Positions 1 through 64,000 of a stretch of DNA of 64,000 nucleotides are shown one piece after another. Within the stretch, counting starts at the first letter, position 1, and every line of letters starts with the position of its first letter. This stretch comes from a virus (lineage: Duplodnaviria > Heunggongvirae > Uroviricota > Caudoviricetes). The notes under the pieces are model-generated. The model did no database searches, had not been told where the DNA came from, and was given only the letters and a program-made list of their open reading frames with translations. The position numbers were made by a program, and so were the translations under genes. The DNA lies in the IMG/VR virus record IMGVR_UViG_3300044929_000080; one strand, 5' to 3'.

Positions 1-8
1 GGCCCTAT

Positions 9-665
9 TCAGAAAGGCGTTGGAACCTCAAAATTCTCCTGCTCCATAGCTAGGTCTAAACTCGGAACGGTCGCCTTCATGACTCGAACCCGCACACTGG
101 AATTCGGTTGATTCTGAAATGGGTCAACGGTTGCAATGTGTGAGTATTCGGTTCCACGCGGCAGAAGAATTTCCACCTCCCTACGCACGACCCCCAATGT
201 GCGCTCGTCATCTCCTGCGTTCCAAACATAGCTTGGAAGCGCGACCCGTGAGCCAGCTGGAAGCACAATAGCGGCGATTGCGCCGCTTCCACGGCTTCTG
301 AACTGACGGGCCTGCCTCTCTACGAGACTCGTGGACGTATATGCCGGATTAGGCTCTCCATAGGAAGACGTCTCGCCGCCGCGCCATAGAAGGATGTCCT
401 TCTTGAAGGCCCAGACGAAGGCACGATCCAGCGACTGAACCCAATCACAATGAGACTCATCACCCGACCGCAAAGCACGGTTCAAAGCCTTTCCGTCTTC
501 CTGACCAACAAACTCGCTGACAGAGTATCTACGAAGGGCTGCTCGCGATTCATCAGACAGATCAGCAACAGAAGCGATCAAACGTGCGGCCGATTTTCCA
601 TTAGCGACAGGCGTGCCAATAGCTTGAAACACAGCATTCTTATAACTCGCGTTTGCCCAACCCAT
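9..665 (-). CDS. ADP-ribosyltransferase, VIP2/C3/phage Alt-Mod-like (R-S-E clade)
   Basis: 218 aa; 'ALRRYS...LNRALR' helix, 'LLWRG' (R), 'YTSTS' (S), 'REVEILLPRG' (ExE); no signal peptide. Confidence 0.8.
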   Translation of the reverse strand: MGWANASYKNAVFQAIGTPVANGKSAARLIASVADLSDESRAALRRYSVSEFVGQEDGKALNRALRSGDESHCDWVQSLDRAFVWAFKKDILLWRGGETSSYGEPNPAYTSTSLVERQARQFRSRGSGAIAAIVLPAGSRVALPSYVWNAGDDERTLGVVRREVEILLPRGTEYSHIATVDPFQNQPNSSVRVRVMKATVPSLDLAMEQENFEVPTPF

Positions 666-817
666 TTTATCACTCCAAAATCATGCTCCATGTAAACACA
701 CTGACCTGAAAATTAAAAATATTGGGGGCAAATTTGATGACGGAAAACTATTCGTTCTTGAAGAATTGTTTGTTTTCTCCACAATAAATATAACCAAAAA
801 ATCAGGAGCGATTATCA

Positions 818-1435
818 ATGGCGAAATTCCATTTTTTCTATGCCGTCATGAATGCAGGCAAGAGCACCGCTCTCCTGCAGGCCAATCATAATTATACGGT
901 GAATGGTAGCCGTACCCTACTCTTCACGAGTTCCATTGATAATCGCGCTGGTGTTGGCAAGATTTCATCGCGCCTCGGTCTCTCAGAAGACGCAACTGCC
1001 TTATCCGAAAAAGACGACATCTTCGAGATTGTGAAGAGAGAACATCGGAAGAATCCCGTACAGGCGGTATTGATGGACGAAATTCAGTTCATGACGCCTG
1101 AACACATTTATCAGGCTTCGGAAATTGTCGACCGACTTAACATTCCCGTCATGGCGTACGGCCTTAAGAACAACAGCCAGGGTGAGCTGTTTAGCAAATC
1201 AGTTGCTACCATTTTGGCCTTGGCTGACAAGCTCGCCGAGCAGAAGCAGACCTGCCATTGCGGGAGTAAGGCAAACATGATTCTGCGATATAACCCTGAT
1301 GGTACAATCGTGAAATCTGGACCTGTTGTGGAAGTGGGTGCCGAAAATCGCTATGTCTCAGTATGCCGTAAGCACTACAAGGATGGCAACATTGGCCCAT
1401 ACGCGGCATCTCGACTGTCGAAGAAGGTCGCCTAG
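818..1435 (+). CDS. tdk: Thymidine kinase
   Basis: Walker A 'YAVMNAGKST', 'VLMDEIQF', 'PVMAYGL', Zn ligands 'CHCG' and 'CRKHY'; RBS aggag upstream. Confidence 0.95.
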   Translation: MAKFHFFYAVMNAGKSTALLQANHNYTVNGSRTLLFTSSIDNRAGVGKISSRLGLSEDATALSEKDDIFEIVKREHRKNPVQAVLMDEIQFMTPEHIYQASEIVDRLNIPVMAYGLKNNSQGELFSKSVATILALADKLAEQKQTCHCGSKANMILRYNPDGTIVKSGPVVEVGAENRYVSVCRKHYKDGNIGPYAASRLSKKVA

Positions 1436-1494
1436 AAAAAATTGGTTCTTGCAAGCTTGTTCCGTAAGATGATTGAAAGCGACAGGAGACATTT

Positions 1495-2412
1495 ATGACG
1501 ACTAAGATCACCTACGGAACGACTGATGACGGGTTAACCGCCGCTACAGTAGGCAAAAATACATATTGCATAAGGACAGGAGCAAAAGGCTCTCTTTTCA
1601 TTTCGATGAATATGCACTTTGGGAATCCACCCGAAATATCAACAATGAAAGAGAGAGATTTCTTCTCGCATCTTGGGAATATCGCTGACGTAGACGCCTT
1701 CAAAGCGGAAATGGAAGATATTGCAGCAAATATAGACGAGGTAAGGTCGCTAGGACGCCGCGAGATTGGCAGCTCGACGACGACCCCTTGGGGCAAGTCA
1801 CAGGGAGCGACTGTTTACGTTGAAGATGGCATATACGAACACTCGACCTCCAGCCACGGCGGAATGAAAGTCTACGCAAAGCTAAACAAACTTGTCCCGG
1901 AACCATATAGGAACCAGGATGGTTGGTATGAGCAAGATTCCGAATATGCCAAAGTAATTGTTTCTCTCCCTCAATTTTTCACAAAACGAGAACTGAAAAA
2001 GGCCTTAGATACCGTCATCAACTGGTATCCCGACGAATATGAGAAAGTGACCGGAAATAGAATTCAAGCAGGACAATCACGCGTACGTGACGAGCAAATT
2101 TTTCACGCTAAACACGCCAGCGACTGGATTGGCATCTCTGCAACCAATGTTGAAGACGAGGATGGCAGAAAGCTGACGGCAGTCATTGCTTCAATTGGTG
2201 GAGAACGCTCTCGTTACGAGAATGGCCGCAATATCACCGTGGAAACGAAGACTTTTATGGTTCCACGCGAAGAATATTCAAAGGGATGGCCGCCTTTTGG
2301 TTTCGTAATTGACGAAAGCAGGCATCCAGAATTCGTTGAGAAGCAGCGAGAGGAAGAACTTCGCGAGGCAAGCGAAGACGAACTCAATCATCTCTTCGGG
2401 AAAAAGCTTTAA
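1495..2412 (+). CDS. Hypothetical protein with a plasmid/phage-type domain (resembles DUF7007)
   Basis: 305 aa, RBS aggaga; motif 'TPWG...GI...STSSHGG...WYEQD' recalled from mobile-element proteins. Confidence 0.55.
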   Translation: MTTKITYGTTDDGLTAATVGKNTYCIRTGAKGSLFISMNMHFGNPPEISTMKERDFFSHLGNIADVDAFKAEMEDIAANIDEVRSLGRREIGSSTTTPWGKSQGATVYVEDGIYEHSTSSHGGMKVYAKLNKLVPEPYRNQDGWYEQDSEYAKVIVSLPQFFTKRELKKALDTVINWYPDEYEKVTGNRIQAGQSRVRDEQIFHAKHASDWIGISATNVEDEDGRKLTAVIASIGGERSRYENGRNITVETKTFMVPREEYSKGWPPFGFVIDESRHPEFVEKQREEELREASEDELNHLFGKKL

Positions 2413-2423
2413 TCGATCAGAAC

Positions 2424-2460
2424 ACAAAAAATGCCGAAAACAATTTTCGGCATTTTTTGT
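2424..2460. terminator. Bidirectional intrinsic terminator
   Basis: 17-bp perfect inverted repeat ACAAAAAATGCCGAAAA-caa-TTTTCGGCATTTTTTGT between convergent genes. Confidence 0.85.
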
Positions 2461-2485
2461 TAAAGACCAGTTAGATCCAAATCAA

Positions 2486-3475
2486 TCAATCAAGCGAAAA
2501 CAGAAGATCATCCGTCACAACCTGCCAATAATGATCAGTTTCAAATTCAACCTTCGTCACCTGATCGTAGTTAGCTTGAAAGAAGACAGGACCTAGCCTA
2601 GAAAGCTTTACGTCGTCCTGATAAACAAGTTCCTCACCGCGCCATGCCTTCACGTGCAGAACTTCACCTTCGGCCTCGCGCCAAGCCGATGTAAAATTCC
2701 CACCTATAAAATCAAACGGCTTGTCACGATAAACGGTCATAGGATGACCTGAACCGTTGTAAGCTATGAATTCCCCAGATGTCGTTCCGTTAATGTAACC
2801 CTCGCTTTTATAGAAACGTTGATGAGCCACAACCCAATTCTGCCAATTCAAACCATAATACCCGTTGGGCATCTTCTTGATTCGAATTGATTTAATGACA
2901 TCTTCAAAATCGATCTTGGTTACCTTTGATGGAATTTTACTCAGTTTACCGTTACCCTTGATAACCGGATAAGGGGAAAAATTAGCTGAAATGTTTGTAC
3001 CGTCCTGAATAATACCAACTAACGATGGTACTGGATTCGCAACCAGCCCCCCTGGAGAACCGACCTTATCAACGATTTCGATTTTCTGCTCGGCATTCCC
3101 TGTAGTTACTCGCCACCCTTTTGGGGGAAGGACCTTGAATAAATATGTCCCTGGCAACTTTATTTGAGCGTATTCAACATTCGATGACGCCACGAAATTT
3201 GCAAACCCGTCGATATTAGTGGGTACATAAATGACGTTACCATCTTCAGAGGTAAGCGAAACACGAATATCAGCTACTGGACGATCATTGAGTCCGTAAT
3301 TAGCATCATTCTCGATATCATTGAAAACAAATGACGAGATGTGAACGTCGCCTTCTCTAGAAATATTGAAATCACGAGAAGCGTAGAAACTTTCTGTAGT
3401 GTCGGGGGAGGATGCCAGAACAGGTGACACTATAATAGCAGCCACACCCCCTATAATAATAGACTTTATATTCAT
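2486..3475 (-). CDS. Secreted protein, possible SdrD-B/Cna-B-like N-terminal domain
   Basis: Signal-peptide-like N-terminus (MNIKSIIIGGVAAIIVSPVLA); 'DRPVADIRVSLT..DG...TNIDGFANF...PGTY...PPKGWRVT' pattern. Confidence 0.55.
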   Translation of the reverse strand: MNIKSIIIGGVAAIIVSPVLASSPDTTESFYASRDFNISREGDVHISSFVFNDIENDANYGLNDRPVADIRVSLTSEDGNVIYVPTNIDGFANFVASSNVEYAQIKLPGTYLFKVLPPKGWRVTTGNAEQKIEIVDKVGSPGGLVANPVPSLVGIIQDGTNISANFSPYPVIKGNGKLSKIPSKVTKIDFEDVIKSIRIKKMPNGYYGLNWQNWVVAHQRFYKSEGYINGTTSGEFIAYNGSGHPMTVYRDKPFDFIGGNFTSAWREAEGEVLHVKAWRGEELVYQDDVKLSRLGPVFFQANYDQVTKVEFETDHYWQVVTDDLLFSLD

Positions 3476-3906
3476 TTTACCTCCTTTTTATCCATCGAAT
3501 TCATTACGAACAATATTCGTTCCATCGGCCCTAGATGCGGAACCATTTTGTTCAAAGCTATCATTAGGTTCCTTCGGTAGGCACCTCTGATCTTTAAAAA
3601 ATCAGTCGGCCTAAATCGTTTATTTCGGACTATAGCCTCAAAAAGGCCTTCTGCCATAAAATTGGGGGCTATAACAAGAACGCCACTATCAGAACCAATT
3701 GTTAAAGGTTCCGGCCAATCTCCGCGTAGTTTTCTCAACAAAAAAGTTGATGCATCTTCATCCAGGGAAAGAATTTTCAATAAATCTGTAAATACATGCC
3801 ATGGCATGTCCGGAACTCCGTTTTTCCCGAAAACGGGAGAACTAAAATACCTGGTTCTAACTCCAAAAACATCTTCTACGTGTATGGGGTTAACGACATT
3901 TGTCAT
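3472..3906 (-). CDS. Hypothetical protein (weak Bro-N/antirepressor-like appearance)
   Basis: 144 aa ORF overlapping both neighbours in an operon; 'PDMPWHVFTDL' motif. Confidence 0.55.
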   Translation of the reverse strand: MTNVVNPIHVEDVFGVRTRYFSSPVFGKNGVPDMPWHVFTDLLKILSLDEDASTFLLRKLRGDWPEPLTIGSDSGVLVIAPNFMAEGLFEAIVRNKRFRPTDFLKIRGAYRRNLMIALNKMVPHLGPMERILFVMNSMDKKEVK

Positions 3907-4247
3907 TATCCATATTCCTTTAATTCGGCATCACATGAGTCTAACACGTCATCAAGATTTTCATTAATGCCGCACTCTTTGCATAAATCCCAAAGCAACC
4001 CTAAACCGCTTTCCCAATCGCCAGATTTTAAATATGCACAATATCCGCTTTCCTGTTCGTCCTTAGTTGGGTCAGAACCCCAGTATGGACAGACATCAGT
4101 TTTAAAAACTGGGTTGCCATCCTGTCTGACATCCATATCAGTAATGCGTTTATAACAATACAAACCCTCTGGGATGACATTTTCTGATCGTTTTAACTCG
4201 GCCGCGCGCTGGTTTGCTGCCTCCACGCTTCGAATAAAGTTGGTCAT
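3906..4247 (-). CDS. Small Cys-rich hypothetical protein of phage/megaplasmid type
   Basis: Start moved to ATG 4247 (RBS ggag); 'YCY...CPYW...GYCAYL...LLWDLCKECG'. Confidence 0.65.
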   Translation of the reverse strand: MTNFIRSVEAANQRAAELKRSENVIPEGLYCYKRITDMDVRQDGNPVFKTDVCPYWGSDPTKDEQESGYCAYLKSGDWESGLGLLWDLCKECGINENLDDVLDSCDAELKEYG

Positions 4248-4364
4248 GGACACTCCATAAAAATAATAATACAGTGCGCTCAAAAATAGTTGTGGTCAAT
4301 ATTGTCGTTGTTAATTTGCATAATCAGCATTTAATGTAATAGCATTATTTTACGGAGAAAAAAA

Positions 4365-5492
4365 ATGCAAACTATCGCTGATACATTTCAGGATCTAAAC
4401 AGCCATTTCCTTAAAAATCTGGGCCTCACAGCGAAATTCGTTGAACCGGAAGATTTCGACGATAATTATTTAATTGAATTTGTAAATAAAAACGGTGAAG
4501 TTTCCGTTGTCTCTGTCCATCTGGATGGACCAGATACGCTACAAGGCAGTTGCGTAAATCTTGTACACGTAGAAACGCGAAATTTAGAAGACGGCTGGAT
4601 ATTTAAGGAAGTTACAGCTGTGGAAGAATTAAATACTTCCAATTCTACAGCAACCAACATTTTGAACGCTCTCACTAAATATGGTCTCGAATTCGAACCT
4701 ACCAGTCGGTTAGCCGATAAAACTATGACCCATCCACTTTTTATTGAAGCATACGATAGAGTAAAAGCTATATCATCAGATGCTGTGATTATACCTTTAC
4801 ATACAAATACAGGCCTTGAGGGGTTCAATATCACATTTGACAGTGGGAAAACGTTACAAATCAGCGTTGATAAAGGCACGTTCAATTTGACCGAATTGGA
4901 AACGGGAAATACAACCAGTTATGATAATTCGCGCCATAACGGATTAGATAAATTGGCAACTGAACTGGAGAATTTCATTAATGCTGCTTCAATAAGCGAT
5001 AGCCTGTCTCAACTCAGCGAAGCAATAGAAAAATATGTCCCATCCGAAAATTTGAAATGGAGCCACTCTGTAGAGCTGGGAACTTATATTGAGAAATATG
5101 CTATGGGTATTGACCCTAATGATGGCGAAGTTACCATTGTTAGAGGATGGAAACATCTAAACAACAAACCAACACTGAGCGTTGATTTGTGCATCCCTTT
5201 TGACGAGTTTGCGGACGAGGTTAATGATGATTTATTCCCACACCGCGCTTTTTCAGACAAAATGGAAAATGAGTTGCGATCCGCACTTAAAAATCAGTCA
5301 TTTGAGGTGCTTTGGGCATCTTCATTTGAAAATGACGCAACTTTTATTGCGCGTACAATTAAATTAAATCGCGAGGAACACGTTATTGCAGGTACCATTG
5401 ATTATAGTGGTAGTACAACAAAGGTTGAAATTCATTTAGATACACCGACGAACTCACTTCGCCCAGATTACTCTCCTAAACCAAGATTTTAA
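4365..5492 (+). CDS. Hypothetical acidic protein
   Basis: 375 aa ORF with RBS ggag; no recognised motif. Confidence 0.7.
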   Translation: MQTIADTFQDLNSHFLKNLGLTAKFVEPEDFDDNYLIEFVNKNGEVSVVSVHLDGPDTLQGSCVNLVHVETRNLEDGWIFKEVTAVEELNTSNSTATNILNALTKYGLEFEPTSRLADKTMTHPLFIEAYDRVKAISSDAVIIPLHTNTGLEGFNITFDSGKTLQISVDKGTFNLTELETGNTTSYDNSRHNGLDKLATELENFINAASISDSLSQLSEAIEKYVPSENLKWSHSVELGTYIEKYAMGIDPNDGEVTIVRGWKHLNNKPTLSVDLCIPFDEFADEVNDDLFPHRAFSDKMENELRSALKNQSFEVLWASSFENDATFIARTIKLNREEHVIAGTIDYSGSTTKVEIHLDTPTNSLRPDYSPKPRF

Positions 5493-5514
5493 TGTAGCAA
5501 GGGGCAGAAATGAG

Positions 5515-6270
5515 ATGCCCCTTTTTCTGAGAAAAGAAATGGTTTCAGGTACTCACGAAACAATGAGGACAATTAAAGTTTACACGGATGCCTCCCATGA
5601 CAGAATTTCGTCTGGCATGGGTATCGTTGTTCGATTTAACGATTTGGCTTTCTTTGAAGCGATGTCAGTAAAAATTGAAACGTCGTCACAGGATGGCGAA
5701 TTGTCCGCTGCAGTACACGGTCTCTTTCACGCCATCAGATTCGGCAGCAAGGGAACCAGGATTATTCTGATGACCGATTTCCTGCCTATGGTTGATTTCG
5801 CTTACGATAAGCGTCTAAAAAACGTGGATTACTATAGGGCGATGTTTAATCCTATTTTCGATCTCGCGGATGAAAAAGGTGTTAGTATCGAAGTACGGCA
5901 TCTTCGAGGACATGGGGGTGGTAACGATAATTATGACGACGAAGATGCCTGGTTTAACGGTATTGCTCACTGCCTTGCCAGCATCGGTAGAAGTGGAAAC
6001 AATTTGACTACCTTTCTATCTGATGACGGCAACATTAGACAAAAAGCACAGGATTTCCATTGGCGTCTTCATCCCTACAAGGAAAGCCTTCGCCGCAATT
6101 CGCTTGACGTGAACGAAGCATCTAGCGAACTGGGTATTGACGTGGATGCCGTAAGAAAACTTATAGCCAACGGACATATGCATTTTAATAGCGATACTTT
6201 ACGTATTCCAATGTACTCAGTGAATAAAATTAAAGCTCACATTGAGAAAATTTCGTCACCAACAATATAA
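5515..6270 (+). CDS. RNase H-like protein with C-terminal HTH
   Basis: 'VYTDAS', 'GELSA', 'MTDF', 'HLRGH', 'FNGIAHCLA' follow the RNase HI pattern; C-terminal 'LDVNEASSELGIDVDAVRKLIANG' resembles an excisionase/MerR HTH. Confidence 0.7.
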   Translation: MPLFLRKEMVSGTHETMRTIKVYTDASHDRISSGMGIVVRFNDLAFFEAMSVKIETSSQDGELSAAVHGLFHAIRFGSKGTRIILMTDFLPMVDFAYDKRLKNVDYYRAMFNPIFDLADEKGVSIEVRHLRGHGGGNDNYDDEDAWFNGIAHCLASIGRSGNNLTTFLSDDGNIRQKAQDFHWRLHPYKESLRRNSLDVNEASSELGIDVDAVRKLIANGHMHFNSDTLRIPMYSVNKIKAHIEKISSPTI

Positions 6271-6470
6271 GTTTCACGACACGCTACTATTCAACAGTGT
6301 GCGTGATAATTTTATAGATGATTACGCGTCCATAACCTTCTAAAAGGGTTATGCATTGATATTCTGTTTGAAATGCAAAGGCGAGCTTGCGTTTTTCTCC
6401 GACTCCATTTAAGGAGTTTTTGATTAAATTTTTTCTGATTTACCTACGGAGGGTTCAGAATTTAGTGAGC

Positions 6471-6500
6471 AGCTGATCATACCAACTGGTATGATCAGCT
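6471..6500. repeat. 30-bp perfect palindrome (14-bp arms, 2-nt spacer) upstream of jetA
   Basis: AGCTGATCATACCA-ac-TGGTATGATCAGCT. Confidence 0.9.
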
Positions 6501-6700
6501 ATTCTTAACTAAAATCGTAATGGTTAGGGGTTGAGTAGGTTTAACATTTCCGCAGTAAATTCAACCTTTTAAGGTAAAGAATAATTTTTTGACACTGCGA
6601 TATCTGAGTATAAATCTGATCGATATGTAATAGAGGATTCTTCTAAAACAATTCGACCAGTTAACAACTTGGTAGCTTATAGGCGAACAGAAATCTAAAC

Positions 6701-8104
6701 ATGGCATTATTCGACGTACTACCGTCAGATTTGTTTAAGCCACTGGCATCTCCTTCGAGAAGGTTTTATGCCGACCTTTTGCTGAATCTTCACGAGAAAA
6801 CATTTTCGCTTGCGGCCGAAGCTCCAAGAAGAACGCAAGTCATTCAGGAAATCGGTGACTTCCTTACTCGTTGGGAATTCGCCAATAATGAGACTGTGGA
6901 TCGTGATGAGGAAAAAGCGACGGCTCTTGAGGATCGTGCGCGCACGATTTACCAGCGTCTCGTTGATACTGGATGGATGATTGAACATAAGGATCGGTAC
7001 ATCCGACTTGTCGATCTTGATCCAGATGCAAGTGGATTGCTCCATGTTCTTGCTGGTATCGAGCGGGGAGATACACGCACATATGGCGGTGCTGTAATTG
7101 CAGTCCTCACTTCCCTAGAAAGTGCAACCAGTCATCCTGCAGATCGTTCTGAAAATATTCGCAACGCGCTGATTGGTGCTCGCGATTTCATGGCGCATAT
7201 GCGAATGGTATCTGTCTCGTTGCGCAAAGTTGAAGAAAGAATTGTTCGGCAGGATAATCTTAGGGATATCTTTCGTCATTTTTTTGAAGACTTTGTTCAG
7301 CGCCATCTGATTGCTGATTTTAAAACACTACACACAAAGAACAATCCGTTCAGGTTCAGAAGCACTATCATTCATCAAGCGCAGAAAATGCTGAATGATC
7401 CCCTTCTCTTGTTCGCATTGGGCGAGGCTTATTGGCGGGAGGGTCGCGCGCAGAACGCGCATCAAGGTGAACTCGCTGTTTCAGCAGACTTAGGGAATAT
7501 TATTGCCATTTTCGAGAGCACCGAAGGGCATTTATCTGCAATCGACAACACAGCTGCGAGCATCGAAAAAAGGATTATGACGACGGCGCGCTACATGGAT
7601 CGTATTGGACGGTCTACAGAAGCACGCCTCATCGAGGCAATGAAAGCACTCTCCAGTGCATCCGGCGACGTTGATAACAGACTTGTTCAACCCCCATTTT
7701 TGCCGACTTTCCTGCCTATCGGTCCAGCGCATATTCCAACTCCACGTCGTGAGAAGCCTCCAATTGAAATTTCTGGTCTCAGGGAAAACAAGAAAGACCC
7801 AGGACTGGAATTATTTATTGCAGCTAAGGCGGACTATACAAAACGTACGCGGGTAGCACCTCAGCGACTAGCAGAGTTCATACAAAAGGCACTCGGCGAT
7901 CAGACGTCGATAAAGGGTTCAGAGATTAAAATTGTTTCTGTCGATGATTTCGTATGTTTTCAAAGATTACGTGAAATCAAATCGATATTTGATGGCTTTA
8001 TCGCCAAGAAGTATGAACTTGAATACCTTGATACGCGACTTCACAACGAATGGATTGAATGCCAGGACTTTGTGATAAAGCCAAAAAAGCAAACTAAGGT
8101 GTAG
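6701..8104 (+). CDS. jetA: Wadjet JetA (kleisin-like subunit)
   Basis: 467 aa; N-terminus 'LFDVLPSDLFKPLASPSRRFYADLL' recalled as DUF5716-type JetA; first gene of a tight A-B-SMC operon. Confidence 0.8.
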   Translation: MALFDVLPSDLFKPLASPSRRFYADLLLNLHEKTFSLAAEAPRRTQVIQEIGDFLTRWEFANNETVDRDEEKATALEDRARTIYQRLVDTGWMIEHKDRYIRLVDLDPDASGLLHVLAGIERGDTRTYGGAVIAVLTSLESATSHPADRSENIRNALIGARDFMAHMRMVSVSLRKVEERIVRQDNLRDIFRHFFEDFVQRHLIADFKTLHTKNNPFRFRSTIIHQAQKMLNDPLLLFALGEAYWREGRAQNAHQGELAVSADLGNIIAIFESTEGHLSAIDNTAASIEKRIMTTARYMDRIGRSTEARLIEAMKALSSASGDVDNRLVQPPFLPTFLPIGPAHIPTPRREKPPIEISGLRENKKDPGLELFIAAKADYTKRTRVAPQRLAEFIQKALGDQTSIKGSEIKIVSVDDFVCFQRLREIKSIFDGFIAKKYELEYLDTRLHNEWIECQDFVIKPKKQTKV

Positions 8105-8105
8105 T

Positions 8106-8861
8106 ATGTCGACAGTAATTGATGAATTCGAACAAATCATCGACGGCGACTGGAAACTTGGTTCTATTGCTGGAAAGAAGCCGACGCGTGAAGAACTGAT
8201 ACGTTGCACTCAAGCACTTTTGACGCGTCAGTGCATATACCCATCATCACCTGGCCTTGGAAGAACATATGAGCTTATTCGCGCGTATTCTTCTTATTTT
8301 GAGGCGTATTTTTCTTGCATGGGGTATCGTCTTGTTATCGCAGCTCGCGATCAGATGGTCGCCCTTTCAGTTCCGCAGGAACAAACGCGCTATGACGCTG
8401 CCTACCAGCGCTTAAGCAAAGAACAGACCATCGTCCTACTCGCCCTTCGTCTGATGTGGGAAGAGGGAGTTAACAATCAAGACGTTCAGGAAGGCGGCAT
8501 CGTCGAGACTACAACTGGCGATTTGATTGACCGGATAAAAAGTGTCACGCAAGGCACCCCTCTTGATGAGCGGCCACTGCTCGACGTTTTGAGATTTTTC
8601 CAACGTTACGGCGTTGTCCGTGTCGGTGAACGTGACCGCATTGAACGCGTCTCTCCGCTTTCCATACTGCCTGGTGTAAATGTGGTCGTTCCTGACAGCT
8701 TTGTCGAAGATTTGAAACTTTGGCTTGCGAGTCCTGAAAACAGGGATCAGAAACCGCCAGCTCAACAGATTGAACAGCCTGAAAAGAGTGTTGATGTCGA
8801 TATTGACACAACATCCAATCTCCCTGATGTCGATCTCAGCAGTTTCGAAACCGAACAGTGA
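8106..8861 (+). CDS. jetB: Wadjet JetB (KITE-like, DUF4194-type)
   Basis: 251 aa between JetA and the SMC ATPase; 'LSKEQTIVLLALRLMWEE', 'ILPGVNVVV'. Confidence 0.8.
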   Translation: MSTVIDEFEQIIDGDWKLGSIAGKKPTREELIRCTQALLTRQCIYPSSPGLGRTYELIRAYSSYFEAYFSCMGYRLVIAARDQMVALSVPQEQTRYDAAYQRLSKEQTIVLLALRLMWEEGVNNQDVQEGGIVETTTGDLIDRIKSVTQGTPLDERPLLDVLRFFQRYGVVRVGERDRIERVSPLSILPGVNVVVPDSFVEDLKLWLASPENRDQKPPAQQIEQPEKSVDVDIDTTSNLPDVDLSSFETEQ

Positions 8862-8907
8862 CCTGACAACACGTCTTCGTGTCTTATTACTATAAAGGAG
8901 CTGACCA

Positions 8908-11900
8908 GTGCATCTTTTGACCCGCATTTGTCTGCAAAACTGGTATCTCATTGATGCCAAAGACATCGAAATCGATGGTGCTACCGCTCTTGTCGGACCT
9001 ACTGGTGCGGGCAAATCATCCATTCAGGATGCAATACAAACAATTATCACTGGCGCTAACCAAAACCGCTTGAACCTCAACCCAAGTGCTAGTGGGCGTT
9101 CTGCAAGATCGGTGTTGGAATATTGCCTTGGCTTGACGAAAGACCCTGCAGAAGGCGGTAAGCCATTACGTTCAAGCTGCGAAACGGTTTTGGCCCTCGT
9201 TTTCCGTGATGAAGAAACCAAGGAGCCTGTCACTGTTGGAATAGCCATGTCCGCGCGTGAAGGCGATTCACGCGAAGAAGTTCTCTCCCGCTTCATCGTC
9301 CCAGGTCATGCCTATTCAGTAGAAAACGCTAAGCGCCGGATCGGCTCCCGTGAGACACTCGCGACATGGGCGGAAGTGTCAGCTTCCATTCGTAAAAATC
9401 ATCCTCAGATGGAAGAATACCGAACTTCAGCTGAGAAGTTCACAAATGACATGTTGAAAGTGATGCGCGGTGCGGGACACACCCCTAACGTCCGTCACTT
9501 CCTACGGTCATTTTCAAACGCTCTCGCGTTTCGCCCAATCTTCGATCCCACGACATTCGTGCGAGATTTCGTACTTGAACCAGATCCTCTTGATGTGGAG
9601 CGTGTTAGGACATCGATTAACACGTGGCAAGAACTTGAACGGATCATTGAGGACGTCGAAGCACGACTACGTCGCATAACCAGACTTTCAGATCGTTTTC
9701 GCAATTGGGGACGCGCACGGATGCGCAGTGAGGCAGCTCGTTTCACTTCTGCCGTAGCCGAGACACGACGCACGGCGCACGATGTTCTTGCTCTCAAAGA
9801 AATCCTGAAACGCAAATCACAAGAACTCTCCACAGAAAGAACAGCCCTTTCAACCCGCAGGCAGTGGGTTAAGGAACTTGATGATGATATCCGTGCAAAA
9901 CGTTCGCTAGCTCAAGCAGGCGATGAAGCGGCACGGCTTCGGCAAATCGAGGTCGAGAGCAAGCTAGCGGAGAGAGACTCTACTGACGCGAGAAATCGTT
10001 ACAAAAAGTTGCGAGAAGCCCTGACATCGATTGCTCAGCTGGCTCCAATCAAGCCACTTATGACGCCAACACAAGCTCATGCTCTTGAATCAGCCAAAGA
10101 AGCCGCTCGGCTGATGTCAGACGGGTTCGATCCTGCGGAAGCAATGAGAGCCAAAGGCGTTCAGATACAAGAACTGGTAGATATCGTCGTTGGAATTGAA
10201 GGTCTCGAAGTTTTCCTTCATGAAAAAGCCGACGCATTGATGGAAGAACTCCGGACACTACAGGAAAAGGCTGAACACCTCGAACAAATGCTCAGCCGTA
10301 GCGGTGGTGGAAATGCAATTCTGTCACCTCAGGCAACTAAATTACTTGGCACTCTTGCTCGTAAACACATGGACCCCATTCCATTGTGTGATGTTGTTGA
10401 TGTGTCCGATGAAAGTTGGCAATACGCAATTGAATCACTGCTTGGTCGTGGACGTGAGGCCATTATCGTCGAACCAGATCGGTTGGATGAAGCTTTCGAT
10501 TTAATGTGGCAAGACAGAGACGCCTATTCAGGCTGTACATTAGTTAAAACTACAGCCACGCATTCAATTTCTCTTCACACGCCGCCAGGAAGCATTCTCG
10601 AATCTGTTGTCACTGAAAATGATCACGCAGCCGCGTTTTTATCGGTTCGTATTGGTTCATTCAGGAAAGCAGAAACAGAAGCAGACCTGACCCACTTAGA
10701 GAGAGGGGTCATGCGTAATGGTAAAACTTCATCGGGAATGGGACTCTCAGTACAGCGGAACCTGCGTGAACTGGTTCTCGGCCGCAACGCTCGCGAGAAA
10801 ACAAACGAAGCGTTACGTAACGATCTGACTCCTATTCGTGAGAAGCTTCACGAACTACGCACATCGACCAAGTTGTTACGCGAGGCATCACGGATCATCC
10901 CAATTGCAATCGATGCGATAAAGAATGGCCAATCACCGTTTGATCTTGAACACTCCCTCAATGCAGCCAAACAAAGGCTCGTAGCTCTTCACCAGAGCAA
11001 ATCGTCAATTGGAAATACTGAAGCAAAAGTGCTTCTCGAAGACATCGAAGCGATGGAGAGTGATCGCGAACTTTATCAAACAGAGATATCGCAAGAGATA
11101 GAACCGAACGTTGAACGCCTTCAGGGAGAAGTCGCCTCTGCTCGTGCCAAGCTCGATCATGCTCTGGAACAAATTCGCACATCGATCAAGCAGCGCAAGA
11201 AGTCTTGGGAGAACATCAACAGCCCAGAAATCCAGCGTATTCCAGATTTCGATCCTGAAATAGACGAACCCAATGCCATTGGGACGCTTAAAAAGATTCG
11301 CGCTGATATCCGTCGTGGTGAGGAAGACAGAAAAGATCCGAAATCTTGGCTCGCTTCGATGCGGAACGACAATAAAGCTATCGCGGAAAACACAGAAGCC
11401 GAACTTCGCAGGGAGCAGGCAGGCGCTATTCGCGAAATGGCCGAGTATTCTGCAAACTGGGAAACAGAAGTCCCGAAGATTGAGCCTGACAACATGACCA
11501 TCGGTTACGCCTGGGTGATGGGAGAACAGTCACGCCTGCAAAATAACGAACTGCGAAAACATCGTGATGCATGCGCCCAAGCCGCTGACGAAATGCGAAG
11601 AATGTTGAAAGAAGATTTGCTCACGCGACTGGCCGAGAAGTTAAACAAAGTTCATCAGCGTATGGATACATTGAACAGCTTTTTGTCCAGACACAGATTT
11701 ACGGGGCAAACTTACACGTTCGAGTCGGAAGTCAATCAGCGCTTTGCCTTAATGCACGATCTGGCGATGAAGATTGGAGGGCAATCGAATGATGAGCCTG
11801 TCGCTCTTGACGACGAAGAAATATCAAACGCTGTAACTGAACTCGAAGGGATGATTGAAGGAGCCGAAGACGCGGCAACTCTGGCAGACTATCGTCAGTA

Positions 11901-12372
11901 TTTTGTCTTCGAAATCATCATGACTGACGCCGCTGGAGGAAGGACGTCTTTGTCTTCTCGTGCGGTTAAAGGCTCAGGTGGTGAAGCACAGGCCCCATTC
12001 TATGTTGCTATTGCGGCATCGCTCGCCAGCGCCTACTTCCCTGGCCATAACGGACATGGCAGACCGACAGGTATGGGGCTTGCGCTGTTCGATGAGGCTT
12101 TCAACAAGCTAGACGTGCCTAACACACAAGCGCTTCTGACATTCTTCAAAGACATGGGTCTCCAGCTCATGATCGCTGGCCCAGAAGACAAGCGAGCAAC
12201 CTTCACCGAAGTTCTCGACACCATTGTACTGGTTAACAAGTCACTGGATGCGAGTACGGTTTACGTGGACGCGGAATATCCAGGCATGAAAGCCAGAGAA
12301 GCCCTTGGAGAAATCAACCCAGACCATAAAGGTGTCGAGTACTTCAAACAGGCCTCGACGGCTGCAGAATAG
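8908..12372 (+). CDS. jetC: Wadjet JetC SMC-family ATPase
   Basis: 1154 aa, GTG start with RBS aaggag; Walker A 'GPTGAGKS', long coiled coils, signature 'GSGGEAQ', Walker B 'LFDEAF'. Confidence 0.9.
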   Translation: MHLLTRICLQNWYLIDAKDIEIDGATALVGPTGAGKSSIQDAIQTIITGANQNRLNLNPSASGRSARSVLEYCLGLTKDPAEGGKPLRSSCETVLALVFRDEETKEPVTVGIAMSAREGDSREEVLSRFIVPGHAYSVENAKRRIGSRETLATWAEVSASIRKNHPQMEEYRTSAEKFTNDMLKVMRGAGHTPNVRHFLRSFSNALAFRPIFDPTTFVRDFVLEPDPLDVERVRTSINTWQELERIIEDVEARLRRITRLSDRFRNWGRARMRSEAARFTSAVAETRRTAHDVLALKEILKRKSQELSTERTALSTRRQWVKELDDDIRAKRSLAQAGDEAARLRQIEVESKLAERDSTDARNRYKKLREALTSIAQLAPIKPLMTPTQAHALESAKEAARLMSDGFDPAEAMRAKGVQIQELVDIVVGIEGLEVFLHEKADALMEELRTLQEKAEHLEQMLSRSGGGNAILSPQATKLLGTLARKHMDPIPLCDVVDVSDESWQYAIESLLGRGREAIIVEPDRLDEAFDLMWQDRDAYSGCTLVKTTATHSISLHTPPGSILESVVTENDHAAAFLSVRIGSFRKAETEADLTHLERGVMRNGKTSSGMGLSVQRNLRELVLGRNAREKTNEALRNDLTPIREKLHELRTSTKLLREASRIIPIAIDAIKNGQSPFDLEHSLNAAKQRLVALHQSKSSIGNTEAKVLLEDIEAMESDRELYQTEISQEIEPNVERLQGEVASARAKLDHALEQIRTSIKQRKKSWENINSPEIQRIPDFDPEIDEPNAIGTLKKIRADIRRGEEDRKDPKSWLASMRNDNKAIAENTEAELRREQAGAIREMAEYSANWETEVPKIEPDNMTIGYAWVMGEQSRLQNNELRKHRDACAQAADEMRRMLKEDLLTRLAEKLNKVHQRMDTLNSFLSRHRFTGQTYTFESEVNQRFALMHDLAMKIGGQSNDEPVALDDEEISNAVTELEGMIEGAEDAATLADYRQYFVFEIIMTDAAGGRTSLSSRAVKGSGGEAQAPFYVAIAASLASAYFPGHNGHGRPTGMGLALFDEAFNKLDVPNTQALLTFFKDMGLQLMIAGPEDKRATFTEVLDTIVLVNKSLDASTVYVDAEYPGMKAREALGEINPDHKGVEYFKQASTAAE

Positions 12373-12379
12373 CATATGC

Positions 12380-12406
12380 GCCGCTGTGGGAGTTACCTGC
12401 AGCGGC
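12380..12406. terminator. Hairpin between convergent jetC and a hypothetical gene
   Basis: GCCGCTGTGGG-agtta-CCTGCAGCGGC, 11 bp including two G-U pairs. Confidence 0.6.
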
Positions 12407-12417
12407 ATTCAACTGGA

Positions 12418-12999
12418 CTAGAATTTGAATGATGGTCCAAGGGCAGAATCAACCCAACTTTGGAACTCAGATACCGGTACATCGAAACCAACCGTGACAT
12501 TGCCATCACTATCTGCGTAAGCGGCGATCAAGCGAGCCTCATCATCTCCATCTATCTTTGCTCGCAGCAGGTAGCTGGCATCTTTCGCATAAGCTTCGCG
12601 GAATAGATACTTAACGCCTTCACCAAATGAATTGATGATATGCTCATCAGAAGTACCCATACGCTTTTCAAGAACATCGATTACCCGTCTTCCTTCAGAA
12701 TTGTGTGAAGGCATATAGCGCGCGCAGGCGACTTCAACAGGCAAACTGGAACGTATGCGAACTTGTAATTGTTCATCAGCAGGATACGCTAGCCAAGCAG
12801 TCCCAAAAACAAGTTCATGGCCATCACAGGTAGCTGTTGCTGCAATCAAATCCAGACGAGGCATGCCGATTTCACTCATGTGACTGAAGACTACCTGCCC
12901 CTCTTCGTTGAGGGTGGTGTAAATCGCCTTTTCAAAACGATCTTTAAGATCGAAATCTCGGCCAGAAACTGGAACGGATTTTAACTGGTAGTCACTCAT
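12418..12999 (-). CDS. Hypothetical protein
   Basis: Start moved to ATG 12999 (RBS aaggag); 193 aa. Confidence 0.65.
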   Translation of the reverse strand: MSDYQLKSVPVSGRDFDLKDRFEKAIYTTLNEEGQVVFSHMSEIGMPRLDLIAATATCDGHELVFGTAWLAYPADEQLQVRIRSSLPVEVACARYMPSHNSEGRRVIDVLEKRMGTSDEHIINSFGEGVKYLFREAYAKDASYLLRAKIDGDDEARLIAAYADSDGNVTVGFDVPVSEFQSWVDSALGPSFKF

Positions 13000-13135
13000 C
13001 TCATTCTCCTTCTTAAGAAGAATTATCCTAAAATTTGTGAGCAAGAAACAACCAATTTCATTTGACCAGATAATATTTGTTTTATTAAAAAAATATTTGA
13101 GCGACAATAAATATAAATTGATTGAAGAGGCCAGA

Positions 13136-14239
13136 ATGATGGCAAAAACTCGTTTGCAGGAATATATTATAAGCCCTATTTCCATGGCACGCTGGTTACT
13201 CGTTCTAGTTGTAACATCTGGAATCTATTTTTTCCATGGTTTTATTGCTCCTGTTTTAGCCGCTTTGGTAATCGGTTTCGCAAGCTGGCCACTCTACAAA
13301 AAATTTCTGAATTTAATTAACGGACGACGAACCCTTGGTGCATCCATTGCCATCGCATTTATTGTATCATTTATCGTCGGTCCTATATCAATGGCACTCA
13401 GCTATGCGATTGCAGAGTTAGGGACATGGGTGAAATGGCTCATGAAGGTGAACAAGGATGGTGCCGAAACGCCAGCTTGGATCGCAAATCTCCCATCCAT
13501 CGGCCCCAATTTGAGTGAAATATGGAACCTGCACCTTGGACAACCTGGTGCTTTCAATGAACTCGGAGCGATTTTCGGGTCAAATATAGGCAATATTTCA
13601 AAAACCGTTTTAGCCGCTGGCGGTACTGCTTTTAGTTTAATCCTTTCGCTCGTGTTCATGCTGATCACCCTGTTTTTCGTTTATCGAAATGGCGCGTCAA
13701 TTGCGGCACAGGTGAACAAGGTTGGTGAATTCGTATTGCCGGGGAAATGGGAGCGTTTCTCAGGCGTTGTTCCAGCCACAATCAGCTCCACTGTCACAGG
13801 AATGACCGTAATAGCTATTGGAGAAGGCATCGTACTCGGGATTGCCTATTGGATCGCAGGAGCGCCTTCTCCGATCACTTTAGGCGTCGTGACGGCATTT
13901 ATGGCTCTCATACCAGGCGGAGCTCCGCTGTCATTCACGATGGTTTCCATGTACCTAGTGGGAAGCGGCGCTCCCATTGCTGGCACGGCGCTATTTGTCT
14001 GGGGCGCGGTGGAACTCTTCATTGTCGACAAGACGCTTCGACCGAAACTCGTCGGCGGACCAATCAAGCTGCCGTTCCTACCTACTTTCTTCGGCCTTAT
14101 CGGCGGCGTTAAGACTATGGGATTTCTTGGGCTTTTCCTCGGCCCCGTCCTTATGGCGCTTTTGGTTGCAATATGGCGTGAGTGGGTTCGCGAAATTGAA
14201 ATTGAACGGAACGAAAAACAAAATATGGAAGATAAATAA
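13136..14239 (+). CDS. AI-2E (PerM/YdiK) family transporter
   Basis: Multi-TM protein; 'PVLAALVIGFASWPLY', 'DKTLRPKLVGG..KLPFLPTFFGLIGGV..MGFLGLFLGP'; probable start ATG 13136 after gaagagg. Confidence 0.9.
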   Translation: MMAKTRLQEYIISPISMARWLLVLVVTSGIYFFHGFIAPVLAALVIGFASWPLYKKFLNLINGRRTLGASIAIAFIVSFIVGPISMALSYAIAELGTWVKWLMKVNKDGAETPAWIANLPSIGPNLSEIWNLHLGQPGAFNELGAIFGSNIGNISKTVLAAGGTAFSLILSLVFMLITLFFVYRNGASIAAQVNKVGEFVLPGKWERFSGVVPATISSTVTGMTVIAIGEGIVLGIAYWIAGAPSPITLGVVTAFMALIPGGAPLSFTMVSMYLVGSGAPIAGTALFVWGAVELFIVDKTLRPKLVGGPIKLPFLPTFFGLIGGVKTMGFLGLFLGPVLMALLVAIWREWVREIEIERNEKQNMEDK

Positions 14240-14910
14240 TGGGAAGTGATGTCACGATTGGAATGCGGACGAAAAAAGGCAAAGTCATCTGCGCAAATTC
14301 ATATAGCCATGTTTTCAACCGCATCATGATGGAGACAGATCTCGTCACTCCAAGTGAGCACAGTTTTCGGAAACTCCTCATGAGCTATATTGACGATAAG
14401 AGTTACGGCCCCACCTCACTGAAATTGCAGGCAGGCGGATTATTCTTCGTCGATTTCAAAGAAAAAGTTATCTTCGACGCTCAGACGATCACCAATTTCT
14501 CTGAGCTATCGCTTGATATGGTCCGCCAATTACTTTTAAACAATCCGAAGCAATTCAGACGATATGTGCCGCATTTTTCACATGTAATTGACTGGCCGGA
14601 GAAACAATCTCCTAGGACATTCCCTGTTACTTACTCCGTGAAGGAATTAAAGCGGGCTAAAAATCGTAAAGAGCTTTGGGAGGCCATGGACACTACGACT
14701 TCCATGATGACACTTTCCAACTACCACAACGGTGAGTTCATCACGGTTGCGCGTGCTTTCGGTCCAGACAGAGAATTCGTGAGCTTGCGTATTGCGCTTC
14801 CTAATATAAGGGTACTTTCGTACAATCCTTCCGAAAAATCTGAAGTTTCCCGTCTTGAAAGCGATTTAAAATCAATTTCTGGACTGGTCGACAGTGTTAG
14901 CTCAGAATAG
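14239..14910 (+). CDS. Hypothetical protein
   Basis: 223 aa ORF whose start overlaps the previous stop. Confidence 0.65.
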   Translation: MGSDVTIGMRTKKGKVICANSYSHVFNRIMMETDLVTPSEHSFRKLLMSYIDDKSYGPTSLKLQAGGLFFVDFKEKVIFDAQTITNFSELSLDMVRQLLLNNPKQFRRYVPHFSHVIDWPEKQSPRTFPVTYSVKELKRAKNRKELWEAMDTTTSMMTLSNYHNGEFITVARAFGPDREFVSLRIALPNIRVLSYNPSEKSEVSRLESDLKSISGLVDSVSSE

Positions 14911-14939
14911 CCAATTAATGCATAACGATAACACTCCGA

Positions 14940-14972
14940 CCGCATACTAACTAAACCGATGTTAGTATGCGG
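14940..14972. terminator. Inverted repeat, probable terminator
   Basis: CCGCATACTAAC-taaaccgat-GTTAGTATGCGG, 12-bp perfect arms; no clear U-tract. Confidence 0.55.
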
Positions 14973-15009
14973 CTAATAGTTAGTAATTATTATCGATAGG
15001 AACCCTGCC

Positions 15010-15180
15010 ATGAAACAGAATTCGACCTCTGAAAAGCGTTCAACCAATTGCAAGAATCCGAGTAATTTCGGCACTGACCTCGAACGAGATTTAGTATACC
15101 CACAGATCTTTGCTGCTTCAGACCTATCCGCTATGAGGGCGCTGGTTGAAAAGGTCTTCGGTCCCATAAGCACTGAGTAG
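15010..15180 (+). CDS. Small ORF (56 aa) below track cutoff
   Basis: MKQNSTSEKR...VFGPISTE*, RBS aggaa upstream, fills the gap up to the convergent stop at 15183. Confidence 0.4.
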   Translation: MKQNSTSEKRSTNCKNPSNFGTDLERDLVYPQIFAASDLSAMRALVEKVFGPISTE

Positions 15181-15182
15181 GA

Positions 15183-16199
15183 TCAACTTCCTTGCCGAGT
15201 AACGGTATCAACTCGGCAACGCTGCAAGAAGCTCGCCGAAAAAGTAATCTTTGGCTTAGTGCCCTTGAAATCGACCGAGTAGGTGAAAAGTTCAACTCCG
15301 CTTTGCTTCAGTGCATGTTTCATCGTTTCAGACACCTCTGCCAAGTCTGGCACGAGCAAGATCGGTATCATGTCGGTTGGTAAGCCAATGAGATGAGGGT
15401 AAAGCGCCAGCTGACCAACAGCTGTGTAAAGGTCGTATGGCGTGATCCCAGTTTTGATTTCGATGAGAAGATTTGCGTTTCGGACAATGCCATCGAGTTC
15501 GAAACCGTTAGCTCCTATCTTCTCCAGCCTATCGCCAAGATTATTTTTCAACGCTTCCCAAACGAAGCCATGAAGTGCTTGCACTTCCCGACTGCCTACG
15601 ACGTAGTTTGCAATATAGGTTTTACCTTTCTCACTAAGACCAAGAGAAAACGTCTCAACTAGCCTAGATTCAGCGGAACCAAAATTGTTGTAACGCGCCG
15701 TCGCACAAGACGTAACAAATGCGACAGTCTGAACAATGATTTCATCAGCAGTTCCAGAAAGATCGGCAACCTTGAACCATTTCTTCTTTGAATGACGTCC
15801 GTTTAACGTCAATTCAACGGGAACCAGTTGGGTTCGCTTCTCAAACTCATCAGTAATCGCGTCCGAAATATTATTAGAATTAAGCCGTCCAGCTCTTAAG
15901 ATTATCAACGAACCTTTGGCATCACGTCCGATGATGGTATGTGGGCCGTCCTCACCTCTCGCCCCATTGGGAAGTGATATTTTCACAATATTATTGGATG
16001 GATCGGATCGCAAACCAAACACGACTTGGTTTTTGATTTGTCCAGTTTCACCGTGACCATAATTGTTGAAGGAAATAGACGTATTATTTATCCACCAGAA
16101 GCGGCCTCTGAAGGAACTGGCTTCTACGAGTTGTTTAACCCAAGAGAAATATGCTGAATTAATTTCTAATTGATTGGTAACAATCTCAATCATAATCAT
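15183..16199 (-). CDS. PD-(D/E)xK restriction-endonuclease-like protein
   Basis: C-terminal 'ELDG...LIEIKT...DLYTAVGQLALY' motif set. Confidence 0.7.
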   Translation of the reverse strand: MIMIEIVTNQLEINSAYFSWVKQLVEASSFRGRFWWINNTSISFNNYGHGETGQIKNQVVFGLRSDPSNNIVKISLPNGARGEDGPHTIIGRDAKGSLIILRAGRLNSNNISDAITDEFEKRTQLVPVELTLNGRHSKKKWFKVADLSGTADEIIVQTVAFVTSCATARYNNFGSAESRLVETFSLGLSEKGKTYIANYVVGSREVQALHGFVWEALKNNLGDRLEKIGANGFELDGIVRNANLLIEIKTGITPYDLYTAVGQLALYPHLIGLPTDMIPILLVPDLAEVSETMKHALKQSGVELFTYSVDFKGTKPKITFSASFLQRCRVDTVTRQGS

Positions 16200-16305
16200 C
16201 CCTCACTACCCAGTCGGGTTCATACACTGCGTACCTAGGAAAGAGCAAGAACCTCGAACCATTTTTCGGATAGATAAAAAGGCGACGTCGAAACGCCGCC
16301 TTCAC

Positions 16306-16860
16306 TCATTTCCATCTTGTCTTTCGGTAGTTTTTCCAGTTATCGCCACGACGTGCATGTGCAACATCATCGTAATATGTAGGAAGATTACAACGACGAC
16401 CACGAATACGGACGCCAAGATCATTCTCTTCCTCCGTAACTGCAAGGTTCATTCGCAGCTCCTGAGCCGTCCTCATATGGCGATCCCAACCACGACGAGA
16501 TCTCGATTTTCGGATATTGGGAACAGGATAACGACGGAAATGATCTTCCGAAACGTGTTCTTTACTCCAGGATCGTCGTTTGATCCGCGAAGCGCGAATT
16601 TTCTCTGCAACCTGCCTTACAACGAGTGGAGAAATCAGATCACCACAACCGTCATAGAACCAGATTTTGTAGCGAGGACCCAAACAACCATATTCATCGA
16701 CAACATAAGAAGTGTTCACCGAAAATTTCAGATTGTGAGTTCCCCAATTCCAAACTGCCGATGGCAAATTAGGATAAGTCCGCTTTTCATTTTGCAAAAA
16801 GCTGGACACGTGAATGGTAATCGGACCAATTACCAAATCCCGAGGTTCATGATAATGCAT
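16306..16860 (-). CDS. Basic hypothetical protein of phage/megaplasmid type
   Basis: Arg/Lys/Trp-rich C-terminus 'FRRYPVP...RTAQE...RGRR.NLPTYYDD...NWKNYRKTRWK'. Confidence 0.6.
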   Translation of the reverse strand: MHYHEPRDLVIGPITIHVSSFLQNEKRTYPNLPSAVWNWGTHNLKFSVNTSYVVDEYGCLGPRYKIWFYDGCGDLISPLVVRQVAEKIRASRIKRRSWSKEHVSEDHFRRYPVPNIRKSRSRRGWDRHMRTAQELRMNLAVTEEENDLGVRIRGRRCNLPTYYDDVAHARRGDNWKNYRKTRWK

Positions 16861-17079
16861 TTACTTCTCCATTAGGTGGTTACCTAACGGAAAAAGGATT
16901 TTTCATTTCGCATGGACAATCTCCATAATTGCCAAACTATTAAATTAAAGCCGACAGAAGCCCGCTAGCTTTAATTGTTTTTAGCAAAATTGATTACCAA
17001 ATGAAAGCTATTTAATTCGATTATTTGCTTTTTTCGTGTTCCAACTGTTTTAATGGGATTAAAGATTTTGGAGTTTATT

Positions 17080-17634
17080 ATGCCTGCATTTATGAAGCAT
17101 GACCGCGTGGAATTTTCTGCGAACAATAAGGTTGTTTATGGAACAGTAAGAAAAAGCGGAACATCCATGTGTGAGATTGTTCAAGATGGTGCAAAATCAG
17201 TATTCAAAGTACCTAACAAACTTTTAGCGCCCTCGCCAAGTCAACTTCCGGAACTTCCAAAACACCCAATGGATGCGTGGGCCATAAATAAATATAAGTC
17301 ATCCAAAAATTCAAATCGTGAAACACAATGTTTTACGGCGGAGATAACGCACAACGGGGAAACAGTGATTTACGCACAAAATGATGGAAATGGATGTTGT
17401 ATCAGATATTTTGCCATTAACGGACAGTATACAATTGTTGCGCAGTTTGAAGCGGATGCTAAACAATGGCTGATAGATCACGGAATGCCAGAAGATCGCG
17501 CAATTGAAGCAGGAAATATATGGCTAGGCTGGAAAGTAGAACGAGCAGTTTACGCGGGGAGTGCTGAAGATTACGTCAGCGAATGGAAAGAAGCCCTAGG
17601 TATTGAGTTAGACCATGCAGATATGAAAATGTAG
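17080..17634 (+). CDS. Hypothetical protein
   Basis: Start ATG 17080 with RBS ggag; 'ETQCFTAEI...NDGNG' motif. Confidence 0.65.
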   Translation: MPAFMKHDRVEFSANNKVVYGTVRKSGTSMCEIVQDGAKSVFKVPNKLLAPSPSQLPELPKHPMDAWAINKYKSSKNSNRETQCFTAEITHNGETVIYAQNDGNGCCIRYFAINGQYTIVAQFEADAKQWLIDHGMPEDRAIEAGNIWLGWKVERAVYAGSAEDYVSEWKEALGIELDHADMKM

Positions 17635-17689
17635 ATTTTGCCATTTTTATAGGCGATAATTAGTTACAAATTTTATTTCGGAACCCATC

Positions 17690-18211
17690 ATGCTGCATGG
17701 AAATGAAAAAATTTATTGGCAGGCAAGTCCAAGCAAAATTGCAATAATATTCACCCCCGGTATTTTGATTGAAATAATCGTGGCGGCAGCTTTGTTACAT
17801 CCATTCATAACAGGGTCTGTCAGTAATATTGTCAATAGTATTCCTGTTTTGGGCGTAATAGGTGTGCTTGCACCTTACATCCCATCTGGTCTGGTAATTC
17901 TGGCCGCAATTTGGCATTTCCTGACGAAGGCCACTCTCCAATACATATTTACCAGTGAGCGGCTCATCATTCGTTACGGCGTTTTAGTACGCACAGAAGA
18001 CGAAATCGAACTCTATCGTGTCATTGATGCAATCCATACAATCAATATTTTTCAGAGATTAATCGGGGTCGGTACAGTAACAGTTACGTCGTCTGACAAA
18101 ACTGGAACTGTCGTCATGAACTCTATTTATGATCCATCTCGTGTTAGAAATGGGCTTAGAAAACTTTCCGAACGCTGCAAATCAAAACGAGGTGTTCGTA
18201 TTCTTGAATAA
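17690..18211 (+). CDS. Membrane protein with bacterial PH domain (bPH_2 type)
   Basis: Two TM segments then 'YIFTSERLIIRYGVL...EIELYRV...IFQRLIGVGTV'. Confidence 0.8.
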   Translation: MLHGNEKIYWQASPSKIAIIFTPGILIEIIVAAALLHPFITGSVSNIVNSIPVLGVIGVLAPYIPSGLVILAAIWHFLTKATLQYIFTSERLIIRYGVLVRTEDEIELYRVIDAIHTINIFQRLIGVGTVTVTSSDKTGTVVMNSIYDPSRVRNGLRKLSERCKSKRGVRILE

Positions 18212-18216
18212 ATGCA

Positions 18217-18245
18217 TTGACAGTTTTCGTATATATTTTTATCTT
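18217..18245 (+). promoter_or_regulatory. Sigma70-type promoter of the tyrS leader
   Basis: TTGACA (18217-22), 17-bp spacer, TATCTT (18240-45); predicted start near 18252, the A of the leader ATG. Confidence 0.65.
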
Positions 18246-18251
18246 AATTAT

Positions 18252-18305
18252 ATGTGCAAGATCGTGAACCACTTTTCTGTTTATTATTACGGCCCGCTCA
18301 CCTAG
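18252..18305 (+). CDS. Putative tyrS leader peptide MCKIVNHFSVYYYGPLT
   Basis: 17-codon ORF with tandem TAT TAT TAC at 18282-90, about 100 nt upstream of tyrS; no SD, likely leaderless. Confidence 0.75.
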   Translation: MCKIVNHFSVYYYGPLT

Positions 18306-18362
18306 CGGACAGCCGTCGATCTCACATGCATCGATGTCACCGCTAATCGGGACATCGATTTT
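18294..18362 (+). promoter_or_regulatory. Attenuator: alternative 1:2, 2:3 and 3:4 hairpins
   Basis: CCGCT(18294-98)/AGCGG(18304-08); TAGCGG(18303-08)/CCGCTA(18340-45) with TCGAT(18316-20)/ATCGA(18330-34); ATCGATGTC(18330-38)/GACATCGAT(18351-59) followed by a short T run. Confidence 0.7.
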
Positions 18363-18409
18363 GCGGTCTGACTCCCAATTAGCGGCTTCCAAAATACCAA
18401 TTAGCTAAC

Positions 18410-19648
18410 ATGGGATTCAATGAAATGCTGACTGAACCAAACTTCACACCTACATTCGCTTCCCCATTCCTCCAGGACATGCAGGAGCGCGGAATGATCA
18501 ACCAATGTACTGACCTCGTCACTCTCGATAACAAACTTGTTGCTGGCCCAATTACGGCATACGTCGGATTTGACGCGACGGCCGCCAGCCTTCATGCTGG
18601 GCATCTACTCTCGCTGATCACTATGCGTCGCCTTGCTCGTCATGGCCATCGCGTCATTGCGCTACTTGGAGGCTCAACTACACTCATCGGAGATCCAAGC
18701 TTCAGGACAGAAAGCAGACCTCTTCTGACCGAAGCATCTGTTGCCGACAACATCGCAGGCATCCGAGGCAATATCGAAGCCGTTCTTGGTGAGCATGCTG
18801 CTAACCTGATGATTGTCGACAACAAGGATTGGCTTGGAGAAGTGGGCCTGATCTCGTTTATGCGAGAAGTTGGAGCGCACTTTACGCTTGCTCGCATGCT
18901 TACGATGGAATCTGTCAAACGCCGTCTGGACGATGGGCTGACCATGCTGGAATTCAGCTACATGATGCTGCAGTCCACCGACTTCTTGGAACTGGCCAGG
19001 CGTCACGATTGCGTCCTGCAGATGGGTGGATCGGATCAGTGGGGAAACATTGTAAACGGCATCGAACTAGCACGGCGTAGCGACGGCAAGGAATTGCTTG
19101 GTCTTACGACACCATTGCTCACGACAACCAACGGTCAGAAGATGGGCAAGACGGCTAATGGAGCCGTATGGCTTGCAGCCGAGAAGCTATCGCCGTTCGA
19201 TTTCTGGCAGTTTTGGCGTAATGTAGATGACGCTGATGTACGCAGGCTTTTGCTAATGCTGACCGACTTCACTTTGGCGGAAATCGAAGCTCTTTGCGAA
19301 GGCAATATCAACGCCGCCAAGGTGGCACTTGCCGAAGCAGTCACTGGACTTGTTCATGGTGCAGAAGAAGCGGAACGGTGCAACCAGCGCGCAGTACAAC
19401 TGTTCAACGGCGAACGACCCCAAGAAGTCACAATTGTTCAATCTCAAGATGGTGCCAAGGGTTTGGTGTCGATCATGGTTGAGCTTGGTTTTTGCAAAAC
19501 CAACAATGAAGCGCGGCGGTTGGTCGATGGAAATGCAGTAAAAATTGACGGTACGCTTGTGACAAATTGGAAAATAGAATTTAATTCCGGTCAGGAATTC
19601 CTAATCACAAGTGGAAAAAGAAACAGAAATTTCGTAAGAATTTCATAA
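18410..19648 (+). CDS. tyrS: Tyrosine--tRNA ligase
   Basis: 'YVGFDATAASLHAGH' (HIGH), 'QMGGSDQWGNI', 'KMGKT' (KMSKS), C-terminal S4-like domain. Confidence 0.97.
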   Translation: MGFNEMLTEPNFTPTFASPFLQDMQERGMINQCTDLVTLDNKLVAGPITAYVGFDATAASLHAGHLLSLITMRRLARHGHRVIALLGGSTTLIGDPSFRTESRPLLTEASVADNIAGIRGNIEAVLGEHAANLMIVDNKDWLGEVGLISFMREVGAHFTLARMLTMESVKRRLDDGLTMLEFSYMMLQSTDFLELARRHDCVLQMGGSDQWGNIVNGIELARRSDGKELLGLTTPLLTTTNGQKMGKTANGAVWLAAEKLSPFDFWQFWRNVDDADVRRLLLMLTDFTLAEIEALCEGNINAAKVALAEAVTGLVHGAEEAERCNQRAVQLFNGERPQEVTIVQSQDGAKGLVSIMVELGFCKTNNEARRLVDGNAVKIDGTLVTNWKIEFNSGQEFLITSGKRNRNFVRIS

Positions 19649-19730
19649 TTTCGATTAATTCATTAGTCACAAGCATATTGCTCTGGCAGCCTTATTAATG
19701 CCAGAGCAATATTTTTTATGGAGTGACCAA

Positions 19731-20423
19731 ATGACCAAAGTTGTTCCTATTATTGTCGCAAACAATATAGACGACGATTTGCTTTCCAAACACGGCGCGA
19801 TGAAACGCCTTACCGAAACTGTAGACCTTAAAAATCGACGTCTTTATGAGACAGCATTCCTTCTCTCTACAGTTAGTACAATTCCCACACTTCATAATGT
19901 TGTTACCAAGAAAAATATCATTGAATATAACCACATTTACGGATGTGAGGGGTTTGAGGTTTCAATGTTCGCGCTGCTTGCCGTGGCAAAAATAGCCAAT
20001 GACAAATATCCTGGCGCTCCGATTATGATGCTAAAGTCTACAATGCGGAGAGAAATGCAAGGCGATCATACACGAGATATTAAAGACAACGTCTCAAACG
20101 CATTACTGGGACACGTCATTACTTTTTCTTCAACAGACCATTTCATGATAGATGCCATGTTCACATATCAGGGACTCAATGATGTTTGTTCTTTGGTCTG
20201 GGGTGACCAAATAGATATCGAAAAGAACTGGAGAGAATACGCAACTGCTCGTGATCATTCACGAGGTAGAATAGCTAGGGGTCCAGCTTCAATTGGAAGT
20301 GTAGATGCTCACGAAATGCTTGAATTCAAACTGAGAACGAAAGAATTTATTTATACAGAGCAGAGTCCGCAACTCTACTCGCCATGGAAAACTTACGATA
20401 ACATAAGAGCTTTCAGCGCATGA
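19731..20423 (+). CDS. Hypothetical protein
   Basis: Start ATG 19731 with RBS ggag; 230 aa. Confidence 0.65.
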   Translation: MTKVVPIIVANNIDDDLLSKHGAMKRLTETVDLKNRRLYETAFLLSTVSTIPTLHNVVTKKNIIEYNHIYGCEGFEVSMFALLAVAKIANDKYPGAPIMMLKSTMRREMQGDHTRDIKDNVSNALLGHVITFSSTDHFMIDAMFTYQGLNDVCSLVWGDQIDIEKNWREYATARDHSRGRIARGPASIGSVDAHEMLEFKLRTKEFIYTEQSPQLYSPWKTYDNIRAFSA

Positions 20424-20445
20424 TCTTATAGCGCTGGACGTCATT

Positions 20446-21042
20446 CTAATGCAATGTGTATCCATCGATATGCAGACCTTCGATTTCGACTTCACCACCT
20501 TGTCGAACCAAGGCCTGTAGACTGCCACTATCTATCAATTTTAGAATATCTTTGATATCTACATCTTTCACTTTGACAACATCACCGTGTGCGTCCTGAT
20601 ATACGACATATGATTTGTCACTGAAATGCGTTGGAATGCCGCCTTCCATCGTTTTGGATATGATGATTACGGACCCATCCGACAATTGAGATAACCACAC
20701 ATGTTGCTCGCCATCTCGAAGGGCAATATGAAAGCCACGTTCGATAAAAGCCATATCAACATCTGTGTGCCAGTCTTCAACTTCATATAGCCGTAAATGC
20801 ATGACCGCCATTGCACGCACCATTCGTTCAAGCAAGTGATCATTACTATTAAATATTGAAACCATTTCTCTTCGATCTATGCCTGGGAGTTCGTCGCCTT
20901 CAACGAGTTCAACAAAATATTGATTCTGAGCGTCCCGTGTCGCTCGAATGTGTCTGTATGAGCCATCACCATCAGGAATAAATCGTGTAATAACGTTGTC
21001 GCCGCGATTCTCTACAGTTTTTTTAAGACCATCAATATTCAT
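20446..21042 (-). CDS. Hypothetical protein
   Basis: 198 aa ORF filling the region with no competing long ORF. Confidence 0.65.
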   Translation of the reverse strand: MNIDGLKKTVENRGDNVITRFIPDGDGSYRHIRATRDAQNQYFVELVEGDELPGIDRREMVSIFNSNDHLLERMVRAMAVMHLRLYEVEDWHTDVDMAFIERGFHIALRDGEQHVWLSQLSDGSVIIISKTMEGGIPTHFSDKSYVVYQDAHGDVVKVKDVDIKDILKLIDSGSLQALVRQGGEVEIEGLHIDGYTLH

Positions 21043-21092
21043 CTAATACCTCATGCGATACCATAATTTAACTTATTTAATTTCATTTTTGA

Positions 21093-21641
21093 ATGGCAAA
21101 ATATCACCTTCTTGAAAATAATGAATTGTTCAAAAAATATCCACGTGTGCCTTGCGGATTCATAGTTGAGACTTCATTTAAATATGGAGTTTATTCGATG
21201 TTTGAAGCAAATTTATCAGAGGTAAGGGAAGGCGATATTGTCGGGCTGACAATGTATAATTCTGTACATAATATAGGATTTGTAAACGAGGTATCCGGTG
21301 GAATTATTAAATTGCACACACTCCTCGGACAAACAAAAATGGCTTTCTCACAGGATTATAGGTGTGAGCCAGAAAATACAGAACAAAGGCCTCGGGCTTC
21401 TTTAAGTCCAGAGCGTTTAAACGGGCCATCTGCAAAAGGAATCTCGATTGGCTCCATTCCTGAATTGCCTGATCGGCTTATTACAGAGCTACGTTCTCTT
21501 GACTATTCGCTAAAGGGTAAGTCAGCTTTACAATGCAAAATTTTGGTAGCCAAAAAAGACGAGATTGTTCGTGAAACATTGAGCATCATGAGATCAGCTG
21601 CCTTGCAGCCTCAAATTGAGCTACCAGGCATGCGCCTCTAA
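21093..21641 (+). CDS. Hypothetical protein
   Basis: 182 aa ORF. Confidence 0.6.
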   Translation: MAKYHLLENNELFKKYPRVPCGFIVETSFKYGVYSMFEANLSEVREGDIVGLTMYNSVHNIGFVNEVSGGIIKLHTLLGQTKMAFSQDYRCEPENTEQRPRASLSPERLNGPSAKGISIGSIPELPDRLITELRSLDYSLKGKSALQCKILVAKKDEIVRETLSIMRSAALQPQIELPGMRL

Positions 21642-21699
21642 TCGGCCGTGTATTGTCGGAAAGAACGCTTCGACAATACAATCTTGTACAACCGATATG

Positions 21700-22917
21700 T
21701 CAAAGTTCCATCTTCGGGCCCGTTTCAGAATGGCGATAACCTTCGCGCGTTGGTCCCCATGATGTGCCTTTGACAACAATTCCTGTTGCCCTTTCAACTT
21801 CACAGGATAACTGATCCGCAGACACACAGTTTGACAAACTATCATTTTCGTAAAATACGGGGTTCGAGAGGAGTTGATCCATGCAGGTGATCACAATTCC
21901 AGCATCGATTTCGATCTGACCCTCAACGCGGGAAATGTCGTGGGCAATTGCCTTCTTTAATACCCCAAGATCCAAGGGTGCAGCACGGATAGTCCCCTGC
22001 CAGTCATTGTGAACGTTGGTTGGATCGACGATTTCAACATAGCTCATATCGTCTCCGGCATGGGCCATTGGCCCTGCACCATGGCGAGTTGTGTAAGACC
22101 GCGTCATGTAATGGACATCGATACCGTCGAGTCCAGCCTCGTTCGCAATTGTTGCCATATTCAGGAGTCCGGTGTTTGAACGGGTGACGTGAGGAAATAC
22201 GCCGTAGTCCTGATCAAGCAGCAGGCCTTGAGCTCCTTCGAAAAGAATGTGGCCCATCAGGCGGCTATCATCACGCAGACCAACGATATTTTTAAAATCA
22301 TCGCAATCATGGACGAAACGCTCAAGGATGCCGTCATTATTGATAATAGATAACTGATGATCTGACAGGGCATCAGCCCCAAGTGCGGACATACGAAGAG
22401 AAACCCATTCAGAACGAATATTCGCCAGCGTGTCCTTGATGTTTTTATCGCCAAAAAGATCGCCCACAGTAATGCGGAGGTTATCCCTGAGACTTCTCTC
22501 GATAGCTTCACCAAATCCAACCCCGCAACTGCCATGACGTTCACCAGCGCGCTGTTGCTCAATGAACTGGTTGATCATCATATCATAAGGGGTCGTAATG
22601 ATGCTGCGTGGGTCAACAGTAATGACTGTGTTTGCCCCCAGTTGACGCAAAGCCTCGAATTCTTCCAACAGCAGCATCGGATGCGAGACAAAAAACTGCG
22701 ACATGTGCGAAGAAACACCTGCAAATGCTCCAGAACCGAAATGATGAAAGACATGACGTTTGCCATCGGGTGTCGTTACTGTATGGCCAGCCTGTGCGCC
22801 ACCATTAGAACGGACAACGATATCTGCACCCTTGTGGGCCAGGATATCAGTCATAAGACCTTTGCCTTCATCTCCGTAAGCTGAACCGATGACCGCACTT
22901 GCCATTCTCTTCGTCAT
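21700..22917 (-). CDS. Adenylosuccinate synthetase (PurA)-like GTP-dependent ligase, divergent
   Basis: 'GDEGKG', 'NGGAQAGHT', 'FEGAQGLLLD', 'YTTRHGAGP'; start ATG 22917 after aaaggaaa; aspartate-binding loop not conserved. Confidence 0.85.
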   Translation of the reverse strand: MTKRMASAVIGSAYGDEGKGLMTDILAHKGADIVVRSNGGAQAGHTVTTPDGKRHVFHHFGSGAFAGVSSHMSQFFVSHPMLLLEEFEALRQLGANTVITVDPRSIITTPYDMMINQFIEQQRAGERHGSCGVGFGEAIERSLRDNLRITVGDLFGDKNIKDTLANIRSEWVSLRMSALGADALSDHQLSIINNDGILERFVHDCDDFKNIVGLRDDSRLMGHILFEGAQGLLLDQDYGVFPHVTRSNTGLLNMATIANEAGLDGIDVHYMTRSYTTRHGAGPMAHAGDDMSYVEIVDPTNVHNDWQGTIRAAPLDLGVLKKAIAHDISRVEGQIEIDAGIVITCMDQLLSNPVFYENDSLSNCVSADQLSCEVERATGIVVKGTSWGPTREGYRHSETGPKMEL

Positions 22918-22954
22918 GCCATTTTCCTTTCCGCCGTTATGGAGCATCCCGCCA

Positions 22955-23863
22955 TCAGGCGAGACGCCGTACTCCAGTTGGAGCGCCACGTTCGACAAGG
23001 CTCTGGATTGCACTTGCTACAACCAGCGAGGTACCATCTGTCCAGCTACCAGCAACATCAGCCTTCTTCGCGCCTTCCGTCACCTGGATAGCTGAGACAA
23101 TAGTTTCCGCGAGCTTGGTGTGGTCATCGAGAATAATCACACGTTGCGGCAGAAGTGCTTGCCATTGAAAAATTGAATTGGTGCCGTAAGATCGCCGTCG
23201 CTCATTAATTACGACATGGAATACTTCATATTTGGCGCTAGCCATGCGAATGCATTCTTCCGTCGACAAAGTCGGAGTTTGGAGGCCAAGAAATTTAGAA
23301 GCTTGTGCGGACGTCACTTCTTCAAGAACGGGTTCGTCACCAACAGTGAAGAGGTACCCCTTCTTGCGACGTTTTTCCCATGCGTCGGATACAGTCTTTT
23401 CGGCAGCAAACAAATGAGCAAGATTATAACTCTCGCCATCATTCGGGCCACCACCCCTTTCCAGATAGATTTCTTTCAACTGTTTCGCGATCCGAATATC
23501 GGCTTCGAATTGGGTTGCCTGAAGCGGAGAATGATCATATTCGCAATCGCCAATTGCGAGCGCCATCAAATGTGGATCTGTTACGGGTTTGCGAGCATAA
23601 ATTTCCGTCGCCAACGTATTTAATCCGTCACGAATTAAATTGTCAGCAATAATTCCCATTGATCCAGTGACATCTACACCAACGATAATTGGCGTAGAAT
23701 TCGGATTGTCTGCAGAATCCCGCGATTCACGAACATTGATAAGCCTAGGATCGAACTCGTCCTTCATGGCACTCGAAGTGAACACCGTTGCCGACGACTT
23801 TCCTGCTACATGCGCTGTAGAATAGCTATCCCAAGCGCCAGAATCCCATCTTCCAGTACCCAT
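22955..23863 (-). CDS. vWA-domain protein (paralogue 2)
   Basis: MIDAS-like 'VDVTGSMG', 'GGGPNDGESY', 'LFTVGDE'. Confidence 0.8.
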   Translation of the reverse strand: MGTGRWDSGAWDSYSTAHVAGKSSATVFTSSAMKDEFDPRLINVRESRDSADNPNSTPIIVGVDVTGSMGIIADNLIRDGLNTLATEIYARKPVTDPHLMALAIGDCEYDHSPLQATQFEADIRIAKQLKEIYLERGGGPNDGESYNLAHLFAAEKTVSDAWEKRRKKGYLFTVGDEPVLEEVTSAQASKFLGLQTPTLSTEECIRMASAKYEVFHVVINERRRSYGTNSIFQWQALLPQRVIILDDHTKLAETIVSAIQVTEGAKKADVAGSWTDGTSLVVASAIQSLVERGAPTGVRRLA

Positions 23864-23875
23864 TTTATTCTCCTT

Positions 23876-24796
23876 TTAAGATGCGAGACGGACAACGCCG
23901 CCCTGTTTAATGTTTGATGGAAGGTTTTCGATAGCATTGGCGACTGTCATTGCAGTAGAACCGCTCCACGAATTTGCAACCGTGGCCTTATTGGCACCTT
24001 CGATGACCTGGATCGTCGATACAACGACTTCAGCGAGCTTGGTGTAATCATCGAGAAGGATCACACGTTGGCCAATAATTTTCTGCCAGCGGTCGAGAAC
24101 AGTCGGCAAATTATAACGCGCATCACCTTCGTTCTTTAAAACGATGTGAAAGACTTCATAAGTCTTCATGGCCATATCGACACAATCTTGTGCTGACATG
24201 TTACCCTGCGGGCTAATACCGAAAACCTTTTCGACTTCCGCAGCAGTCAAGCCATCATGAATGGGTTCATCACCAATAGTGAAGAGATAGCCCTTCTTGC
24301 GACGTTTTTCCCAGGAGTCAGATACAGTCTTAGCTGCCGCGAAATAGTGAGCAAGAGAATAAGATTCTCCACCGTTTCCGCCGCCGCCAGATTCAATCCA
24401 AAGTTCACGAACCTGATCTGCGAGAGAAATATCAGCTTCAAACTGTGTAGCCTGGGCTGGGGCGCTATCTGTCTTGGCATCACCGATAGCCATAACCATG
24501 ATATGAGGATCGCTCACTGGCTTGCGGTCATAAATTTCCTTGGCCAGCGTGTTCAATCCGGTCTGCATAAGATTATGCGAAATCATGCCCATAGAGGCAG
24601 TGACATCGGCAGCGAGAATAATTGGCGTTGAGTTCGGATTATCAGCAGAATCCCGCGATTCACGGACAAGAATTTCGCGCGGATTATAGGCAGATTTCAT
24701 ATTGCGAGATGTAAAGACCTGCCCTGCCGACTTTCCGCTTACGTTTGCAGAGGCATAGTTGTCCCACGCATTACTACTCCAACGACCATTTCCCAT
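23876..24796 (-). CDS. vWA-domain protein (paralogue 1)
   Basis: 'ADVTASMG', 'GGGGNGGESY', 'LFTIGDE'; colinear with 22955-23863. Confidence 0.8.
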   Translation of the reverse strand: MGNGRWSSNAWDNYASANVSGKSAGQVFTSRNMKSAYNPREILVRESRDSADNPNSTPIILAADVTASMGMISHNLMQTGLNTLAKEIYDRKPVSDPHIMVMAIGDAKTDSAPAQATQFEADISLADQVRELWIESGGGGNGGESYSLAHYFAAAKTVSDSWEKRRKKGYLFTIGDEPIHDGLTAAEVEKVFGISPQGNMSAQDCVDMAMKTYEVFHIVLKNEGDARYNLPTVLDRWQKIIGQRVILLDDYTKLAEVVVSTIQVIEGANKATVANSWSGSTAMTVANAIENLPSNIKQGGVVRLAS

Positions 24797-24811
24797 AGTT
24801 TTACTCCTTCA

Positions 24812-25855
24812 TCATGCGCCGTAAACATCGGCAGGGGTTACATTCATCTCCACGAATTTTCTTTTGCCGTAGCTTTTATCCAGGCACGCGGACCAACCTG
24901 CATAATCTTTGAACGCTCCATCAGCGGGGGGAAGCAAAAGCCATTCACGCATTGCGACGGGAACGTCCGCATTCATGTGAAGGCCTCCACCGCCTGGACA
25001 GCCGAGGAGATCTTGTGCCGTGGCACGAATGAGTTGAAGATCAACTTTCTCGTCGACTGGTGTTCCAGAAACTACCATTTTTGGCAGGATCGAAGTAGTC
25101 CGCTCCGGCAATGCCAAGGGACGCTTCCCAAATTCAGTTGCAAATCCCCAACCGCCAACAAGCATAATTGAATGCCACTTTGGAGAGACAAGAATATTCG
25201 ATGGCGAAACAGCACCATGACAAATTCCAGCCCATTTGAGATAGCAAGCCATATTCATGAGACTGGAAACGATCCATGCAACGTGAACTGCTGGAAGCTG
25301 CCCGTTGTAGTGATTAATGAGATCAGCCAACAGCAGGTATTCAACGGGACGCTCGATTACGGACACAATGCCATTATGGCCAAGATCCCAATATTCTCTC
25401 TGTTTTGGCAAGAACCGCTTGATTTCTTTTTCCATAGCAGCGTCAGCAAACTTGAAATTTTGAAGCCGATTGCGCTCCGCTCCAGCGATATCGTCGAAAC
25501 CATCAGGAATCTCATAGGCGAGTGAGGATTTCCCGATATAAACATCGCCGAGGTCAGCAGTACGATTGACGAGATATTTGAAATTGAAACCGCCACTCAG
25601 ACCAGGCCCTGACTTCATGAAGGCCTTCGACATCAGAAGTTCAGCTCTAGGTTTTACAGCACCAAGCTTGCCCAACGCCGCGTTTTTAAGTTCTGTCAAA
25701 TGACCAAAAACATCACGCGCCTGATCCGACGAATTGTGGTCAGGATGCCAGTCCATAATGAGTTTGCGATACAAACGCTTCACAGACTTTTCATCCCCGG
25801 AAAACAGGGTTGAGGCATCAATCTTTTTCAGTGCGAGGATGTCTTGAGCATTCAT
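24812..25855 (-). CDS. J-domain fused to a kinase-like (probably inactive) domain
   Basis: 'YRKLIMDWHPD' (J-domain HPD); catalytic-loop-like 'HGAVSPSNIL' and 'GGW' in place of HRD and DFG. Confidence 0.7.
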   Translation of the reverse strand: MNAQDILALKKIDASTLFSGDEKSVKRLYRKLIMDWHPDHNSSDQARDVFGHLTELKNAALGKLGAVKPRAELLMSKAFMKSGPGLSGGFNFKYLVNRTADLGDVYIGKSSLAYEIPDGFDDIAGAERNRLQNFKFADAAMEKEIKRFLPKQREYWDLGHNGIVSVIERPVEYLLLADLINHYNGQLPAVHVAWIVSSLMNMACYLKWAGICHGAVSPSNILVSPKWHSIMLVGGWGFATEFGKRPLALPERTTSILPKMVVSGTPVDEKVDLQLIRATAQDLLGCPGGGGLHMNADVPVAMREWLLLPPADGAFKDYAGWSACLDKSYGKRKFVEMNVTPADVYGA

Positions 25856-25894
25856 AGGTTGAATTCCTTTCTAAACCCAAGCTACTCCCACTTT

Positions 25895-25928
25895 TTGTAA
25901 TTTGCAAGTTGCAATTTGCACTTTACAA
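25895..25928. promoter_or_regulatory. Operator-like imperfect palindrome between divergent genes
   Basis: TTGTAA-tt-TGCAA-g-TTGCAA-t-TTGCA-ct-TTACAA; 14 of 17 positions symmetric. Confidence 0.6.
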
Positions 25929-25985
25929 CTTTCTTATCGAGTTTTCTTGTGATAGTGTAGATTTCAAGATCAGACAGGAAACCAG

Positions 25986-26663
25986 ATGACGAAAGATAAC
26001 ATCTATTATGAGCGCCCAATTCTTACAGTAGACATTGTTCTCCTCACTATGGACGAACATGGGCTTAACGTTGCCGTTCTCGAACGCGAAAATGATCCTT
26101 TCAAAGGTCAAAAGGCATTGATCGGCGGCTATGTTCATGTCGACGAAGATCAGGATGATCGTGAGGCAGTGAAGCGGGTTTTGCTAAGAAAGACAGGTCT
26201 TTCTGATATCTATTTTGAGCAACTGAAGACTGTTGCAAATGCTACGCGTGATCCACGCGGATGGTCGTCATCGATTGCTTTTATCGCGCTTGCACCGATT
26301 GATTTAGTAAGAAGCGCCTCTAAAACCTACCCGATCAGCATTCATCCGGTAGACGAAATCAAAGGACTTGCCTTCGATCACGACGAAATTATGGACTTCG
26401 CCATCCAACGGCTGCGTGGAAAAGGGGCATATTCCACCCTGCCCGCACAGCTTCTGGGAGAGAAATTCACCCTGCCAAAACTTCATGAGGTTTATAGCAA
26501 GGTGATGGATGTAAATCTCGATATGAGTTCATTCCGCCGCAAAATTGCAGAACTCGACCTTATTGAAGAAACATCTGAATTTGAAGAGCCGCAGCCGCGA
26601 CGCAGGCCTGGGAAACTCTACCGCCTGAAACACGGTGTAACAACATTCGACCGCACAATCTGA
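25986..26663 (+). CDS. nrtR: NrtR-family Nudix/wHTH transcriptional regulator
   Basis: 'LTVDIVLL', 'LIGGYV', 'RDPRGWS', C-terminal wHTH 'FTLPKLHEVY...SSFRRKI...GKLYR'; Nudix box lacks catalytic Glu ('RVLLRKTG'). Confidence 0.85.
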   Translation: MTKDNIYYERPILTVDIVLLTMDEHGLNVAVLERENDPFKGQKALIGGYVHVDEDQDDREAVKRVLLRKTGLSDIYFEQLKTVANATRDPRGWSSSIAFIALAPIDLVRSASKTYPISIHPVDEIKGLAFDHDEIMDFAIQRLRGKGAYSTLPAQLLGEKFTLPKLHEVYSKVMDVNLDMSSFRRKIAELDLIEETSEFEEPQPRRRPGKLYRLKHGVTTFDRTI

Positions 26664-26717
26664 TACAAGGTTCGTTTAAAATGAAATTCTTCATTTAAAT
26701 AATGCACTTATAAAAAA

Positions 26718-26839
26718 TTGACACTTTAATTCGGAGGCGACCCCATAGAAGCCTCGACGCCATAAGCAATTTGGCTTTTATTTAAACAATAATTATTGCG
26801 CAAATACGGTTGACAATAATCGATAAAAGGTCTCCCATA
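26718..26839 (+). promoter_or_regulatory. Two tandem promoter-like elements TTGACA-N17-YCCCATA
   Basis: TTGACA 26718 with CCCCATA 26741; TTGACA 26810 with TCCCATA 26833. Confidence 0.5.
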
Positions 26840-26884
26840 ATTTATGAATTATTACGAATTTAATTTCGACAGGAATAAAGATAA

Positions 26885-28003
26885 ATGAATAAGCCGAGCG
26901 AGAAAAAGCCGATTATTCCGGAAATAAATATTCCGGATGCCGCTGACTATCAGCCATCGAGTTCAGCTTTCATCAAATTCGCAGCGAGAGCCTATGTCTT
27001 GATTAGAACCAAGCCTCGGATTATGGCTGGGTCTTTAGCTGTCCTTGGTTTAACCGTTGCAGGCGTTGCAATTTCGAATAATGGAAAAGTGACGACACTT
27101 CCGCCGATTGAAGCAAATACGATTGATGTTACTGATAATATTGCACCTCAAGTGGCTATGTCTGGTCAACATATTGATAATACTATCGAAAATATCGACA
27201 CTGACGAACTGCGAACGTCCATAAAGCCACTCGATTTACCAGATGAACAAAATTCATTTGCGGACAAAAATCTGCCGATAATTGATGAACAAAATGCATC
27301 AGAATTGAATGATAAAGCTCCTGAAACGAGTAAAAGTCTGGTAAACAAGAACGAGGATACAGAAACTGTTCCTGACACCAGGAATGACGCACCTGACGTT
27401 GCTTTAGATAAAAATGCAGAAAGCAATGAAGTAACCCCGATGGTTTTTTCTGAACGTTTTGGCCAGACAATTTCTCCAATGACGGAAGCCGAAGCACAAC
27501 AGGTCCTGAAGGATGGTTTGTCAAAAATTGGATCTCTTGAACAATCGATAGATAACCTTAAATCGTTCCCGTTCGATCTCGTTGTCAAACCAGAAGCTGT
27601 TGAACCAAAACATGTAGTACTTAAAATTGCTGAAGGCGCTGAAGCAACAAGTGGGTTCTGGCGAGAAATCGAAGACCCTGTTACTGCTGCCGATAAAGGC
27701 AAAAAGAAGCCTGTGAATAAGAGGGAAGAGCATTTCCTTGTTCTAAATGCCGTAGATGAAGAAACAGGTAAGCCTGTAGCTGTGGATGTAAAGGACATGG
27801 ACAGCGGAGAGTCCAAGAAGGAAACTTCGTGGGCGGTCCTTATTCCTGAGAAACAATTCATGGATTTTGCTCAAAACAAGAAAGATGACGGCACTTTTGC
27901 CAAGCCTGTTCTCGGGAAGCTCGATATTGAAACAGGCGAAATTAGTTGGGAAATCGATACTGATGGGCGAGCGCTCATCAACTGGAAGGAATTTGCAGAA
28001 TGA
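26885..28003 (+). CDS. Membrane-anchored protein, DUF6384-like C-terminal domain
   Basis: One TM segment near the N-terminus, acidic linker, 'SGFWR...FLVLNAVD...SWAVLIPE...KKDDG'. Confidence 0.6.
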   Translation: MNKPSEKKPIIPEINIPDAADYQPSSSAFIKFAARAYVLIRTKPRIMAGSLAVLGLTVAGVAISNNGKVTTLPPIEANTIDVTDNIAPQVAMSGQHIDNTIENIDTDELRTSIKPLDLPDEQNSFADKNLPIIDEQNASELNDKAPETSKSLVNKNEDTETVPDTRNDAPDVALDKNAESNEVTPMVFSERFGQTISPMTEAEAQQVLKDGLSKIGSLEQSIDNLKSFPFDLVVKPEAVEPKHVVLKIAEGAEATSGFWREIEDPVTAADKGKKKPVNKREEHFLVLNAVDEETGKPVAVDVKDMDSGESKKETSWAVLIPEKQFMDFAQNKKDDGTFAKPVLGKLDIETGEISWEIDTDGRALINWKEFAE

Positions 28004-29286
28004 TCAGCGGAACGCGCTTGAAGGAAGCCCTGTCCTTCCAAAAAACACATATTGAAAAGGCTCTTTGGGAAACAGCTTCCAAGATGATCCAGCTTGAGCG
28101 TAATCTGAACGTATTGCGCGTTGATGAAATCATCAGCTGGCATCAGGCACGTGATGGAAAATTGAACGATGCTCGTGGTTCCATTAAGCGTATTGGCGAC
28201 ATGATAGACGACAAGATGGGCCGCGCAAGCGAAGCTATCAGAACCATTAAAGAATGCGAAACAAGCCTGGGTGAATTGCGAAATCGACGTAAAACCATCG
28301 AAACACGGGCTAACGAGTTGAAGGTTGATTTACAGTCTAAGACCCGTGCGAATATGGAACGATCAAAAAACTCTCCGGAAATCGTCGGGTTGAAAAAAAT
28401 ATTGAAGGCCCTGGAACAGCAAGTTCAGGAAACGAGTGCTGATTATGCGAAAGCAAAAACTGAGCATCCAACTTTGATGAGCAAGTTTGATGCAGATAGA
28501 ACATTCCAGTATCTGTTTCGTCGTAGTTTCGGCACTTCTGAATATAAGGGTAATCCGGTAACTGCCAAAATCGATGCATGGCTCGCGGAAAAAATCGACT
28601 TCCTGAACGCGGCCAACATCTATCAGTCGGCGGTAACGCTGGATAAAAAAATGGCCGATTTTCTGACTGCTTACGACGCCAAACGTACGAGCCTTCACAA
28701 TCAGCTAGCCGAAGCCGAACAAAAGGTTCAGCACGAACTCGACGACGACAGGCTTGAATTTTCTAATGTCGTCAATACGTTGCAAGAGATCGATAAGAGC
28801 CTGAAAGCAACATACCAGACAATGGATGCATCAAAGGATTTATTGAAGGCAATCATCAGCGCCGAAGACACTGATTTTCGTTCGATGAATGAGCAACTGA
28901 TCAAAATGCTGGCCAGAGAGAAAGCAGCCGCTGCCGTTCGCCTCTCGAAACAAAATTCTCCGGTTGTGATCATCGAACGGAACAAGGCCTTAGCCCTTGG
29001 TCAGGATAGACTGACGGTCTCGATTGAGGCTGATGGAATGCGCCGACTTGCAAAAGCACAGGTCAATCGGCTCGTCGTCATTGATGAACTATTGCGCAGA
29101 CTAACTGCACGCCAATGGTTATCGAATGACTCCTATTTCGACCTCGATGAACGGAGCAATTTTTTTATCGATATTTCATTCAGAGAAGCCAGTGTCGAGA
29201 ATGCGTGGCCGCTTCTTCAACAGGCTTATCTTCCAGCTGACGCTGTTTTGGCCATGGAAGGCCAACCTGCCGCGTTCAACGCGTAA
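28000..29286 (+). CDS. Coiled-coil protein, recalled as the partner of DUF6384-like genes
   Basis: 4-nt overlap with upstream gene; heptad-rich; 'FQYLFRRSFGTSEY...IDAWLA' motif. Confidence 0.65.
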   Translation: MISGTRLKEALSFQKTHIEKALWETASKMIQLERNLNVLRVDEIISWHQARDGKLNDARGSIKRIGDMIDDKMGRASEAIRTIKECETSLGELRNRRKTIETRANELKVDLQSKTRANMERSKNSPEIVGLKKILKALEQQVQETSADYAKAKTEHPTLMSKFDADRTFQYLFRRSFGTSEYKGNPVTAKIDAWLAEKIDFLNAANIYQSAVTLDKKMADFLTAYDAKRTSLHNQLAEAEQKVQHELDDDRLEFSNVVNTLQEIDKSLKATYQTMDASKDLLKAIISAEDTDFRSMNEQLIKMLAREKAAAAVRLSKQNSPVVIIERNKALALGQDRLTVSIEADGMRRLAKAQVNRLVVIDELLRRLTARQWLSNDSYFDLDERSNFFIDISFREASVENAWPLLQQAYLPADAVLAMEGQPAAFNA

Positions 29287-30325
29287 GCACATAAGTCTTT
29301 GGAGAGGTTGCATCAGATGCACTGCCTCTCCAATGCGGTGACCACCAGAAAATACCGCTTTTGCGAACTTTGAAGTGCCCCATAACAAGACCTCCCCGCA
29401 CATTACGATTAACACCACCGTGACTTTCATAAACCTTCTTACGGGTTGCAGACAGATGCACCTTTACGATGTTGTATTCAGAAATTGGTTCCCGCCCCTT
29501 TTTAAGCCGCTGTTTGTTGAGCTTTTCGGGAGCTGCTACTCTTTCCACGTCCACGGCATTTCGACAGTTTAAAAGGATCATTGCAGGCAAAATTTGCATA
29601 AGAAACATGCGCCGCATCTCCTCTGCCTGTAGTTCCTCGACCTGAAGCACTTTCTCTTCACCAAGCATTGGCAAGAGCGTTGATCTAAGCTTGGCCGCAT
29701 CAGGATGTGGCCTCCATCTGAACCGATTCTTCAAATCGAATTCAGCCATGAATTCGGCTTCATCGTTCGAAATCAACTTACTAAGTTCCCGTATCCGACC
29801 TGATCCAACGATATCTTGAGAATATCGCATTCGCCAATAAGCAATGAGCCGAACAATCGACATGTTTTTGATTTCTTCGAGGTTCTCTAAAGAATAATAC
29901 CCACGAACTGGAGCCATGTCCGTCAACGCCACATTATCCGGAGTTTTAGAAGTATGCACATAATCCAGCAGTAACGTGTCGCCTTCGCGCTGTATCATGA
30001 ACCCGGAACGCTCGATGGCAACTACGGAATGTTCAGGTTTAATATTGGGACTTCCAAGATTGGCAAGAGCCGCGCGCAAATCAAGGTTCTGGAATTCAAT
30101 CCACATGGGACTGGAAGCAAGATTGAGAAAACCAAGAGCTGCCATAATAGACGACGGTTTGGATAGTGCCACACTTGCGGCCATTGCGGTGGCATGCACA
30201 TCCAAAACAAACTTAGGAGCAATGGACAGGTTCTTTTTAACACCATCAAGCCATTGGCTATGACGATAACCGTTTGGATAAACAATACCAGATTCGCATT
30301 CAGCAAGAACCGTAGCCAACATCAA
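29276..30325 (-). CDS. Hypothetical protein with C-terminal 'GHF+.R..G.FWWSPHWRG' motif
   Basis: 349 aa; basic/aromatic C-terminal motif of a type seen in mobile-element proteins. Confidence 0.65.
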   Translation of the reverse strand: MMLATVLAECESGIVYPNGYRHSQWLDGVKKNLSIAPKFVLDVHATAMAASVALSKPSSIMAALGFLNLASSPMWIEFQNLDLRAALANLGSPNIKPEHSVVAIERSGFMIQREGDTLLLDYVHTSKTPDNVALTDMAPVRGYYSLENLEEIKNMSIVRLIAYWRMRYSQDIVGSGRIRELSKLISNDEAEFMAEFDLKNRFRWRPHPDAAKLRSTLLPMLGEEKVLQVEELQAEEMRRMFLMQILPAMILLNCRNAVDVERVAAPEKLNKQRLKKGREPISEYNIVKVHLSATRKKVYESHGGVNRNVRGGLVMGHFKVRKSGIFWWSPHWRGSASDATSPKTYVLTR

Positions 30326-30509
30326 ACATAATCCTTCAGCACCTGGGACTAACTAATACCATTCCTTCGCAACGTCAATTTCAAACATCTGGATAGCGGT
30401 TTAAAATAGCAAAAAAATCAGAAGAAAAAACGTCCGAATGAAAGAATCTTTATTGTGCAGATCGTTTATTTAGATCACCATTGTCAACAAGATATAGTGG
30501 AGTTTATTT

Positions 30510-31121
30510 ATGACATCGATTAATCGAATAATTATGGTGGGATGTATTACATCCAAGCCTGAAGCCCTGGAAACGTCAGGTAAGAAGAAATATTTCAAGT
30601 TCAAATTTGAAACCTGGAATTTTCGCCGGATCAATGGAGAAGTAAAGAAGCTTACGGCTGAACACACCGTTTTGTGCTTCAATCAGCTCGCGCAGTCTTT
30701 CCTTGAAACGGTCGCAATAGGCACGCGCATCCATCTAACGGGAGAACTCGACTACGACCGTCAGGGAAACGCTCAAGTCGTCGTTCCTCAGTATGTTGGG
30801 GATATCGGTGCAATGGACGCTGCTAGCGAAGAAAAAACAACTTCTGAACCAGTCGCGGCTGCAAAGGCAACCAGTCGTCCAGTAACATCAGCTGGCTTAT
30901 CATCCCCAATGTCGCGGCCAGCAACGCCTGCTTCGACACCGCTTGCTGCTAAAGCTGGCGGAGGGCTTGGAAGATTGCCACTTCGAAAAGGAAACCAGAC
31001 CTCGAATGAGGGTGTCGATAGCAACGCTGGAAATTATAGAGAGACAGAAAATTCTATAAAAAGCACTTCTAAGAATATTTTTCTAGACTCTGACGGTTTT
31101 GATGACGCAATTCCCTATTAA
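30510..31121 (+). CDS. ssb: Single-stranded DNA-binding protein (divergent)
   Basis: 'INRIIMVG', 'EHTVLCF', 'IHLTGEL', low-complexity linker, C-terminal 'DDAIPY' (DDxIPF-like tip). Confidence 0.85.
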   Translation: MTSINRIIMVGCITSKPEALETSGKKKYFKFKFETWNFRRINGEVKKLTAEHTVLCFNQLAQSFLETVAIGTRIHLTGELDYDRQGNAQVVVPQYVGDIGAMDAASEEKTTSEPVAAAKATSRPVTSAGLSSPMSRPATPASTPLAAKAGGGLGRLPLRKGNQTSNEGVDSNAGNYRETENSIKSTSKNIFLDSDGFDDAIPY

Positions 31122-31135
31122 AGAGGGTGTTTACT

Positions 31136-31459
31136 ATGACATGCAATAATATTATTCCATCTTTATTCAATAATGATGAATTTGATCATGAAATGATTGC
31201 TGCGTTTGTTTCAATAGCAGCAATCAAAGCTAGTGTTTACGGAAATAAAACTCCAAACCATGAGGAATTACTCGATTTTATAAATGGAGAGATTATTAAG
31301 TGTTTAAGAGGTTTCGATCCTGAAGACCAAGAGACCAAAGAGGCGCTTGCCGCTGGCGTACCAGAAGAAAACCTCACAGGCCTCGCTAACGCGGAACGTG
31401 AGCGTCTAATTAAACAGGCGGAATGGATCGCATTCGGACTAAAACAACTGAAGGGATAA
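31136..31459 (+). CDS. Hypothetical protein
   Basis: 107 aa after RBS agaggg. Confidence 0.55.
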   Translation: MTCNNIIPSLFNNDEFDHEMIAAFVSIAAIKASVYGNKTPNHEELLDFINGEIIKCLRGFDPEDQETKEALAAGVPEENLTGLANAERERLIKQAEWIAFGLKQLKG

Positions 31460-31464
31460 TTGTT

Positions 31465-32172
31465 TTGTTGAAATATTGTACGCTTACAGGTGTCGACGAA
31501 AAGACCAGCTTCGATTGGATAGAGGAAATTTCTGAACGCTATCCGTTTGTCGAATGGGGCGTGCTTTTTTCACTTACAGCTGAAGATAAAGATGAACGTT
31601 ATGGTTCGATGTCGTTTATCGAACGCTTTGCTCAGAATAATTGGAAAAAACCAATTAATTCAGCTCTTCATGTTTGCGGTAAAGCCGTAAATCACTTTGT
31701 GACTGGTACAAATGATGTACGCGAAATTGCCTCCTTTTTTGGTCGCGTTCAACTAAACTTCAATTTAGCTCGCGCACCATTCAATATTGAGCAACTCGAC
31801 AAGGCAATCGTATCATTCCATGGATCTGTTATCACGCAGCATAACGAAGACAATGTCGACGTCACTCGTCTTGTTTGTGCAAAAAATCATCAAGTTCTGT
31901 TTGACGCTTCAGGAGGTCGTGGCATCCGGAATACAGTTTGGCCAGAGCGCATGAATGAAAAGATATATGGATACGCTGGAGGATTCGGACCGGAAACCGT
32001 CAGCGAAGACATGGATGGAGCGCATATGGCCGCCAATAGCGAACCATATTGGATCGATATGGAAACCAAACTGCGCCATCTCGGATACCTGTCAGAAGAG
32101 AAGTGTGAACTGGTACTGAACTCTGTATCGTCCAAGCTCGAACACCTCTATCCGGCTCAATACCACTCTTAG
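31465..32172 (+). CDS. TrpF-like TIM-barrel protein
   Basis: 'TLTGVD', 'VQLNF', 'LFDASGGRG', 'GYAGGFGP', 'WIDMET'; TTG start after gaaggg. Confidence 0.65.
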   Translation: MLKYCTLTGVDEKTSFDWIEEISERYPFVEWGVLFSLTAEDKDERYGSMSFIERFAQNNWKKPINSALHVCGKAVNHFVTGTNDVREIASFFGRVQLNFNLARAPFNIEQLDKAIVSFHGSVITQHNEDNVDVTRLVCAKNHQVLFDASGGRGIRNTVWPERMNEKIYGYAGGFGPETVSEDMDGAHMAANSEPYWIDMETKLRHLGYLSEEKCELVLNSVSSKLEHLYPAQYHS

Positions 32173-32185
32173 TCGAGATCGCCAT

Positions 32186-32890
32186 ATGACACTCTCCATG
32201 GACAAAGCTTTGATATACGCATATTCAACAATCGCTTTGTTAGTCTGCGCTTTGGCAGGATACCTTGGACCGATTTTTACCGAACAAGGCATCCCGCTTT
32301 ACGATTTTGCTGCAATAGAAATGGCTAAACGGCCGTGGAGAAACCTTGATTACAATTGGCTTACATCGCTGACCATTTTCACAGTGATCTTGGGTACTAT
32401 TTCGACCCTGTATTTTGGAATGATCCTTCGCCCCATCAGACATATCGCTTTTTGCGTCAGCGTCATAATAATTGCCTCCTTTGTGTTCCACCTTTCATCA
32501 AAAATAAATTCAAGTTGGGCAGTAACATTCTGTATATTTATGGCGGTCCCAAATGCATTATTGGCGCTCGCAACTCTTCTTTTAGGGCATAATAAAATTG
32601 TTCCATTGAGCTTTGTGCTGACAACAGTCGGATGCATTTTCCTTACGATAGTTACATATTTCTATTATTTTGATTCAATTTTAATTACGGCCCTACTTGG
32701 TCTGAATTCCATTATAATGCCGGCAATTTCTGTGGTTTATTCACGGGTCATCGAAGAAAATGATGGAAGTTATCCTGAAATCACATCTTTGCTTATCGTG
32801 GTTTGTACGTTATTGACTCCACTCGCTCTAATACTGTTGCCACTTTATGCTATAGATAGGGAAAAATTCAGAGAATACTACAACGATTGA
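32186..32890 (+). CDS. Multi-pass membrane protein
   Basis: About 7 hydrophobic segments in 234 aa. Confidence 0.7.
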   Translation: MTLSMDKALIYAYSTIALLVCALAGYLGPIFTEQGIPLYDFAAIEMAKRPWRNLDYNWLTSLTIFTVILGTISTLYFGMILRPIRHIAFCVSVIIIASFVFHLSSKINSSWAVTFCIFMAVPNALLALATLLLGHNKIVPLSFVLTTVGCIFLTIVTYFYYFDSILITALLGLNSIIMPAISVVYSRVIEENDGSYPEITSLLIVVCTLLTPLALILLPLYAIDREKFREYYND

Positions 32891-32930
32891 AATTTCTGTC
32901 ACACAGGATTAATCTTTAAAGAATAAGGTT

Positions 32931-33503
32931 CTATGGATTAAAAAGTGAGCCTTTCGACAAGCTGTGTCGCGCTCTGAAGCTTTCTTCCATGCCATAAGGT
33001 ATAGCTCTAAGTGGGTCATTTATCACGATTTGACCCCCTCTCCTCATTATATTGCCGTCTCTGAGGTCAATTTTGTGAAATAGTTGCTGTGAAAATTTGC
33101 GAAAATCTGGCAGTCTTTGATCAAGATTTTCCCAAGAATCTTCATCATGGGTTATCATGGCCTTGTTAATCAACTCCACGATTTCTGCAAGATCACTATC
33201 GTTTTCTATTTCCTCCAGACGTTCAGAGACACCAATAAGCTCGCGCTCCTTGTTTATAATCTCATAAACAACGGGATAAAACGCAGAATAGCTTCCAGCA
33301 TCATCGCCAAAAGCCTCCATCGCCTGTTCAGCGTATAGGAACCAACCATCAGGATAATCAGAAATCCTGATAACTTTGGCATCATCATCTGGATGCTTAA
33401 AAACATGAGCAGTATCACCTGCGCCCAGGAATTCGAGATTTTCCAAAGCCCATTCCAGAGAAGACTCAGCTTCAAGGATTTCTTCTGGTATATTTTGGCT
33501 CAT
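32931..33503 (-). CDS. Protein kinase-like protein resembling the T7 gp0.7 kinase domain
   Basis: 'LGAGDTAHVFKHP...KVIRI', catalytic 'DLRDGNIM', 'INDPL'. Confidence 0.7.
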   Translation of the reverse strand: MSQNIPEEILEAESSLEWALENLEFLGAGDTAHVFKHPDDDAKVIRISDYPDGWFLYAEQAMEAFGDDAGSYSAFYPVVYEIINKERELIGVSERLEEIENDSDLAEIVELINKAMITHDEDSWENLDQRLPDFRKFSQQLFHKIDLRDGNIMRRGGQIVINDPLRAIPYGMEESFRARHSLSKGSLFNP

Positions 33504-33679
33504 AATTTGCCCCATGTTTCGGGACAATATCACAACAAACGTCGCAAATGGCAAATATTGGTGCCATAACCATTCTATTAATTTTTTGTCATTTCAACAC
33601 AATCAGTAGCCTCATTGTTTACATGTCAATCCTTTTGAAGCTATTTTAAAAACATTCATTAATAAATTCAGAGACAATC

Positions 33680-34792
33680 ATGCTTAAAAAATTAGGCTTA
33701 GCCATACTCGGATTAAGCATCATATCATACTCCGTTTATTCGTTCGCCTTCTCAAAGGGCACCGAAACATCCATTGGGCAAATAACAACTGAAGATAGAA
33801 TATTTGAGCTAAATGAAGCTGAAATTAATATTATCTCACCTCAGAACCTTTCGGAAACGATAAAAATAAGTGGAACCTTAAAGGCTGTAAACTCCACAAT
33901 CATAAGGGCCAAAACAGCCGGAACCATCGAGAATGTATTTTTTAAGATTGGCGACAAGGTAAAGAAAGGTGATGTCCTCGTTACGCTTGAAAATGACGAT
34001 CAGATTATCGCCCTTGCCGAGAGTTCCAGCAACGTAAAATCTGCAATTGAAAACCTGAATACTGCAAAGGAAACGCTCGCTCGAACCGAAATTTTGAATG
34101 CAAAAGGATATAGTTCAACTGCAGCTCTGGACAAGGCTCGTTCCGACAAGGTCTCAACTGAAACCAGTCTTGAAATCAGCAAAGCTCAGTTTGAAACCGC
34201 AAAGAAAGCTACAATAGACACCGTTCTGGACGCTCCGCATGATGGCGTGGTCAGTGCAAGAAGGGTTGAACCTGCAGAAACTGTAGCTGCGAATACTGAT
34301 CTACTAGCTATCGTTGACATCACAGAATTGGAAATTGTGGTCAATATACCCACCCGCAGCATTGCTCATGTTTCTATTGGTGACGAGGTCAACCTCGGAA
34401 CTGACGTATCCAACGTCACCCTCGCTGGTGAAGTTGTCAGAATTGCTCCGGTTGCAAACGAGGAGACACGATCAGTATCAGTATTCTTAAAAGTGATGAA
34501 TCCAAATCTTGACGCATGGCCTGGAACATTCGCAACAGGCGAGATAACGACGAGATCAGCTGATAATGTGATCGCAATCCCAATAGAATCCGTCTTAAAA
34601 GAAGACGCCAAAACTTATGTTTTAAAGGTTCACGATTCCAAAATTGTGAAAGTGGAAGTCCACACCGAGAGTGTTTGGGAAAATGGCAAAACGATTGTGA
34701 TCTCAGATGGGATTTCAAAAGGCGACACCATTCTTTCCAGGCCACTTCGCGGATTAGCCGTTGGTGATAACGTCAAGATCGTGAAGGTATAA
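33680..34792 (+). CDS. RND efflux periplasmic adaptor (MFP)
   Basis: Lipoyl-like 'AKTAGTI....KIGDKVKKGDVL', 'APHDGVV', beta-barrel 'RIAP'. Confidence 0.92.
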   Translation: MLKKLGLAILGLSIISYSVYSFAFSKGTETSIGQITTEDRIFELNEAEINIISPQNLSETIKISGTLKAVNSTIIRAKTAGTIENVFFKIGDKVKKGDVLVTLENDDQIIALAESSSNVKSAIENLNTAKETLARTEILNAKGYSSTAALDKARSDKVSTETSLEISKAQFETAKKATIDTVLDAPHDGVVSARRVEPAETVAANTDLLAIVDITELEIVVNIPTRSIAHVSIGDEVNLGTDVSNVTLAGEVVRIAPVANEETRSVSVFLKVMNPNLDAWPGTFATGEITTRSADNVIAIPIESVLKEDAKTYVLKVHDSKIVKVEVHTESVWENGKTIVISDGISKGDTILSRPLRGLAVGDNVKIVKV

Positions 34793-34795
34793 AAT

Positions 34796-37700
34796 ATGTT
34801 TTTAACGAAAATCAGCGTTAAACAACCCGTTTTCGCCACCATGATGATGCTGTTTATCGTCATAATCGGCCTGTTTTCTTATTTGAAGCTCGGGGTTGAC
34901 CAATACCCTAAAATTGATGTCCCAGTCGTCGTTGTCATCACGACGTATCCTGGAGCTTCTCCTGGCACTGTTGAAACTGATGTCTCAAGACGCGTGGAAG
35001 AGGCATTAAACAGCATCAGTGGCATGGATGAATTGACATCGACCTCTTACGAAGGAAGGTCGGTTGTTGTCGCTCAGTTCAAGCTTGAAGTCGACGGAAT
35101 GATCGCGGCACAGGATGTTCGTGATAAGGTTTCATCCATCGAGCAATTGCTTCCAGATGGCGTCGATAAGCCAAGAGTTGTCCGGTACAACCCAACAGAC
35201 CGACCAATCATCTCTGTCGCTTTAAGCTCAAATGATATTTCACTACCTGAATTAACTGAAATTGCTGACCAGAAAATTGTTAAACGCCTGAACATCATAT
35301 CTGGTGTTGGACAGTCAACGGTTGTCGGAGGACAAAGCCGTCAGTATCAACTTCTCTTAAACAAGAATGACATTGAAGCTAACGGACTAAGCATTGAACA
35401 GGTCATCTCGTCACTAAAGCAGCAAAATCAAAATTTCCCGTCAGGTTCCATCAAGACCCAGCTCACAGAAACAACTCTTCAACTAGACGGCCGAATTGAT
35501 GATCCAAAAGATTTTATGAACCTGGTCGTCGCTAAAAATGGCGATCTACCGATTTATGTTCGTGACATCGCTACATTTAATGATGGCTCTGCAGACGCTG
35601 AAAGTCGCGCACTCCTAAACGGACTGAATGCTATCTCCATTGATATTGTTAAAAGTCAGGAAGCCAATACCGTCGATGTCGCTAAAGACGTCAAAGATGT
35701 TGTGAAAACACTTAATCAGGAATATGCCAATAGCGGTCTTACACTGCGTGTCATTGCCGACAACTCATTATCCATTGAGGAATCCGTAGAACAAGTTCAA
35801 TCAACACTCATTGAAGGCGCACTACTCGCAGTCGCGATTGTTTTCATATTCCTTGGATCATGGCGCAGCACGGTAATTACAGGTCTGACATTACCGATTT
35901 CCATCATTGGAACTTTTGCCGTCATTCAGATGCTCGGCTTCACGCTTAACACGATGTCCCTGCTCGCCTTGACACTGTCGATTGGAATTCTCGTCGATGA
36001 TGCCATCGTTGTTCGCGAAAACATTACCCGCCATCTCCATATGGGCAAAAATCACTTTCAGGCAGCGATTGACGGAACAAATGAAATAGGCATCGCTGTG
36101 TTAGCAACAACAGCCACGATAATCGCCGTTTTCCTACCTGTCGCTTTTATGGATGGCATTATAGGCCGTTTTTTCTTCCAATTCGGTGTAACCGTTTCGG
36201 TCGCCGTTCTGATATCTTTATTTGTGAGTTTCACTCTCGATCCAATGCTGTCATCTGTCTGGTATGATCCTGACTCGCAACCAAACGCAAAGCGCGGGCC
36301 TATAGGACGAATTTTTGCCAAGTTTGAACATGCATTTGATCGCCTGACGATCCAATATGTAGGCTTTATTAAATGGACGCTGGTCAATCGGAAAAAGACA
36401 CTTTCTGGCACTCTCCTTATATTCCTTGTCAGTCTTTACATGGTAAAAATGGTTGGCGTAGAATTTGCTCCAAAAGCAGACCAGGGTCGTTTTGAAGTTG
36501 AAATTACAGGACCAACAGGCTCCTCTCTTGATTATACGACCTTGAAAATTAGACAGGTAGAGAAGGCCCTTAAGGAGATTCCTGAAGTCGCTTCAACCTA
36601 CTCAACGATCAACACAGGCGGTTCATCAGGCAAACACAAAGGAAAGGTTCAAGTCGAACTTTTACCGTTTAATGAAAGAACCAGATCAACTTTTGATATT
36701 GAAGGACCGCTTCGCCAGCGACTTGCACTGATACCAGGAATTGAAAGTTCTGTAACGCAAGAAGGCGTAGGGGGACGCGGTAAATCGCTTCAAATCAGTT
36801 TCCTTGGTGATGATGACACCATTTTGGAAAAGATTGCTTCCGGCATGATGGCAAAGATGGCCAAAATTGATGGCATTATTGAAATTGAATCATCCGCCGA
36901 AATGACATCAGATGCTCTTTCAATTCGTTTACGCCATGACAAAGCCGCAGATTTAGGTGTGAATCTGTCGAAAGTAGCCGGAACAATTCCTCCCTTGATC
37001 AAAGGTGAAGATGTAACAACATGGACTGCTAGTGACGGTGTTTCTTATGACATCGTCGTACGGCTGCCAGAAGAACAGCGTTCAAGCATTGAAGATGTCG
37101 AAAACTTGCTTGTCTCCACAGATCGAAAAAACGATGACGGAACAACGCAGATGGTTAGGCTCAATCAGTTCGCTGACATCGTTTTAAGTAAAAATCCGCT
37201 AGAGATACGGCGATCAGACATGGCGCGTGAAGTGAAAATTTCTGCTAACGTCTCAGGCCGACCTCTGGGTGAAGTGACCGCCGATATAGATAAAATGTTG
37301 AATGCTGAAAAACTGCCATCCGGATATCGTCATTCATTTGGTGGTGAAGCAAAAAACATGGCCGAAACAATCGGACCAATGGTCATGGCTCTCAGCATGG
37401 CAGTGATTTTTATCTATATCGTTCTCGCATCACAATTCGGCAGCTTCGTCCAACCTCTGGCAATCATGGCAGCACTGCCACTGTCATTGATTGGTGTAAT
37501 CCTGGGACTTCTTGCTTCTGGAAGCACGTTCAATCTATTTTCCCTCATCGGTTTCATCATGTTGATGGGACTTGTCACCAAAAACGGCATCCTTTTGATT
37601 GATTTTGCCAACCAGGAAAGCCGCAGGGGAACCGAATTTGTCGATGCTTTGGTAAAAGCAGGATCAGTCCGTTTCCGACCTATCATCATGACGACACTAG

Positions 37701-37909
37701 CGATGATTTTCGGAATGATACCACTTGCGATGGTTATGGCCGGGGGCGGTGCTCAACGCGCACCCATGGCTCACGCAGTCATTGGCGGCCTTATTAGCTC
37801 AACCATCCTTACGCTCGTTGTCGTACCAGTCATGGCGTCATATCTGGACCAACTGTCAATATGGGCTAAAACTCATTTTAAGCACCCAGACCAAACGGCC
37901 CACGAATAA
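34796..37909 (+). CDS. RND efflux permease (AcrB/AcrD/AcrF family)
   Basis: 1037 aa; 'YPGASP', 'ILVDDAIVVREN', 'KNGILLIDF', 'RFRPIIMT'. Confidence 0.95.
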   Translation: MFLTKISVKQPVFATMMMLFIVIIGLFSYLKLGVDQYPKIDVPVVVVITTYPGASPGTVETDVSRRVEEALNSISGMDELTSTSYEGRSVVVAQFKLEVDGMIAAQDVRDKVSSIEQLLPDGVDKPRVVRYNPTDRPIISVALSSNDISLPELTEIADQKIVKRLNIISGVGQSTVVGGQSRQYQLLLNKNDIEANGLSIEQVISSLKQQNQNFPSGSIKTQLTETTLQLDGRIDDPKDFMNLVVAKNGDLPIYVRDIATFNDGSADAESRALLNGLNAISIDIVKSQEANTVDVAKDVKDVVKTLNQEYANSGLTLRVIADNSLSIEESVEQVQSTLIEGALLAVAIVFIFLGSWRSTVITGLTLPISIIGTFAVIQMLGFTLNTMSLLALTLSIGILVDDAIVVRENITRHLHMGKNHFQAAIDGTNEIGIAVLATTATIIAVFLPVAFMDGIIGRFFFQFGVTVSVAVLISLFVSFTLDPMLSSVWYDPDSQPNAKRGPIGRIFAKFEHAFDRLTIQYVGFIKWTLVNRKKTLSGTLLIFLVSLYMVKMVGVEFAPKADQGRFEVEITGPTGSSLDYTTLKIRQVEKALKEIPEVASTYSTINTGGSSGKHKGKVQVELLPFNERTRSTFDIEGPLRQRLALIPGIESSVTQEGVGGRGKSLQISFLGDDDTILEKIASGMMAKMAKIDGIIEIESSAEMTSDALSIRLRHDKAADLGVNLSKVAGTIPPLIKGEDVTTWTASDGVSYDIVVRLPEEQRSSIEDVENLLVSTDRKNDDGTTQMVRLNQFADIVLSKNPLEIRRSDMAREVKISANVSGRPLGEVTADIDKMLNAEKLPSGYRHSFGGEAKNMAETIGPMVMALSMAVIFIYIVLASQFGSFVQPLAIMAALPLSLIGVILGLLASGSTFNLFSLIGFIMLMGLVTKNGILLIDFANQESRRGTEFVDALVKAGSVRFRPIIMTTLAMIFGMIPLAMVMAGGGAQRAPMAHAVIGGLISSTILTLVVVPVMASYLDQLSIWAKTHFKHPDQTAHE

Positions 37910-37919
37910 CGGGAGACAC

Positions 37920-37949
37920 AATAAAGGCCCCAACATCGGGGCCTTTATT
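37920..37949. terminator. Bidirectional intrinsic terminator
   Basis: AATAAAGGCCCC-aacatc-GGGGCCTTTATT between convergent genes. Confidence 0.85.
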
Positions 37950-37976
37950 AAAAATCACTATATTTGGAAGCCGTTC

Positions 37977-38327
37977 TTACTCAACAACTTTAATACGGAC
38001 TGTCGAAACACCGGATCGAACCAATCCAATTTTATTGGCTGCACCGCGCGATAGATCGATAATTCTATGCTTGGCAAAAGGCCCGCGATCATTGATGCGA
38101 ACAACAACAGATTTTCCCGTTCTTACATTTTCGACCTCAACTTTCGTGCCGAAAGGAAGACTCCGATGCGCGGCTGTCAACCCATCTGGATTGAACTTCT
38201 CTCCATTAGCAGTACGGGAACAACATTTGTACCAAGAAGCTTTTCCGGTCAATAAAACATCATTTGCAAAAGCAGACGAAGGCAACAGCAACACACAGGT
38301 CAAAAAGACCCTAGAAATCATTCTCAT
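37977..38327 (-). CDS. rlpA: RlpA-family lytic transglycosylase (DPBB domain)
   Basis: Signal peptide; 'GKASWY', '[11 protein letters not shown]', 'VRINDRGPF', 'RIIDLS'. Confidence 0.92.
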
Positions 38328-38675
38328 AAATACTCCTAATTAAATTTATACATATACTTTTAATCTAATAATGACACATGGACAACAACTTAAGATTTCA
38401 ATTACAGTAATAAATTTATACAATCTGTTAAAATTTCCGTATATAACATCATAAATCATAAAGATTTCATCTCATTACAAGGAATGCGTGGAAATAAATA
38501 GAACATGCCAAAACCTCTATAAATAACTTAAACAGGTATTAATAATGTGTTATCTGGAAGGGAGATTTTCAGTTGTAAATAGATGAATTTAACGACACCA
38601 ATTTAGGAAAATGACAGATCGTTGCATCTGAGAATTCTAATAAACTATTTCATCTCAACGATTAGCCTAAAAAAG

Positions 38676-38703
38676 AAAGGGAAGCGCAAAAGCACTTCCC
38701 TTT
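38676..38703 (-). terminator. Terminator downstream of mucR
   Basis: AAAGGGAAG...CTTCCCTTT stem with a T-run on the minus strand. Confidence 0.65.
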
Positions 38704-38722
38704 GGAGGTAGAATATAAAAAA

Positions 38723-39169
38723 CTACTCGACAGTTTCCTGCGACTTTGGCTTGCGTCCCAGGCCCATTTGCTTGGCCAGATTAGAACGAGCCTCAGCGTA
38801 GTTTGCGGCCACCATCGGGTAATCCCTTGGCAAATCCCAATGCTCGCGATACTGCTCAGGGGTCATGTCATGGTGTGTCTTAATATGCCGTTTGAGAGAC
38901 TTGAAGCCCTTTCCACATTGCAAACAAATGATGTTGTCACTCGTGATAGACTTCTTAATCGATACAGCTGGATTTTTTACCTCAACAGCTACAGCTGCAA
39001 AGTTTGATGGTTTTCTCAGCTCTTCGAATGCGTGATGCACATCAGAAATCAACTGTGTGACTTCTGTTGGGCGCACAGAATTATTTGAGACATAAGCACT
39101 TACAACATCTGCCGTGATCTGAACAATAATTTCACGATCCTGCTCATTAACGGTGAGATCTTCAGTCAT
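38723..39169 (-). CDS. mucR: Ros/MucR-family zinc-finger regulator
   Basis: 'TADVVSAYVSNN', 'PAVSIKKS', 'CLQCGKGFKSLKRHIKTHH', 'YPMVAANY'. Confidence 0.95.
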   Translation of the reverse strand: MTEDLTVNEQDREIIVQITADVVSAYVSNNSVRPTEVTQLISDVHHAFEELRKPSNFAAVAVEVKNPAVSIKKSITSDNIICLQCGKGFKSLKRHIKTHHDMTPEQYREHWDLPRDYPMVAANYAEARSNLAKQMGLGRKPKSQETVE

Positions 39170-39421
39170 ATTTTATCCCTGTTCTACAAACAGAGCCTAA
39201 GCTCCTGACAAATTCCCATATAAACCTATCAGAAATAAAATCAACCTGTAATTTTTCAATTTCCTGCTTCCCTCATTATTAAAAGACAACATGTTGCGTT
39301 TGCAACGAGAGAGAAAATAGTTTGAGTTAACTTGGATTAGCGCGGTTTATCTTTCCAAAATTTATGCAACAATGAATTTGCGATTAAATAATATCATCGT
39401 TCATTAAATTGAGGCGGATGT

Positions 39422-40321
39422 ATGAACACAAATATAAAGCTCACCGATGTCAGTTATCCACGCATCGGTATTGCCTTCGGTGGAGGCGGAGCAAGAGGTT
39501 TCGCGCACATAAACGTAATTGCGGCAATGGACGAACTTGGCATTAAGCCTTCTCTTATAACCGGAACCTCGATTGGTTCGATTATTGGAGCAGCCTACGC
39601 TGCCGGGATGTCCGCAATAGAAATTGAAGAGTTTGCCATAGGTGCATTTTCCAGCAAACGAAGCCTTTACAGCAGAATATGGAAAACAAGATCAGGAAAC
39701 CTGACGGACATGGTTTCAAAAGGACCACAGTCCATTATGAAATTCAATGTCGAACGATTATTGCGAGATTTCATACCAAACAGCGTTCCAGTTCGGTTCG
39801 ACCAATTGAAGATTCCACTTAAGGTCATAGCAACAGATTTTTTCAATGAGTGCGACCATGTTATGGAAACAGGAGAGCTATTAACGGCGCTGGCCGCATC
39901 GTCGTGTATCCCAACACTATTCGCGCCTGTTGTTCGCGACCAGCGCACTCTGATCGATGGCGGCACGACCAACCCTGTCCCTTTTGAATACCTCAATGAT
40001 GAAGTTGATATCAAAATTGGTGTAGACGTAATCGGTACGACCAAAACATTGCATCCAGAAAACTCAACCATTGACGCTACTTATGGAAGCAGTCAGATTT
40101 TCCAGAAAACCATTGTTGATTTAAAAATGGCTCTTCACAAACCACACATCATATTGAAACCCGATGTCAGTCAGTTTTGGACAATGGAATTCACAAAGGC
40201 ACGAGAAATCATTGAAGTTACATCTGATATAAAAGATGACCTGAAACGTAAAATTGATAAATTATTTTCCGATTTTTATGACAAGAACCAGCTTTCTCCT
40301 CAGATCATTATTGTAAAATGA
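39422..40321 (+). CDS. Patatin-like phospholipase
   Basis: 'GGGGARG', 'GTSIG', 'DGG'. Confidence 0.92.
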
Positions 40322-40391
40322 AAAAATGATTACCTCTGCAAATTTGGAAATTTATTCATTGCGGCATCGTGAATATTATTCGACCATTTAA

Positions 40392-42020
<1,629 letters not shown>

Positions 42021-42133
42021 CCATTTAATCTTTTTCTGAAAATAGGCATCCTGCTTAATGTGTCGATTTATTGAATAAATTTTTCGATCTTAAAAATATT
42101 TTGCTGGATATTTATTTTTTAAAATGCTAGTAA

Positions 42134-44317
<2,184 letters not shown>

Positions 44318-44364
44318 GCACGTCAACTCCTCTCGTGATCAGTTATGTAAGATAAAGGTGTTTT

Positions 44365-45069
44365 ATGGCTACCGATATTAAGATCATCATCGCAACCCTG
44401 AACAAGATTGATCAGCAATGCGCTGAACTGCTAGCGCCCGACACTAGTCAAAAATTAACAAGAGAAGTGCTGAGCAATCTCGTCCTCGCAAACGGCGTCA
44501 CCCTTCGCAAAATTGTCGACGAAATTATTTTCGGACAACGCCAAATCGATATCAACGATTTTCCTGAAGCACACGCCGCGTTTGATAAAATTTACAGGAT
44601 CGGCGCTGAAGCAAAGAAACAAATCACCTCGGTTCCTGCTTCAAAGAAGGCAGAGCTTGAGAAAATGTTGTCGGCTATCACAAAAGCCGTGACAATCATT
44701 GATAAGGAAGCCGATATCATCCACACAAGTTTGATTCAGCTCTCAACACAATCAGCTGAATTGAGTGCCGAGGATTCAGATAATCCCAATCTGAAAAAGA
44801 ATCTGGCCGCCACATCAGCAGACGAACGACTTGTCCCAGTATGGGATGATAATGAAGACAAGCTTCTTTCAATGGCATGCTGTTCCAATCAGGAATGGGG
44901 CCTTCTTTATAAAGTCAATCAGACCAAGCACGTTGCGTTCTTTGCTCATGCCGCCACCGAGGCACTCATCTTGGAATGGTGCGCAGCCAAGAAGAGAGAA
45001 GTCCGCGAACAAGCCTTTGTTTTTGAGGCCATCGCCATCATAAATCCAATGGGAACAAGAACATGGTAA
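44365..45069 (+). CDS. Hypothetical protein
   Basis: 234 aa helical ORF. Confidence 0.6.
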   Translation: MATDIKIIIATLNKIDQQCAELLAPDTSQKLTREVLSNLVLANGVTLRKIVDEIIFGQRQIDINDFPEAHAAFDKIYRIGAEAKKQITSVPASKKAELEKMLSAITKAVTIIDKEADIIHTSLIQLSTQSAELSAEDSDNPNLKKNLAATSADERLVPVWDDNEDKLLSMACCSNQEWGLLYKVNQTKHVAFFAHAATEALILEWCAAKKREVREQAFVFEAIAIINPMGTRTW

Positions 45070-45243
45070 TCCGATGGAATACCTCATCGGTTTAAAACCC
45101 AAGGCGCAATTACTCCTTCTGGAGTAGCCCGATTTTCACCTTCCTACCACCCGTTTGCGCATTTGTTTTTTGAACTGGCGCATGGTCTATAAACCTCATC
45201 AACGAACGCGGAACAAACCGCAGCGAAAACAGGAGAAGCTCAA

Positions 45244-45726
45244 ATGAACAACGTTAATTACACCCACGTTTCCAATAGCAATCCTTCATTCTTTCACGGA
45301 TGGCCATTCATCACCTTTTTCGAAAATCGTGCGGACGATGCACTTCCATTCCAGACTTTTGCAGATTTCGATGGCCCTACCGTTCTATTTAACCCGAATT
45401 ACGTCACCAAAAATGATCTGGAAAAGCCGTTCGCCGCAATGATCTGGGTTCCTCTGGTTCTACAGAGCTTTGCAACCAGCGTCCTTACTGAAGCTATGGA
45501 TTCAGAAGATGACATCGGTGCGTTGACCGCTCCACGATGGCAGCAGTTCAGAGATGCATTTTGCCATTATGCCAAGACGGATTGGGTAGACATCGTAGAA
45601 CGCACTGAAGAATTCGGCATTGACTATATGGCGGAATACGCTGTCGAAGCACTGTTCATCGAGAGTGGTATTCATGAAATGACTATTGCGAAGAAAGCAA
45701 ACACTTTTACGCTCCGCGTGGCATAA
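45244..45726 (+). CDS. Hypothetical protein
   Basis: 160 aa with RBS aggaga. Confidence 0.7.
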   Translation: MNNVNYTHVSNSNPSFFHGWPFITFFENRADDALPFQTFADFDGPTVLFNPNYVTKNDLEKPFAAMIWVPLVLQSFATSVLTEAMDSEDDIGALTAPRWQQFRDAFCHYAKTDWVDIVERTEEFGIDYMAEYAVEALFIESGIHEMTIAKKANTFTLRVA

Positions 45727-45796
45727 AAGTAGTTCACTACATATTGCAATCGGGGTCAAATGAGATAAAACCATCTTATTATAAGCTGTAATTAAG

Positions 45797-46681
45797 ATGG
45801 TCAGGCCCCGCATGCACCCCTTCAAAAGAAGACCCATGAAAACAATACCCTATGGTAACTTGCCAAGGGGACAGTTTGTGGAGTTAAACGGAGTCATACG
45901 TTGGGACGGAGAACTGTTTTGGTCTTCCTCCCATGGCAAAGCATCCGCGCTTTGGATAGCTGGTTACATGGTGGAGGCGTATAATGTACTTCTCCCCAAT
46001 AAAGAACGAGTTGCAGAAGTTATTCCTGCTGATTTGTTCGGCCAACTCTGGCGAATTAAAAATGAAGACGGAAGTTACAGCGTCGGAAAACTTAAAGTAT
46101 ACGGATCAGAAATTTCATTCCAGCCTACGGATCAAAAGATAACTTACAGGTCATGGCAAAATGCCGGACTTCCTGAAACAATTCTTTCTTCATCACGCCT
46201 TAAAGAAGCGGCGAGCAATAGTGCTTTCGCCGATCATCTTTATGGTGCCTTATGCAATGTCGGCTGGCACAACACAAAAAAACACACGGCTGAAATTCTC
46301 GCATCGTGGTCAATGGCAGCTGAAGTTGTAGCGCAGCTAAGAGATAAAAACGAAACCGTCTTCGACTTGATATTCAGTGGCAGTGAAGAAGTGGTTTTTG
46401 ATGACATTTTAGATGCAATGAAGGCGGAAGGACTGGAACCAATTTTTCCACCCGCACCATCCAAAAAGCCTAGAGAGCAAGCTTTGGAATTGCTTGATGA
46501 AGTGGAAAAAGAATATCCGGAAAAAACACCCTTCTGGTATACTTTTTACATATCGAGATACACGACAGATAACACTCCAGAGGGAAGAGTTCATAAAGCC
46601 GCCTTTGCAGGCCGGATGACAATTGATGAATGGTGGAAATTCTGGGAATTGTGGAACTCCGAAACCTATTCAGAAGAATAG
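45797..46681 (+). CDS. Hypothetical protein (phage-type 'LY.ALCN...SW..A..VA.LR' segment)
   Basis: 294 aa; alternative start ATG 45836. Confidence 0.6.
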   Translation: MVRPRMHPFKRRPMKTIPYGNLPRGQFVELNGVIRWDGELFWSSSHGKASALWIAGYMVEAYNVLLPNKERVAEVIPADLFGQLWRIKNEDGSYSVGKLKVYGSEISFQPTDQKITYRSWQNAGLPETILSSSRLKEAASNSAFADHLYGALCNVGWHNTKKHTAEILASWSMAAEVVAQLRDKNETVFDLIFSGSEEVVFDDILDAMKAEGLEPIFPPAPSKKPREQALELLDEVEKEYPEKTPFWYTFYISRYTTDNTPEGRVHKAAFAGRMTIDEWWKFWELWNSETYSEE

Positions 46682-46742
46682 TGATTGAACCCTTCGCATC
46701 ATTGATCATAAAATTGGTCTTTATTACAGAAGGCCAATAGCA

Positions 46743-47387
46743 ATGAGCAATCAAATTGACTTAAATATTTTCGTTACGTCGTTATCTGGGGCCAGGCGCG
46801 CAAAGAGGAAGTGTGACGCAGTCCTTACGATTGAAGATCCACTATACAAACACGGCCTACGCTTTCACAAAAAGCCGCATCCTGATCACTTGGTTCTTAT
46901 GTTCGAGGATGTTGATTTTTATCAAGGTAATATCGCAATGCCAGACATCAAACATGTCGAAGCCGCGATTGATTTTGCCCGAGAACATGTTGACCATAGA
47001 CTTCTAGTTCATTGCAAGGCTGGGATTGCGCGTTCAACTGCAATGGCGTTAGCGATTATTGCTGACAGACTTGGAAAAGGAAATGAACCGGAGGCGGTAA
47101 AATATCTCCTTCAAATTCGCAATGAGGCAGCCCCAAATCTGTTTTTACTGGATATGGTTGACGATTACCTTGATCGTGAAGGTCGATTAAGAAATGCTTG
47201 GTTGTCAGTTGAAAATGCACATGAGCATTATGCCAATCATCGAAAACTAAAACGTGAGATACTGGAGAAGAACCCAGCTCTTTACAGAGAACCATTCAGC
47301 TGCCTGTCCTACAGTGCGTGGCGATATCGTCCAACCACACTCATAAGAGAAGCGGTTATTGAATCGAATGTTGTCCCTGCCCTTTGA
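46743..47387 (+). CDS. Protein-tyrosine/dual-specificity phosphatase family
   Basis: CX5R loop 'VHCKAGIARS', acid loop 'LMFEDV', 'PN' motif. Confidence 0.88.
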   Translation: MSNQIDLNIFVTSLSGARRAKRKCDAVLTIEDPLYKHGLRFHKKPHPDHLVLMFEDVDFYQGNIAMPDIKHVEAAIDFAREHVDHRLLVHCKAGIARSTAMALAIIADRLGKGNEPEAVKYLLQIRNEAAPNLFLLDMVDDYLDREGRLRNAWLSVENAHEHYANHRKLKREILEKNPALYREPFSCLSYSAWRYRPTTLIREAVIESNVVPAL

Positions 47388-47451
47388 GTTCCTGTGCTCT
47401 TGAGGGTTGCATCTTCAATGAAGGATACGGAAAATACTGAGATTATCCGTA

Positions 47452-48984
47452 TCAGAACCTTGGACCAGGTAAAGACTCGCCAAGCTGGACGTAGTCGTTT
47501 TCCAGATCAGAAGCATGCCGTCCTCGAATACGGGTTGCTAATCGATCCCTATTAATCACCGCTTTTTTCGTTTCATCATCGGGAGATTTCGATAAAGCAT
47601 AGAGATGGCCAGCCTCCTCATCAAACACGCTTTTTAGGTCGTCTGGAACATTATAGCCTTCAAAAAGGGCTAAACGGGCGCTGGCATTGTCATTGACTGA
47701 GAATTCACTTACCAGTTGCTGTATCTCATAACGATACCGATCTTCGACTGCCTGTCGTTGATCCGCATCCAATCCCGAAAAACTGACACCGATGTTCTTT
47801 GCTACAAGGGCGGCTGACTTCATTTCACGTTCAGTCGCAACATCACGACCGTCTTCGGCTCCAAATCTGCTAGCGGGTAATGCAACTTTTTTAGCAATTT
47901 TGGTTGCGATGGCGATAATTTCACGCATCGATGCATCATGCGGAACGTCTGCTGCGAAAGCCGCACGCAGAGCTTTGTGAGTAGCTTGCCCAAGAACACC
48001 TTCCTTGAGAGTACCAGGAGTTGTATGGAAGCGACTTTGCCCATAATGAAGGGAGGCTTCTTTAAGGTCTGCAATTTCTGCAACAACCGTACTGCGACCC
48101 CCGTCTCTTAAAAAAAGAATGGCTGCTGTCGCATCTGCAAAACAAGACGCTATGTGACGCGCACGAGGAGAGCTTTCAACATCCGCCTGCAATCCTTCGG
48201 CAGCCCCAAGACAATTGTGAGCCAGCCCAAGGGCAATCGTTCGGGCAGCGCAAAATTTGCGAGTTTCATCGAGATCCATACTTACTAAAGGAAACGCTCG
48301 ACTACCCATCGAAGACAATTCCCGCGCATAAGCGGAAGGACCAACAAACGGAGAATATGGCAAAATGAAATTCAAGGAGATTTCCTTATTGCCAGTAATG
48401 TTTTCTGTCATGCGACTGCAGTGAGGTTTAAAGCCAGCGCGCAACAGAACAGTTAGATCATTCAAGCTCCTGATCGATCCTTCCACATCAGCTGGCAAAG
48501 TGCTATCTCGTAGAGACGCCGTTTCCCAATTGGATCGAGCAACGGCCTGAACGTCAATGACATTCAAAGCAACACCCCGGCGCATGGCTTCATCTGAAAA
48601 AACATCCAGAGCCCAATTCAAATGACTGTCTTCGCTCACGGGAGCGCGCTCGATGGAAACACCAGCGCCTGGAGAAACAACTGCTGATTTAGAGCGCGCC
48701 AATAATTTTGCAAGCATACGGGCAGTAATGTCAGAACGTCTTCCCATCATGATAATGCGATGAGAACCTTCCATAATCACATCCAGGACACTATTCTTAA
48801 GACGCATCTCAGCATTGCCAAAGTCATCAAAGTGAAGTCGACCAACGACATCGCCACCTATATTGGGCTTTATATCGCCCTTAAAAGTGACATCCAGTAC
48901 AGTGCCATCGCGACGAACAACGACATATTGATCGTCACCGCGTTTGGCACGAACGGTTCCAACAATGACTTCACCTTCTTTCAT
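47452..48984 (-). CDS. Hypothetical protein
   Basis: 510 aa ORF. Confidence 0.7.
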   Translation of the reverse strand: MKEGEVIVGTVRAKRGDDQYVVVRRDGTVLDVTFKGDIKPNIGGDVVGRLHFDDFGNAEMRLKNSVLDVIMEGSHRIIMMGRRSDITARMLAKLLARSKSAVVSPGAGVSIERAPVSEDSHLNWALDVFSDEAMRRGVALNVIDVQAVARSNWETASLRDSTLPADVEGSIRSLNDLTVLLRAGFKPHCSRMTENITGNKEISLNFILPYSPFVGPSAYARELSSMGSRAFPLVSMDLDETRKFCAARTIALGLAHNCLGAAEGLQADVESSPRARHIASCFADATAAILFLRDGGRSTVVAEIADLKEASLHYGQSRFHTTPGTLKEGVLGQATHKALRAAFAADVPHDASMREIIAIATKIAKKVALPASRFGAEDGRDVATEREMKSAALVAKNIGVSFSGLDADQRQAVEDRYRYEIQQLVSEFSVNDNASARLALFEGYNVPDDLKSVFDEEAGHLYALSKSPDDETKKAVINRDRLATRIRGRHASDLENDYVQLGESLPGPRF

Positions 48985-48986
48985 AT

Positions 48987-49310
48987 TTACGCTCCAAAAT
49001 TCATACCAACTGAACGTGGGAGAGCGTCAACCTGATACTCATCAGACTGAATTTCACCGTTCACAAACTCTCTCAACATAAAAGGTCCGGCCGAATAAGA
49101 ATATTCATAATCATCAGCCGTCATTCCTTCTGGAATGATATATTTTGCGCCATCAGAACTTGTCAGAAAGAAGCCTTCATCATCAAAACCAACGTTATCA
49201 AATTTCGTGCCGCGCATCTGTTCAGGCAAATCAATTATACAAACAGTTGCGTCTTTGCTCATAACCACAAGCGCCGCGTCCAGCACGTTTTCAGAGGTAT
49301 CAATACTCAT
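48987..49310 (-). CDS. Hypothetical acidic protein
   Basis: Start ATG 49310 with RBS ggag; 107 aa. Confidence 0.65.
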   Translation of the reverse strand: MSIDTSENVLDAALVVMSKDATVCIIDLPEQMRGTKFDNVGFDDEGFFLTSSDGAKYIIPEGMTADDYEYSYSAGPFMLREFVNGEIQSDEYQVDALPRSVGMNFGA

Positions 49311-49466
49311 CTTATTCTCCAGAAATCTACAGAGTGATCTTCTCACCAGACCCAGCAAGCAACCACAAACATTTTTCGTTTTTGTGAATGAGATTTCAGA
49401 TAAAGATGCAGATAAATAAATATTCAGATAGCTAAGGAGCGTTTAAATGATTGGCTCGCGACGGAA

Positions 49467-49524
49467 ATTTTCACTGAAACCCGCTATTTCACCGCACAGT
49501 GAAAAAGGTCGTTTCAGTGAAAAT
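49467..49524. repeat. 58-nt nested inverted repeat downstream of argS
   Basis: ATTTTCACTGAAAC-ccgcta-TTTCAC-cgcaca-GTGAAA-aaggtc-GTTTCAGTGAAAAT. Confidence 0.85.
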
Positions 49525-49546
49525 AGATGCAATTTTAGAGTTTTTC

Positions 49547-51235
49547 CTACATCCGGCCTGGAACTTCAATACCTAGCAGATAAAGACATTTGGTCAGTAT
49601 CGCGTCTACGAACTGACAGATCGCCATACGTGAAGCATTGACTTTGCCATTTTGAACGACCTGGCATTCGGCATAGAAACGACTAAACGCCTGTGCGACA
49701 GAAAAGGCAAATTCTGCAATCTCTTTTGGTTGATACCGATTAACTGCCAACTGGACCGCAATTGGAAACCCACTGCATGCGAGAAGTAATTGACGTTCAG
49801 CTTCGTGATCAATCTTGATCTCTCCAATTTTCCCATCAAATGGAAAATCAAACGCCTTTAACACGACACTGCGAATACGAGCACACGCATACTGAAGATA
49901 TGGCCCCGTCTTTCCTTCAGGCGCAGTCATCCGCTCAGGGTCGAAGACATAACCAGAGATACGATCCGTCGACAGATCGGCGAACTTCAGGGCACCAATT
50001 GCAATCTTCTCCGCGATCTCATGATTGCCATCACCAACACGTACTTTAGCCTGCTCAACAGTTGAAGCGATGAGATCGGTTAACTTTGCAACGCCACCAT
50101 CACGGGTCTTAAACGGCTTCCCATCCTTTCCATTGACGGTTCCAAAGGCGACATGCACCAGTTCTGCACCCTTGTCGAAACCTGCCTTCCGGGCGACTTC
50201 AAAAACAGAATGCAGATGCTGCTCCTGCCGCTGGTCGACGACATACAGGATTTTAGTAGCGCCGATGGCTTGCGTCCGGTTCATCAAAGTAGCCAGATCA
50301 GTTGCGCCGTAAAGAGCTGCACCATCGGATTTCTGGACAATAAGCGGTGGAAGTCCGTCAGCAACATCAACAACCAGCGCGCCATCACTCTTACGAAGAA
50401 GACCCTGGGTGTCTAAATCCTCCAGCATTTCAGGCAAAGCATCATTCACGTCAGATTCGCCAAGCATTAAATCGAAATGAGCGTGGAGCTTATTGATATC
50501 GCCAGAGATTGAAGCCAGCGACACCTGACGCATTTCTTGCCAAACTGAATGCAGATATGGATCGCCAGCCTGAAGATTTTGCGTCAGTTTCCGAGCATGA
50601 CCAAGAACTGTCTCGTTTTCTTTGGCATCCTTGCTCGCAACGCGATACATTTCTTCCAGAGTGAATACATCAAAGTCAGGGATGACCTCGTTTACCCATT
50701 CATCATGATAATCAGCACTCATCTGGTGAAGAAGCATCCCCATTTGAAGGCCCCAGTCGCCCCAGTGAATATCTGACACGACGTTATAACCCACGAAATT
50801 CAGTAACCGACGCAGACTTTCACCGATCACAAATGACCGCAAGTGACCGACATGCAGTGGTTTTGCGACATTTGGACCACCAAAGTCGATGACAACTGTC
50901 TGATCTGGTGTGACCTTTTCAATACCGAGGTCAACAGATGAAAGCATGCTTAGAACCTGAGATTCAACAAAGCTTGGTGACAATTTCAAATTGATGAAGC
51001 CAGGTCCTCCAATAGATACGTCAGCAAAAACAGAATTCGTCTTAATATCAGCAATGATAAGTTCAGCAAGATCGCGTGGCTTCATTCCAATTGAGGGTGC
51101 AACCGACATGACATCATTGCATTGATAGTCATACCCAGGGGTGCGGTTTGGTTTAAGAACAGTATTAATTTCAACGGATGCAATTTTAAGAAAAGCCGCC
51201 TCGATTGGAGCGGCCACACTCTGCAATAAAGTCAT
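49547..51235 (-). CDS. argS: Arginine--tRNA ligase
   Basis: 'GPGFIN', 'DFGGPNVAKPLHVGHLRS' (HIGH), 'KPFKTRDG', DALR-like 'GPYLQYACARIRS'. Confidence 0.96.
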   Translation of the reverse strand: MTLLQSVAAPIEAAFLKIASVEINTVLKPNRTPGYDYQCNDVMSVAPSIGMKPRDLAELIIADIKTNSVFADVSIGGPGFINLKLSPSFVESQVLSMLSSVDLGIEKVTPDQTVVIDFGGPNVAKPLHVGHLRSFVIGESLRRLLNFVGYNVVSDIHWGDWGLQMGMLLHQMSADYHDEWVNEVIPDFDVFTLEEMYRVASKDAKENETVLGHARKLTQNLQAGDPYLHSVWQEMRQVSLASISGDINKLHAHFDLMLGESDVNDALPEMLEDLDTQGLLRKSDGALVVDVADGLPPLIVQKSDGAALYGATDLATLMNRTQAIGATKILYVVDQRQEQHLHSVFEVARKAGFDKGAELVHVAFGTVNGKDGKPFKTRDGGVAKLTDLIASTVEQAKVRVGDGNHEIAEKIAIGALKFADLSTDRISGYVFDPERMTAPEGKTGPYLQYACARIRSVVLKAFDFPFDGKIGEIKIDHEAERQLLLACSGFPIAVQLAVNRYQPKEIAEFAFSVAQAFSRFYAECQVVQNGKVNASRMAICQFVDAILTKCLYLLGIEVPGRM

Positions 51236-51281
51236 AATTTTTCCTTTAAAAGTAGGATGCGCATAAGGGGTGAGGTGAAAA

Positions 51282-51329
51282 TTATCGTCGTCTTCGCTTT
51301 AATCCATTAATATATAAAATATTACACAT
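51282..51329 (-). CDS. Putative argS leader peptide MCNILYINGLKRRRR
   Basis: SD GAGGG then ATG ATG (51332/51329); ends AAG CGA AGA CGA CGA TAA, 46 nt before the argS ATG. Confidence 0.7.
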   Translation of the reverse strand: MCNILYINGLKRRRR

Positions 51330-51512
51330 CATATCCCTCAAGAATTTCACAAAAGGAGTAGCAATTAATGAAAATGATTTCAACCTTTTTTAAAAATTAA
51401 CTGCCAATATTATTGCTATGTATGTGGCGATAAATCCAGATGGCAATTAACTGGGCATCATTTACACTTTCTTTGATTTTTGCTTTAATAAATCTGAAAT
51501 AAGGAGATAAAA

Positions 51513-52538
51513 GTGACCGAAAAATTTTTAGTTAGAGTGATCCATGGATCTCATTTGTTTGGAACCAACACCGAAACGTCCGATATGGACATCAAATCGG
51601 TCGTACAGCCAAGCGTAGAAGATATTCTCCTTGGAAATTTTAATTGGTCGAGAGCTATTGGCGCTGATAGCACTCGCGCAAACACCAAGGATGATGTCGA
51701 CGACGAACGTCATGATCTTAAACGCTTCATGCAGCTTCTCACTACGGGACAGCCGATGGCACTTGAAATCCTGTTCGCACCAGATCAGTTCCATGTTGGA
51801 GAGACGCACCCAATATGGAAGGAGTTACAGAACAATTCAAACCTGCTGATTTCGCGGCAATCACAGAAGTTCCTTGGCTATTGCCGTCAGCAAGCAATGT
51901 CTCATGGCCTCAAAGGAGAGCGCCTGGACGCAGCTGAAAAGGTTCAGGTGATCGTCAATCGCCTTGTTGCAAAAGAAGGGCCTAGGAAAATCCTGAAGGA
52001 TTACCTCGATATGATCGTAACAGAGGTTAACTCACCTCACGTATCGGAAGTCTTCAGAACGACTGTCGACGGCAAAAAACTCAGCCATTTAAAAATCTCC
52101 AACAAGCTCGCCGCCGCTACCATCGAATTGAAGGAAGTGAAGGATATCTGCGATAACGTTGTTCAAAACTATGGTCGCCGCGCTCGCATGGCCCAGGAAG
52201 GACAAGGAAAAGACTGGAAAGCTCTCAGCCACGCTTTGCGCATTGGATATGAGGCGCTGGAATTGTTTGAAACCTCTTTTATCACATTTCCCCGACCAGA
52301 AGCGGCATATTTGCTCGACGTCAAACTTGGCAATGTTGACCCTGATGTTGTTGGAAATGAAATCGAAGAACTTCTCTACAAGGTAGAAGATGCCTCAGCA
52401 AATTCGTCACTTCCAGAAAACCCCGATATAGACTTTATGAACAACCTCATCATCCAAACCTATGGCAATGCCGTATTCGAGGAATTTTCTTTAAACAAAG
52501 AATACGCGGAAGACGACCATCATTCGCCTACAATTTGA
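51513..52538 (+). CDS. Pol-beta superfamily nucleotidyltransferase (RlaP/phage-type)
   Basis: 'HGSHLFGTNTETSDMDIK' (GS...DxD), 'KFLGYC..Q', 'KDWKALSHALR'; GTG start with RBS aaggag. Confidence 0.8.
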   Translation: MTEKFLVRVIHGSHLFGTNTETSDMDIKSVVQPSVEDILLGNFNWSRAIGADSTRANTKDDVDDERHDLKRFMQLLTTGQPMALEILFAPDQFHVGETHPIWKELQNNSNLLISRQSQKFLGYCRQQAMSHGLKGERLDAAEKVQVIVNRLVAKEGPRKILKDYLDMIVTEVNSPHVSEVFRTTVDGKKLSHLKISNKLAAATIELKEVKDICDNVVQNYGRRARMAQEGQGKDWKALSHALRIGYEALELFETSFITFPRPEAAYLLDVKLGNVDPDVVGNEIEELLYKVEDASANSSLPENPDIDFMNNLIIQTYGNAVFEEFSLNKEYAEDDHHSPTI

Positions 52539-52543
52539 AACTT

Positions 52544-52587
52544 TCTAGAAGGGCTGTGATTTTATATTTGAACCGCAGCTCTTCTGG
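52544..52587 (+). terminator. 15-bp RNA hairpin with three G-U pairs
   Basis: TCTAGAAGGGCTGTG...CGCAGCTCTTCTGGA between co-oriented genes. Confidence 0.5.
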
Positions 52588-52595
52588 ATATTATA

Positions 52596-53696
52596 ATGCG
52601 TATTAGAAAACCAAATTTTTATATTGACTCATTTCGGAATACCCCGCGTATTCTCGCCAACGACATTGCTATTTGCCTGTCATCTCCTTCCGTTCAGGAA
52701 ATTATAGATGAAGTTTCCAAGAAATATTATTTACCAGCTTTTCAAAACAACAGACGCGAAGAAAACAGATTACTCGCCAATCAGGTTGCAACCGTTTTTT
52801 TCAAAACAGCTGATATAGATTTGGCATTGTCCAGCGTGAAGCCAATGGAAGCATCAGACGAAATTCTGGCCGATTGGAAAAATGAAATCAAAAATCTCAG
52901 GGCATTCCATCTCGTCAAAGATGCCATCGTTGATATGATGCGAGAGCTTCATGATCAGGAATGCGCTGATCGGGTTGAGAATACCGTTTCCGAAGCAATT
53001 TTGAATACAACTATTGAATCGGGAAGAAATCACGACGCTAGTAAACCACTGGATGCAATTAAAGGCATTCAGACAATATGCGCATATGTACCGCTATCTC
53101 ACGAGAAATCAGATCACGCAGACGTCTTTACGACATTCTGGTCAGATAGAAGCAATTCAACAACGATCAAGCCAAGTAAGGAATTCCTGGAGTTTCTAAA
53201 ATTAGCCAACATATCCACGAGCGAATGGAAAGACGCCGTTCTGGAAATCCATGATGTCGATCTTGAAGGAAGCCTGGATGATGATGCCTTCACATTTGAA
53301 ATCGAACGAGTTCATGCTTGGCAAAAAACCCATCAAGATGCAGATGACAGCAAACCATCACTCGTAGATGTCGAGGAACTTGTGTACGCCATCGACAATT
53401 GTCCATTTGGCTTTACGCCATTGGTATCATTCAGCATGCCAATTGAAGAACTGGTTCATCGTGACTGGAATGAGCCTATAAAGCTCACTGGAGGAATTTT
53501 AGGATTGCATGATTTCATCAATGGAAGCGGCGATCCCCTGCGATTTGAAGGCGAAATCGAACTATCACCGACGATTTCGAACATGATGGCTGCAGGAGCA
53601 CGAGCCAACGACATAGCGTCGGTACATGGCTTTGTAGATCAGAGCTTCAAATCACTCGTTGAAGACATAACGCCTGAGCGTCGCCTGGCCATGTGA
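52596..53696 (+). CDS. Hypothetical protein
   Basis: 366 aa ORF. Confidence 0.7.
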   Translation: MRIRKPNFYIDSFRNTPRILANDIAICLSSPSVQEIIDEVSKKYYLPAFQNNRREENRLLANQVATVFFKTADIDLALSSVKPMEASDEILADWKNEIKNLRAFHLVKDAIVDMMRELHDQECADRVENTVSEAILNTTIESGRNHDASKPLDAIKGIQTICAYVPLSHEKSDHADVFTTFWSDRSNSTTIKPSKEFLEFLKLANISTSEWKDAVLEIHDVDLEGSLDDDAFTFEIERVHAWQKTHQDADDSKPSLVDVEELVYAIDNCPFGFTPLVSFSMPIEELVHRDWNEPIKLTGGILGLHDFINGSGDPLRFEGEIELSPTISNMMAAGARANDIASVHGFVDQSFKSLVEDITPERRLAM

Positions 53697-53702
53697 CACA
53701 GA

Positions 53703-53728
53703 CTGCACCGATCATGGATTCGGTGCAG
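53703..53728. terminator. Terminator between convergent genes
   Basis: CTGCACCGA...TCGGTGCAG followed by cttcttttt. Confidence 0.7.
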
Positions 53729-54200
53729 CTTCTTTTTCAAGAGGTTCAACGACTTGAACCGTTAGCGTGCGGCCGATCACTTCGGCGAATTCCTTGGCAT
53801 GTTTTGACAGGTTGCGGCGGTGCTCTTCGAAACACTCCAGCTCGAATTTGTCTCCTGAATAGGAACCTACGCGTCCCCACCCCATTCGATAGGCAATCTG
53901 ACGCACTTCACGCTCGACCTCGTCGCTCAATGTGAGCGGGGTCTCGTAATATTCATGCCATTGGCGACCGGATTCGCGAAAAGCCTCGATCTGAGGTTCG
54001 GTGTGTTCTTCATAATGCGGCTTCAACAGCTCCGTGACCTCGGGAATGAGCCATTCGTTCTCTATGAAGAAGCTGCCATGCTCCCACAACTGGGTACCGT
54101 GGATAACCCCCTTAGGATCGAGCCAGCCAACCTTGGTATGGCCTCGCTTAAAAAAGCCGGATACGTAGTCATTTTGATAAACATCGTCCGTCATTGTCAC
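53712..54200 (-). CDS. Hypothetical protein
   Basis: 162 aa; 'GWLDPKG' motif; 4-nt overlap with upstream gene. Confidence 0.65.
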   Translation of the reverse strand: MTMTDDVYQNDYVSGFFKRGHTKVGWLDPKGVIHGTQLWEHGSFFIENEWLIPEVTELLKPHYEEHTEPQIEAFRESGRQWHEYYETPLTLSDEVEREVRQIAYRMGWGRVGSYSGDKFELECFEEHRRNLSKHAKEFAEVIGRTLTVQVVEPLEKEAAPNP

Positions 54201-55579
54201 ATTCTCCCGCGCTGGAGATCGTAGCCACGATTAATGAGTTCCATCTCAACGTCATTCAATGCTCTGGTCAGACGATTGATCATTGATCTTTCCGTACCAA
54301 GTTTCAAATCGACAAATTCGTAGTCTTCAGCTTCATTCATTCTCAATGTGAAGGTGGGGTGAATTTTATCAATAGCGGACAAATCAGTATCGGCATTAAC
54401 TAAATACAACGATAATTCATTCACGACGTCGCCAAAAATCTCATATCGCAAGACATACTGATCAGAAGCATTTTTAAAGGAAATGATGCCGCAATTTTCA
54501 TGACCCGACAGGAGGCTGATATGCCCGTCGTCGTGGTCGATAGCCTCAAATACCTCACCGTCCACAAAACCTTGCTCAATTAGCTGCTCAACAAGATTGG
54601 GGAGAGATTCAAAACCGTCCGCAATTGCAACACGTAGCTGAGCTTTTCGATGACCATCCAACAGCGGTCGGCTACGATCCCCTATGAAACCCTGATCGAG
54701 ATAGACAGCGCGCTGGCCAGCCTCACAAAGCAAATAGGTCTTCCCGAAACCAAAGTCCTGGTATTTGGCTGACGCAACGGTTTCTGCGCGAACCGCAACG
54801 GCCTTCTCATATCCTTTAGCCTTGAGGATATCCTCGATGACCTTTAGGCCTTCGATAAGTCCTTCAGTGGAGATGCGTCCGATACGGCCATGTGCCACAA
54901 AGTCAGGGTCCTCAACTTCATTTATTTCAATTGATGCGATCAGACCGTTAAATGGTGAAGCATCGGAGCCTAACTCCTGTAAAATCTCAGACAGGTCGCC
55001 ACCGAAACAGTAGAATTCCTCCGACAAAGGGGAAGACGATAATCCATAAATGGAAATTTTCTTGATCCAGGAGTTTTCATCTGGATCAACATAATCTGAA
55101 TCTGGGCCGTCCTTGACCTCGCCCCGCAGTCGCTTGATCACTGAAGTCAACAGCATCGTCTGCCGTTCTTTTCTCGTTTTGGCATCATCAAGCCCAGCAA
55201 AGCGAACTTTAAACGCTTCTGGCTTCAGCTCTTTCCTCGTTTCGACGACAAAGAGATACCCTTCATCGCGCGCAGAAGACGCCTCATCCACAACGTTATG
55301 CGACCTAACGGTAAATGCGAATTTATTGACGCGGGGATTTTCCATTCGAGTAAGAACCCATCCTCCTGCAATCGATGGGTCACCAACGTCCATGTTTCGC
55401 ACGAGGCTGTAAATGGAGGTACACTGCGAATCTAAAGCACTTTGGACGACAGTCTCAAACAGCCGCTCCTGATCACTGTCAAAATAGCTCTGCGCTCCAT
55501 ATTTTACATCTCGAAAATATTCAGCCATCGATCCGTCTGTTTCGGCCGATTTAGCACTACGCAGAAATTTTTCTTCCAT
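54197..55579 (-). CDS. Hypothetical protein
   Basis: Start ATG 55579 with RBS gagga; 460 aa. Confidence 0.7.
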   Translation of the reverse strand: MEEKFLRSAKSAETDGSMAEYFRDVKYGAQSYFDSDQERLFETVVQSALDSQCTSIYSLVRNMDVGDPSIAGGWVLTRMENPRVNKFAFTVRSHNVVDEASSARDEGYLFVVETRKELKPEAFKVRFAGLDDAKTRKERQTMLLTSVIKRLRGEVKDGPDSDYVDPDENSWIKKISIYGLSSSPLSEEFYCFGGDLSEILQELGSDASPFNGLIASIEINEVEDPDFVAHGRIGRISTEGLIEGLKVIEDILKAKGYEKAVAVRAETVASAKYQDFGFGKTYLLCEAGQRAVYLDQGFIGDRSRPLLDGHRKAQLRVAIADGFESLPNLVEQLIEQGFVDGEVFEAIDHDDGHISLLSGHENCGIISFKNASDQYVLRYEIFGDVVNELSLYLVNADTDLSAIDKIHPTFTLRMNEAEDYEFVDLKLGTERSMINRLTRALNDVEMELINRGYDLQRGRM

Positions 55580-55711
55580 GATATTTTCCTCAATTCTCCT
55601 TGAATAATACATGAGCGAGATGAAAACCAGAACCATGATGCGAAATAAATAAGTGGCATAATCGCCACAGGTGCATTATATTTATAACGAATTGAAACAT
55701 ACGGTGAATGA

Positions 55712-56692
55712 ATGACTATTCTTGTGACAGGTGGGGCGGGCTATATAGGCAGTCACGTAGTTCTCGAACTTATAAATTCCGGACAGGAGGTCGTAATTCT
55801 TGACGATCTTTCTGTCGGTCGCAGATCATCCCTTGATAATGACGTAATGCTATATATGGGAGATATAGGCGACACTGGTCTGGTGACAAGAATTATCCTG
55901 GCGCATGACGTCAAAGCAGTGATCCACCTTGCAGCTATGACGTCCGTTCCATATTCCGTCGCAAATCCGGATGAGACGTATCTTACCAACACAATCAAAT
56001 CGCAGGCATTCCTCGAAGCGTGCCTTACGGCAGGTGTCTGCAGATTTGTCTTTTCATCTGTTTCAGCGGTTTATGGAGAGCCGCAGACACATCAGGTGAC
56101 TGAAGGCCAGCCAATCGCACCAAACACGCCATATGGTGGCTCTAAAGCCGCATTTGAGGAGATTATCACCGAGGCGCATGATCGATACGACTTCACCCAT
56201 GCAATCGTCAGATGCTTCAACGTCGCAGGCGTGGACAAAGAACAGCGTGTTCCACAGTGGCCAGACAGCCCGACCCATTTGGTTAAACTCGCAGCAATGG
56301 CCGCCATAGGCATGTCCGACTCCATTTCAATCAATGGGACTGACTACAGCACCCACGATGGAACCTGTGTCCGTGATTATATTCACGTGTCCGATGCCGC
56401 ACGCGGCCATATCCAGGCTCTCGAATATCTTCAGGCTGGAAAACCATCCACAACCATCAATCTTGGTTCAGGCTTTGGAACGTCAGTGATGGAAATAATT
56501 AAAACCGCGCAAAAACTTGGAACGCATGAATTTGAAATAATAGAAAAATCCAGAAGAGAAGGCGATCCCGCTATATTGGTTGCCGAAATTAGTCATGCGA
56601 AAAATACAATTAATTGGAATCCTAAATATTCAGATATTGAAGTAATCATTAATTCAGCTATAGAGTGGGAGAAGACTTGCGCAGGGATATAA
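55712..56692 (+). CDS. galE: UDP-glucose 4-epimerase
   Basis: 'TGGAGYIGSH', 'FSS.SAVYG', 'PYGGSK', 'DGTCVRDYIHV'. Confidence 0.92.
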   Translation: MTILVTGGAGYIGSHVVLELINSGQEVVILDDLSVGRRSSLDNDVMLYMGDIGDTGLVTRIILAHDVKAVIHLAAMTSVPYSVANPDETYLTNTIKSQAFLEACLTAGVCRFVFSSVSAVYGEPQTHQVTEGQPIAPNTPYGGSKAAFEEIITEAHDRYDFTHAIVRCFNVAGVDKEQRVPQWPDSPTHLVKLAAMAAIGMSDSISINGTDYSTHDGTCVRDYIHVSDAARGHIQALEYLQAGKPSTTINLGSGFGTSVMEIIKTAQKLGTHEFEIIEKSRREGDPAILVAEISHAKNTINWNPKYSDIEVIINSAIEWEKTCAGI

Positions 56693-56698
56693 AAACAA

Positions 56699-56878
56699 AT
56701 GGATCGAAACACGTCCTATAATTATGATTTAAATCCTCGATCTTCTGGCACATGGAAGATAGCCGTTATGGGGTCTGCATGTGCCGGATTTATTATTTTA
56801 ATCGCAGCACTATGCGCTGAAAGCTCCAATAAAAAGGTCGCCATGGAAACGACCGTGACTACCCATTCAATACATTAG
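56699..56878 (+). CDS. Small single-TM protein (59 aa) below track cutoff
   Basis: MDRNTSYNYDLNPRSSGTWKIAVMGSACAGFIILIAALCAESSNKK...; fills the gap between galE and a convergent gene. Confidence 0.5.
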   Translation: MDRNTSYNYDLNPRSSGTWKIAVMGSACAGFIILIAALCAESSNKKVAMETTVTTHSIH

Positions 56879-56884
56879 AAAAAT

Positions 56885-57304
56885 TCATATTTTATTGGGA
56901 ACATTATCCCATTCCTTTTGGGACAAATAAGATTCCAGCAATTTCCGAATATTTTCTGCTCCGACAGGATTTGCGGAGTGAACTTCATAGTCAAATTCTC
57001 GTGGCATTGTATGCAAATCAAGATCAAGATTTATCAAATACTTAGCCACATCAACCCCTGTTTCTTTTGATGCAATATCATGATCAAATGAAACAAATGA
57101 CGGAAATCCAAGAACATTGATCGCTTCGATAGCTTCGTCATAATTCTTGGCTATGACCCAATCTCCAAGGTGTTGCAATAAAGGCGGATTTTTAGGAAGT
57201 CCGGCCCGGAGACGCCACCCAGGATTTTCTACGGAAATATCTGGTCTGCGAACATCATCAGCATCATCGTCGAGATAAAGCCTCCAATGAGTATTTTCTC
57301 TCAT
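56885..57304 (-). CDS. Cyclic-phosphate-processing receiver-like domain protein
   Basis: 'LYLDD', 'VSFDHD', 'TGVDVAKYL', 'VHSANPVGAENI'; start ATG 57304. Confidence 0.75.
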   Translation of the reverse strand: MRENTHWRLYLDDDADDVRRPDISVENPGWRLRAGLPKNPPLLQHLGDWVIAKNYDEAIEAINVLGFPSFVSFDHDIASKETGVDVAKYLINLDLDLHTMPREFDYEVHSANPVGAENIRKLLESYLSQKEWDNVPNKI

Positions 57305-57435
57305 TTCACTCTTCCTTATTTTGAATAAATACCAATTATCACAATAATTACGAAAAATCACGTTAAGATTTCTTGTGATAAGCAACCATGAGAATGAAAA
57401 TATTCTGGATAACGTCTCAATAGATCGGTTCCCTT

Positions 57436-58407
57436 ATGAATTTCGCAGGTTGCTCCAAGTTTACATTTTCAGACCTCGTTATTTTACGTCAGAAACCTGA
57501 CGGAAATTGGGAAGGCTCTTTTGTTGAAGGAGACGCTGTTCAATACACAAACGATCAGATGCAAAATGCAATCTGTATAGTCCCGGAAAATGCTGAGGGC
57601 GCTGGTATGTGGGCTGTTCGTGACCCCTTTCGACCAGAGGCAATACGCTATTCCATAGATTTCGATGAAAAAGTAGTCCACATAGAAAACGCCTCCAGAC
57701 CGATGTCATTGGATGAATTTCAAAAATCAGCCATACGTGTGTCCGATAAAGGTGCATCATTATGCTCCTTCATGCAAAACTTATCCGATCAATATGTATC
57801 CTGTCATGGCGTGGAAGGCGCGGAGCTGCATGTCATGGATATCGGCATGACGGCGCAGAACCTGCGAGATTCTGAATTAAAAGAAGACAAATATGATGTA
57901 GGAATGTTCGACATCGTATCGAGCGATCTGCGTGACGGCCTTTCGTTTATGGAGATTTTAGCAAAGATTAACGCAAAGAATGCTCCAACTTACGAAAGTC
58001 TGGGTCTCAAAGATCTCTATTCTGACCACCATGATGGGCGCTGGTCTGAGATCAGAGAACACCCGCAGTTCATGGTCGAACAGATCAGAGCGTTGTTCGG
58101 GTCTTTCATGGAGCCCCTTCTCGACGGTTTTCCAATTGAGCGCGTATCGTGCCTGCAATTACCTGCGGGCGAGCCTCTGGCAATGTTCATTGAAGAACAT
58201 GCAGACCTTATTTCGCAAAATGCTCCATTCGATGGCGGCAACATCATGCCTTACAGGACATCACCTGTTGGTCATTACCGTGGCTACAACCAAGAAAAAG
58301 ACGAGCATTTCGACGTCATAGTCTTTTCAGACTTCATGGGGACATACGCCTATGCGTGGCCCACACCGGAAGAAATGAAATTTCAAAACAAAGCGCCTGT
58401 AATGTGA
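57436..58407 (+). CDS. Hypothetical protein
   Basis: 323 aa ORF. Confidence 0.65.
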   Translation: MNFAGCSKFTFSDLVILRQKPDGNWEGSFVEGDAVQYTNDQMQNAICIVPENAEGAGMWAVRDPFRPEAIRYSIDFDEKVVHIENASRPMSLDEFQKSAIRVSDKGASLCSFMQNLSDQYVSCHGVEGAELHVMDIGMTAQNLRDSELKEDKYDVGMFDIVSSDLRDGLSFMEILAKINAKNAPTYESLGLKDLYSDHHDGRWSEIREHPQFMVEQIRALFGSFMEPLLDGFPIERVSCLQLPAGEPLAMFIEEHADLISQNAPFDGGNIMPYRTSPVGHYRGYNQEKDEHFDVIVFSDFMGTYAYAWPTPEEMKFQNKAPVM

Positions 58408-58420
58408 TAAAGGAGGAAAC

Positions 58421-60178
58421 ATGTCTGACACAGTAAGAACAAATAAGATTGAAGATGCAGGTGAATTCATTGCAGGCGCAAGAAAAGATTGGCACCTCAA
58501 GGCGATGTCGCGCGCTGACATAGAAACAATGACGGACGAGGAAATTGTCCTTAACGTCAAAAAAGACAATATTTGGCCAAAGCCAGACTATGAAAAACTG
58601 GTCGAAAATGGAATGGAGCCAAAGGCTGCAGCTCTCGTGAAGATCATCCGTGATCAAATGGCCCAAACACCTGGAGCATGGCGCGGGATTGATCCGATGG
58701 GTGGCCGCAAATCGTTCGTCGATCTGGTTGGATTTGTAAGAGACATAGCGACGTCTTGCAAGACAGTAGAGGACGTCGTGGGCATATATAGAAAATATGA
58801 GGATCATGCCAAGGAAAACAACATTGGTAATGATAAATGGGTCATCAACAAATCGAGAAGCAGCCCTCTTCATCTCAATTACAACAATGTCCGCAAAGCA
58901 GAGGACATGATCAAAGCAGGATTCCCAGCCAAAGAAAATGACTGGAAACGCAATTTGAAAGTCCTAAAGGGATGGGGCGGTTTCACGTTATTGCGCTCTA
59001 AATCAGTCGTGAAAAGTGGCTTCGAAAGCGAAGAAGCTGCATGGGAATGGGCAAAGGAGAACGCCACAAAGCGTACCGTTCAAAAATCTGATAAGAAAAA
59101 AGAATTCAAAAGACCTCATCTGGACAAACTTGAACGCTCAAACATGTCATATGACCGCCAAGGCCAGGATGTATCGGCAGATGATTTTCTGGAAGCATTT
59201 GGATTTCGCGGTGTTCAATTTGGAAACTGGCTTCCGGACGGGGAACGGCAACAAGTTCTAAATCTAGGTTATGAAGCGTTAATGGACCTTGCAGAGGTAA
59301 TGGGCTGGGAACCAAAAGCATTGTCACTCGACGGTACGCTCGGTGTAGCTTTCGGCGCACGTGGTACAGGAAGAGCCGCCGCCCATTATGAACCAGGACA
59401 GCGCGTGATCAATATGACCAAGCTCTCAGGCGCGGGTTCACTTGCACATGAATTCGCACATGCACTGGACCACTGGCTGGGAACAGGAACGACAATCCAG
59501 GTGCCTGGTGGGATTCCATCTGCAACTGGCTGGGATACCCACAATCTTGATCCAAGAAAGCTCTTGCCTCATCGAAGCGAAAACATTGGAAATGTTTTCG
59601 GGGATACGATGAAGACTATATACAGAAGAAAATTATCTAAGGATGAGAAACTTGGGCGACTTAGCTCTAGCCTGGTTAAAAACAAAACTGAGTTTGATAA
59701 ATATTATAAGATAACTCAAAAATTAATCGAAAACGGTCAACAAAAATCCAAGAGAAAATACTTTAAAGACTTGAACGACTGGCTTAAAGATACTAAGACC
59801 CGTATCGATTATCTCGAAGAAACAATTAAGCAAATCAACGAAGGAACGCTCGTTGATTTCGGAACCGACAATAGCGATTACTATAACGAAGCACAAAAAT
59901 TATGCGGTTCTTCTGATTACTACAAACGTCCAAATGAATTGTTCGCCAGAGCATTTGAATGTTGGATATATGACGAAATTCATGACACGGGAGGTTCGTC
60001 TGATTATCTCGTTCACAGTGTAGGCGACGATCCTAAGGCTGCAGAGGTATTCAAGGGCAACCCGTATCCATCTGGCGATGAACGCAAATCAATTGGCGCT
60101 CATATGAAAGAGATCGCTGAGACCGTAAAACCGGATGCTGAATTAACTCTTGCTTCTTCGGGAACACCACATTTGTGA
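58421..60178 (+). CDS. Polyvalent protein with LPD5-like N-terminus, zincin-like HExxH and LPD1 domain
   Basis: 'IEDAGEFIAGARKD', 'FRGVQFGNW', 'AFGARG', 'SLAHEFAHALD', 'RPNELFARAFE'. Confidence 0.85.
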   Translation: MSDTVRTNKIEDAGEFIAGARKDWHLKAMSRADIETMTDEEIVLNVKKDNIWPKPDYEKLVENGMEPKAAALVKIIRDQMAQTPGAWRGIDPMGGRKSFVDLVGFVRDIATSCKTVEDVVGIYRKYEDHAKENNIGNDKWVINKSRSSPLHLNYNNVRKAEDMIKAGFPAKENDWKRNLKVLKGWGGFTLLRSKSVVKSGFESEEAAWEWAKENATKRTVQKSDKKKEFKRPHLDKLERSNMSYDRQGQDVSADDFLEAFGFRGVQFGNWLPDGERQQVLNLGYEALMDLAEVMGWEPKALSLDGTLGVAFGARGTGRAAAHYEPGQRVINMTKLSGAGSLAHEFAHALDHWLGTGTTIQVPGGIPSATGWDTHNLDPRKLLPHRSENIGNVFGDTMKTIYRRKLSKDEKLGRLSSSLVKNKTEFDKYYKITQKLIENGQQKSKRKYFKDLNDWLKDTKTRIDYLEETIKQINEGTLVDFGTDNSDYYNEAQKLCGSSDYYKRPNELFARAFECWIYDEIHDTGGSSDYLVHSVGDDPKAAEVFKGNPYPSGDERKSIGAHMKEIAETVKPDAELTLASSGTPHL

Positions 60179-60187
60179 ACAAAGAAA

Positions 60188-60217
60188 AACGGCGTTGAGA
60201 TCACTCTCAACGCCGTT
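60188..60217. terminator. Bidirectional terminator
   Basis: AACGGCGTTGAGA-tcac-TCTCAACGCCGTT, 13-bp perfect arms between convergent genes. Confidence 0.85.
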
Positions 60218-60231
60218 CCCGTTGCCCGAGA

Positions 60232-62070
60232 TCACTCAGATCGAGGTGCCGAACACGCACCCGTCACAATCTCGGCGACCTCAATACCATCAAGGGTCTT
60301 TTTTTCCAAGAGGGCCTGTACCAGACGATCAAGACCGTCACGATTGGTTTCAAGAAGCAATTTGGCACGCCCATAAGCGTCATCAATCAACCTTCTTATT
60401 TCAGGCTCCGCAGCAGCTGTAGGCTTGCCATTATTATCGACTGCGCGAACCATGCCGATAACATCACTCATGCCCCATTCAGTGACCATTTTCTTGGCAA
60501 GGCTCGTGGCTTGCTCAATATCACCTGATGCACCTGTCGTGACATTTTCCTTACCAAGAACGATCTCTTCAGCAGCTCGACCTGCCATAGCGACATCCAG
60601 ATCAGCGTAGAGCTTACTGAGCGGCACAGAAAAACGATCCCGTTCGGGCAAACGCATGACAAGTCCTAGTGCTGCACCTCTTGGAATAATTGTTGCCTGA
60701 TGGACAGGGTCTGATGCCTTTGTAAGTGTGGCGACAACCGCATGTCCCGCCTCATGAACTGCGATAAGGTTCACATCCTGATCATCCAGAACAAGCGACT
60801 TGCGTTGCAACCCCATCAACACCTTGTCACGTGCTTCTTCAAAGTGCGACGCATTAATGGTCTTCATCTTGGCACGAGCAGCCAAGATTGCTGCTTCATT
60901 AACAAGATTTTCAAGATCGGCACCTGAGAACCCAGGTGTGCCTCGTGCAACGACTTGGAGGTCAACATCAGCATCGATTGGCTTGTTCTTCACATGAACT
61001 TCCAGAATTGCCTTGCGTCCATCCATATCGGAATGATTTACGAAGATATGTCGATCAAAACGCCCAGGACGTGTCAATGCAGAATCAAGAACATCAATTC
61101 GGTTCGTAGCTCCAATGACAACAATACCATCGCGAGGATTAAAACCATTCATCTCAGTGAGAAGTTGGTTCAGCGTCGTATCCTGCTCACGCCCAACATC
61201 ACTTGAACCGCCACCACGTTTACGAGCAACGCTATCGATTTCGTCAATAAAGATGATACATGGCGCATGTTTGCGAGCCTCTTTGAAAAGTTTCACAACA
61301 CGATTGCGACCAACGCCAACAAACATTGCCGAAAAATCAGAGCCTGTGATGGCAAAGAAATTCACGCCTGCCTCATTTGCCAATGCCTTTGCAAGCATCG
61401 TCTTGCCAGTTCCGGGAGGTCCGACCATGAGAACGCCGCGTGGCGGCTTAGCGCCAGTCACTTCATAAGCTTCCGGATTGGAAAGGAAATCCTTGACTTC
61501 CTCAAGTTCAAACTTGGTTTCGTCTTGTCCAGCGATATCAGAAAAACGTATTGTATTTTCCTTTGCAAGCTCTGGCCAACTGGACATTCCTCCTGTCGCG
61601 TTACGCAAGAATACAAAGCCTACCAAACCCAAAAGAGCCAAGAACGTAATCTGGAAGATGATACCAACAATATAACTTACAATTTCACCAATCGACTTAT
61701 CTTCCGGCCCTGGGAACGTGACATCAACTCCGGCATCCGCCAGATCTTTTGGGAATGTCGTAGAAACCAACCAACGGTCATGATTTAAAGTGTATTTCTG
61801 CCCATCTTCGCCAATGGCTTCAACTTTGCTCGATTGAATTTTCGCCGAGTTGATTTTGTGATCCTTGACCAGCGTTAGAAACTCACTGTAACCAACTTCT
61901 TTCGCTTTTTCCTTGGAAATATCCGTGGTTACAGCCGTATTAGCTCCGAAATACATGTTGACGAGCGAACCACCCGAAATGCTGATTATACCGGAAAGGG
62001 CAAAAGCAATCATGATGTTTCGAAATCCAATATCTCGAATAGTTTGAATTATTTTTTTAATTTTATCCAA
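60232..62070 (-). CDS. ftsH: ATP-dependent zinc metalloprotease FtsH
   Basis: Two TM segments, 'GPPGTGKT', 'IFIDEID', 'RPGRFDR', 'HEAGH'; TTG start with RBS aggag. Confidence 0.95.
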   Translation of the reverse strand: MDKIKKIIQTIRDIGFRNIMIAFALSGIISISGGSLVNMYFGANTAVTTDISKEKAKEVGYSEFLTLVKDHKINSAKIQSSKVEAIGEDGQKYTLNHDRWLVSTTFPKDLADAGVDVTFPGPEDKSIGEIVSYIVGIIFQITFLALLGLVGFVFLRNATGGMSSWPELAKENTIRFSDIAGQDETKFELEEVKDFLSNPEAYEVTGAKPPRGVLMVGPPGTGKTMLAKALANEAGVNFFAITGSDFSAMFVGVGRNRVVKLFKEARKHAPCIIFIDEIDSVARKRGGGSSDVGREQDTTLNQLLTEMNGFNPRDGIVVIGATNRIDVLDSALTRPGRFDRHIFVNHSDMDGRKAILEVHVKNKPIDADVDLQVVARGTPGFSGADLENLVNEAAILAARAKMKTINASHFEEARDKVLMGLQRKSLVLDDQDVNLIAVHEAGHAVVATLTKASDPVHQATIIPRGAALGLVMRLPERDRFSVPLSKLYADLDVAMAGRAAEEIVLGKENVTTGASGDIEQATSLAKKMVTEWGMSDVIGMVRAVDNNGKPTAAAEPEIRRLIDDAYGRAKLLLETNRDGLDRLVQALLEKKTLDGIEVAEIVTGACSAPRSE

Positions 62071-62277
62071 AATTATCTCCTAAATCACGTCAGATATTTT
62101 CTACCATAATATGGACGCGTCAACCAATTATGCGCAGTTGATAACATAAATATTAATTATTAAAGTGCGCCATTTCAACAATTGGCGACGTAAATATCTT
62201 CTAAATTTAGCGTGTTTACACACTATGACTCTAAAATAAAAAGAGCGAGGGCGACCATTCAGCCGCCCTTTTAAAAA

Positions 62278-64000
62278 TTAGATTTTCATCGAAGCAATTT
62301 CTTGAACAAGTTCTTCAATAATGCCAGATTCGGCGTCATCTTCAGATTTAGCACCATGTTCCATTAATACAGCGACACGGCGTTCAACTTCACTTTTAGC
62401 AGAACCGCTTTTGAAGCGAATTGACAAGCGGCGGCGCGCTTCAACTGCTCCCAGCAAATCATATAACCGATTGCGCAATGCCACATCTTCAGCCGTTGTT
62501 GAGAACGCCCATATTTCTGTCGGTCCAAGCGTATTAATAAGCATATGTTCGTGATGTCCTTCCTTAAGCTTTAAAACAACAAGGAATGGCGCACCATCTT
62601 CGCGCGGACCATTGAGCCGTGTGCGAACAATTGACGTACTCGTTTCATTAAGACCAAACTGCCGCTGTGTTTCCTGAACAGCCCGTTCTGTACCGACACC
62701 AAGTATCCAATGTCCTGTCGCCATATCGATCATGTTCTTATCGAAATCCTCAAGCATCTGTGATGCAAGACAGATGTGGACACCGAACTTTCGACCTTCG
62801 CGCATATCGATCATGACCTGAGCGCGGACAGCTTCCGAATTCGATGTACGATGAAATTCATCATATACGATGCGCTTAGGCGTTTCTTTAATACGGCGAA
62901 TACGTGGAATATGATAAGAGCGATAATCCTCAGGAATATCGGCAATAATATCAGGATTCAAATAATAATCCCGAGCGAGAACAAAGCGTGCAAGCATATA
63001 CATCAAAGCTGTCTGCTTGTCGGCCGGACCACCGCCCTTTGGTGCTACTTCATCAAGATCAAGAGCAACAACACGTGCTTCACCAATATCAAAATTGGTT
63101 GGACGTTGTAGGATCGGATATTCGCGAAGCGCGCTGTTAATAACGCGAGCAGCGACTTCAACGACCTTTTCACCTGTCATGGTTTTTGCTGAACCATGAA
63201 TGTCTGTGACCTGTTCATCAAAAAGGATTGCCTGGAAGTCTTCCATACGCGGAACAGCATGGCGCTGCGCAAGCATTGCAGTGTGAGTATCACCACGCTT
63301 GAAAAGCTCGTCGACGATTTCCCACCAGCTTGTGACGCCTGGCTGATATGCGATGCCATAATTATTGATCGCACGATCAACTGCGCGCGAGACCTTAACG
63401 TTATAGCGCTTTGGCGAACCTTTCCGGCTTCTGTCACTGTTTTTCTCGTAAACAGCGTCAATTGCCACGCTGAGAATACCAGCAAGACCTTCTGGTGCTC
63501 GTTCCGCACCAGGTTCTGTGCCAAGGGTAGTCAAAAAGTTAAGAAGGAACGACTTTTCCAGTGGAAGAAGCTTACGACAGCCTAACTGCGTGTCGCATGG
63601 ATTGATGGAATGCTCATGATCCATACGCAGGCGCTTATAAGCCACCTCATGCTTTCGACTTGGAGGAAGAGCCTCTTGCAGAACCGAAATCAAACCATGA
63701 GACGAAGGACCGATATCGATAATGGCGATACGCGGCAACTGAGCACCACCCGTACCCGTTGTTGACGAAGGTGAGAGGCAAAGAGCCAAATTAATCGTAT
63801 TCATCAAGACTGACTTGCCTTTACCGGGAGGGGCAAAGATCAAATCAATGAAGGTGTCCTGGAGAGAAGAACCAGGATGATACGGCCACGGCCTTCCGTC
63901 AGGCGTTCTGAATAGAACAGAGCCGTGTCTCCAAGGAGAAGCATCACGGTTCCATGGTAACATAGCAATCACATCTGGCAAAGGAACAGCACCAGCAGGC
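62278..64000 (-). CDS. icmB: IcmB/DotO (TraU-like) type IVB secretion/conjugation ATPase, 5' end outside window
   Basis: 'FAPPGKGKS', 'IIDIGPSS', 'YDEFHRT', 'REGRKFGVHICLASQ', 'WAFSTTAED'; frame stays open to the window edge. Confidence 0.88.
   Translation of the reverse strand, partial: PAGAVPLPDVIAMLPWNRDASPWRHGSVLFRTPDGRPWPYHPGSSLQDTFIDLIFAPPGKGKSVLMNTINLALCLSPSSTTGTGGAQLPRIAIIDIGPSSHGLISVLQEALPPSRKHEVAYKRLRMDHEHSINPCDTQLGCRKLLPLEKSFLLNFLTTLGTEPGAERAPEGLAGILSVAIDAVYEKNSDRSRKGSPKRYNVKVSRAVDRAINNYGIAYQPGVTSWWEIVDELFKRGDTHTAMLAQRHAVPRMEDFQAILFDEQVTDIHGSAKTMTGEKVVEVAARVINSALREYPILQRPTNFDIGEARVVALDLDEVAPKGGGPADKQTALMYMLARFVLARDYYLNPDIIADIPEDYRSYHIPRIRRIKETPKRIVYDEFHRTSNSEAVRAQVMIDMREGRKFGVHICLASQMLEDFDKNMIDMATGHWILGVGTERAVQETQRQFGLNETSTSIVRTRLNGPREDGAPFLVVLKLKEGHHEHMLINTLGPTEIWAFSTTAEDVALRNRLYDLLGAVEARRRLSIRFKSGSAKSEVERRVAVLMEHGAKSEDDAESGIIEELVQEIASMKI

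What the first reader, a model, noticed from the sequence alone, without database searches (positions are those of the whole stretch)
18217..18409. Tyrosine-sensing leader peptide and complete attenuator upstream of tyrS
Seen: TTGACA-N17-TATCTT places the transcript start at about the ATG of a 17-aa ORF, MCKIVNHFSVYYYGPLT*, with three tandem Tyr codons. The TAGCGG over its stop pairs either upstream with CCGCT (1:2) or downstream with CCGCTA (2:3, extended by TCGAT/ATCGA). The 2:3 helix excludes the 3:4 hairpin ATCGATGTC/GACATCGAT, which is followed by TTT. A ribosome stalled on YYY would free region 2; one reaching the stop would cover it. Established: this is the logic of trp/his/pheST attenuators, such as the WWW leader of rhizobial trpE(G). 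I know no described Tyr-codon attenuator on a proteobacterial tyrS, and the well-known Firmicute tyrS control is a T-box. Caveats: the U-tract is short, and another ATTAGCGG at 18378-85 offers further pairings.
Basis: partly seen in the sequence, partly recalled or inferred. Interest (0 to 1): 0.9.

Follow-up and report, generated by a model that had tools for sequence, protein, structure and literature searches.

The report
Tyrosine-sensing leader-peptide attenuator of tyrS
A 17-codon mini-gene with three tyrosine codons and a set of competing RNA hairpins sits in front of a tyrosyl-tRNA synthetase gene, and the same device is conserved before this synthetase paralogue in alpha-, beta- and gamma-proteobacteria including Pseudomonas; it most likely switches the enzyme on when charged tyrosine tRNA runs short, and I found no description of it.

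Summary

- About 45 homologous leaders lie upstream of the same TyrRS paralogue in rhizobia, Azospirillum, Pseudomonas, Massilia and Rhodocyclaceae. All keep a 15-21 codon ORF with YY, YYY or YYxY.
- In all 35 leaders folded, a ribosome footprint on the Tyr codons allows a stable 2:3 helix that occupies much or most of the 5' arm of hairpin 3:4. A footprint on the stop codon does not.
- In three of the six lineages of the window's own subgroup, the homologous 3:4 hairpin scores as an intrinsic terminator.
- The leader RNA is 96-97% identical to its nearest relatives, against 82-84% for tyrS itself.
- The -10 box ends 6-7 nt before the leader ATG in 39 of 44 leaders, so the mini-gene is probably translated from a leaderless mRNA.
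- All seven genomes checked carry a second TyrRS gene without a leader.

Open points: the window's U-tract has only four U, the transcript ends are not measured, and the output in Pseudomonas and Azospirillum (no U-tract, a helix over the ribosome-binding site) is unresolved.

Rfam and the papers I could search hold no description. This scan has noted Tyr-codon tyrS leaders before, on unrelated Clostridia DNA. I class it as a new member of a known kind.

The parts
18217..18245 (+). Sigma-70-type promoter: TTGACA, 17-nt spacer, TATCTT. The -10 box ends 6 nt before the leader ATG, which predicts a leaderless transcript starting at about 18252.
   Evidence: The -10 to ATG distance is 6-7 nt in 39 of 44 homologous leaders.
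18252..18305 (+). Leader ORF, 17 codons plus TAG: MCKIVNHFSVYYYGPLT*. Its first 13 nt (AUGUG, AGAUCG) form the 5' arm of helix P0.
   Evidence: Homologous ORFs appear.
18282..18290 (+). Regulatory codons TAT TAT TAC (Tyr 11-13).
   Evidence: Tyr runs are conserved in all homologous leaders, with synonymous variation.
18289..18298 (+). Region 1: ACGGC and CCGCU, the 5' arms of helix P1. It overlaps the last Tyr codon.
   Evidence: MFE fold.
18303..18327 (+). Region 2: UAGCGG (over the stop codon), GCCGU, CGAUCU, CACAU. It pairs either with region 1 and the start of the leader (P1, P0) or with region 3 (antiterminator).
18330..18347 (+). Region 3: AUCGAUGUC, A, CCGCUAAU. It is the 5' arm and apical part of hairpin P3. 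It pairs with region 2, with region 4, or (CCGCUAAU) with region 5.
   Evidence: The complementarity to region 5 covaries in relatives.
18348..18362 (+). Region 4 (CGGGACAUCGAU) closes hairpin P3 (18330-18359, dG -15.6) and is followed by a U-tract of four U (18359-18362). This is the putative attenuator terminator.
   Evidence: The homologous hairpin is called terminator-like in L073, L075 and L076. The window's own copy is not called.
18368..18385 (+). Region 5: CUGACUCCCA (pairs with UGGGAUUCA over the tyrS start region, helix P5) followed by AUUAGCGG (complementary to CCGCUAAU of region 3).
   Evidence: MFE shows P5. Region 5 covaries across relatives.
18397..18405 (+). Second copy of the direct repeat CCAATTAGC, just upstream of the first ATG of tyrS. 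Its GCUAA also takes part in P5.
18410..19648 (+). tyrS, a type-1 tyrosyl-tRNA synthetase of 412 aa from the first ATG. The second ATG at 18425 aligns with Met1 of relatives. UGGGAUUCA at 18411-18419 is the 3' arm of P5.
19675..19717 (+). Hairpin ATATTGCTCTGGCA..TGCCAGAGCAATAT followed by T5, read by eye. It looks like the terminator of a monocistronic leader-tyrS unit.
   Evidence: sequence. One search did not flag it, because the loop is longer than 8 nt.

Best explanation
This is a ribosome-mediated (leader-peptide) attenuator that reports the supply of Tyr-tRNA(Tyr) and controls a TyrRS gene.

Proposed sequence of events:
1. Transcription starts at or next to the A of the leader ATG, so the 17-codon leader is translated from a leaderless 5' end.
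2. When Tyr-tRNA is plentiful, the ribosome runs to the UAG, which lies inside region 2 (UAGCGG). While it sits there, or after release when region 2 pairs back onto the leader ORF (P0/P1), region 3 is free. Region 3 then forms hairpin P3 with region 4, and the following UUUU ends the transcript near 18362.
3. When Tyr-tRNA is scarce, the ribosome stalls on Tyr codons 11-13 and covers region 1 but not region 2. Region 2 pairs with region 3 (UAGCGG/CCGCUA plus CCGUCGAU/AUCGAUGG), P3 cannot form, and RNA polymerase reads into tyrS.
4. A further helix (CUGACUCCCA with UGGGAUUCA) covers the tyrS start region. Next to it lies AUUAGCGG, which is complementary to region 3. This probably adds a translational layer.

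Shown here: the sequence elements, their conservation and covariation, and the footprint-dependent folding logic.

Inferred: leaderless initiation, termination at the four-U tract, the response to tyrosine, and the role of region 5 and P5.

In the 7 related genomes checked, the regulated enzyme is a second TyrRS paralogue. It is therefore probably a back-up enzyme induced when tyrosine charging fails. Whether the window's own genome has another TyrRS could not be checked, because no genome is held.
For: 1. Conserved Tyr codons before the same gene.
- Homologous short ORFs lie 100-170 nt upstream of the orthologous TyrRS.
- In the window's subgroup: L001 and L071 have ...VYYYGPLT, L072 has ...NYYYGPLL, L076 and L075 have ...SYYYGPLS, L073 and L074 have ...SYYRGPQ, L002 has ...AYYYGSRTAR.
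- Azospirillum has MTDRIALTAPMYYPPLT. Pseudomonas and betaproteobacteria have ...RYYAY(Y)RTSPRR.
- The other codons vary freely. Alignment gaps inside the ORF are mostly multiples of three. Tyr codon choice varies between TAT and TAC.

2. Switch logic.
- In all 8 members of the window's subgroup, masking a ribosome footprint on the Tyr codons lets a 2:3 structure of -13 to -22 kcal/mol form. In the window it is -16.6 and takes 11 of the 13 nt of the P3 5' arm.
- Masking a footprint at the stop codon leaves only -2 to -6 kcal/mol, so P3 (-11 to -18) is free to form.
- The same contrast holds in 26 of the 27 gamma, beta and Azospirillum-group leaders folded, where the 2:3 structure takes about half to most of that arm. 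In the 27th (L021) the script picked the helix over the ribosome-binding site instead of P3.

3. Terminator. The homologous P3 is called terminator-like by the scan in L073, L075 and L076, with tails TTTCGTTT, TTTGTTT and TTTTTTGTTT.

4. Covariation.
- P3 stem positions change G-C to C-G and U-A to A-U or C-G among subgroup members. The inner 2:3 helix changes from GUCGAU/AUCGAU to GUCGAA/UUCGAC in L073.
- In 17 gamma and beta leaders, the helices of the off state are 90% paired against 30-47% when the partners are slid. The 2:3 plus 4:5 helices are 98.5% paired against 41-66%, with 2 compensatory pairs reached by 1 of 500 shuffles.

5. Constraint on the RNA. The leader region 18252-18409 is 96.8% and 95.6% identical to L001 and L071. 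The figures are 82-84% for the tyrS coding sequence, 70% for the upstream gene and about 50% for the promoter spacer.

6. Promoter geometry. The -10 hexamer ends 6-7 nt before the leader ATG in 39 of 44 leaders.

7. Specificity. All 7 genomes checked have two TyrRS genes, and only this paralogue has the leader.

8. Not another known RNA. No Rfam family, T-box included, matches the window or six relatives.
Against: - The window's U-tract has only four U (UUUUGCGGU), and the terminator scan does not call it.
- Three subgroup lineages (L072, L074, L002) and nearly all gamma, beta and Azospirillum leaders lack a U-tract after P3. Intrinsic termination therefore cannot be the family-wide output.
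- The leader ORF has no Shine-Dalgarno sequence, so the model needs leaderless initiation. That is inferred from promoter geometry only.
- Equilibrium folding with ribosome footprints, or with region 4 left free, does not consistently open the tyrS ribosome-binding site.
- No transcript ends are known.
- The outer 2:3 helix (GCGG/CCGC) is invariant, so it carries no covariation evidence.
Confidence: 0.78

Rival explanations
1. The sensor is the same Tyr-codon leader peptide, but in the window the output is mainly translational or Rho-dependent rather than intrinsic termination. On this view the P3 against 2:3 switch decides whether region 5 (CUGACUCCCA-AUUAGCGG) pairs with the tyrS start region (UGGGAUUCA) or with region 3. 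Alternatively it decides whether Rho can load on the untranslated leader.
For: - Only four U follow P3, and the scan does not call a terminator.
- A helix over the tyrS start is in the MFE fold of the window and of all subgroup members.
- In Pseudomonas, betaproteobacteria and L002, an anti-Shine-Dalgarno strand (GUCUCCU against AGGAGAC; UUCCUUCCUG against CAGGAAGGAA) overlaps the segment that covaries with the apical part of P3.
- Most family members have no U-tract.
Against: - Thermodynamic simulations show no consistent opening of the ribosome-binding site: 10 of 31 leaders in the expected direction.
- The closest lineages L073, L075 and L076 have canonical terminators at the homologous hairpin.
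- The window extends P3 by 4 bp and keeps UUUU.
Confidence: 0.15
2. The short ORF is not translated. The element would then be a structured 5' UTR that binds a protein or ligand, for example TyrRS autoregulation through a tRNA mimic as in E. coli thrS, or a riboswitch. The Tyr codons would be conserved for RNA-level reasons.
For: - The nucleotide sequence of the leader is extremely conserved.
- UAUUAC is invariant in the 17 gamma and beta leaders.
- There is no Shine-Dalgarno sequence before the ORF.
Against: - ATG, an open frame of 15-21 codons and a stop placed in or next to region 2 are kept across very divergent sequences, with indels mostly in threes.
- Tyr codons vary synonymously and in number between lineages (UAUUAUUAC, UAUUACUAC, UAUUAC, UACUAC).
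- P3 loops differ (CUAAU, CGGGU, CCCUUC, UGA) and none resembles the tRNA-Tyr anticodon loop.
- No Rfam match.
Confidence: 0.05
3. It is a chance ORF next to an ordinary structured UTR, with no regulatory role.
For: Short ORFs and hairpins are common in intergenic DNA. YYY sites occur 4 times in the window, against 6.5 expected.
Against: - It is the only short ATG-ORF with YYY in 64 kb, and it lies directly before tyrS.
- It is conserved before the same paralogue in three proteobacterial classes.
- The leader is more conserved than the coding sequence.
Confidence: 0.02

Closest known systems
E. coli pheM-pheST attenuator (leader peptide rich in Phe codons before the PheRS genes); recalled from textbook knowledge
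   Same: An aminoacyl-tRNA synthetase gene is controlled by a short leader ORF carrying codons for its own amino acid. It uses alternative 1:2, 2:3 and 3:4 helices. A stalled ribosome gives read-through and more synthetase.
   Different: The amino acid is Tyr, not Phe. The leader here appears to be translated from a leaderless mRNA. The window's terminator has a short U-tract. An extra downstream segment (region 5 and P5) links the switch to the tyrS start region. There is no sequence or Rfam relation.
Rhizobial trpE(G) attenuator with the trpL leader (Sinorhizobium meliloti; PMC6614838)
   Same: It is a leader-peptide transcription attenuator in Alphaproteobacteria with three tandem regulatory codons (WWW there, YYY here).
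   Different: That attenuator controls a biosynthetic gene rather than a synthetase. trpL has its own ribosome-binding site. No homology was detected.
Streptomyces coelicolor trpS1: an auxiliary, indolmycin-resistant TrpRS controlled by ribosome-mediated attenuation (Vecchione and Sello, J Bacteriol 2010; recalled from memory, not in the searchable library)
   Same: A second, auxiliary synthetase paralogue is induced through a leader peptide with cognate codons when charging of that tRNA fails.
   Different: The amino acid and the phylum differ. Whether the TyrRS here is inhibitor-resistant is unknown.
T-box riboswitch of Firmicute tyrS and tyrZ
   Same: It regulates the same gene and responds to the same physiological signal, a shortage of charged tRNA-Tyr. 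It also works through a terminator/antiterminator choice.
   Different: The T-box binds uncharged tRNA directly and needs no translation. No T-box match exists here, and the sensor here is a translated ORF.
Leaderless polycysteine short ORFs acting as Cys-responsive attenuators in mycobacteria (bioRxiv 10.1101/834739)
   Same: A regulatory leader ORF begins at the 5' end of a leaderless transcript and senses one amino acid through a codon run.
   Different: That system is in Actinobacteria, senses Cys and controls operonic genes. Here the leaderless start is inferred from promoter spacing only.

Membership tests
Ribosome-mediated (leader-peptide) transcription attenuator | A short ORF upstream of the regulated gene, with clustered codons for the amino acid related to that gene | tested here: met
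   A 17-codon ORF with Tyr codons 11-13 lies before tyrS. It is the only such ORF in the window. Tyr clusters are conserved in about 45 homologous leaders.
Ribosome-mediated (leader-peptide) transcription attenuator | Mutually exclusive helices 1:2, 2:3 (antiterminator) and 3:4 (terminator) | tested here: met
   The MFE fold shows 1:2 plus 3:4. With the Tyr codons masked, a 2:3 structure of -16.6 kcal/mol takes 11 of 13 nt of the 3:4 5' arm. The same holds in the other 7 subgroup members and in 26 of 27 wider-family leaders.
Ribosome-mediated (leader-peptide) transcription attenuator | Geometry: a ribosome stalled on the regulatory codons covers region 1 but not region 2, and a ribosome at the stop codon covers region 2 | tested here: met
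   The last Tyr codon starts 15 nt before the UAG, which lies inside region 2. Footprint masking gives -16.6 kcal/mol for 2:3 on a stall and -3.7 at the stop.
Ribosome-mediated (leader-peptide) transcription attenuator | The 3:4 hairpin is an intrinsic terminator (GC-containing stem followed by a U-run) ahead of the structural gene | tested here: inconclusive
   The window has a stem of 12 pairs (-15.6 kcal/mol) and then only UUUU, and the scan does not call it. The homologous hairpins in L073, L075 and L076 are called terminators. L072, L074 and L002 lack a U-run.
Ribosome-mediated (leader-peptide) transcription attenuator | The leader ORF is translated | not testable with these tools
   There is no Shine-Dalgarno sequence. 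Promoter spacing predicts a leaderless AUG. Only assembled contigs of RNA runs were available, and they cannot show starts or ribosome occupancy.
Ribosome-mediated (leader-peptide) transcription attenuator | Expression responds to the supply of the cognate amino acid or charged tRNA | not testable with these tools
   This needs reporter assays or Northern blots under tyrosine limitation.
T-box riboswitch | Specifier loop, conserved T-box sequence and Stem I architecture (Rfam RF00230) | tested here: not met
   cmscan at E up to 10 on 17000-20000 found no match. At E up to 1, six related loci gave one match, a chance miRNA hit outside the leader in L051.
Curated Rfam leader families (Trp, His, Leu, Thr, Phe leaders) | A match to the covariance model | tested here: not met
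   No matches.

The most novel reading that the evidence does not exclude
One conserved, leaderless Tyr-codon sensor (ORF plus the 1:2 / 2:3 / 3:4 switch) has been joined to different outputs in different lineages. In the ant-symbiont and rhizobial lineage the output is an intrinsic terminator. In Pseudomonas (the tyrS paralogue, alongside tyrZ), betaproteobacteria and Azospirillum it is a relay that hides the ribosome-binding site, or possibly Rho. In the 7 genomes checked it controls an auxiliary TyrRS kept beside a leader-less copy, which suggests a back-up or inhibitor-resistant enzyme induced when tyrosine charging fails.
Probability: 0.45. Interest if true: 0.7.

Novelty: new member of a known kind. 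Interest (0 to 1): 0.58.

Why it matters
Leader-peptide attenuation is textbook for the trp, his, phe, thr, leu and ilv operons and for pheST. A tyrosine-specific attenuator on a proteobacterial tyrS is in neither Rfam nor the papers I could search.

The family found here spans three proteobacterial classes and includes genetically tractable organisms such as Pseudomonas and Azospirillum, so it can be tested directly.

It would explain how bacteria with two TyrRS genes control the second one. It would also give a natural example of a leader peptide read from a leaderless mRNA outside Actinobacteria. Finally, it shows one sensor coupled to different expression platforms, which is useful for understanding how attenuators evolve and for building tyrosine-responsive switches.

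Tried and rejected
- **Rfam.** Searches of the window and six relatives found no known RNA family.
- **Whole genome of the window.** None is held, so I could not tell whether this tyrS is the only copy in its own genome.
- **Plasmid collection.** There are only distant tyrS coding matches and no leader match.
- **Equilibrium folding with ribosome footprints, and folding with region 4 free or P3 formed.** Neither showed consistent opening of the tyrS ribosome-binding site (10 of 31 in the expected direction). The translational relay suggested by covariation is therefore not supported thermodynamically and stays an inference.
- **Sequencing runs.** The DNA occurs in 'ant metagenome' runs. The six RNA libraries are kept only as assembled contigs. 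Contigs in three runs cover leader plus tyrS without a break (17819-19837, 18039-19798, 18156-19809) and are deeper than the flanking contigs. Contigs cannot show starts, ends, strand or level, so this says nothing about attenuation.
- **tRNA-mimic (thrS-like) idea.** Rejected, because P3 loops differ between lineages and none resembles the tRNA-Tyr anticodon loop.
- **Calling the paralogue 'tyrZ'.** Rejected. The leader-bearing enzyme is type 1 (E. coli TyrS-like). In Pseudomonas the other copy, which starts MKSVEEQ..., is the TyrZ type.
- **MAFFT alignment A2 of the full subgroup leaders.** It misaligned the window's 3' arm of P3. I used per-sequence folds and a hand-shifted alignment instead.
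- **Literature.** Searches for tyrS, tyrZ, PA4138, tyrL, leader peptide, uORF and attenuation found no description.
Full report
**Observation.**

- TTGACA (18217-18222), 17 nt and TATCTT (18240-18245) precede an ATG at 18252 by 6 nt. The scan lists this as a promoter-like site with 10 of 12 matches.
- The ORF reads MCKIVNHFSVYYYGPLT and stops at TAG 18303-18305. The Tyr codons are at 18282-18290.
- The downstream ORF 18410-19648 is a full-length tyrosyl-tRNA synthetase (Pfam tRNA-synt_1b and S4; TIGR00234 324 bits).
- The 161-nt leader folds to -43.4 kcal/mol, z = -2.6 against shuffles.
- In the whole 64-kb window, on both strands, this is the only ATG-started ORF of 30 codons or fewer that contains YYY.

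**Relatives.**

A scan of one genome per species with the TyrRS protein returned 66 loci. A metagenome scan returned 70 more.
- The nearest relatives, Mesorhizobium sp. SP-1A (L001, 87% aa) and L071 (88%), carry an almost identical leader. The region 18252-18409 is 96.8% and 95.6% identical. The tyrS coding sequence is 82-84% identical, the upstream gene 70%, and the promoter spacer about 50%. The few differences fall in leader codons 6-8, which are unpaired, and near the tyrS start.
- Five further lineages at 55-59% protein identity (L072, L073, L074, L075/L076, L002) have leaders ...NYYYGPLL...SYYRGPQ...SYYYGPLS(QR) and ...AYYYGSRTAR.
- Beyond this subgroup, the same kind of ORF precedes the orthologous gene in Azospirillum and relatives (MTDRIALTAPMYYPPLT), in many Pseudomonas and Stutzerimonas (...RYYAY(Y)RTSPRR...YYSYRLSPSGR...RYYAYLLPH), and in Massilia, Caldimonas, Methyloversatilis, Pseudothauera and Rhodocyclaceae.
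- ORF length stays at 15-21 codons. The ATG is invariant. Alignment gaps within the ORF are mostly multiples of three. Tyr codon usage varies between lineages (UAUUAUUAC, UAUUACUAC, UAUUAC, UACUAC).

**Which gene is regulated.**

- All seven genomes examined contain two TyrRS genes: Mesorhizobium SP-1A, Pararhizobium BT-229, Azospirillum lipoferum, Pseudomonas paraeruginosa, Pseudothauera, Massilia and Geopseudomonas.
- The other copy never has a Tyr-rich upstream ORF.
- In Mesorhizobium the leader-bearing copy lies in DNA of 51% G+C, against 66% around the housekeeping copy. It was probably acquired horizontally.
- In Pseudomonas the leader-less copy is the TyrZ type, so the regulated gene corresponds to tyrS.
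- The window itself is 40-49% G+C and carries pyrG, ligA, argS, ftsH and acrB. It looks chromosomal rather than plasmid-borne.
- Its DNA occurs in 'ant metagenome' runs.
- No whole genome is held, so I cannot say whether this organism has a second TyrRS.

**Structure and switch.**

The free RNA folds as follows.
- P0 and P1 pair the leader ORF with the segment after it: AUGUG and AGAUCG with CGAUCU and CACAU; ACGGC and CCGCU with AGCGG and GCCGU.
- Hairpin P3 (18330-18359, -15.6 kcal/mol) is followed by UUUU.
- Helix P5 joins CUGACUCCCA (18368-18377) to UGGGAUUCA (18411-18419), across the tyrS start region.

I then masked the nucleotides a ribosome would cover and folded only the RNA that exists before the 3' arm of P3 is made.
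It occupies 11 of the 13 nt of the P3 5' arm.
- With the ribosome on the stop codon, only -3.7 kcal/mol remains and P3 is free to form.
- The same contrast appears in all eight subgroup members: 2:3 at -13 to -22 kcal/mol, -2 to -6 at the stop, and P3 at -11 to -18.
- It also appears in 26 of 27 leaders from Pseudomonas, betaproteobacteria and the Azospirillum group. There the 2:3 structure is -10 to -20 kcal/mol and takes about half to most of the P3 5' arm, with about 0 to -8 at the stop. In the 27th, L021, the script picked the helix over the ribosome-binding site instead of P3.

Covariation supports the helices.
- In the subgroup, two P3 positions change G-C to C-G and U-A to A-U or C-G. 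The inner 2:3 helix changes from GUCGAU/AUCGAU to GUCGAA/UUCGAC.
- In 17 gamma and beta leaders, P1, P3 and P5 are 90% paired against 30-47% for slid partners.
- In the same set, the 2:3 and 4:5 helices are 98.5% paired against 41-66%. They include two compensatory pairs that 1 of 500 shuffles reaches.

**Output.**

- The homologous P3 hairpins of L073, L075 and L076 are followed by TTTCGTTT, TTTGTTT and TTTTTTGTTT, and the scan calls them terminators.
- The window and its two close relatives extend the stem by 4 bp and keep UUUU, which falls just short of the scan's criterion.
- L072, L074, L002 and almost all gamma, beta and Azospirillum leaders lack a U-run.
- In those, and also in the terminator-bearing lineages, the segment after P3 pairs with the Shine-Dalgarno region: UGUUUCCC with GGGAAACA, GUCUCCU with AGGAGAC, UUCCUUCCUG with CAGGAAGGAA.
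- A neighbouring or overlapping 'region 5' is complementary to the apical part of P3 and covaries with it:
  - window: CCGCUAAU with AUUAGCGG
  - L002: CCGCAGG with CCUGCGG
  - L072, L075, L076: CGCCGCGG with CCGUGGCG
  - L073: CGCCGCC with GGCGGCG
  - L031: GCCUGAGG with CCUCAGGC
  - L051, L054, L057: GCCCGAGG with CCUCGGGC
  - L059: GCCCAAGG with CCUUGGGC
  - Massilia: CAGGGAAC with GUUCCCUG
  

It is a conserved fifth element that ties the switch to the tyrS ribosome-binding site. How it acts is not settled. Equilibrium simulations did not show consistent opening of the site on stalling, so a kinetic, pseudoknot or Rho-dependent step may be involved.

**Leaderless start.**

In 39 of 44 leaders, the best -35/-10 pair places the end of the -10 hexamer 6 or 7 nt before the leader ATG. 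Most leaders have no Shine-Dalgarno sequence. The leader is therefore probably translated from a 5'-terminal AUG. P0, which pairs that AUG with region 2, would then limit translation to the first ribosome and could serve as the pause hairpin. This is inference from spacing alone.

**Comparison with known systems.**

- The logic is that of classical attenuators. The closest functional parallels are pheM-pheST of E. coli (a synthetase gene controlled through its own amino acid's codons) and, from memory, the auxiliary TrpRS gene trpS1 of Streptomyces coelicolor.
- The rhizobial trpL-trpE(G) attenuator (PMC6614838) is the nearest example by taxonomy.
- Firmicutes control tyrS through T-boxes. There is no T-box or other Rfam match here.
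- Leaderless regulatory ORFs are documented for Cys in mycobacteria (bioRxiv 10.1101/834739).
- Full-text searches for tyrS, tyrZ, PA4138, tyrL, leader peptide, uORF and attenuation returned no description of this element. Subscription-only literature could not be searched.
- Earlier notes of this scan report Tyr-codon leaders before tyrS in gut Clostridia and other phyla. None concerns this proteobacterial family.

**Verdict.**

The element is a Tyr-tRNA-sensing leader-peptide attenuator and a new member of a well-known class, with three noteworthy traits:
- a probable leaderless leader ORF;
- a fifth element coupling the switch to the ribosome-binding site;
- a wide distribution before one TyrRS paralogue.

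My confidence is about 0.8 that it senses Tyr-tRNA through the leader ORF, and about 0.6 that the window's output is intrinsic termination at 18359-18362.

Noticed in passing
window 6701-12372: A Wadjet-type defence locus: JetA (PF18982, E 1e-84) at 6701-8104 and an SMC/SbcC-like ATPase of 1154 aa (JetC-like) at 8908-12372, with a 251-aa ORF between them.
   Followed up: partly
L038 2835-2882; L090, L098 and L116 about 1335-1383; L104; L113: Marine Rhodobacterales loci carry a different conserved small ORF upstream of their tyrS, with YY near its start (MMTYYLKKNLSITTL, MKYYVKGNLSITTL, MDYYRKSNLSIETH). It may be a divergent Tyr leader. Its structure was not analysed.
   Followed up: no
window 19675-19717: A long perfect hairpin (14-bp arms) followed by T5 lies just after the tyrS stop codon, so leader plus tyrS look monocistronic. 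The listed ORF 19698-20423 probably starts at the ATG at 19732 instead, which follows GGAG.
   Followed up: partly
window 18376-18384 and 18397-18405: The direct repeat CCAATTAGC occurs twice between the attenuator hairpin and the tyrS start. Both copies are complementary to the P3 loop (GCUAAU). In L071 the second copy has diverged (CCAATCAGC).
   Followed up: partly
window 21700-25855 (minus strand): An adenylosuccinate-synthetase-like gene (PF00709) is followed by two ORFs without Pfam matches and a protein with a weak DnaJ-domain hit. This is an unusual neighbourhood for purA and its role is unknown.
   Followed up: no
window 58421-60178: A 585-aa protein with a C-terminal LPD1 domain (a domain of large polyvalent proteins of mobile elements) sits next to ftsH.
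   Followed up: no
L067 and L069 (genome G001): In Mesorhizobium sp. SP-1A the leader-tyrS region has 51% G+C, against 66% around the housekeeping tyrS. This indicates horizontal acquisition from a lower-G+C donor like the window's organism.
   Followed up: partly
whole window: The window's DNA is held at full identity by many 'ant metagenome' DNA and metatranscriptome runs. The organism is therefore probably an ant-associated alphaproteobacterium of about 45% G+C.
   Followed up: partly

Follow-up and report, generated by a model that had tools for sequence, protein, structure and literature searches.

We identified two aminoacyl-tRNA synthetase genes, tyrS and argS, in the window (the whole stretch of DNA that was analysed, 64,000 nucleotides), and they are, as a preliminary description of this DNA had it, the only two that it contains. 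The same description had reported short open reading frames (ORFs) with runs of the cognate amino acid upstream of both (YYY before tyrS, RRRR before argS), and each is located where it had been placed:

18252 to 18305, plus strand: Tyr leader ORF, 17 codons and a stop (ATG at 18252, stop at 18303-18305)
18410 to 19648, plus strand: tyrS, TyrRS of an accessory clade (NCBIfam TIGR00234, 324 bits; HAGH and KMGKT motifs)
49547 to 51235, minus strand: argS, ArgRS of an accessory clade (NCBIfam TIGR00456, 414 bits; HVGH motif)
51282 to 51329, minus strand: Arg leader ORF, 15 codons and TAA (51284-51282; ATG at 51329)

The Tyr leader contains three tandem Tyr codons at 18282-18290. Four Arg codons (CGA AGA CGA CGA, 51296-51285) close the Arg leader, directly before its TAA; a second in-frame ATG was identified at 51332 and a Shine-Dalgarno (SD) sequence, GAGGG, at 51339-51335. 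The tyrS start is probably at 18425, a position kept in relatives.

A census of both strands of the window for ORFs that start with ATG and encode 8-40 aa (n = 1221) identified YYY only in the ORF preceding tyrS, and RRRR at only two loci, one of which precedes argS. Comparison with shuffled intergenic DNA had been proposed as a check, and shuffling of the 200-nt upstream regions produced a YYY ORF in 33/20000 cases and an RRRR ORF in 3/20000. Given the census, the shuffles and the conservation in relatives described below, chance is excluded and we conclude that both leader ORFs are real.

The Tyr leader was found in 8 lineages including the window, with TyrRS identity down to 48%. TyrRS relatives at 82-97% identity are encoded on syntenic contigs of about 160-260 kb, and syntenic contigs with TyrRS 62-90% identical carry both the leader and the helices that flank it. 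The leader is also present in a TyrRS clade at 57% identity (Agrobacterium rubi, Rhizobium leguminosarum and metagenome contigs). A YYYG(P/S)L core is kept in lineages L001, L002, L004, L085 (A. rubi), L087 (R. leguminosarum) and L088, and a YY variant precedes a second TyrRS, 48% identical, in L101. Such a leader is absent at 78 of 80 ordinary alphaproteobacterial tyrS loci, and the core pattern was not identified in any of 401 sampled Rhizobiales genomes. At two Caulobacterales loci, a related Tyr leader precedes the chromosomal tyrS.

The Arg leader was found in 9 lineages including the window, with ArgRS identity down to about 46-50%. The eight relatives (L191, L090, L091, L093, L192, L094 from A. 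rubi, L098 and L099) each have, 44-52 nt upstream of argS, a short ORF whose last 3-5 codons before the stop encode Arg. The N-terminus of the peptide drifts, and the C-terminal Arg run and stop remain at a fixed distance from the gene. CGA accounts for 21/41 of the leader Arg codons, compared with 13% CGA in the genes of the window. Neither RRRR nor a C-terminal Arg run was found at any of 78 distant argS loci, and no leader with a C-terminal Arg run was found at 29 Pseudomonadota argS loci. Thus the scan of relatives suggested in the preliminary description shows leaders kept wherever either of the two synthetase clades is present, and control synthetase genes that lack them. The shared 'MC' start on which that description had remarked is a coincidence, since the leaders of relatives begin MS, MI, MM, ML, MY, MK, ME or MA.

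The DNA that bears tyrS and argS is probably a large accessory element from ant-associated bacteria; its plasmid location, which the preliminary description took as given, is putative. Genes for CTP synthase, NAD-dependent DNA ligase, FtsH, SSB and thymidine kinase were also identified in the window. Compared with the chromosomal ArgRS of Sinorhizobium, Mesorhizobium and Xanthobacter, the enzyme encoded here shows no more than 29-35% identity. This ArgRS type occurs as a second copy beside the housekeeping gene in three Rhizobiaceae genomes (G051, G281 and G284), and G281 also has the TyrRS type as a second copy. The suggestion that these are backup synthetases is supported for the Rhizobiaceae relatives and is putative for the host of the window. 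In four further lineages the longest contigs with tyrS and with argS are equal in length, and three lineages have both genes in the same samples.

It is also conceivable, but improbable, that this DNA belongs to the small chromosome of a symbiont with a reduced genome, in which tyrS and argS are the sole copies and the leaders tune housekeeping synthetases. The housekeeping-type genes listed above fit such a chromosome, as do the Caulobacterales leaders before chromosomal tyrS and the lack of any match to the window in the plasmid and phage collections searched. However, the contigs that encode relatives (about 160-420 kb) abound in orphan and defence genes (Wadjet, AbiEii), no tRNA genes were identified in the 64 kb, and the ArgRS type is a rare Rhizobiaceae second copy (3/401 genomes), unlike the alphaproteobacterial housekeeping ArgRS.

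The region around the Tyr leader includes a predicted promoter and three predicted helices:

18217 to 18245, plus strand: predicted promoter of the tyrS leader (TTGACA, 17 nt spacer, TATCTT; 10/12 matches in a consensus scan)
18289 to 18316, plus strand: predicted helix 1:2 (protector), in which the last Tyr codon and GGCCCGCT pair with AGCGG and GCCGT around the stop
18303 to 18345, plus strand: predicted helix 2:3 (antiterminator), in which TAGCGG and CGTCGAT pair with ATCGATG and CCGCTA
18330 to 18363, plus strand: predicted helix 3:4 (terminator hairpin), 12 pairs followed by TTTG (-15.9 kcal/mol)

The predicted promoter stops 6 nt short of the leader ATG. The distance from the -35 hexamer to this ATG is 29-30 nt in 7 lineages, despite varying spacer sequence, and the same layout is found in the L101 paralog. 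No SD sequence was identified before the ATG, and thus the tyrS leader is probably read from a leaderless mRNA. Contigs from RNA libraries span the leader and tyrS, but they begin upstream of the predicted promoter.

Helices 1:2, 2:3 and 3:4 fold in every tyrS lineage. Helix 1:2 (-13.6 kcal/mol in the window) takes in both the last Tyr codon and the stop, and 97% of its cells are paired across 7 sequences, versus 14-64% after sliding the partners against each other by 1-3 columns. With a ribosome footprint on the Tyr codons, helix 2:3 folds in 7/7 lineages at -13 to -18 kcal/mol (94% of cells paired, versus 15-59% after sliding) and consumes the entire 5' arm of the terminator; an analogous helix in L101 folds at -18 kcal/mol. 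The terminator hairpin is predicted in all tyrS lineages (-15 to -20 kcal/mol), followed by 6-7 U in L085 and L087, 3-4 U in the group that includes the window, and a poor U-tract in L088. A simple terminator scan of the window did not call this hairpin. The helices are kept mainly as invariant sequence, with two compensatory pairs in helix 2:3 and none in helix 1:2. Judged from folding and conservation, the predicted structure of the tyrS leader is that of a complete trp-type transcription attenuator.

Conservation of the 5' half of the tyrS leader is stronger at the nucleotide than at the peptide level, as might be expected if the short ORFs were chance frames or if a conserved RNA acted untranslated (e.g., as a protein- or small-molecule-binding leader). 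We consider this highly improbable. In both leaders, coding conservation is greatest in the cognate codon runs while the remaining peptide drifts, every lineage retains the reading frame and the position of the stop, the rates in the shuffles and the census are very low, and there is no match to an Rfam family.

Transcription of tyrS would begin at or beside the leader AUG, giving a leaderless mRNA. When Tyr-tRNA is ample, the ribosome would reach the stop and cover segment 2, the 3:4 terminator would form, and transcription would end before tyrS. When Tyr-tRNA is scarce, a ribosome pausing on the three Tyr codons would open helix 1:2. Segment 2, freed in this way, could pair with segment 3 as the antiterminator and allow RNA polymerase to enter tyrS.

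The argS leader is organized differently. Between it and the gene is the following feature:

51236 to 51281, minus strand: leader-argS spacer, 46 nt (C 13, G 4), with the argS SD, AAGGA, at 51246-51242

No terminator was found between the Arg leader and argS (51281-51236), and a hairpin with a U-tract is absent in 8/9 argS lineages; the argS leader thus lacks the intrinsic terminator that transcription attenuation of the trp or pheST type requires. A minus-strand search identified no convincing promoter for this leader. In 7 lineages, the RNA from leader to argS is more stably folded than shuffled sequences (z -1.6 to -4.2); the fold is weak in L191 (z -1.24) and not significant in the window itself (z +0.10). 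The argS SD region is predicted to pair with leader codons in 8/9 lineages (P 0.53-0.85, versus 0.15-0.41 in controls with the order of leader codons shuffled), and the Arg codons are located at the apex of the predicted SD-sequestering hairpin in 8/9 lineages. No such pairing is predicted for the copy in the window (P 0.00). This suggests that stalling in the Arg leader unmasks the argS ribosome-binding site, by way of a helix that is predicted in relatives and not in the window's copy.

In most lineages, the first leader codons would pair with the argS ribosome-binding site, placing the Arg codons atop the hairpin. There being no terminator, a ribosome held on the Arg run (mostly CGA, and immediately before the leader stop) would keep the hairpin open, so that argS is translated, a case of translational attenuation. 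With Arg-tRNA in good supply, the ribosome would soon leave and the ribosome-binding site would close again.

Since the window's argS copy lacks the SD-sequestering helix, some other mechanism would be needed there, and control via Rho (of the tna or mgtA type) deserves consideration in place of unmasking. Fast translation of the leader would leave a naked C-rich spacer that loads Rho and leads to an early stop in argS, and a ribosome halted at the Arg run would cover the start of the site and block Rho. In tnaC, the stall site adjoins the stop codon, and the Arg run abuts the stop in a similar way. C exceeds G in the spacer of 9/9 lineages, most strongly in the window. However, C > G is also expected of a strand complementary to purine-rich leader codons, 44-52 nt is short for a Rho loading site, and the structured hairpins of most lineages would hinder loading. 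We regard Rho control as rather unlikely, and favor unmasking of the ribosome-binding site.

Translational attenuation is known from ermC, cat and cmlA, where stalling depends on a specific nascent peptide together with an antibiotic. The argS leader is similar in that a leader-stalled ribosome would keep an SD-hiding helix open, and differs in that its peptides share only the C-terminal Arg run and in that folding predicts no such helix for the copy in the window. Stalling of the erm/cat type by a conserved nascent peptide does not fit the argS leaders, which have only the Arg run in common. For the same reason, the signal at argS would be codon decoding (i.e., tRNA supply).

The T-box riboswitches of Gram-positive aminoacyl-tRNA synthetase genes bind tRNA directly and need no translation. 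The physiology would be alike, with uncharged cognate tRNA leading to more synthetase. A search of the whole window with Rfam 15 at gathering thresholds gave no hit, including to T-box, and around both leaders (E up to 10) gave nothing, or chance snoRNA and intron hits only. Neither leader thus matches a T-box or other curated RNA leader in Rfam 15.

Streptomyces coelicolor trpRS1 is reportedly indolmycin-resistant and controlled by transcription attenuation. The tyrS locus has a similar layout (tandem cognate codons in a leader ORF, followed by terminator and antiterminator, ahead of a putative second-copy synthetase), and thus the synthetase would be made only as the charged cognate tRNA falls. 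Unlike trpRS1, the genes described here come from another phylum and concern other amino acids, and two synthetases are encoded on one accessory element; moreover, the Tyr leader is probably leaderless and the argS leader is without a terminator. E. coli pheM-pheST has a leader-peptide attenuator before a housekeeping synthetase gene, and its leader has an SD. tyrS shares with it the short cognate-codon ORF and the mutually exclusive 1:2, 2:3 and 3:4 helices before a synthetase gene. It differs in that pheST is a housekeeping locus with an SD-bearing leader and in the short U-tract of the window, and no sequence or Rfam similarity between the two was found.

The preliminary description named this its best candidate for an undescribed system. 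The principle of such control is, however, already published, for E. coli pheST, for the auxiliary Streptomyces TrpRS1 under ribosome-mediated attenuation (Vecchione and Sello, J Bacteriol 2010; cited as reference 57 in PMC4787780), for leaderless cognate leader peptides before aminoacyl-tRNA synthetase genes of Deinococcus deserti (reportedly including cysS; PMC4007540) and for a His leader before hisS paralogs (PMC2965389); the class of trpL, hisL and pheL attenuators is discussed in PMC1183508 and PMC2965389. In the D. deserti examples of PMC4007540, as predicted for tyrS, transcription starts right at the AUG of a small ORF with cognate residues, which precedes the synthetase gene. There, however, the start is experimentally mapped, whereas that of tyrS is placed from conserved promoter spacing, and the lineages differ. 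The tyrS and argS leaders are thus further cases of known control, the argS mode being perhaps a variant not described before. We found no description in the literature of such leader control for these two enzymes (accessory TyrRS and ArgRS).

Taken together, the conserved leaders built around cognate codons make it probable that tyrS and argS are switched on only when charged tRNA is short. We think it likely that the leaders are two independent ribosome-stalling sensors, each of which adjusts its accessory synthetase to how much of the cognate charged tRNA is available. Induction upon shortage of charged tRNA-Tyr or tRNA-Arg, as earlier proposed, agrees with the cognate leaders and the RNA architecture; we infer where the transcript starts, that ribosomes stall, in which direction expression is regulated and what the physiological trigger is. 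The idea of a single paired system does not hold, as the Tyr and Arg leaders differ in mechanism and each travels with its own gene clade.

More speculatively, and with considerable doubt, the two genes could form an inducible 'translation insurance' module, in which a TyrRS and an ArgRS insensitive to inhibitors or analogues are triggered by depletion of charged tRNA-Tyr or tRNA-Arg from outside. Such a module may be present on the element as well as on the matching islands of Agrobacterium and Rhizobium. Candidate agents may include natural products that target synthetases and anticodon nucleases resembling colicin D (which acts on tRNA-Arg) or colicin E5 (tRNA-Tyr). If true, the module would be a resistance or counter-defence device rather than a starvation response. 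Special codon demand as a trigger is not supported, because the genes of the window show ordinary codon use (Arg 5.7%, Tyr 2.6%).

We identified short ORFs with runs of cognate codons ahead of both tyrS and argS, confirming the YYY and RRRR runs reported in the preliminary description, at the following positions:

18252-18305, + strand: Tyr leader ORF of 17 codons, carrying TAT TAT TAC and preceding tyrS
18410-19648, + strand: tyrS, encoding a bacterial TyrRS with intact class I motifs
51329-51282, - strand: Arg leader ORF of 15 codons, with the Shine-Dalgarno (SD) sequence GAGGG, ending CGA AGA CGA CGA TAA
49547-51235, - strand: argS, encoding an ArgRS with intact class I motifs

The end of the Arg leader lies 46 nt from the argS ATG in the window. 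Of the window's 1221 ORFs that begin with ATG and encode 8-40 aa, the Tyr leader alone contains YYY. When the upstream regions were shuffled, 33 of 20000 trials produced a YYY ORF and 3 of 20000 an RRRR ORF. The first ATG of the tyrS ORF (18410) is not kept in relatives, and the homologous locus L002 has ACG there. The start common to all relatives is ATG 18425, which gives a protein of 407 aa.

The promoter of the tyrS leader (TTGACA, 17 nt, TATCTT; 10 of 12 matches) stops 6 nt short of the leader ATG. Counted from the -35 hexamer, this ATG lies 29-30 nt away in seven lineages, and the same layout is found at L101, the locus of a second TyrRS copy in the Rhizobiaceae genome G281. Because this spacing is conserved and no SD sequence precedes the Tyr leader ATG, the ORF is likely translated from a leaderless mRNA. 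Three mutually exclusive helices, named for segments 1-4 numbered along the leader RNA, are predicted in every lineage:

Helix 1:2 (protector): last Tyr codon and GGCCCGCT with AGCGG...GCCGT around the stop codon; -13.6 kcal/mol; 97% of cells paired, 7 sequences
Helix 2:3 (antiterminator): uses the entire 5' arm of the terminator; -13 to -18 kcal/mol; 94% of cells paired, 7 sequences
Helix 3:4 (terminator hairpin): -15 to -20 kcal/mol; paired cells left uncounted, the 3' arm being misplaced in the alignment

Pairing in helices 1:2 and 2:3 drops to 14-64% when the partners are slid by 1-3 columns. The helices are kept mainly by invariant sequence with few compensatory changes, which is a weak point, as is the short U-tract (3-4 U) of the window's terminator. 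MFE folding of the full-length leader always retained the terminator. The antiterminator was seen only when the fold was restricted to RNA transcribed before segment 4, as expected for a kinetic switch, and folding with a ribosome placed on the Tyr codons gave helix 2:3. The predicted design is that of a trp-type attenuator. When Tyr-tRNA is ample, a ribosome at the stop codon would cover segment 2 and the terminator would form. When it is short, the ribosome would wait on the Tyr codons, freeing segment 2 for the antiterminator. RNA-library contigs span the leader and tyrS, and in three ant metatranscriptome libraries those over 17819-19837 (3' end of the bPH gene, leader and tyrS) have 3-7x the word depth of their neighbours, a measure that shows neither starts, ends nor expression level and may include DNA carry-over. 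We draw no conclusion from them on transcript start or attenuation, since contigs cannot show these.

TyrRS relatives of 82-97% identity are encoded on syntenic contigs of 160-260 kb, and one of 62% identity on a 19 kb contig. The Tyr leader and the RNA 3' of it are retained in all of these, and this RNA is better conserved than the promoter spacer. A clade at ~57% identity (including Agrobacterium rubi, Rhizobium leguminosarum and metagenome contigs) has M(C/S)K...YYYG(P/S)L at -159 from tyrS, then a GC hairpin and a U-run. The second TyrRS copy of G281 (48% identity) has a YY leader of the same architecture (MIKTALIAANYYATSP; L101:1306-1455). Its antiterminator has an energy of -18 kcal/mol, and its terminator (GCCGCC/GGCGGC) precedes TTTGTTTTGTT. 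G281 also encodes a housekeeping TyrRS, and its accessory argS is split.

Among the matches listed, nothing like the Tyr leader was identified at 78 of 80 ordinary alphaproteobacterial tyrS loci (41-52% identity); ordinary synthetase loci listed in the TyrRS and ArgRS scans (37-52% identity) served as negative controls only. The core DNA pattern of the leader was found in none of 401 sampled Rhizobiales genomes, and a family-wide TyrRS search at E 1e-120, possibly too strict a threshold, gave no matches. Related leaders (…LYYRPLK, …TYYRSR) are present ~150-166 nt before tyrS at two chromosomal loci of Caulobacterales, from Brevundimonas and Caulobacteraceae (L052:3209-3402 and L057:3795-4003). 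Both have a CCGC...GCGG hairpin over the stop codon and the leaderless promoter layout, as in the window. Thus, the Tyr leader family predates the element and occurs also outside accessory copies. The window's leader is a member of this older alphaproteobacterial tyrS family of leaders.

The surroundings of argS are also conserved, including the following gene:

51513-52538, + strand: RlaP-like nucleotidyltransferase (PF10127, RNA repair pathway family), divergent from argS

Synteny with the divergent RlaP-like gene holds for the ArgRS relatives at 86, 79, 73, 53 and 51% identity, and the position of this gene beside argS is kept in all element lineages (L090, L091, L093, L191 and L192). A. 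rubi, together with two Rhizobiaceae genomes, also has an accessory argS (about 49-50% identity). In all these relatives, a short ORF ending in 3-5 Arg codons and a stop is located 44-52 nt before argS. The leader peptides of different lineages have unrelated N-terminal portions. CGA makes up 21 of the 41 leader Arg codons, versus 13% in the window's genes. Neither RRRR nor a C-terminal Arg run occurs at any of 78 distant argS loci among the matches listed, and an Arg-run leader is found at none of 29 Pseudomonadota argS loci. The accessory ArgRS is only 29-35% identical to the chromosomal ArgRS of Sinorhizobium, Mesorhizobium and Xanthobacter. It is carried by 3 of the 401 Rhizobiaceae genomes, each of which has a housekeeping argS as well, and is broken in one.

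We found no terminator between the Arg leader and argS. The RNA that stretches from the leader start codon to that of argS is predicted to form a single long hairpin in seven lineages, where it folds more stably than shuffled sequences (z -1.6 to -4.2). In this hairpin the opening codons of the leader are paired with the argS SD region, and the apex holds the Arg codons and stop. The probability of SD-leader pairing is 0.53-0.85 in eight of nine lineages versus 0.15-0.41 in controls with shuffled leader codon order, and the paired sequences vary from lineage to lineage. The fold is weak in L191, and the window's own argS leader is without it (z +0.10, P 0.00). A serious rival, at least for the window, is Rho-dependent control of the tna type at the C-rich argS spacer (13 C, 4 G). 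Translational attenuation is favoured from the folding predictions, because no terminator is present, the SD-leader hairpin exceeds shuffles and the paired sequences differ. In this model, a ribosome stalled at the Arg codons would leave the argS SD accessible. The leader seems to gauge tRNA-Arg supply via slow CGA codons directly before the stop, with control seemingly falling on translation, not termination.

A candidate anti-SD in the window's argS spacer (CCTT or TTTTC) was rejected, its pairing being too weak to be predicted. A terminator-like hairpin with TTTTCTT was identified at 51215-51194 (- strand), inside the first 40 nt of argS, where the coding sequence specifies an Ala-rich N-terminus. 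L191, L090 and L091 retain this hairpin, but the Rhizobiaceae copies lack it. It might link argS translation with read-through by RNA polymerase, or may simply result from the Ala codons.

The two synthetase genes had been proposed to form one paired system. The leaders share no sequence, and the 'MC' with which both begin is a coincidence. The genes do co-occur: the tyrS and argS proteins have the identical longest contig size in four further lineages (228354, 638285, 1367232 in A. rubi, and 127369), and both genes are in the same samples in three lineages. The 57% TyrRS clade is missing from all three Rhizobiaceae species genomes with accessory ArgRS. The two leaders are best seen as separate sensors, each tied to its own gene, with a tendency to travel together.

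Both the sensing logic and the tyrS mechanism resemble those of E. coli pheM-pheST. The closest match to them is the Streptomyces auxiliary TrpRS1 (reference 57 of PMC4787780). Leaderless synthetase leaders, as suggested here for Tyr, have been mapped in Deinococcus deserti (PMC4007540), and a His leader precedes hisS paralogs (PMC2965389). No Rfam family matches either leader, and the literature searched, with incomplete coverage, yielded no published Tyr leader for tyrS or Arg leader for argS. Thus, sensing of cognate tRNA supply, as first suggested, remains the probable logic, and the claim of an undescribed kind of system falls, since the pheST/TrpRS1 logic and the tyrS mechanism are already known. 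The principle is not new; the argS leader, the more interesting of the two cases, may be a variation on it. Two uncatalogued leader families, Tyr for tyrS and Arg-run for argS, would join the short list of cognate-leader-controlled synthetase genes, and the TrpRS1-type rule of auxiliary copies silent until their tRNA is uncharged would extend to Alphaproteobacteria and to a mobile or accessory replicon. The leaders also flag accessory synthetases that merit enzymological study (resistance to inhibitors or analogues), and could provide compact amino-acid-specific sensors for Rhizobiales genetics.

That the replicon is a plasmid was an assumption of the earlier reading. The window matched nothing, near or otherwise, in plasmid and phage collections, and no close relative was found among viral contigs. 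It has a G+C content of ~45% and no tRNA genes. Orphan genes are numerous; a PHROGs search with ten of their proteins gave no matches except one weak terminase-like match. We also identified defence genes:

6701-12372: JetA, DUF4194 (JetB-like) protein and JetC

JetD was not found among the window ORFs scanned, despite the presence of these three. A small ADP-ribosyltransferase (PF03496) is encoded at the window start (9-665). Other genes encode an RND efflux pump and housekeeping proteins of second-copy type (thymidine kinase, a PurA-like protein, CTP synthase, LigA, FtsH and SSB). DNA identical to the window is present in many ant metagenome runs.

What the first reader, a model, noticed from the sequence alone, without database searches (positions are those of the whole stretch)
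51236..51340. Arg-codon leader peptide upstream of argS, built from CGA/AGA codons
Seen (minus strand): GAGGG-at-ATG-ATG TGT AAT ATT TTA TAT ATT AAT GGA TTA AAG CGA AGA CGA CGA TAA, then 46 nt to the argS ATG. All four Arg codons are CGA or AGA, generally rare in GC-rich Alphaproteobacteria, so the leader could sense specific isoacceptors. The spacer is C-rich and G-poor (tttcacctcacccctt) and holds CCTT complementary to the argS SD (AAGG). I found no strong terminator, so Rho-dependent or translational control is inferred and less certain than for tyrS.
Basis: partly seen in the sequence, partly recalled or inferred. Interest (0 to 1): 0.8.

Follow-up and report, generated by a model that had tools for sequence, protein, structure and literature searches.

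The report
Arginine-codon leader peptide before auxiliary argS
A 15-16 codon mini-gene ending in four slow arginine codons sits just before a spare arginyl-tRNA synthetase gene and is kept in 21 related loci from alpha- and gamma-proteobacteria, so it most likely lets a stalling ribosome switch the enzyme on when arginine decoding falters.

Summary
On the minus strand a Shine-Dalgarno (SD) site GAGGG is followed by ATG-ATG, then ...KRRRR-stop (CGA AGA CGA CGA TAA, 51332-51282). It lies 46 nt before argS (51235-49547).

It is not chance. RRRR-stop arose in 14 of 200,000 shuffles of the intergenic region. A short ORF ending in 3-5 Arg codons, 44-67 nt before argS, is present in 21 further loci down to 47% ArgRS identity. 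It is absent from 78 of 78 generic argS loci and from the hosts' canonical argS copies.

This ArgRS is a rare extra copy: 6 of 6 genomes that carry it also hold a distant second ArgRS gene.

Leader Arg codons are mostly CGA, AGA and AGG, the slowest in a published Salmonella assay. The window's argS ORF has none of them among 23 Arg codons, against 38% window-wide. Arg is the only codon family in which argS deviates (p = 2e-5).

Many relatives pair the mini-gene with the argS ribosome-binding site. A few have terminator-like hairpins. The window itself has neither, so its mechanism (translational unmasking or Rho) stays open.

I found no paper describing an argS leader peptide. Earlier notes of this scan report Arg-codon leaders before arg biosynthesis operons on other DNA and a Tyr leader before tyrS in this window. 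Verdict: new member of a known kind. No expression data could be obtained.

The parts
51335..51339 (-). Shine-Dalgarno site (GAGGG) of the leader mini-gene
   Evidence: It lies 5 nt before the second ATG. The same GAGGGATATGATG is present in L006, and SD-like purine runs precede most orthologous mini-genes.
51282..51332 (-). Leader mini-gene (16 codons from the first ATG, 15 from the second at 51329) plus stop: M(M)CNILYINGLKRRRR*
   Evidence: An ORF of the same length (15 codons from the aligned ATG) occurs in the seven closest relatives, whereas the spacer length varies by 5-6 nt. The N-terminal residues diverge; the C-terminal Arg run is kept.
51285..51296 (-). Sensor codons CGA AGA CGA CGA, directly before the TAA stop (51284-51282)
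   Evidence: CGA/AGA/AGG make up most Arg codons in all 17 leaders tabulated. The four further gamma-proteobacterial leaders have CGA CGA CGC or CGA CGA CGA. PMC4046918 ranks CGA, AGA and AGG as the slowest Arg codons in the Salmonella hisL assay.
51236..51281 (-). 46-nt C-rich, G-poor spacer between the leader stop and the argS start
   Evidence: C13, G4 here, and C>G in 17 of 17 leaders. Spacer length is 44-67 nt in all. There is no hairpin plus T-run here. The hairpin AAGACGACG/CGTCTGTCTT of L004 and L006 is broken here by four substitutions.
51241..51247 (-). Shine-Dalgarno region of argS (AAAGGAA)
   Evidence: conserved as AAGGA in the close relatives. In several other lineages this site is complementary to the inside of the mini-gene, but not detectably here.
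49547..51235 (-). argS, 562 aa: auxiliary arginyl-tRNA synthetase with no CGA, AGA or AGG among its 23 Arg codons
   Evidence: Pfam PF03485, PF00750 and PF05746 on all relatives; HVGH motif invariant. Codon data.
51194..51215 (-). Hairpin in argS codons 7-14 followed by TTTTCTT. Whether it belongs to the control device is uncertain.
   Evidence: 7 pairs, 5 G-C. One search shows the hairpin kept in 9 sequences, with two pairs changed on both sides at synonymous third positions; not scored as a terminator in relatives.

Best explanation
The mini-gene is a cis-acting leader peptide that reports how well arginine codons are being decoded and sets expression of the downstream auxiliary ArgRS.

A ribosome translates the 15-16 codon frame and must read four slow Arg codons (CGA, AGA, CGA, CGA) just before the stop. 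When charged tRNA-Arg is ample it terminates and leaves, and argS stays low. When decoding of these codons is slow it stalls at the end of the frame. The stalled ribosome holds the leader RNA open, so argS is translated and transcribed through. More ArgRS then restores charging, which gives negative feedback.

Shown here: the mini-gene, its conservation, its restriction to this ArgRS clade, the slow-codon choice, and the absence of those codons from argS.

Inferred:
- that the frame is translated;
- the direction of control;
- the read-out step. In many relatives this looks like unmasking of the argS ribosome-binding site, which is paired with the inside of the mini-gene. In a few it looks like blocking a terminator whose 5' arm is the last Arg codon plus the stop. 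In the window itself neither structure is detectable, so ribosome occupancy next to a C-rich spacer (protection from Rho) or weak U-rich pairing is the likely read-out.
For: (1) Chance is excluded: 14 of 200,000 shuffles give RRRR-stop.

(2) Conservation: 10 of 10 close orthologous loci (93-53% ArgRS identity) carry a 12-16 codon ORF ending RRR(R)(R)-stop 44-53 nt before argS. The same holds for R. leguminosarum plasmid pRlX5, L020, L108-L111, Dyella caseinilytica and L117, and L121, L125, L127 and L129. Only the Arg run is conserved; the rest of the peptide is not.

(3) Specificity: 0 of 78 generic argS loci have such an ORF, nor do the canonical argS copies L003 and L114. On a quick tree the 15 alpha-type leader-bearing genes form one clade (SH-aLRT 100), and 0 of 500 label shuffles cluster as tightly.

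(4) Codons: leader Arg codons are mostly CGA/AGA/AGG in 17 of 17 leaders, while the adjacent argS ORFs hold 0-16% of them. These are the slowest Arg codons in vivo (PMC4046918).

(5) Codon split: the window's argS has 0 of 23 slow Arg codons against 38% window-wide. Arg is the only family in which argS deviates (p = 2e-5; all others p > 0.06). tyrS in the same window has 10 of 27. The same depletion against neighbouring genes holds in 8 of 8 other loci (p from 1e-5 to 2e-3).

(6) Read-out in relatives: pairing between the mini-gene and the argS SD is stronger than with a shuffled mini-gene in L001, L008, L011, L013, L020, L109 and L111 (z from -2.0 to -3.9), using different sequences in different clades. 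In L117 and L129 an anti-SD (CUCC/UCUCC) directly precedes the CGA run and pairs with GGAG(A). Masking a stalled-ribosome footprint raises modelled SD accessibility in 11 of 17 leaders, leaves it unchanged in 4 and lowers it in 2.

(7) The gene is an extra copy, so inducible control makes sense: 6 of 6 genomes with it hold a second, distant ArgRS gene.
Against: - There is no transcription start, RNA or ribosome data.
- In the window itself the leader RNA is weakly structured: z = +1.1 for the segment from the Arg run to the argS ATG. Modelled SD accessibility equals the shuffled control (0.45 against 0.46). The mini-gene:SD duplex is no better than shuffles (z = +0.65), although for this U-rich clade that shuffle has little power.
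- The hairpin over the Arg codons seen in its nearest relatives is broken here. This copy could therefore work differently or be weakened.
- No sigma-70-like promoter was found upstream on the minus strand.
- Structures differ between clades, and fold z-scores over the Arg-run-to-ATG segment are mostly not significant.
- Many leaders are related by descent, so the counts are not independent events.
- CGA is read by the same tRNA as the CGU/CGC that argS uses, so the split is kinetic, not a clean isoacceptor separation.
Confidence: 0.72

Rival explanations
1. Same sensor, but the read-out is Rho-dependent termination. After normal termination at the leader stop, the bare C-rich, G-poor spacer lets Rho load and stop transcription early in argS. 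A ribosome stalled on the terminal Arg codons covers the start of that spacer and keeps Rho off, as with tnaC or orf34-speF.
For: The spacer has C>G in 17 of 17 leaders and C13/G4 in the window. The Arg run abuts the stop codon, so a stalled ribosome covers the first 12-15 nt of the spacer (geometry inferred from known ribosome footprints). There is no intrinsic terminator and little structure in the window. PMC6386406 shows that translation of a leader ORF with consecutive Arg codons blocks Rho at speF.
Against: The spacer is only 46 nt, short for a Rho loading site, and argS translation starts right after it. No Rho-site predictor or bicyclomycin data are available. In relatives, SD pairing and terminator-like hairpins explain control without Rho.
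Confidence: 0.2
2. The mini-gene is a constitutive translational helper. Its translation merely opens the RNA or hands ribosomes on to argS, without sensing arginine.
For: Leader ORFs that raise downstream translation without regulatory codons are proposed to be common (PMC4833913). Pairing between the mini-gene and the argS SD in relatives would also fit plain unmasking by any passing ribosome.
Against: It does not explain why only the terminal Arg run is conserved while the rest of the peptide drifts.
Confidence: 0.05
3. The poly-arginine nascent chain itself arrests the ribosome. This could be intrinsic, in response to free arginine (like the fungal arginine attenuator peptide), or in response to a tunnel-binding antibiotic acting on Arg/Lys-X-Arg/Lys motifs.
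For: RRRR is an extreme +X+ motif, the context for macrolide-dependent arrest (abstract of PMC12583479, listed). The run sits at the stop codon, as in tnaC-type arrest peptides.
Against: The synonymous codon choice (CGA/AGA/AGG) is conserved, which a peptide-level sensor does not need. No peptide motif beyond the Arg run is kept. The downstream gene is the cognate synthetase, not a resistance or catabolic gene.
Confidence: 0.05
4. It is not a translated element. The conserved CGAAGACGACG block would be a protein-binding or RNA motif, and the open frame around it accidental.
For: The block is nearly invariant at the nucleotide level in the 73-93% clade, more than coding for Arg alone requires.
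Against: More distant leaders keep an Arg run before a stop but with different codon order and sequence (L011, L012, L109, L117, L127). A start codon, mostly with an SD, and an open frame are kept in every case. The frame length is fixed while the spacer has indels that are not multiples of three.
Confidence: 0.03

Closest known systems
E. coli pheM-pheST attenuator (leader peptide rich in Phe codons before the PheRS genes); recalled from established literature and cited as such in PMC1262725
   Same: A short leader ORF carries a run of codons for the amino acid that the downstream synthetase charges. A stalled ribosome reports low charged tRNA and raises synthetase expression.
   Different: pheM works through a Rho-independent terminator and antiterminator. 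Here no terminator lies between the leader and argS. The control codons abut the stop codon, the amino acid is arginine, and the gene is an auxiliary copy.
Candidate attenuators before trpS2 and leuS in Streptomyces (PMC1262725). From memory, unverified here: the auxiliary indolmycin-resistant trpRS1 of S. coelicolor.
   Same: Leader-peptide control of a synthetase gene outside the enterobacteria. For trpS2/trpRS1 the controlled gene is a second, auxiliary copy that is switched on when charging fails.
   Different: Those have classical terminator and antiterminator hairpins and Trp or Leu codons. The argS leader is found in alpha- and gamma-proteobacteria, varies in structure between clades, and uses slow synonymous codons that the controlled gene avoids.
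Salmonella orf34-speF leader (PMC6386406)
   Same: A bacterial upstream ORF whose consecutive Arg codons make ribosome progression report arginine supply. Its translation also blocks Rho and unfolds a structure that sequesters the downstream ribosome-binding site.
   Different: orf34 is 34 codons with a conserved peptide domain. It controls ornithine decarboxylase and acts partly through RNase G. Its Arg codons are not at the stop, and the target is not the cognate synthetase.
Tyr-codon leader before tyrS in the same window (earlier scan note e1-5441973; not re-tested here)
   Same: Same replicon and same logic: a mini-gene of about 15-17 codons with a run of the cognate amino acid before an auxiliary synthetase paralogue that is conserved across proteobacteria.
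   Different: That note reports a full set of competing hairpins. The argS leader in this window has none detectable.
Arg-codon leader peptides before arg biosynthesis operons noted by this scan on other DNA (e1-5452213, e1-5256778, e1-3885028 and others; AI notes, unchecked by me)
   Same: Short frames ending in rare Arg codons. In two notes the stop codon lies inside a conserved hairpin, as in most relatives of this leader.
   Different: Those are different phyla and different controlled genes (biosynthesis, not the synthetase). I did not compare sequences and claim no homology.
Fungal arginine attenuator peptide (uORF of arg-2/CPA1); recalled from memory
   Same: An upstream ORF that stalls the ribosome at its own stop codon in an arginine-dependent way.
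   Different: That one senses free arginine through a conserved 24-residue peptide and represses the downstream gene. Here only the codons are conserved, and induction by shortage is the likely logic.

Membership tests
Classical ribosome-mediated transcription attenuator (trpL/pheM type) | Short leader ORF with its own ribosome-binding site on the same strand, upstream of the controlled gene | tested here: met
   GAGGG, then ATG, 15-16 codons, 46 nt before argS.
Classical ribosome-mediated transcription attenuator (trpL/pheM type) | Tandem codons for the amino acid linked to the controlled gene | tested here: met
   Four consecutive Arg codons before argS. Runs of 3-5 occur in 21 related loci.
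Classical ribosome-mediated transcription attenuator (trpL/pheM type) | Rho-independent terminator between the leader ORF and the structural gene | tested here: not met
   None in the window spacer. Terminator-like hairpins with T-runs occur only in L011, L012 and L121, and weakly in L125.
Classical ribosome-mediated transcription attenuator (trpL/pheM type) | Mutually exclusive antiterminator hairpin overlapping the end of the leader ORF | tested here: not met
   The window fold is weak (-4.2 kcal/mol, z = +1.1). The consensus fold of 9 sequences has a total energy of -4.7 kcal/mol and shows no alternative pair of hairpins.
Translational attenuation by a stalled leader ribosome (ermC/cat type logic) | Ribosome-binding site of the controlled gene is paired with leader RNA when no ribosome is stalled | tested here: inconclusive
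   Met in several relatives: duplex z from -2.0 to -3.9 in L001, L008, L011, L013, L020, L109 and L111, and an anti-SD next to the CGA run in L117 and L129. Not detectable in the window.
Translational attenuation by a stalled leader ribosome (ermC/cat type logic) | Stall site placed so that the ribosome footprint frees the ribosome-binding site | tested here: inconclusive
   Modelled footprint masking raises SD accessibility in 11 of 17 leaders, leaves it unchanged in 4 and lowers it in 2. This is a model only.
Rho-dependent leader control (tnaC / orf34-speF type) | Stall at or next to the leader stop codon, adjacent to a C-rich, G-poor Rho loading site | tested here: inconclusive
   The Arg run abuts the stop, and the spacer has C>G in 17 of 17 leaders.
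Rho-dependent leader control (tnaC / orf34-speF type) | Conserved sensor peptide sequence | tested here: not met
   Only the Arg run is conserved; the N-terminal residues differ between clades.
T-box riboswitch or any Rfam leader family | Match to a curated covariance model | tested here: not met
   cmscan of 50000-53000 with permissive thresholds gave only chance-level eukaryotic snoRNA/miRNA hits (E > 1).
Arginyl-tRNA synthetase (class I, the controlled gene) | N-terminal Arg_tRNA_synt_N domain, tRNA-synt_1d catalytic core with HIGH-type motif, and DALR anticodon-binding domain | tested here: met
   All relatives carry PF03485, PF00750 and PF05746. HVGH (128-131) is invariant in 12 sequences. 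phrog_15344 matches at 8.5e-140.

The most novel reading that the evidence does not exclude
The leader and argS together form a codon-partitioned stress module. The sensor is built only from the Arg codons that decode worst: CGA, read through an inosine-adenine wobble, and AGA/AGG, read by minor tRNAs. The response gene is purged of exactly these codons, so it can still be made while they stall.

On this reading the module reports failure of particular tRNA-Arg species (damage, loss of modification, cleavage or depletion) rather than arginine supply. It would travel with a Tyr-leader tyrS and RNA-repair genes on a large accessory replicon, as a self-contained rescue kit for translation.
Probability: 0.15. 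Interest if true: 0.8.

Novelty: new member of a known kind. Interest (0 to 1): 0.58.

Why it matters
Leader-peptide control of synthetase genes is textbook for pheST and predicted for a few trpS and leuS genes. I found no description for argS or for arginine codons in proteobacteria.

This case adds a widely conserved example spanning alpha- and gamma-proteobacteria, plasmids included. It controls a spare synthetase, not the housekeeping one.

It also shows an unusually clear design rule. The sensor uses the slowest synonymous codons and the controlled gene avoids them. This can be tested directly with synonymous swaps, and it bears on how cells read charging of tRNA isoacceptors.

It also gives annotators a simple signature, an ORF of at most 20 codons ending in RRR-stop 44-67 nt before argS, for an unannotated regulatory gene.

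Tried and rejected
- Rfam scan with permissive thresholds: nothing relevant.
- Whole-genome context: no genome is held for the window.
- Metagenome scan with a clade alignment: the patterns chosen were generic ArgRS motifs, so it returned only 37-43% relatives. I reused these as a negative control.
- Viral contigs and phage records: no close ArgRS relative, so a phage origin of this gene is not supported.
No expression evidence was obtained.
- Intrinsic terminator in the spacer: rejected for the window.
- The hairpin plus T-run inside argS (51215-51194) as the attenuator's terminator: conserved, with two covarying synonymous positions. But it sits on conserved Ala codons that pair with each other by nature, and the scanner scores it as a terminator only in the window. 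I left it as an open side observation.
- Promoter: no sigma-70-like site on the minus strand upstream of the leader. A TTGAAA/extended -10-like block shared with L006 was seen by eye only and is not claimed.
- PADLOC scan of the neighbouring genes: no defence-system match.
- Fold z-scores of the Arg-run-to-ATG segment: mostly not significant, so no single conserved structure is claimed.

Full report
**1. What is there**

On the minus strand, one search shows GAGGG (51339-51335) and two adjacent ATG codons (51332, 51329). An open frame follows, ending AAG CGA AGA CGA CGA TAA (stop at 51284-51282). A 46-nt spacer comes next, then the ATG of a 562-aa ORF (51235-49547). The relatives of this ORF all carry the three Pfam domains of arginyl-tRNA synthetase. 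The finding's coordinates and codons are exact.

The second ATG has the better spacing to the SD and aligns with the start codon of the orthologous mini-genes. The peptide is therefore probably the 15-residue MCNILYINGLKRRRR.

In its 45 long ORFs the Arg codons are CGT 26%, CGC 25%, AGA 17%, CGA 13%, CGG 11% and AGG 8%. RRRR-stop turned up in 14 of 200,000 shuffles of the 277-nt intergenic region.

**2. Conservation**

No genome is held for the window. The only hit in the species-representative genomes is a 78%-identical gene in Mesorhizobium sp. SP-1A. A protein search gave a small clade at 93-51% identity, then many hits at 44-51%, the named ones from Rhizobium, Labrys, Agrobacterium, Dyella and Luteibacter.

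I fetched the DNA around these genes.
- Every one of the ten closest loci has a 12-16 codon ORF ending in three to five Arg codons and a stop, 44-53 nt before argS.
- The same device precedes the plasmid-borne copy of R. leguminosarum pRlX5 (..PARPRRRR*), L020, L108-L111, Dyella caseinilytica and L117, and L121, L125, L127 and L129.
- The N-terminal residues differ freely between clades. Only the terminal Arg run, the start codon and the distance to argS are kept.
- Within the seven closest sequences the frame has a fixed length, while the spacer varies by 5-6 nt.

**3. Controls**

- None of 78 generic argS loci (37-43% identity) has a 5-40 codon ORF ending RRR-stop within 200 nt upstream.
- The canonical argS copies of two carrier genomes also lack one.
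- On a quick maximum-likelihood tree the 15 alpha-type leader-bearing genes form one clade (SH-aLRT 100).
- The two gamma-proteobacterial carriers included in that tree sit at its unresolved base, and leader-less genes form the sister group.
- The leader label needs three changes on the tree, and none of 500 label shuffles does as well.
- In the Dyella family sample, 6 of 15 genes of this type have the leader.

**4. An auxiliary enzyme**

Six of six genomes that carry this ArgRS type also hold a second, distant ArgRS gene. The type is rare:
- 1 of 61 relatives of the Mesorhizobium-labelled genome;
- 2 of 301 genomes of the family of G118;
- 15 of 201 genomes of the family of the Dyella genome G727.

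The window's gene sits in a conserved neighbourhood of mostly unknown genes. Earlier notes of this scan describe the replicon as a large accessory or phage-like element.

**5. Codon choice**

Across 17 leaders the Arg codons are mostly CGA, AGA or AGG, while the adjacent argS ORFs hold 0-16% of these, in hosts from 47% to 71% G+C. The four additional gamma-proteobacterial leaders have CGA CGA CGC or CGA CGA CGA.

A published Salmonella hisL assay found CGA, AGA and AGG to be the slowest Arg codons, with CGA pairs giving the strongest stalling (PMC4046918).

The window's argS has none of these three codons among 23 Arg codons. Compared with all other long ORFs of the window, argS differs in codon usage in the Arg family only (p = 2e-5; every other family p > 0.06). 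It uses CGT 10 times, CGC 4 times and CGG 9 times. tyrS in the same window has 10 slow codons of 27. In eight other loci argS is likewise depleted relative to its neighbours (0-12% against 34-47%).

The sensor is thus built from codons that the response gene avoids. This fits a design in which argS can still be translated while the leader stalls.

**6. How the stall is read out**

No Rfam family matches, and no terminator lies in the window's spacer.

In relatives I see three recurring features:
- (a) The inside of the mini-gene is complementary to the argS SD, with different sequences in different clades: CCUUUG:CAAAGG in the L001 group, CCAUUCCU:AAGGAAUGG in pRlX5, a 13-bp helix in L109, and CUCC/UCUCC directly before the CGA run pairing with GGAG(A) in L117 and L129. 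These duplexes beat shuffled mini-genes at z from -2.0 to -3.9 in seven lineages.
- (b) The last Arg codon and/or the stop codon form the 5' arm of a hairpin in most leaders.
- (c) In L011, L012 and L121 that hairpin is followed by a T-run, and L121 looks like a textbook terminator.

Masking a stalled-ribosome footprint raises modelled SD accessibility in 11 of 17 leaders. The spacer has more C than G in 17 of 17.

The window itself is the weak point. Its fold is no better than shuffles. Its SD accessibility is unaffected by the mini-gene. The Arg-codon hairpin of its nearest relatives is broken by four substitutions. For this copy I therefore cannot choose between weak U-rich pairing, Rho protection and a partly degenerate device.

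**7. Comparison with what is known**

Literature searches found no argS leader peptide. Known relatives in kind are:
- pheM-pheST, and the Streptomyces trpS2 and leuS candidates (PMC1262725);
- orf34-speF, where consecutive Arg codons in an upstream ORF sense arginine while its translation blocks Rho and opens the ribosome-binding site (PMC6386406).

Earlier notes of this scan report a Tyr leader before tyrS in this window, and Arg-codon leaders before arg biosynthesis operons in other phyla, two of them with the stop codon inside a hairpin. I did not re-test those notes.

**8. Verdict**

What remains untested is translation of the frame, the transcription start, the direction of control and the read-out mechanism. 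No expression data could be obtained.

I class it as a new member of a known kind (leader-peptide control of a synthetase gene). Its distinctive features are slow Arg codons abutting the stop, an auxiliary target enzyme, and an Arg-specific codon split between sensor and target.

Noticed in passing
window 51194-51215 (minus), argS codons 7-14: Hairpin followed by TTTTCTT inside the start of argS. It is kept in 9 aligned relatives, with A-U to G-C and C-G to U-A changes at synonymous third positions. Perfect Ala-codon hairpins sit at the same place in L108 and L110. The scanner scores it as terminator-like only in the window.
   Followed up: partly
window 46743-49358 and 51513-53696: The neighbourhood is a RlaP-like nucleotidyltransferase (phrog_388, 2.6e-73), a 366-aa protein, argS, a 107-aa protein, a 510-aa protein and a DSPc-like phosphatase. 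Its core (RlaP-like gene, 366-aa, 107-aa and 510-aa genes) is kept around this argS in loci down to 51% ArgRS identity. There is no PADLOC match. Its function and any link to argS are unknown.
   Followed up: partly
L017-L019, L021-L024 (leader-less sister clade, about 49% identity): Instead of a mini-gene, these argS genes have a hairpin GCGRACGCT...AGCGTCCGC that encloses their Shine-Dalgarno site just before the ATG. L021 carries an A-to-G change that perfects the stem. This is possibly a different control of the same enzyme type.
   Followed up: no
L121 and L129/L117 (gamma-proteobacterial relatives): L121: the last Arg codon plus the stop form the 5' arm of a strong hairpin followed by seven T, and the T-run can also pair with the argS SD. 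L117 and L129: the anti-SD CUCC/UCUCC sits immediately before three CGA codons and pairs with GGAG(A). The same sensor seems to be wired to different read-outs in different lineages.
   Followed up: partly
L014 (Sinorhizobium meliloti M270 pSymA): This copy of the ArgRS type matches only from about residue 25 and is preceded by an unrelated open reading frame that looked recombinase-like by eye only. It is probably a truncated gene.
   Followed up: no
window 58421-62070: A 585-aa protein with an LPD1 domain, typical of large polyvalent proteins of mobile elements, lies next to an FtsH-like AAA protease gene. This fits an accessory replicon.
   Followed up: no
L001 versus L003 (both in genome G001): The region holding the leader-bearing argS is 51-54% G+C, on a 1.19-Mb contig of a genome labelled Mesorhizobium. 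The canonical argS lies on another contig. The leader-bearing copy may sit on a foreign large replicon.
   Followed up: no
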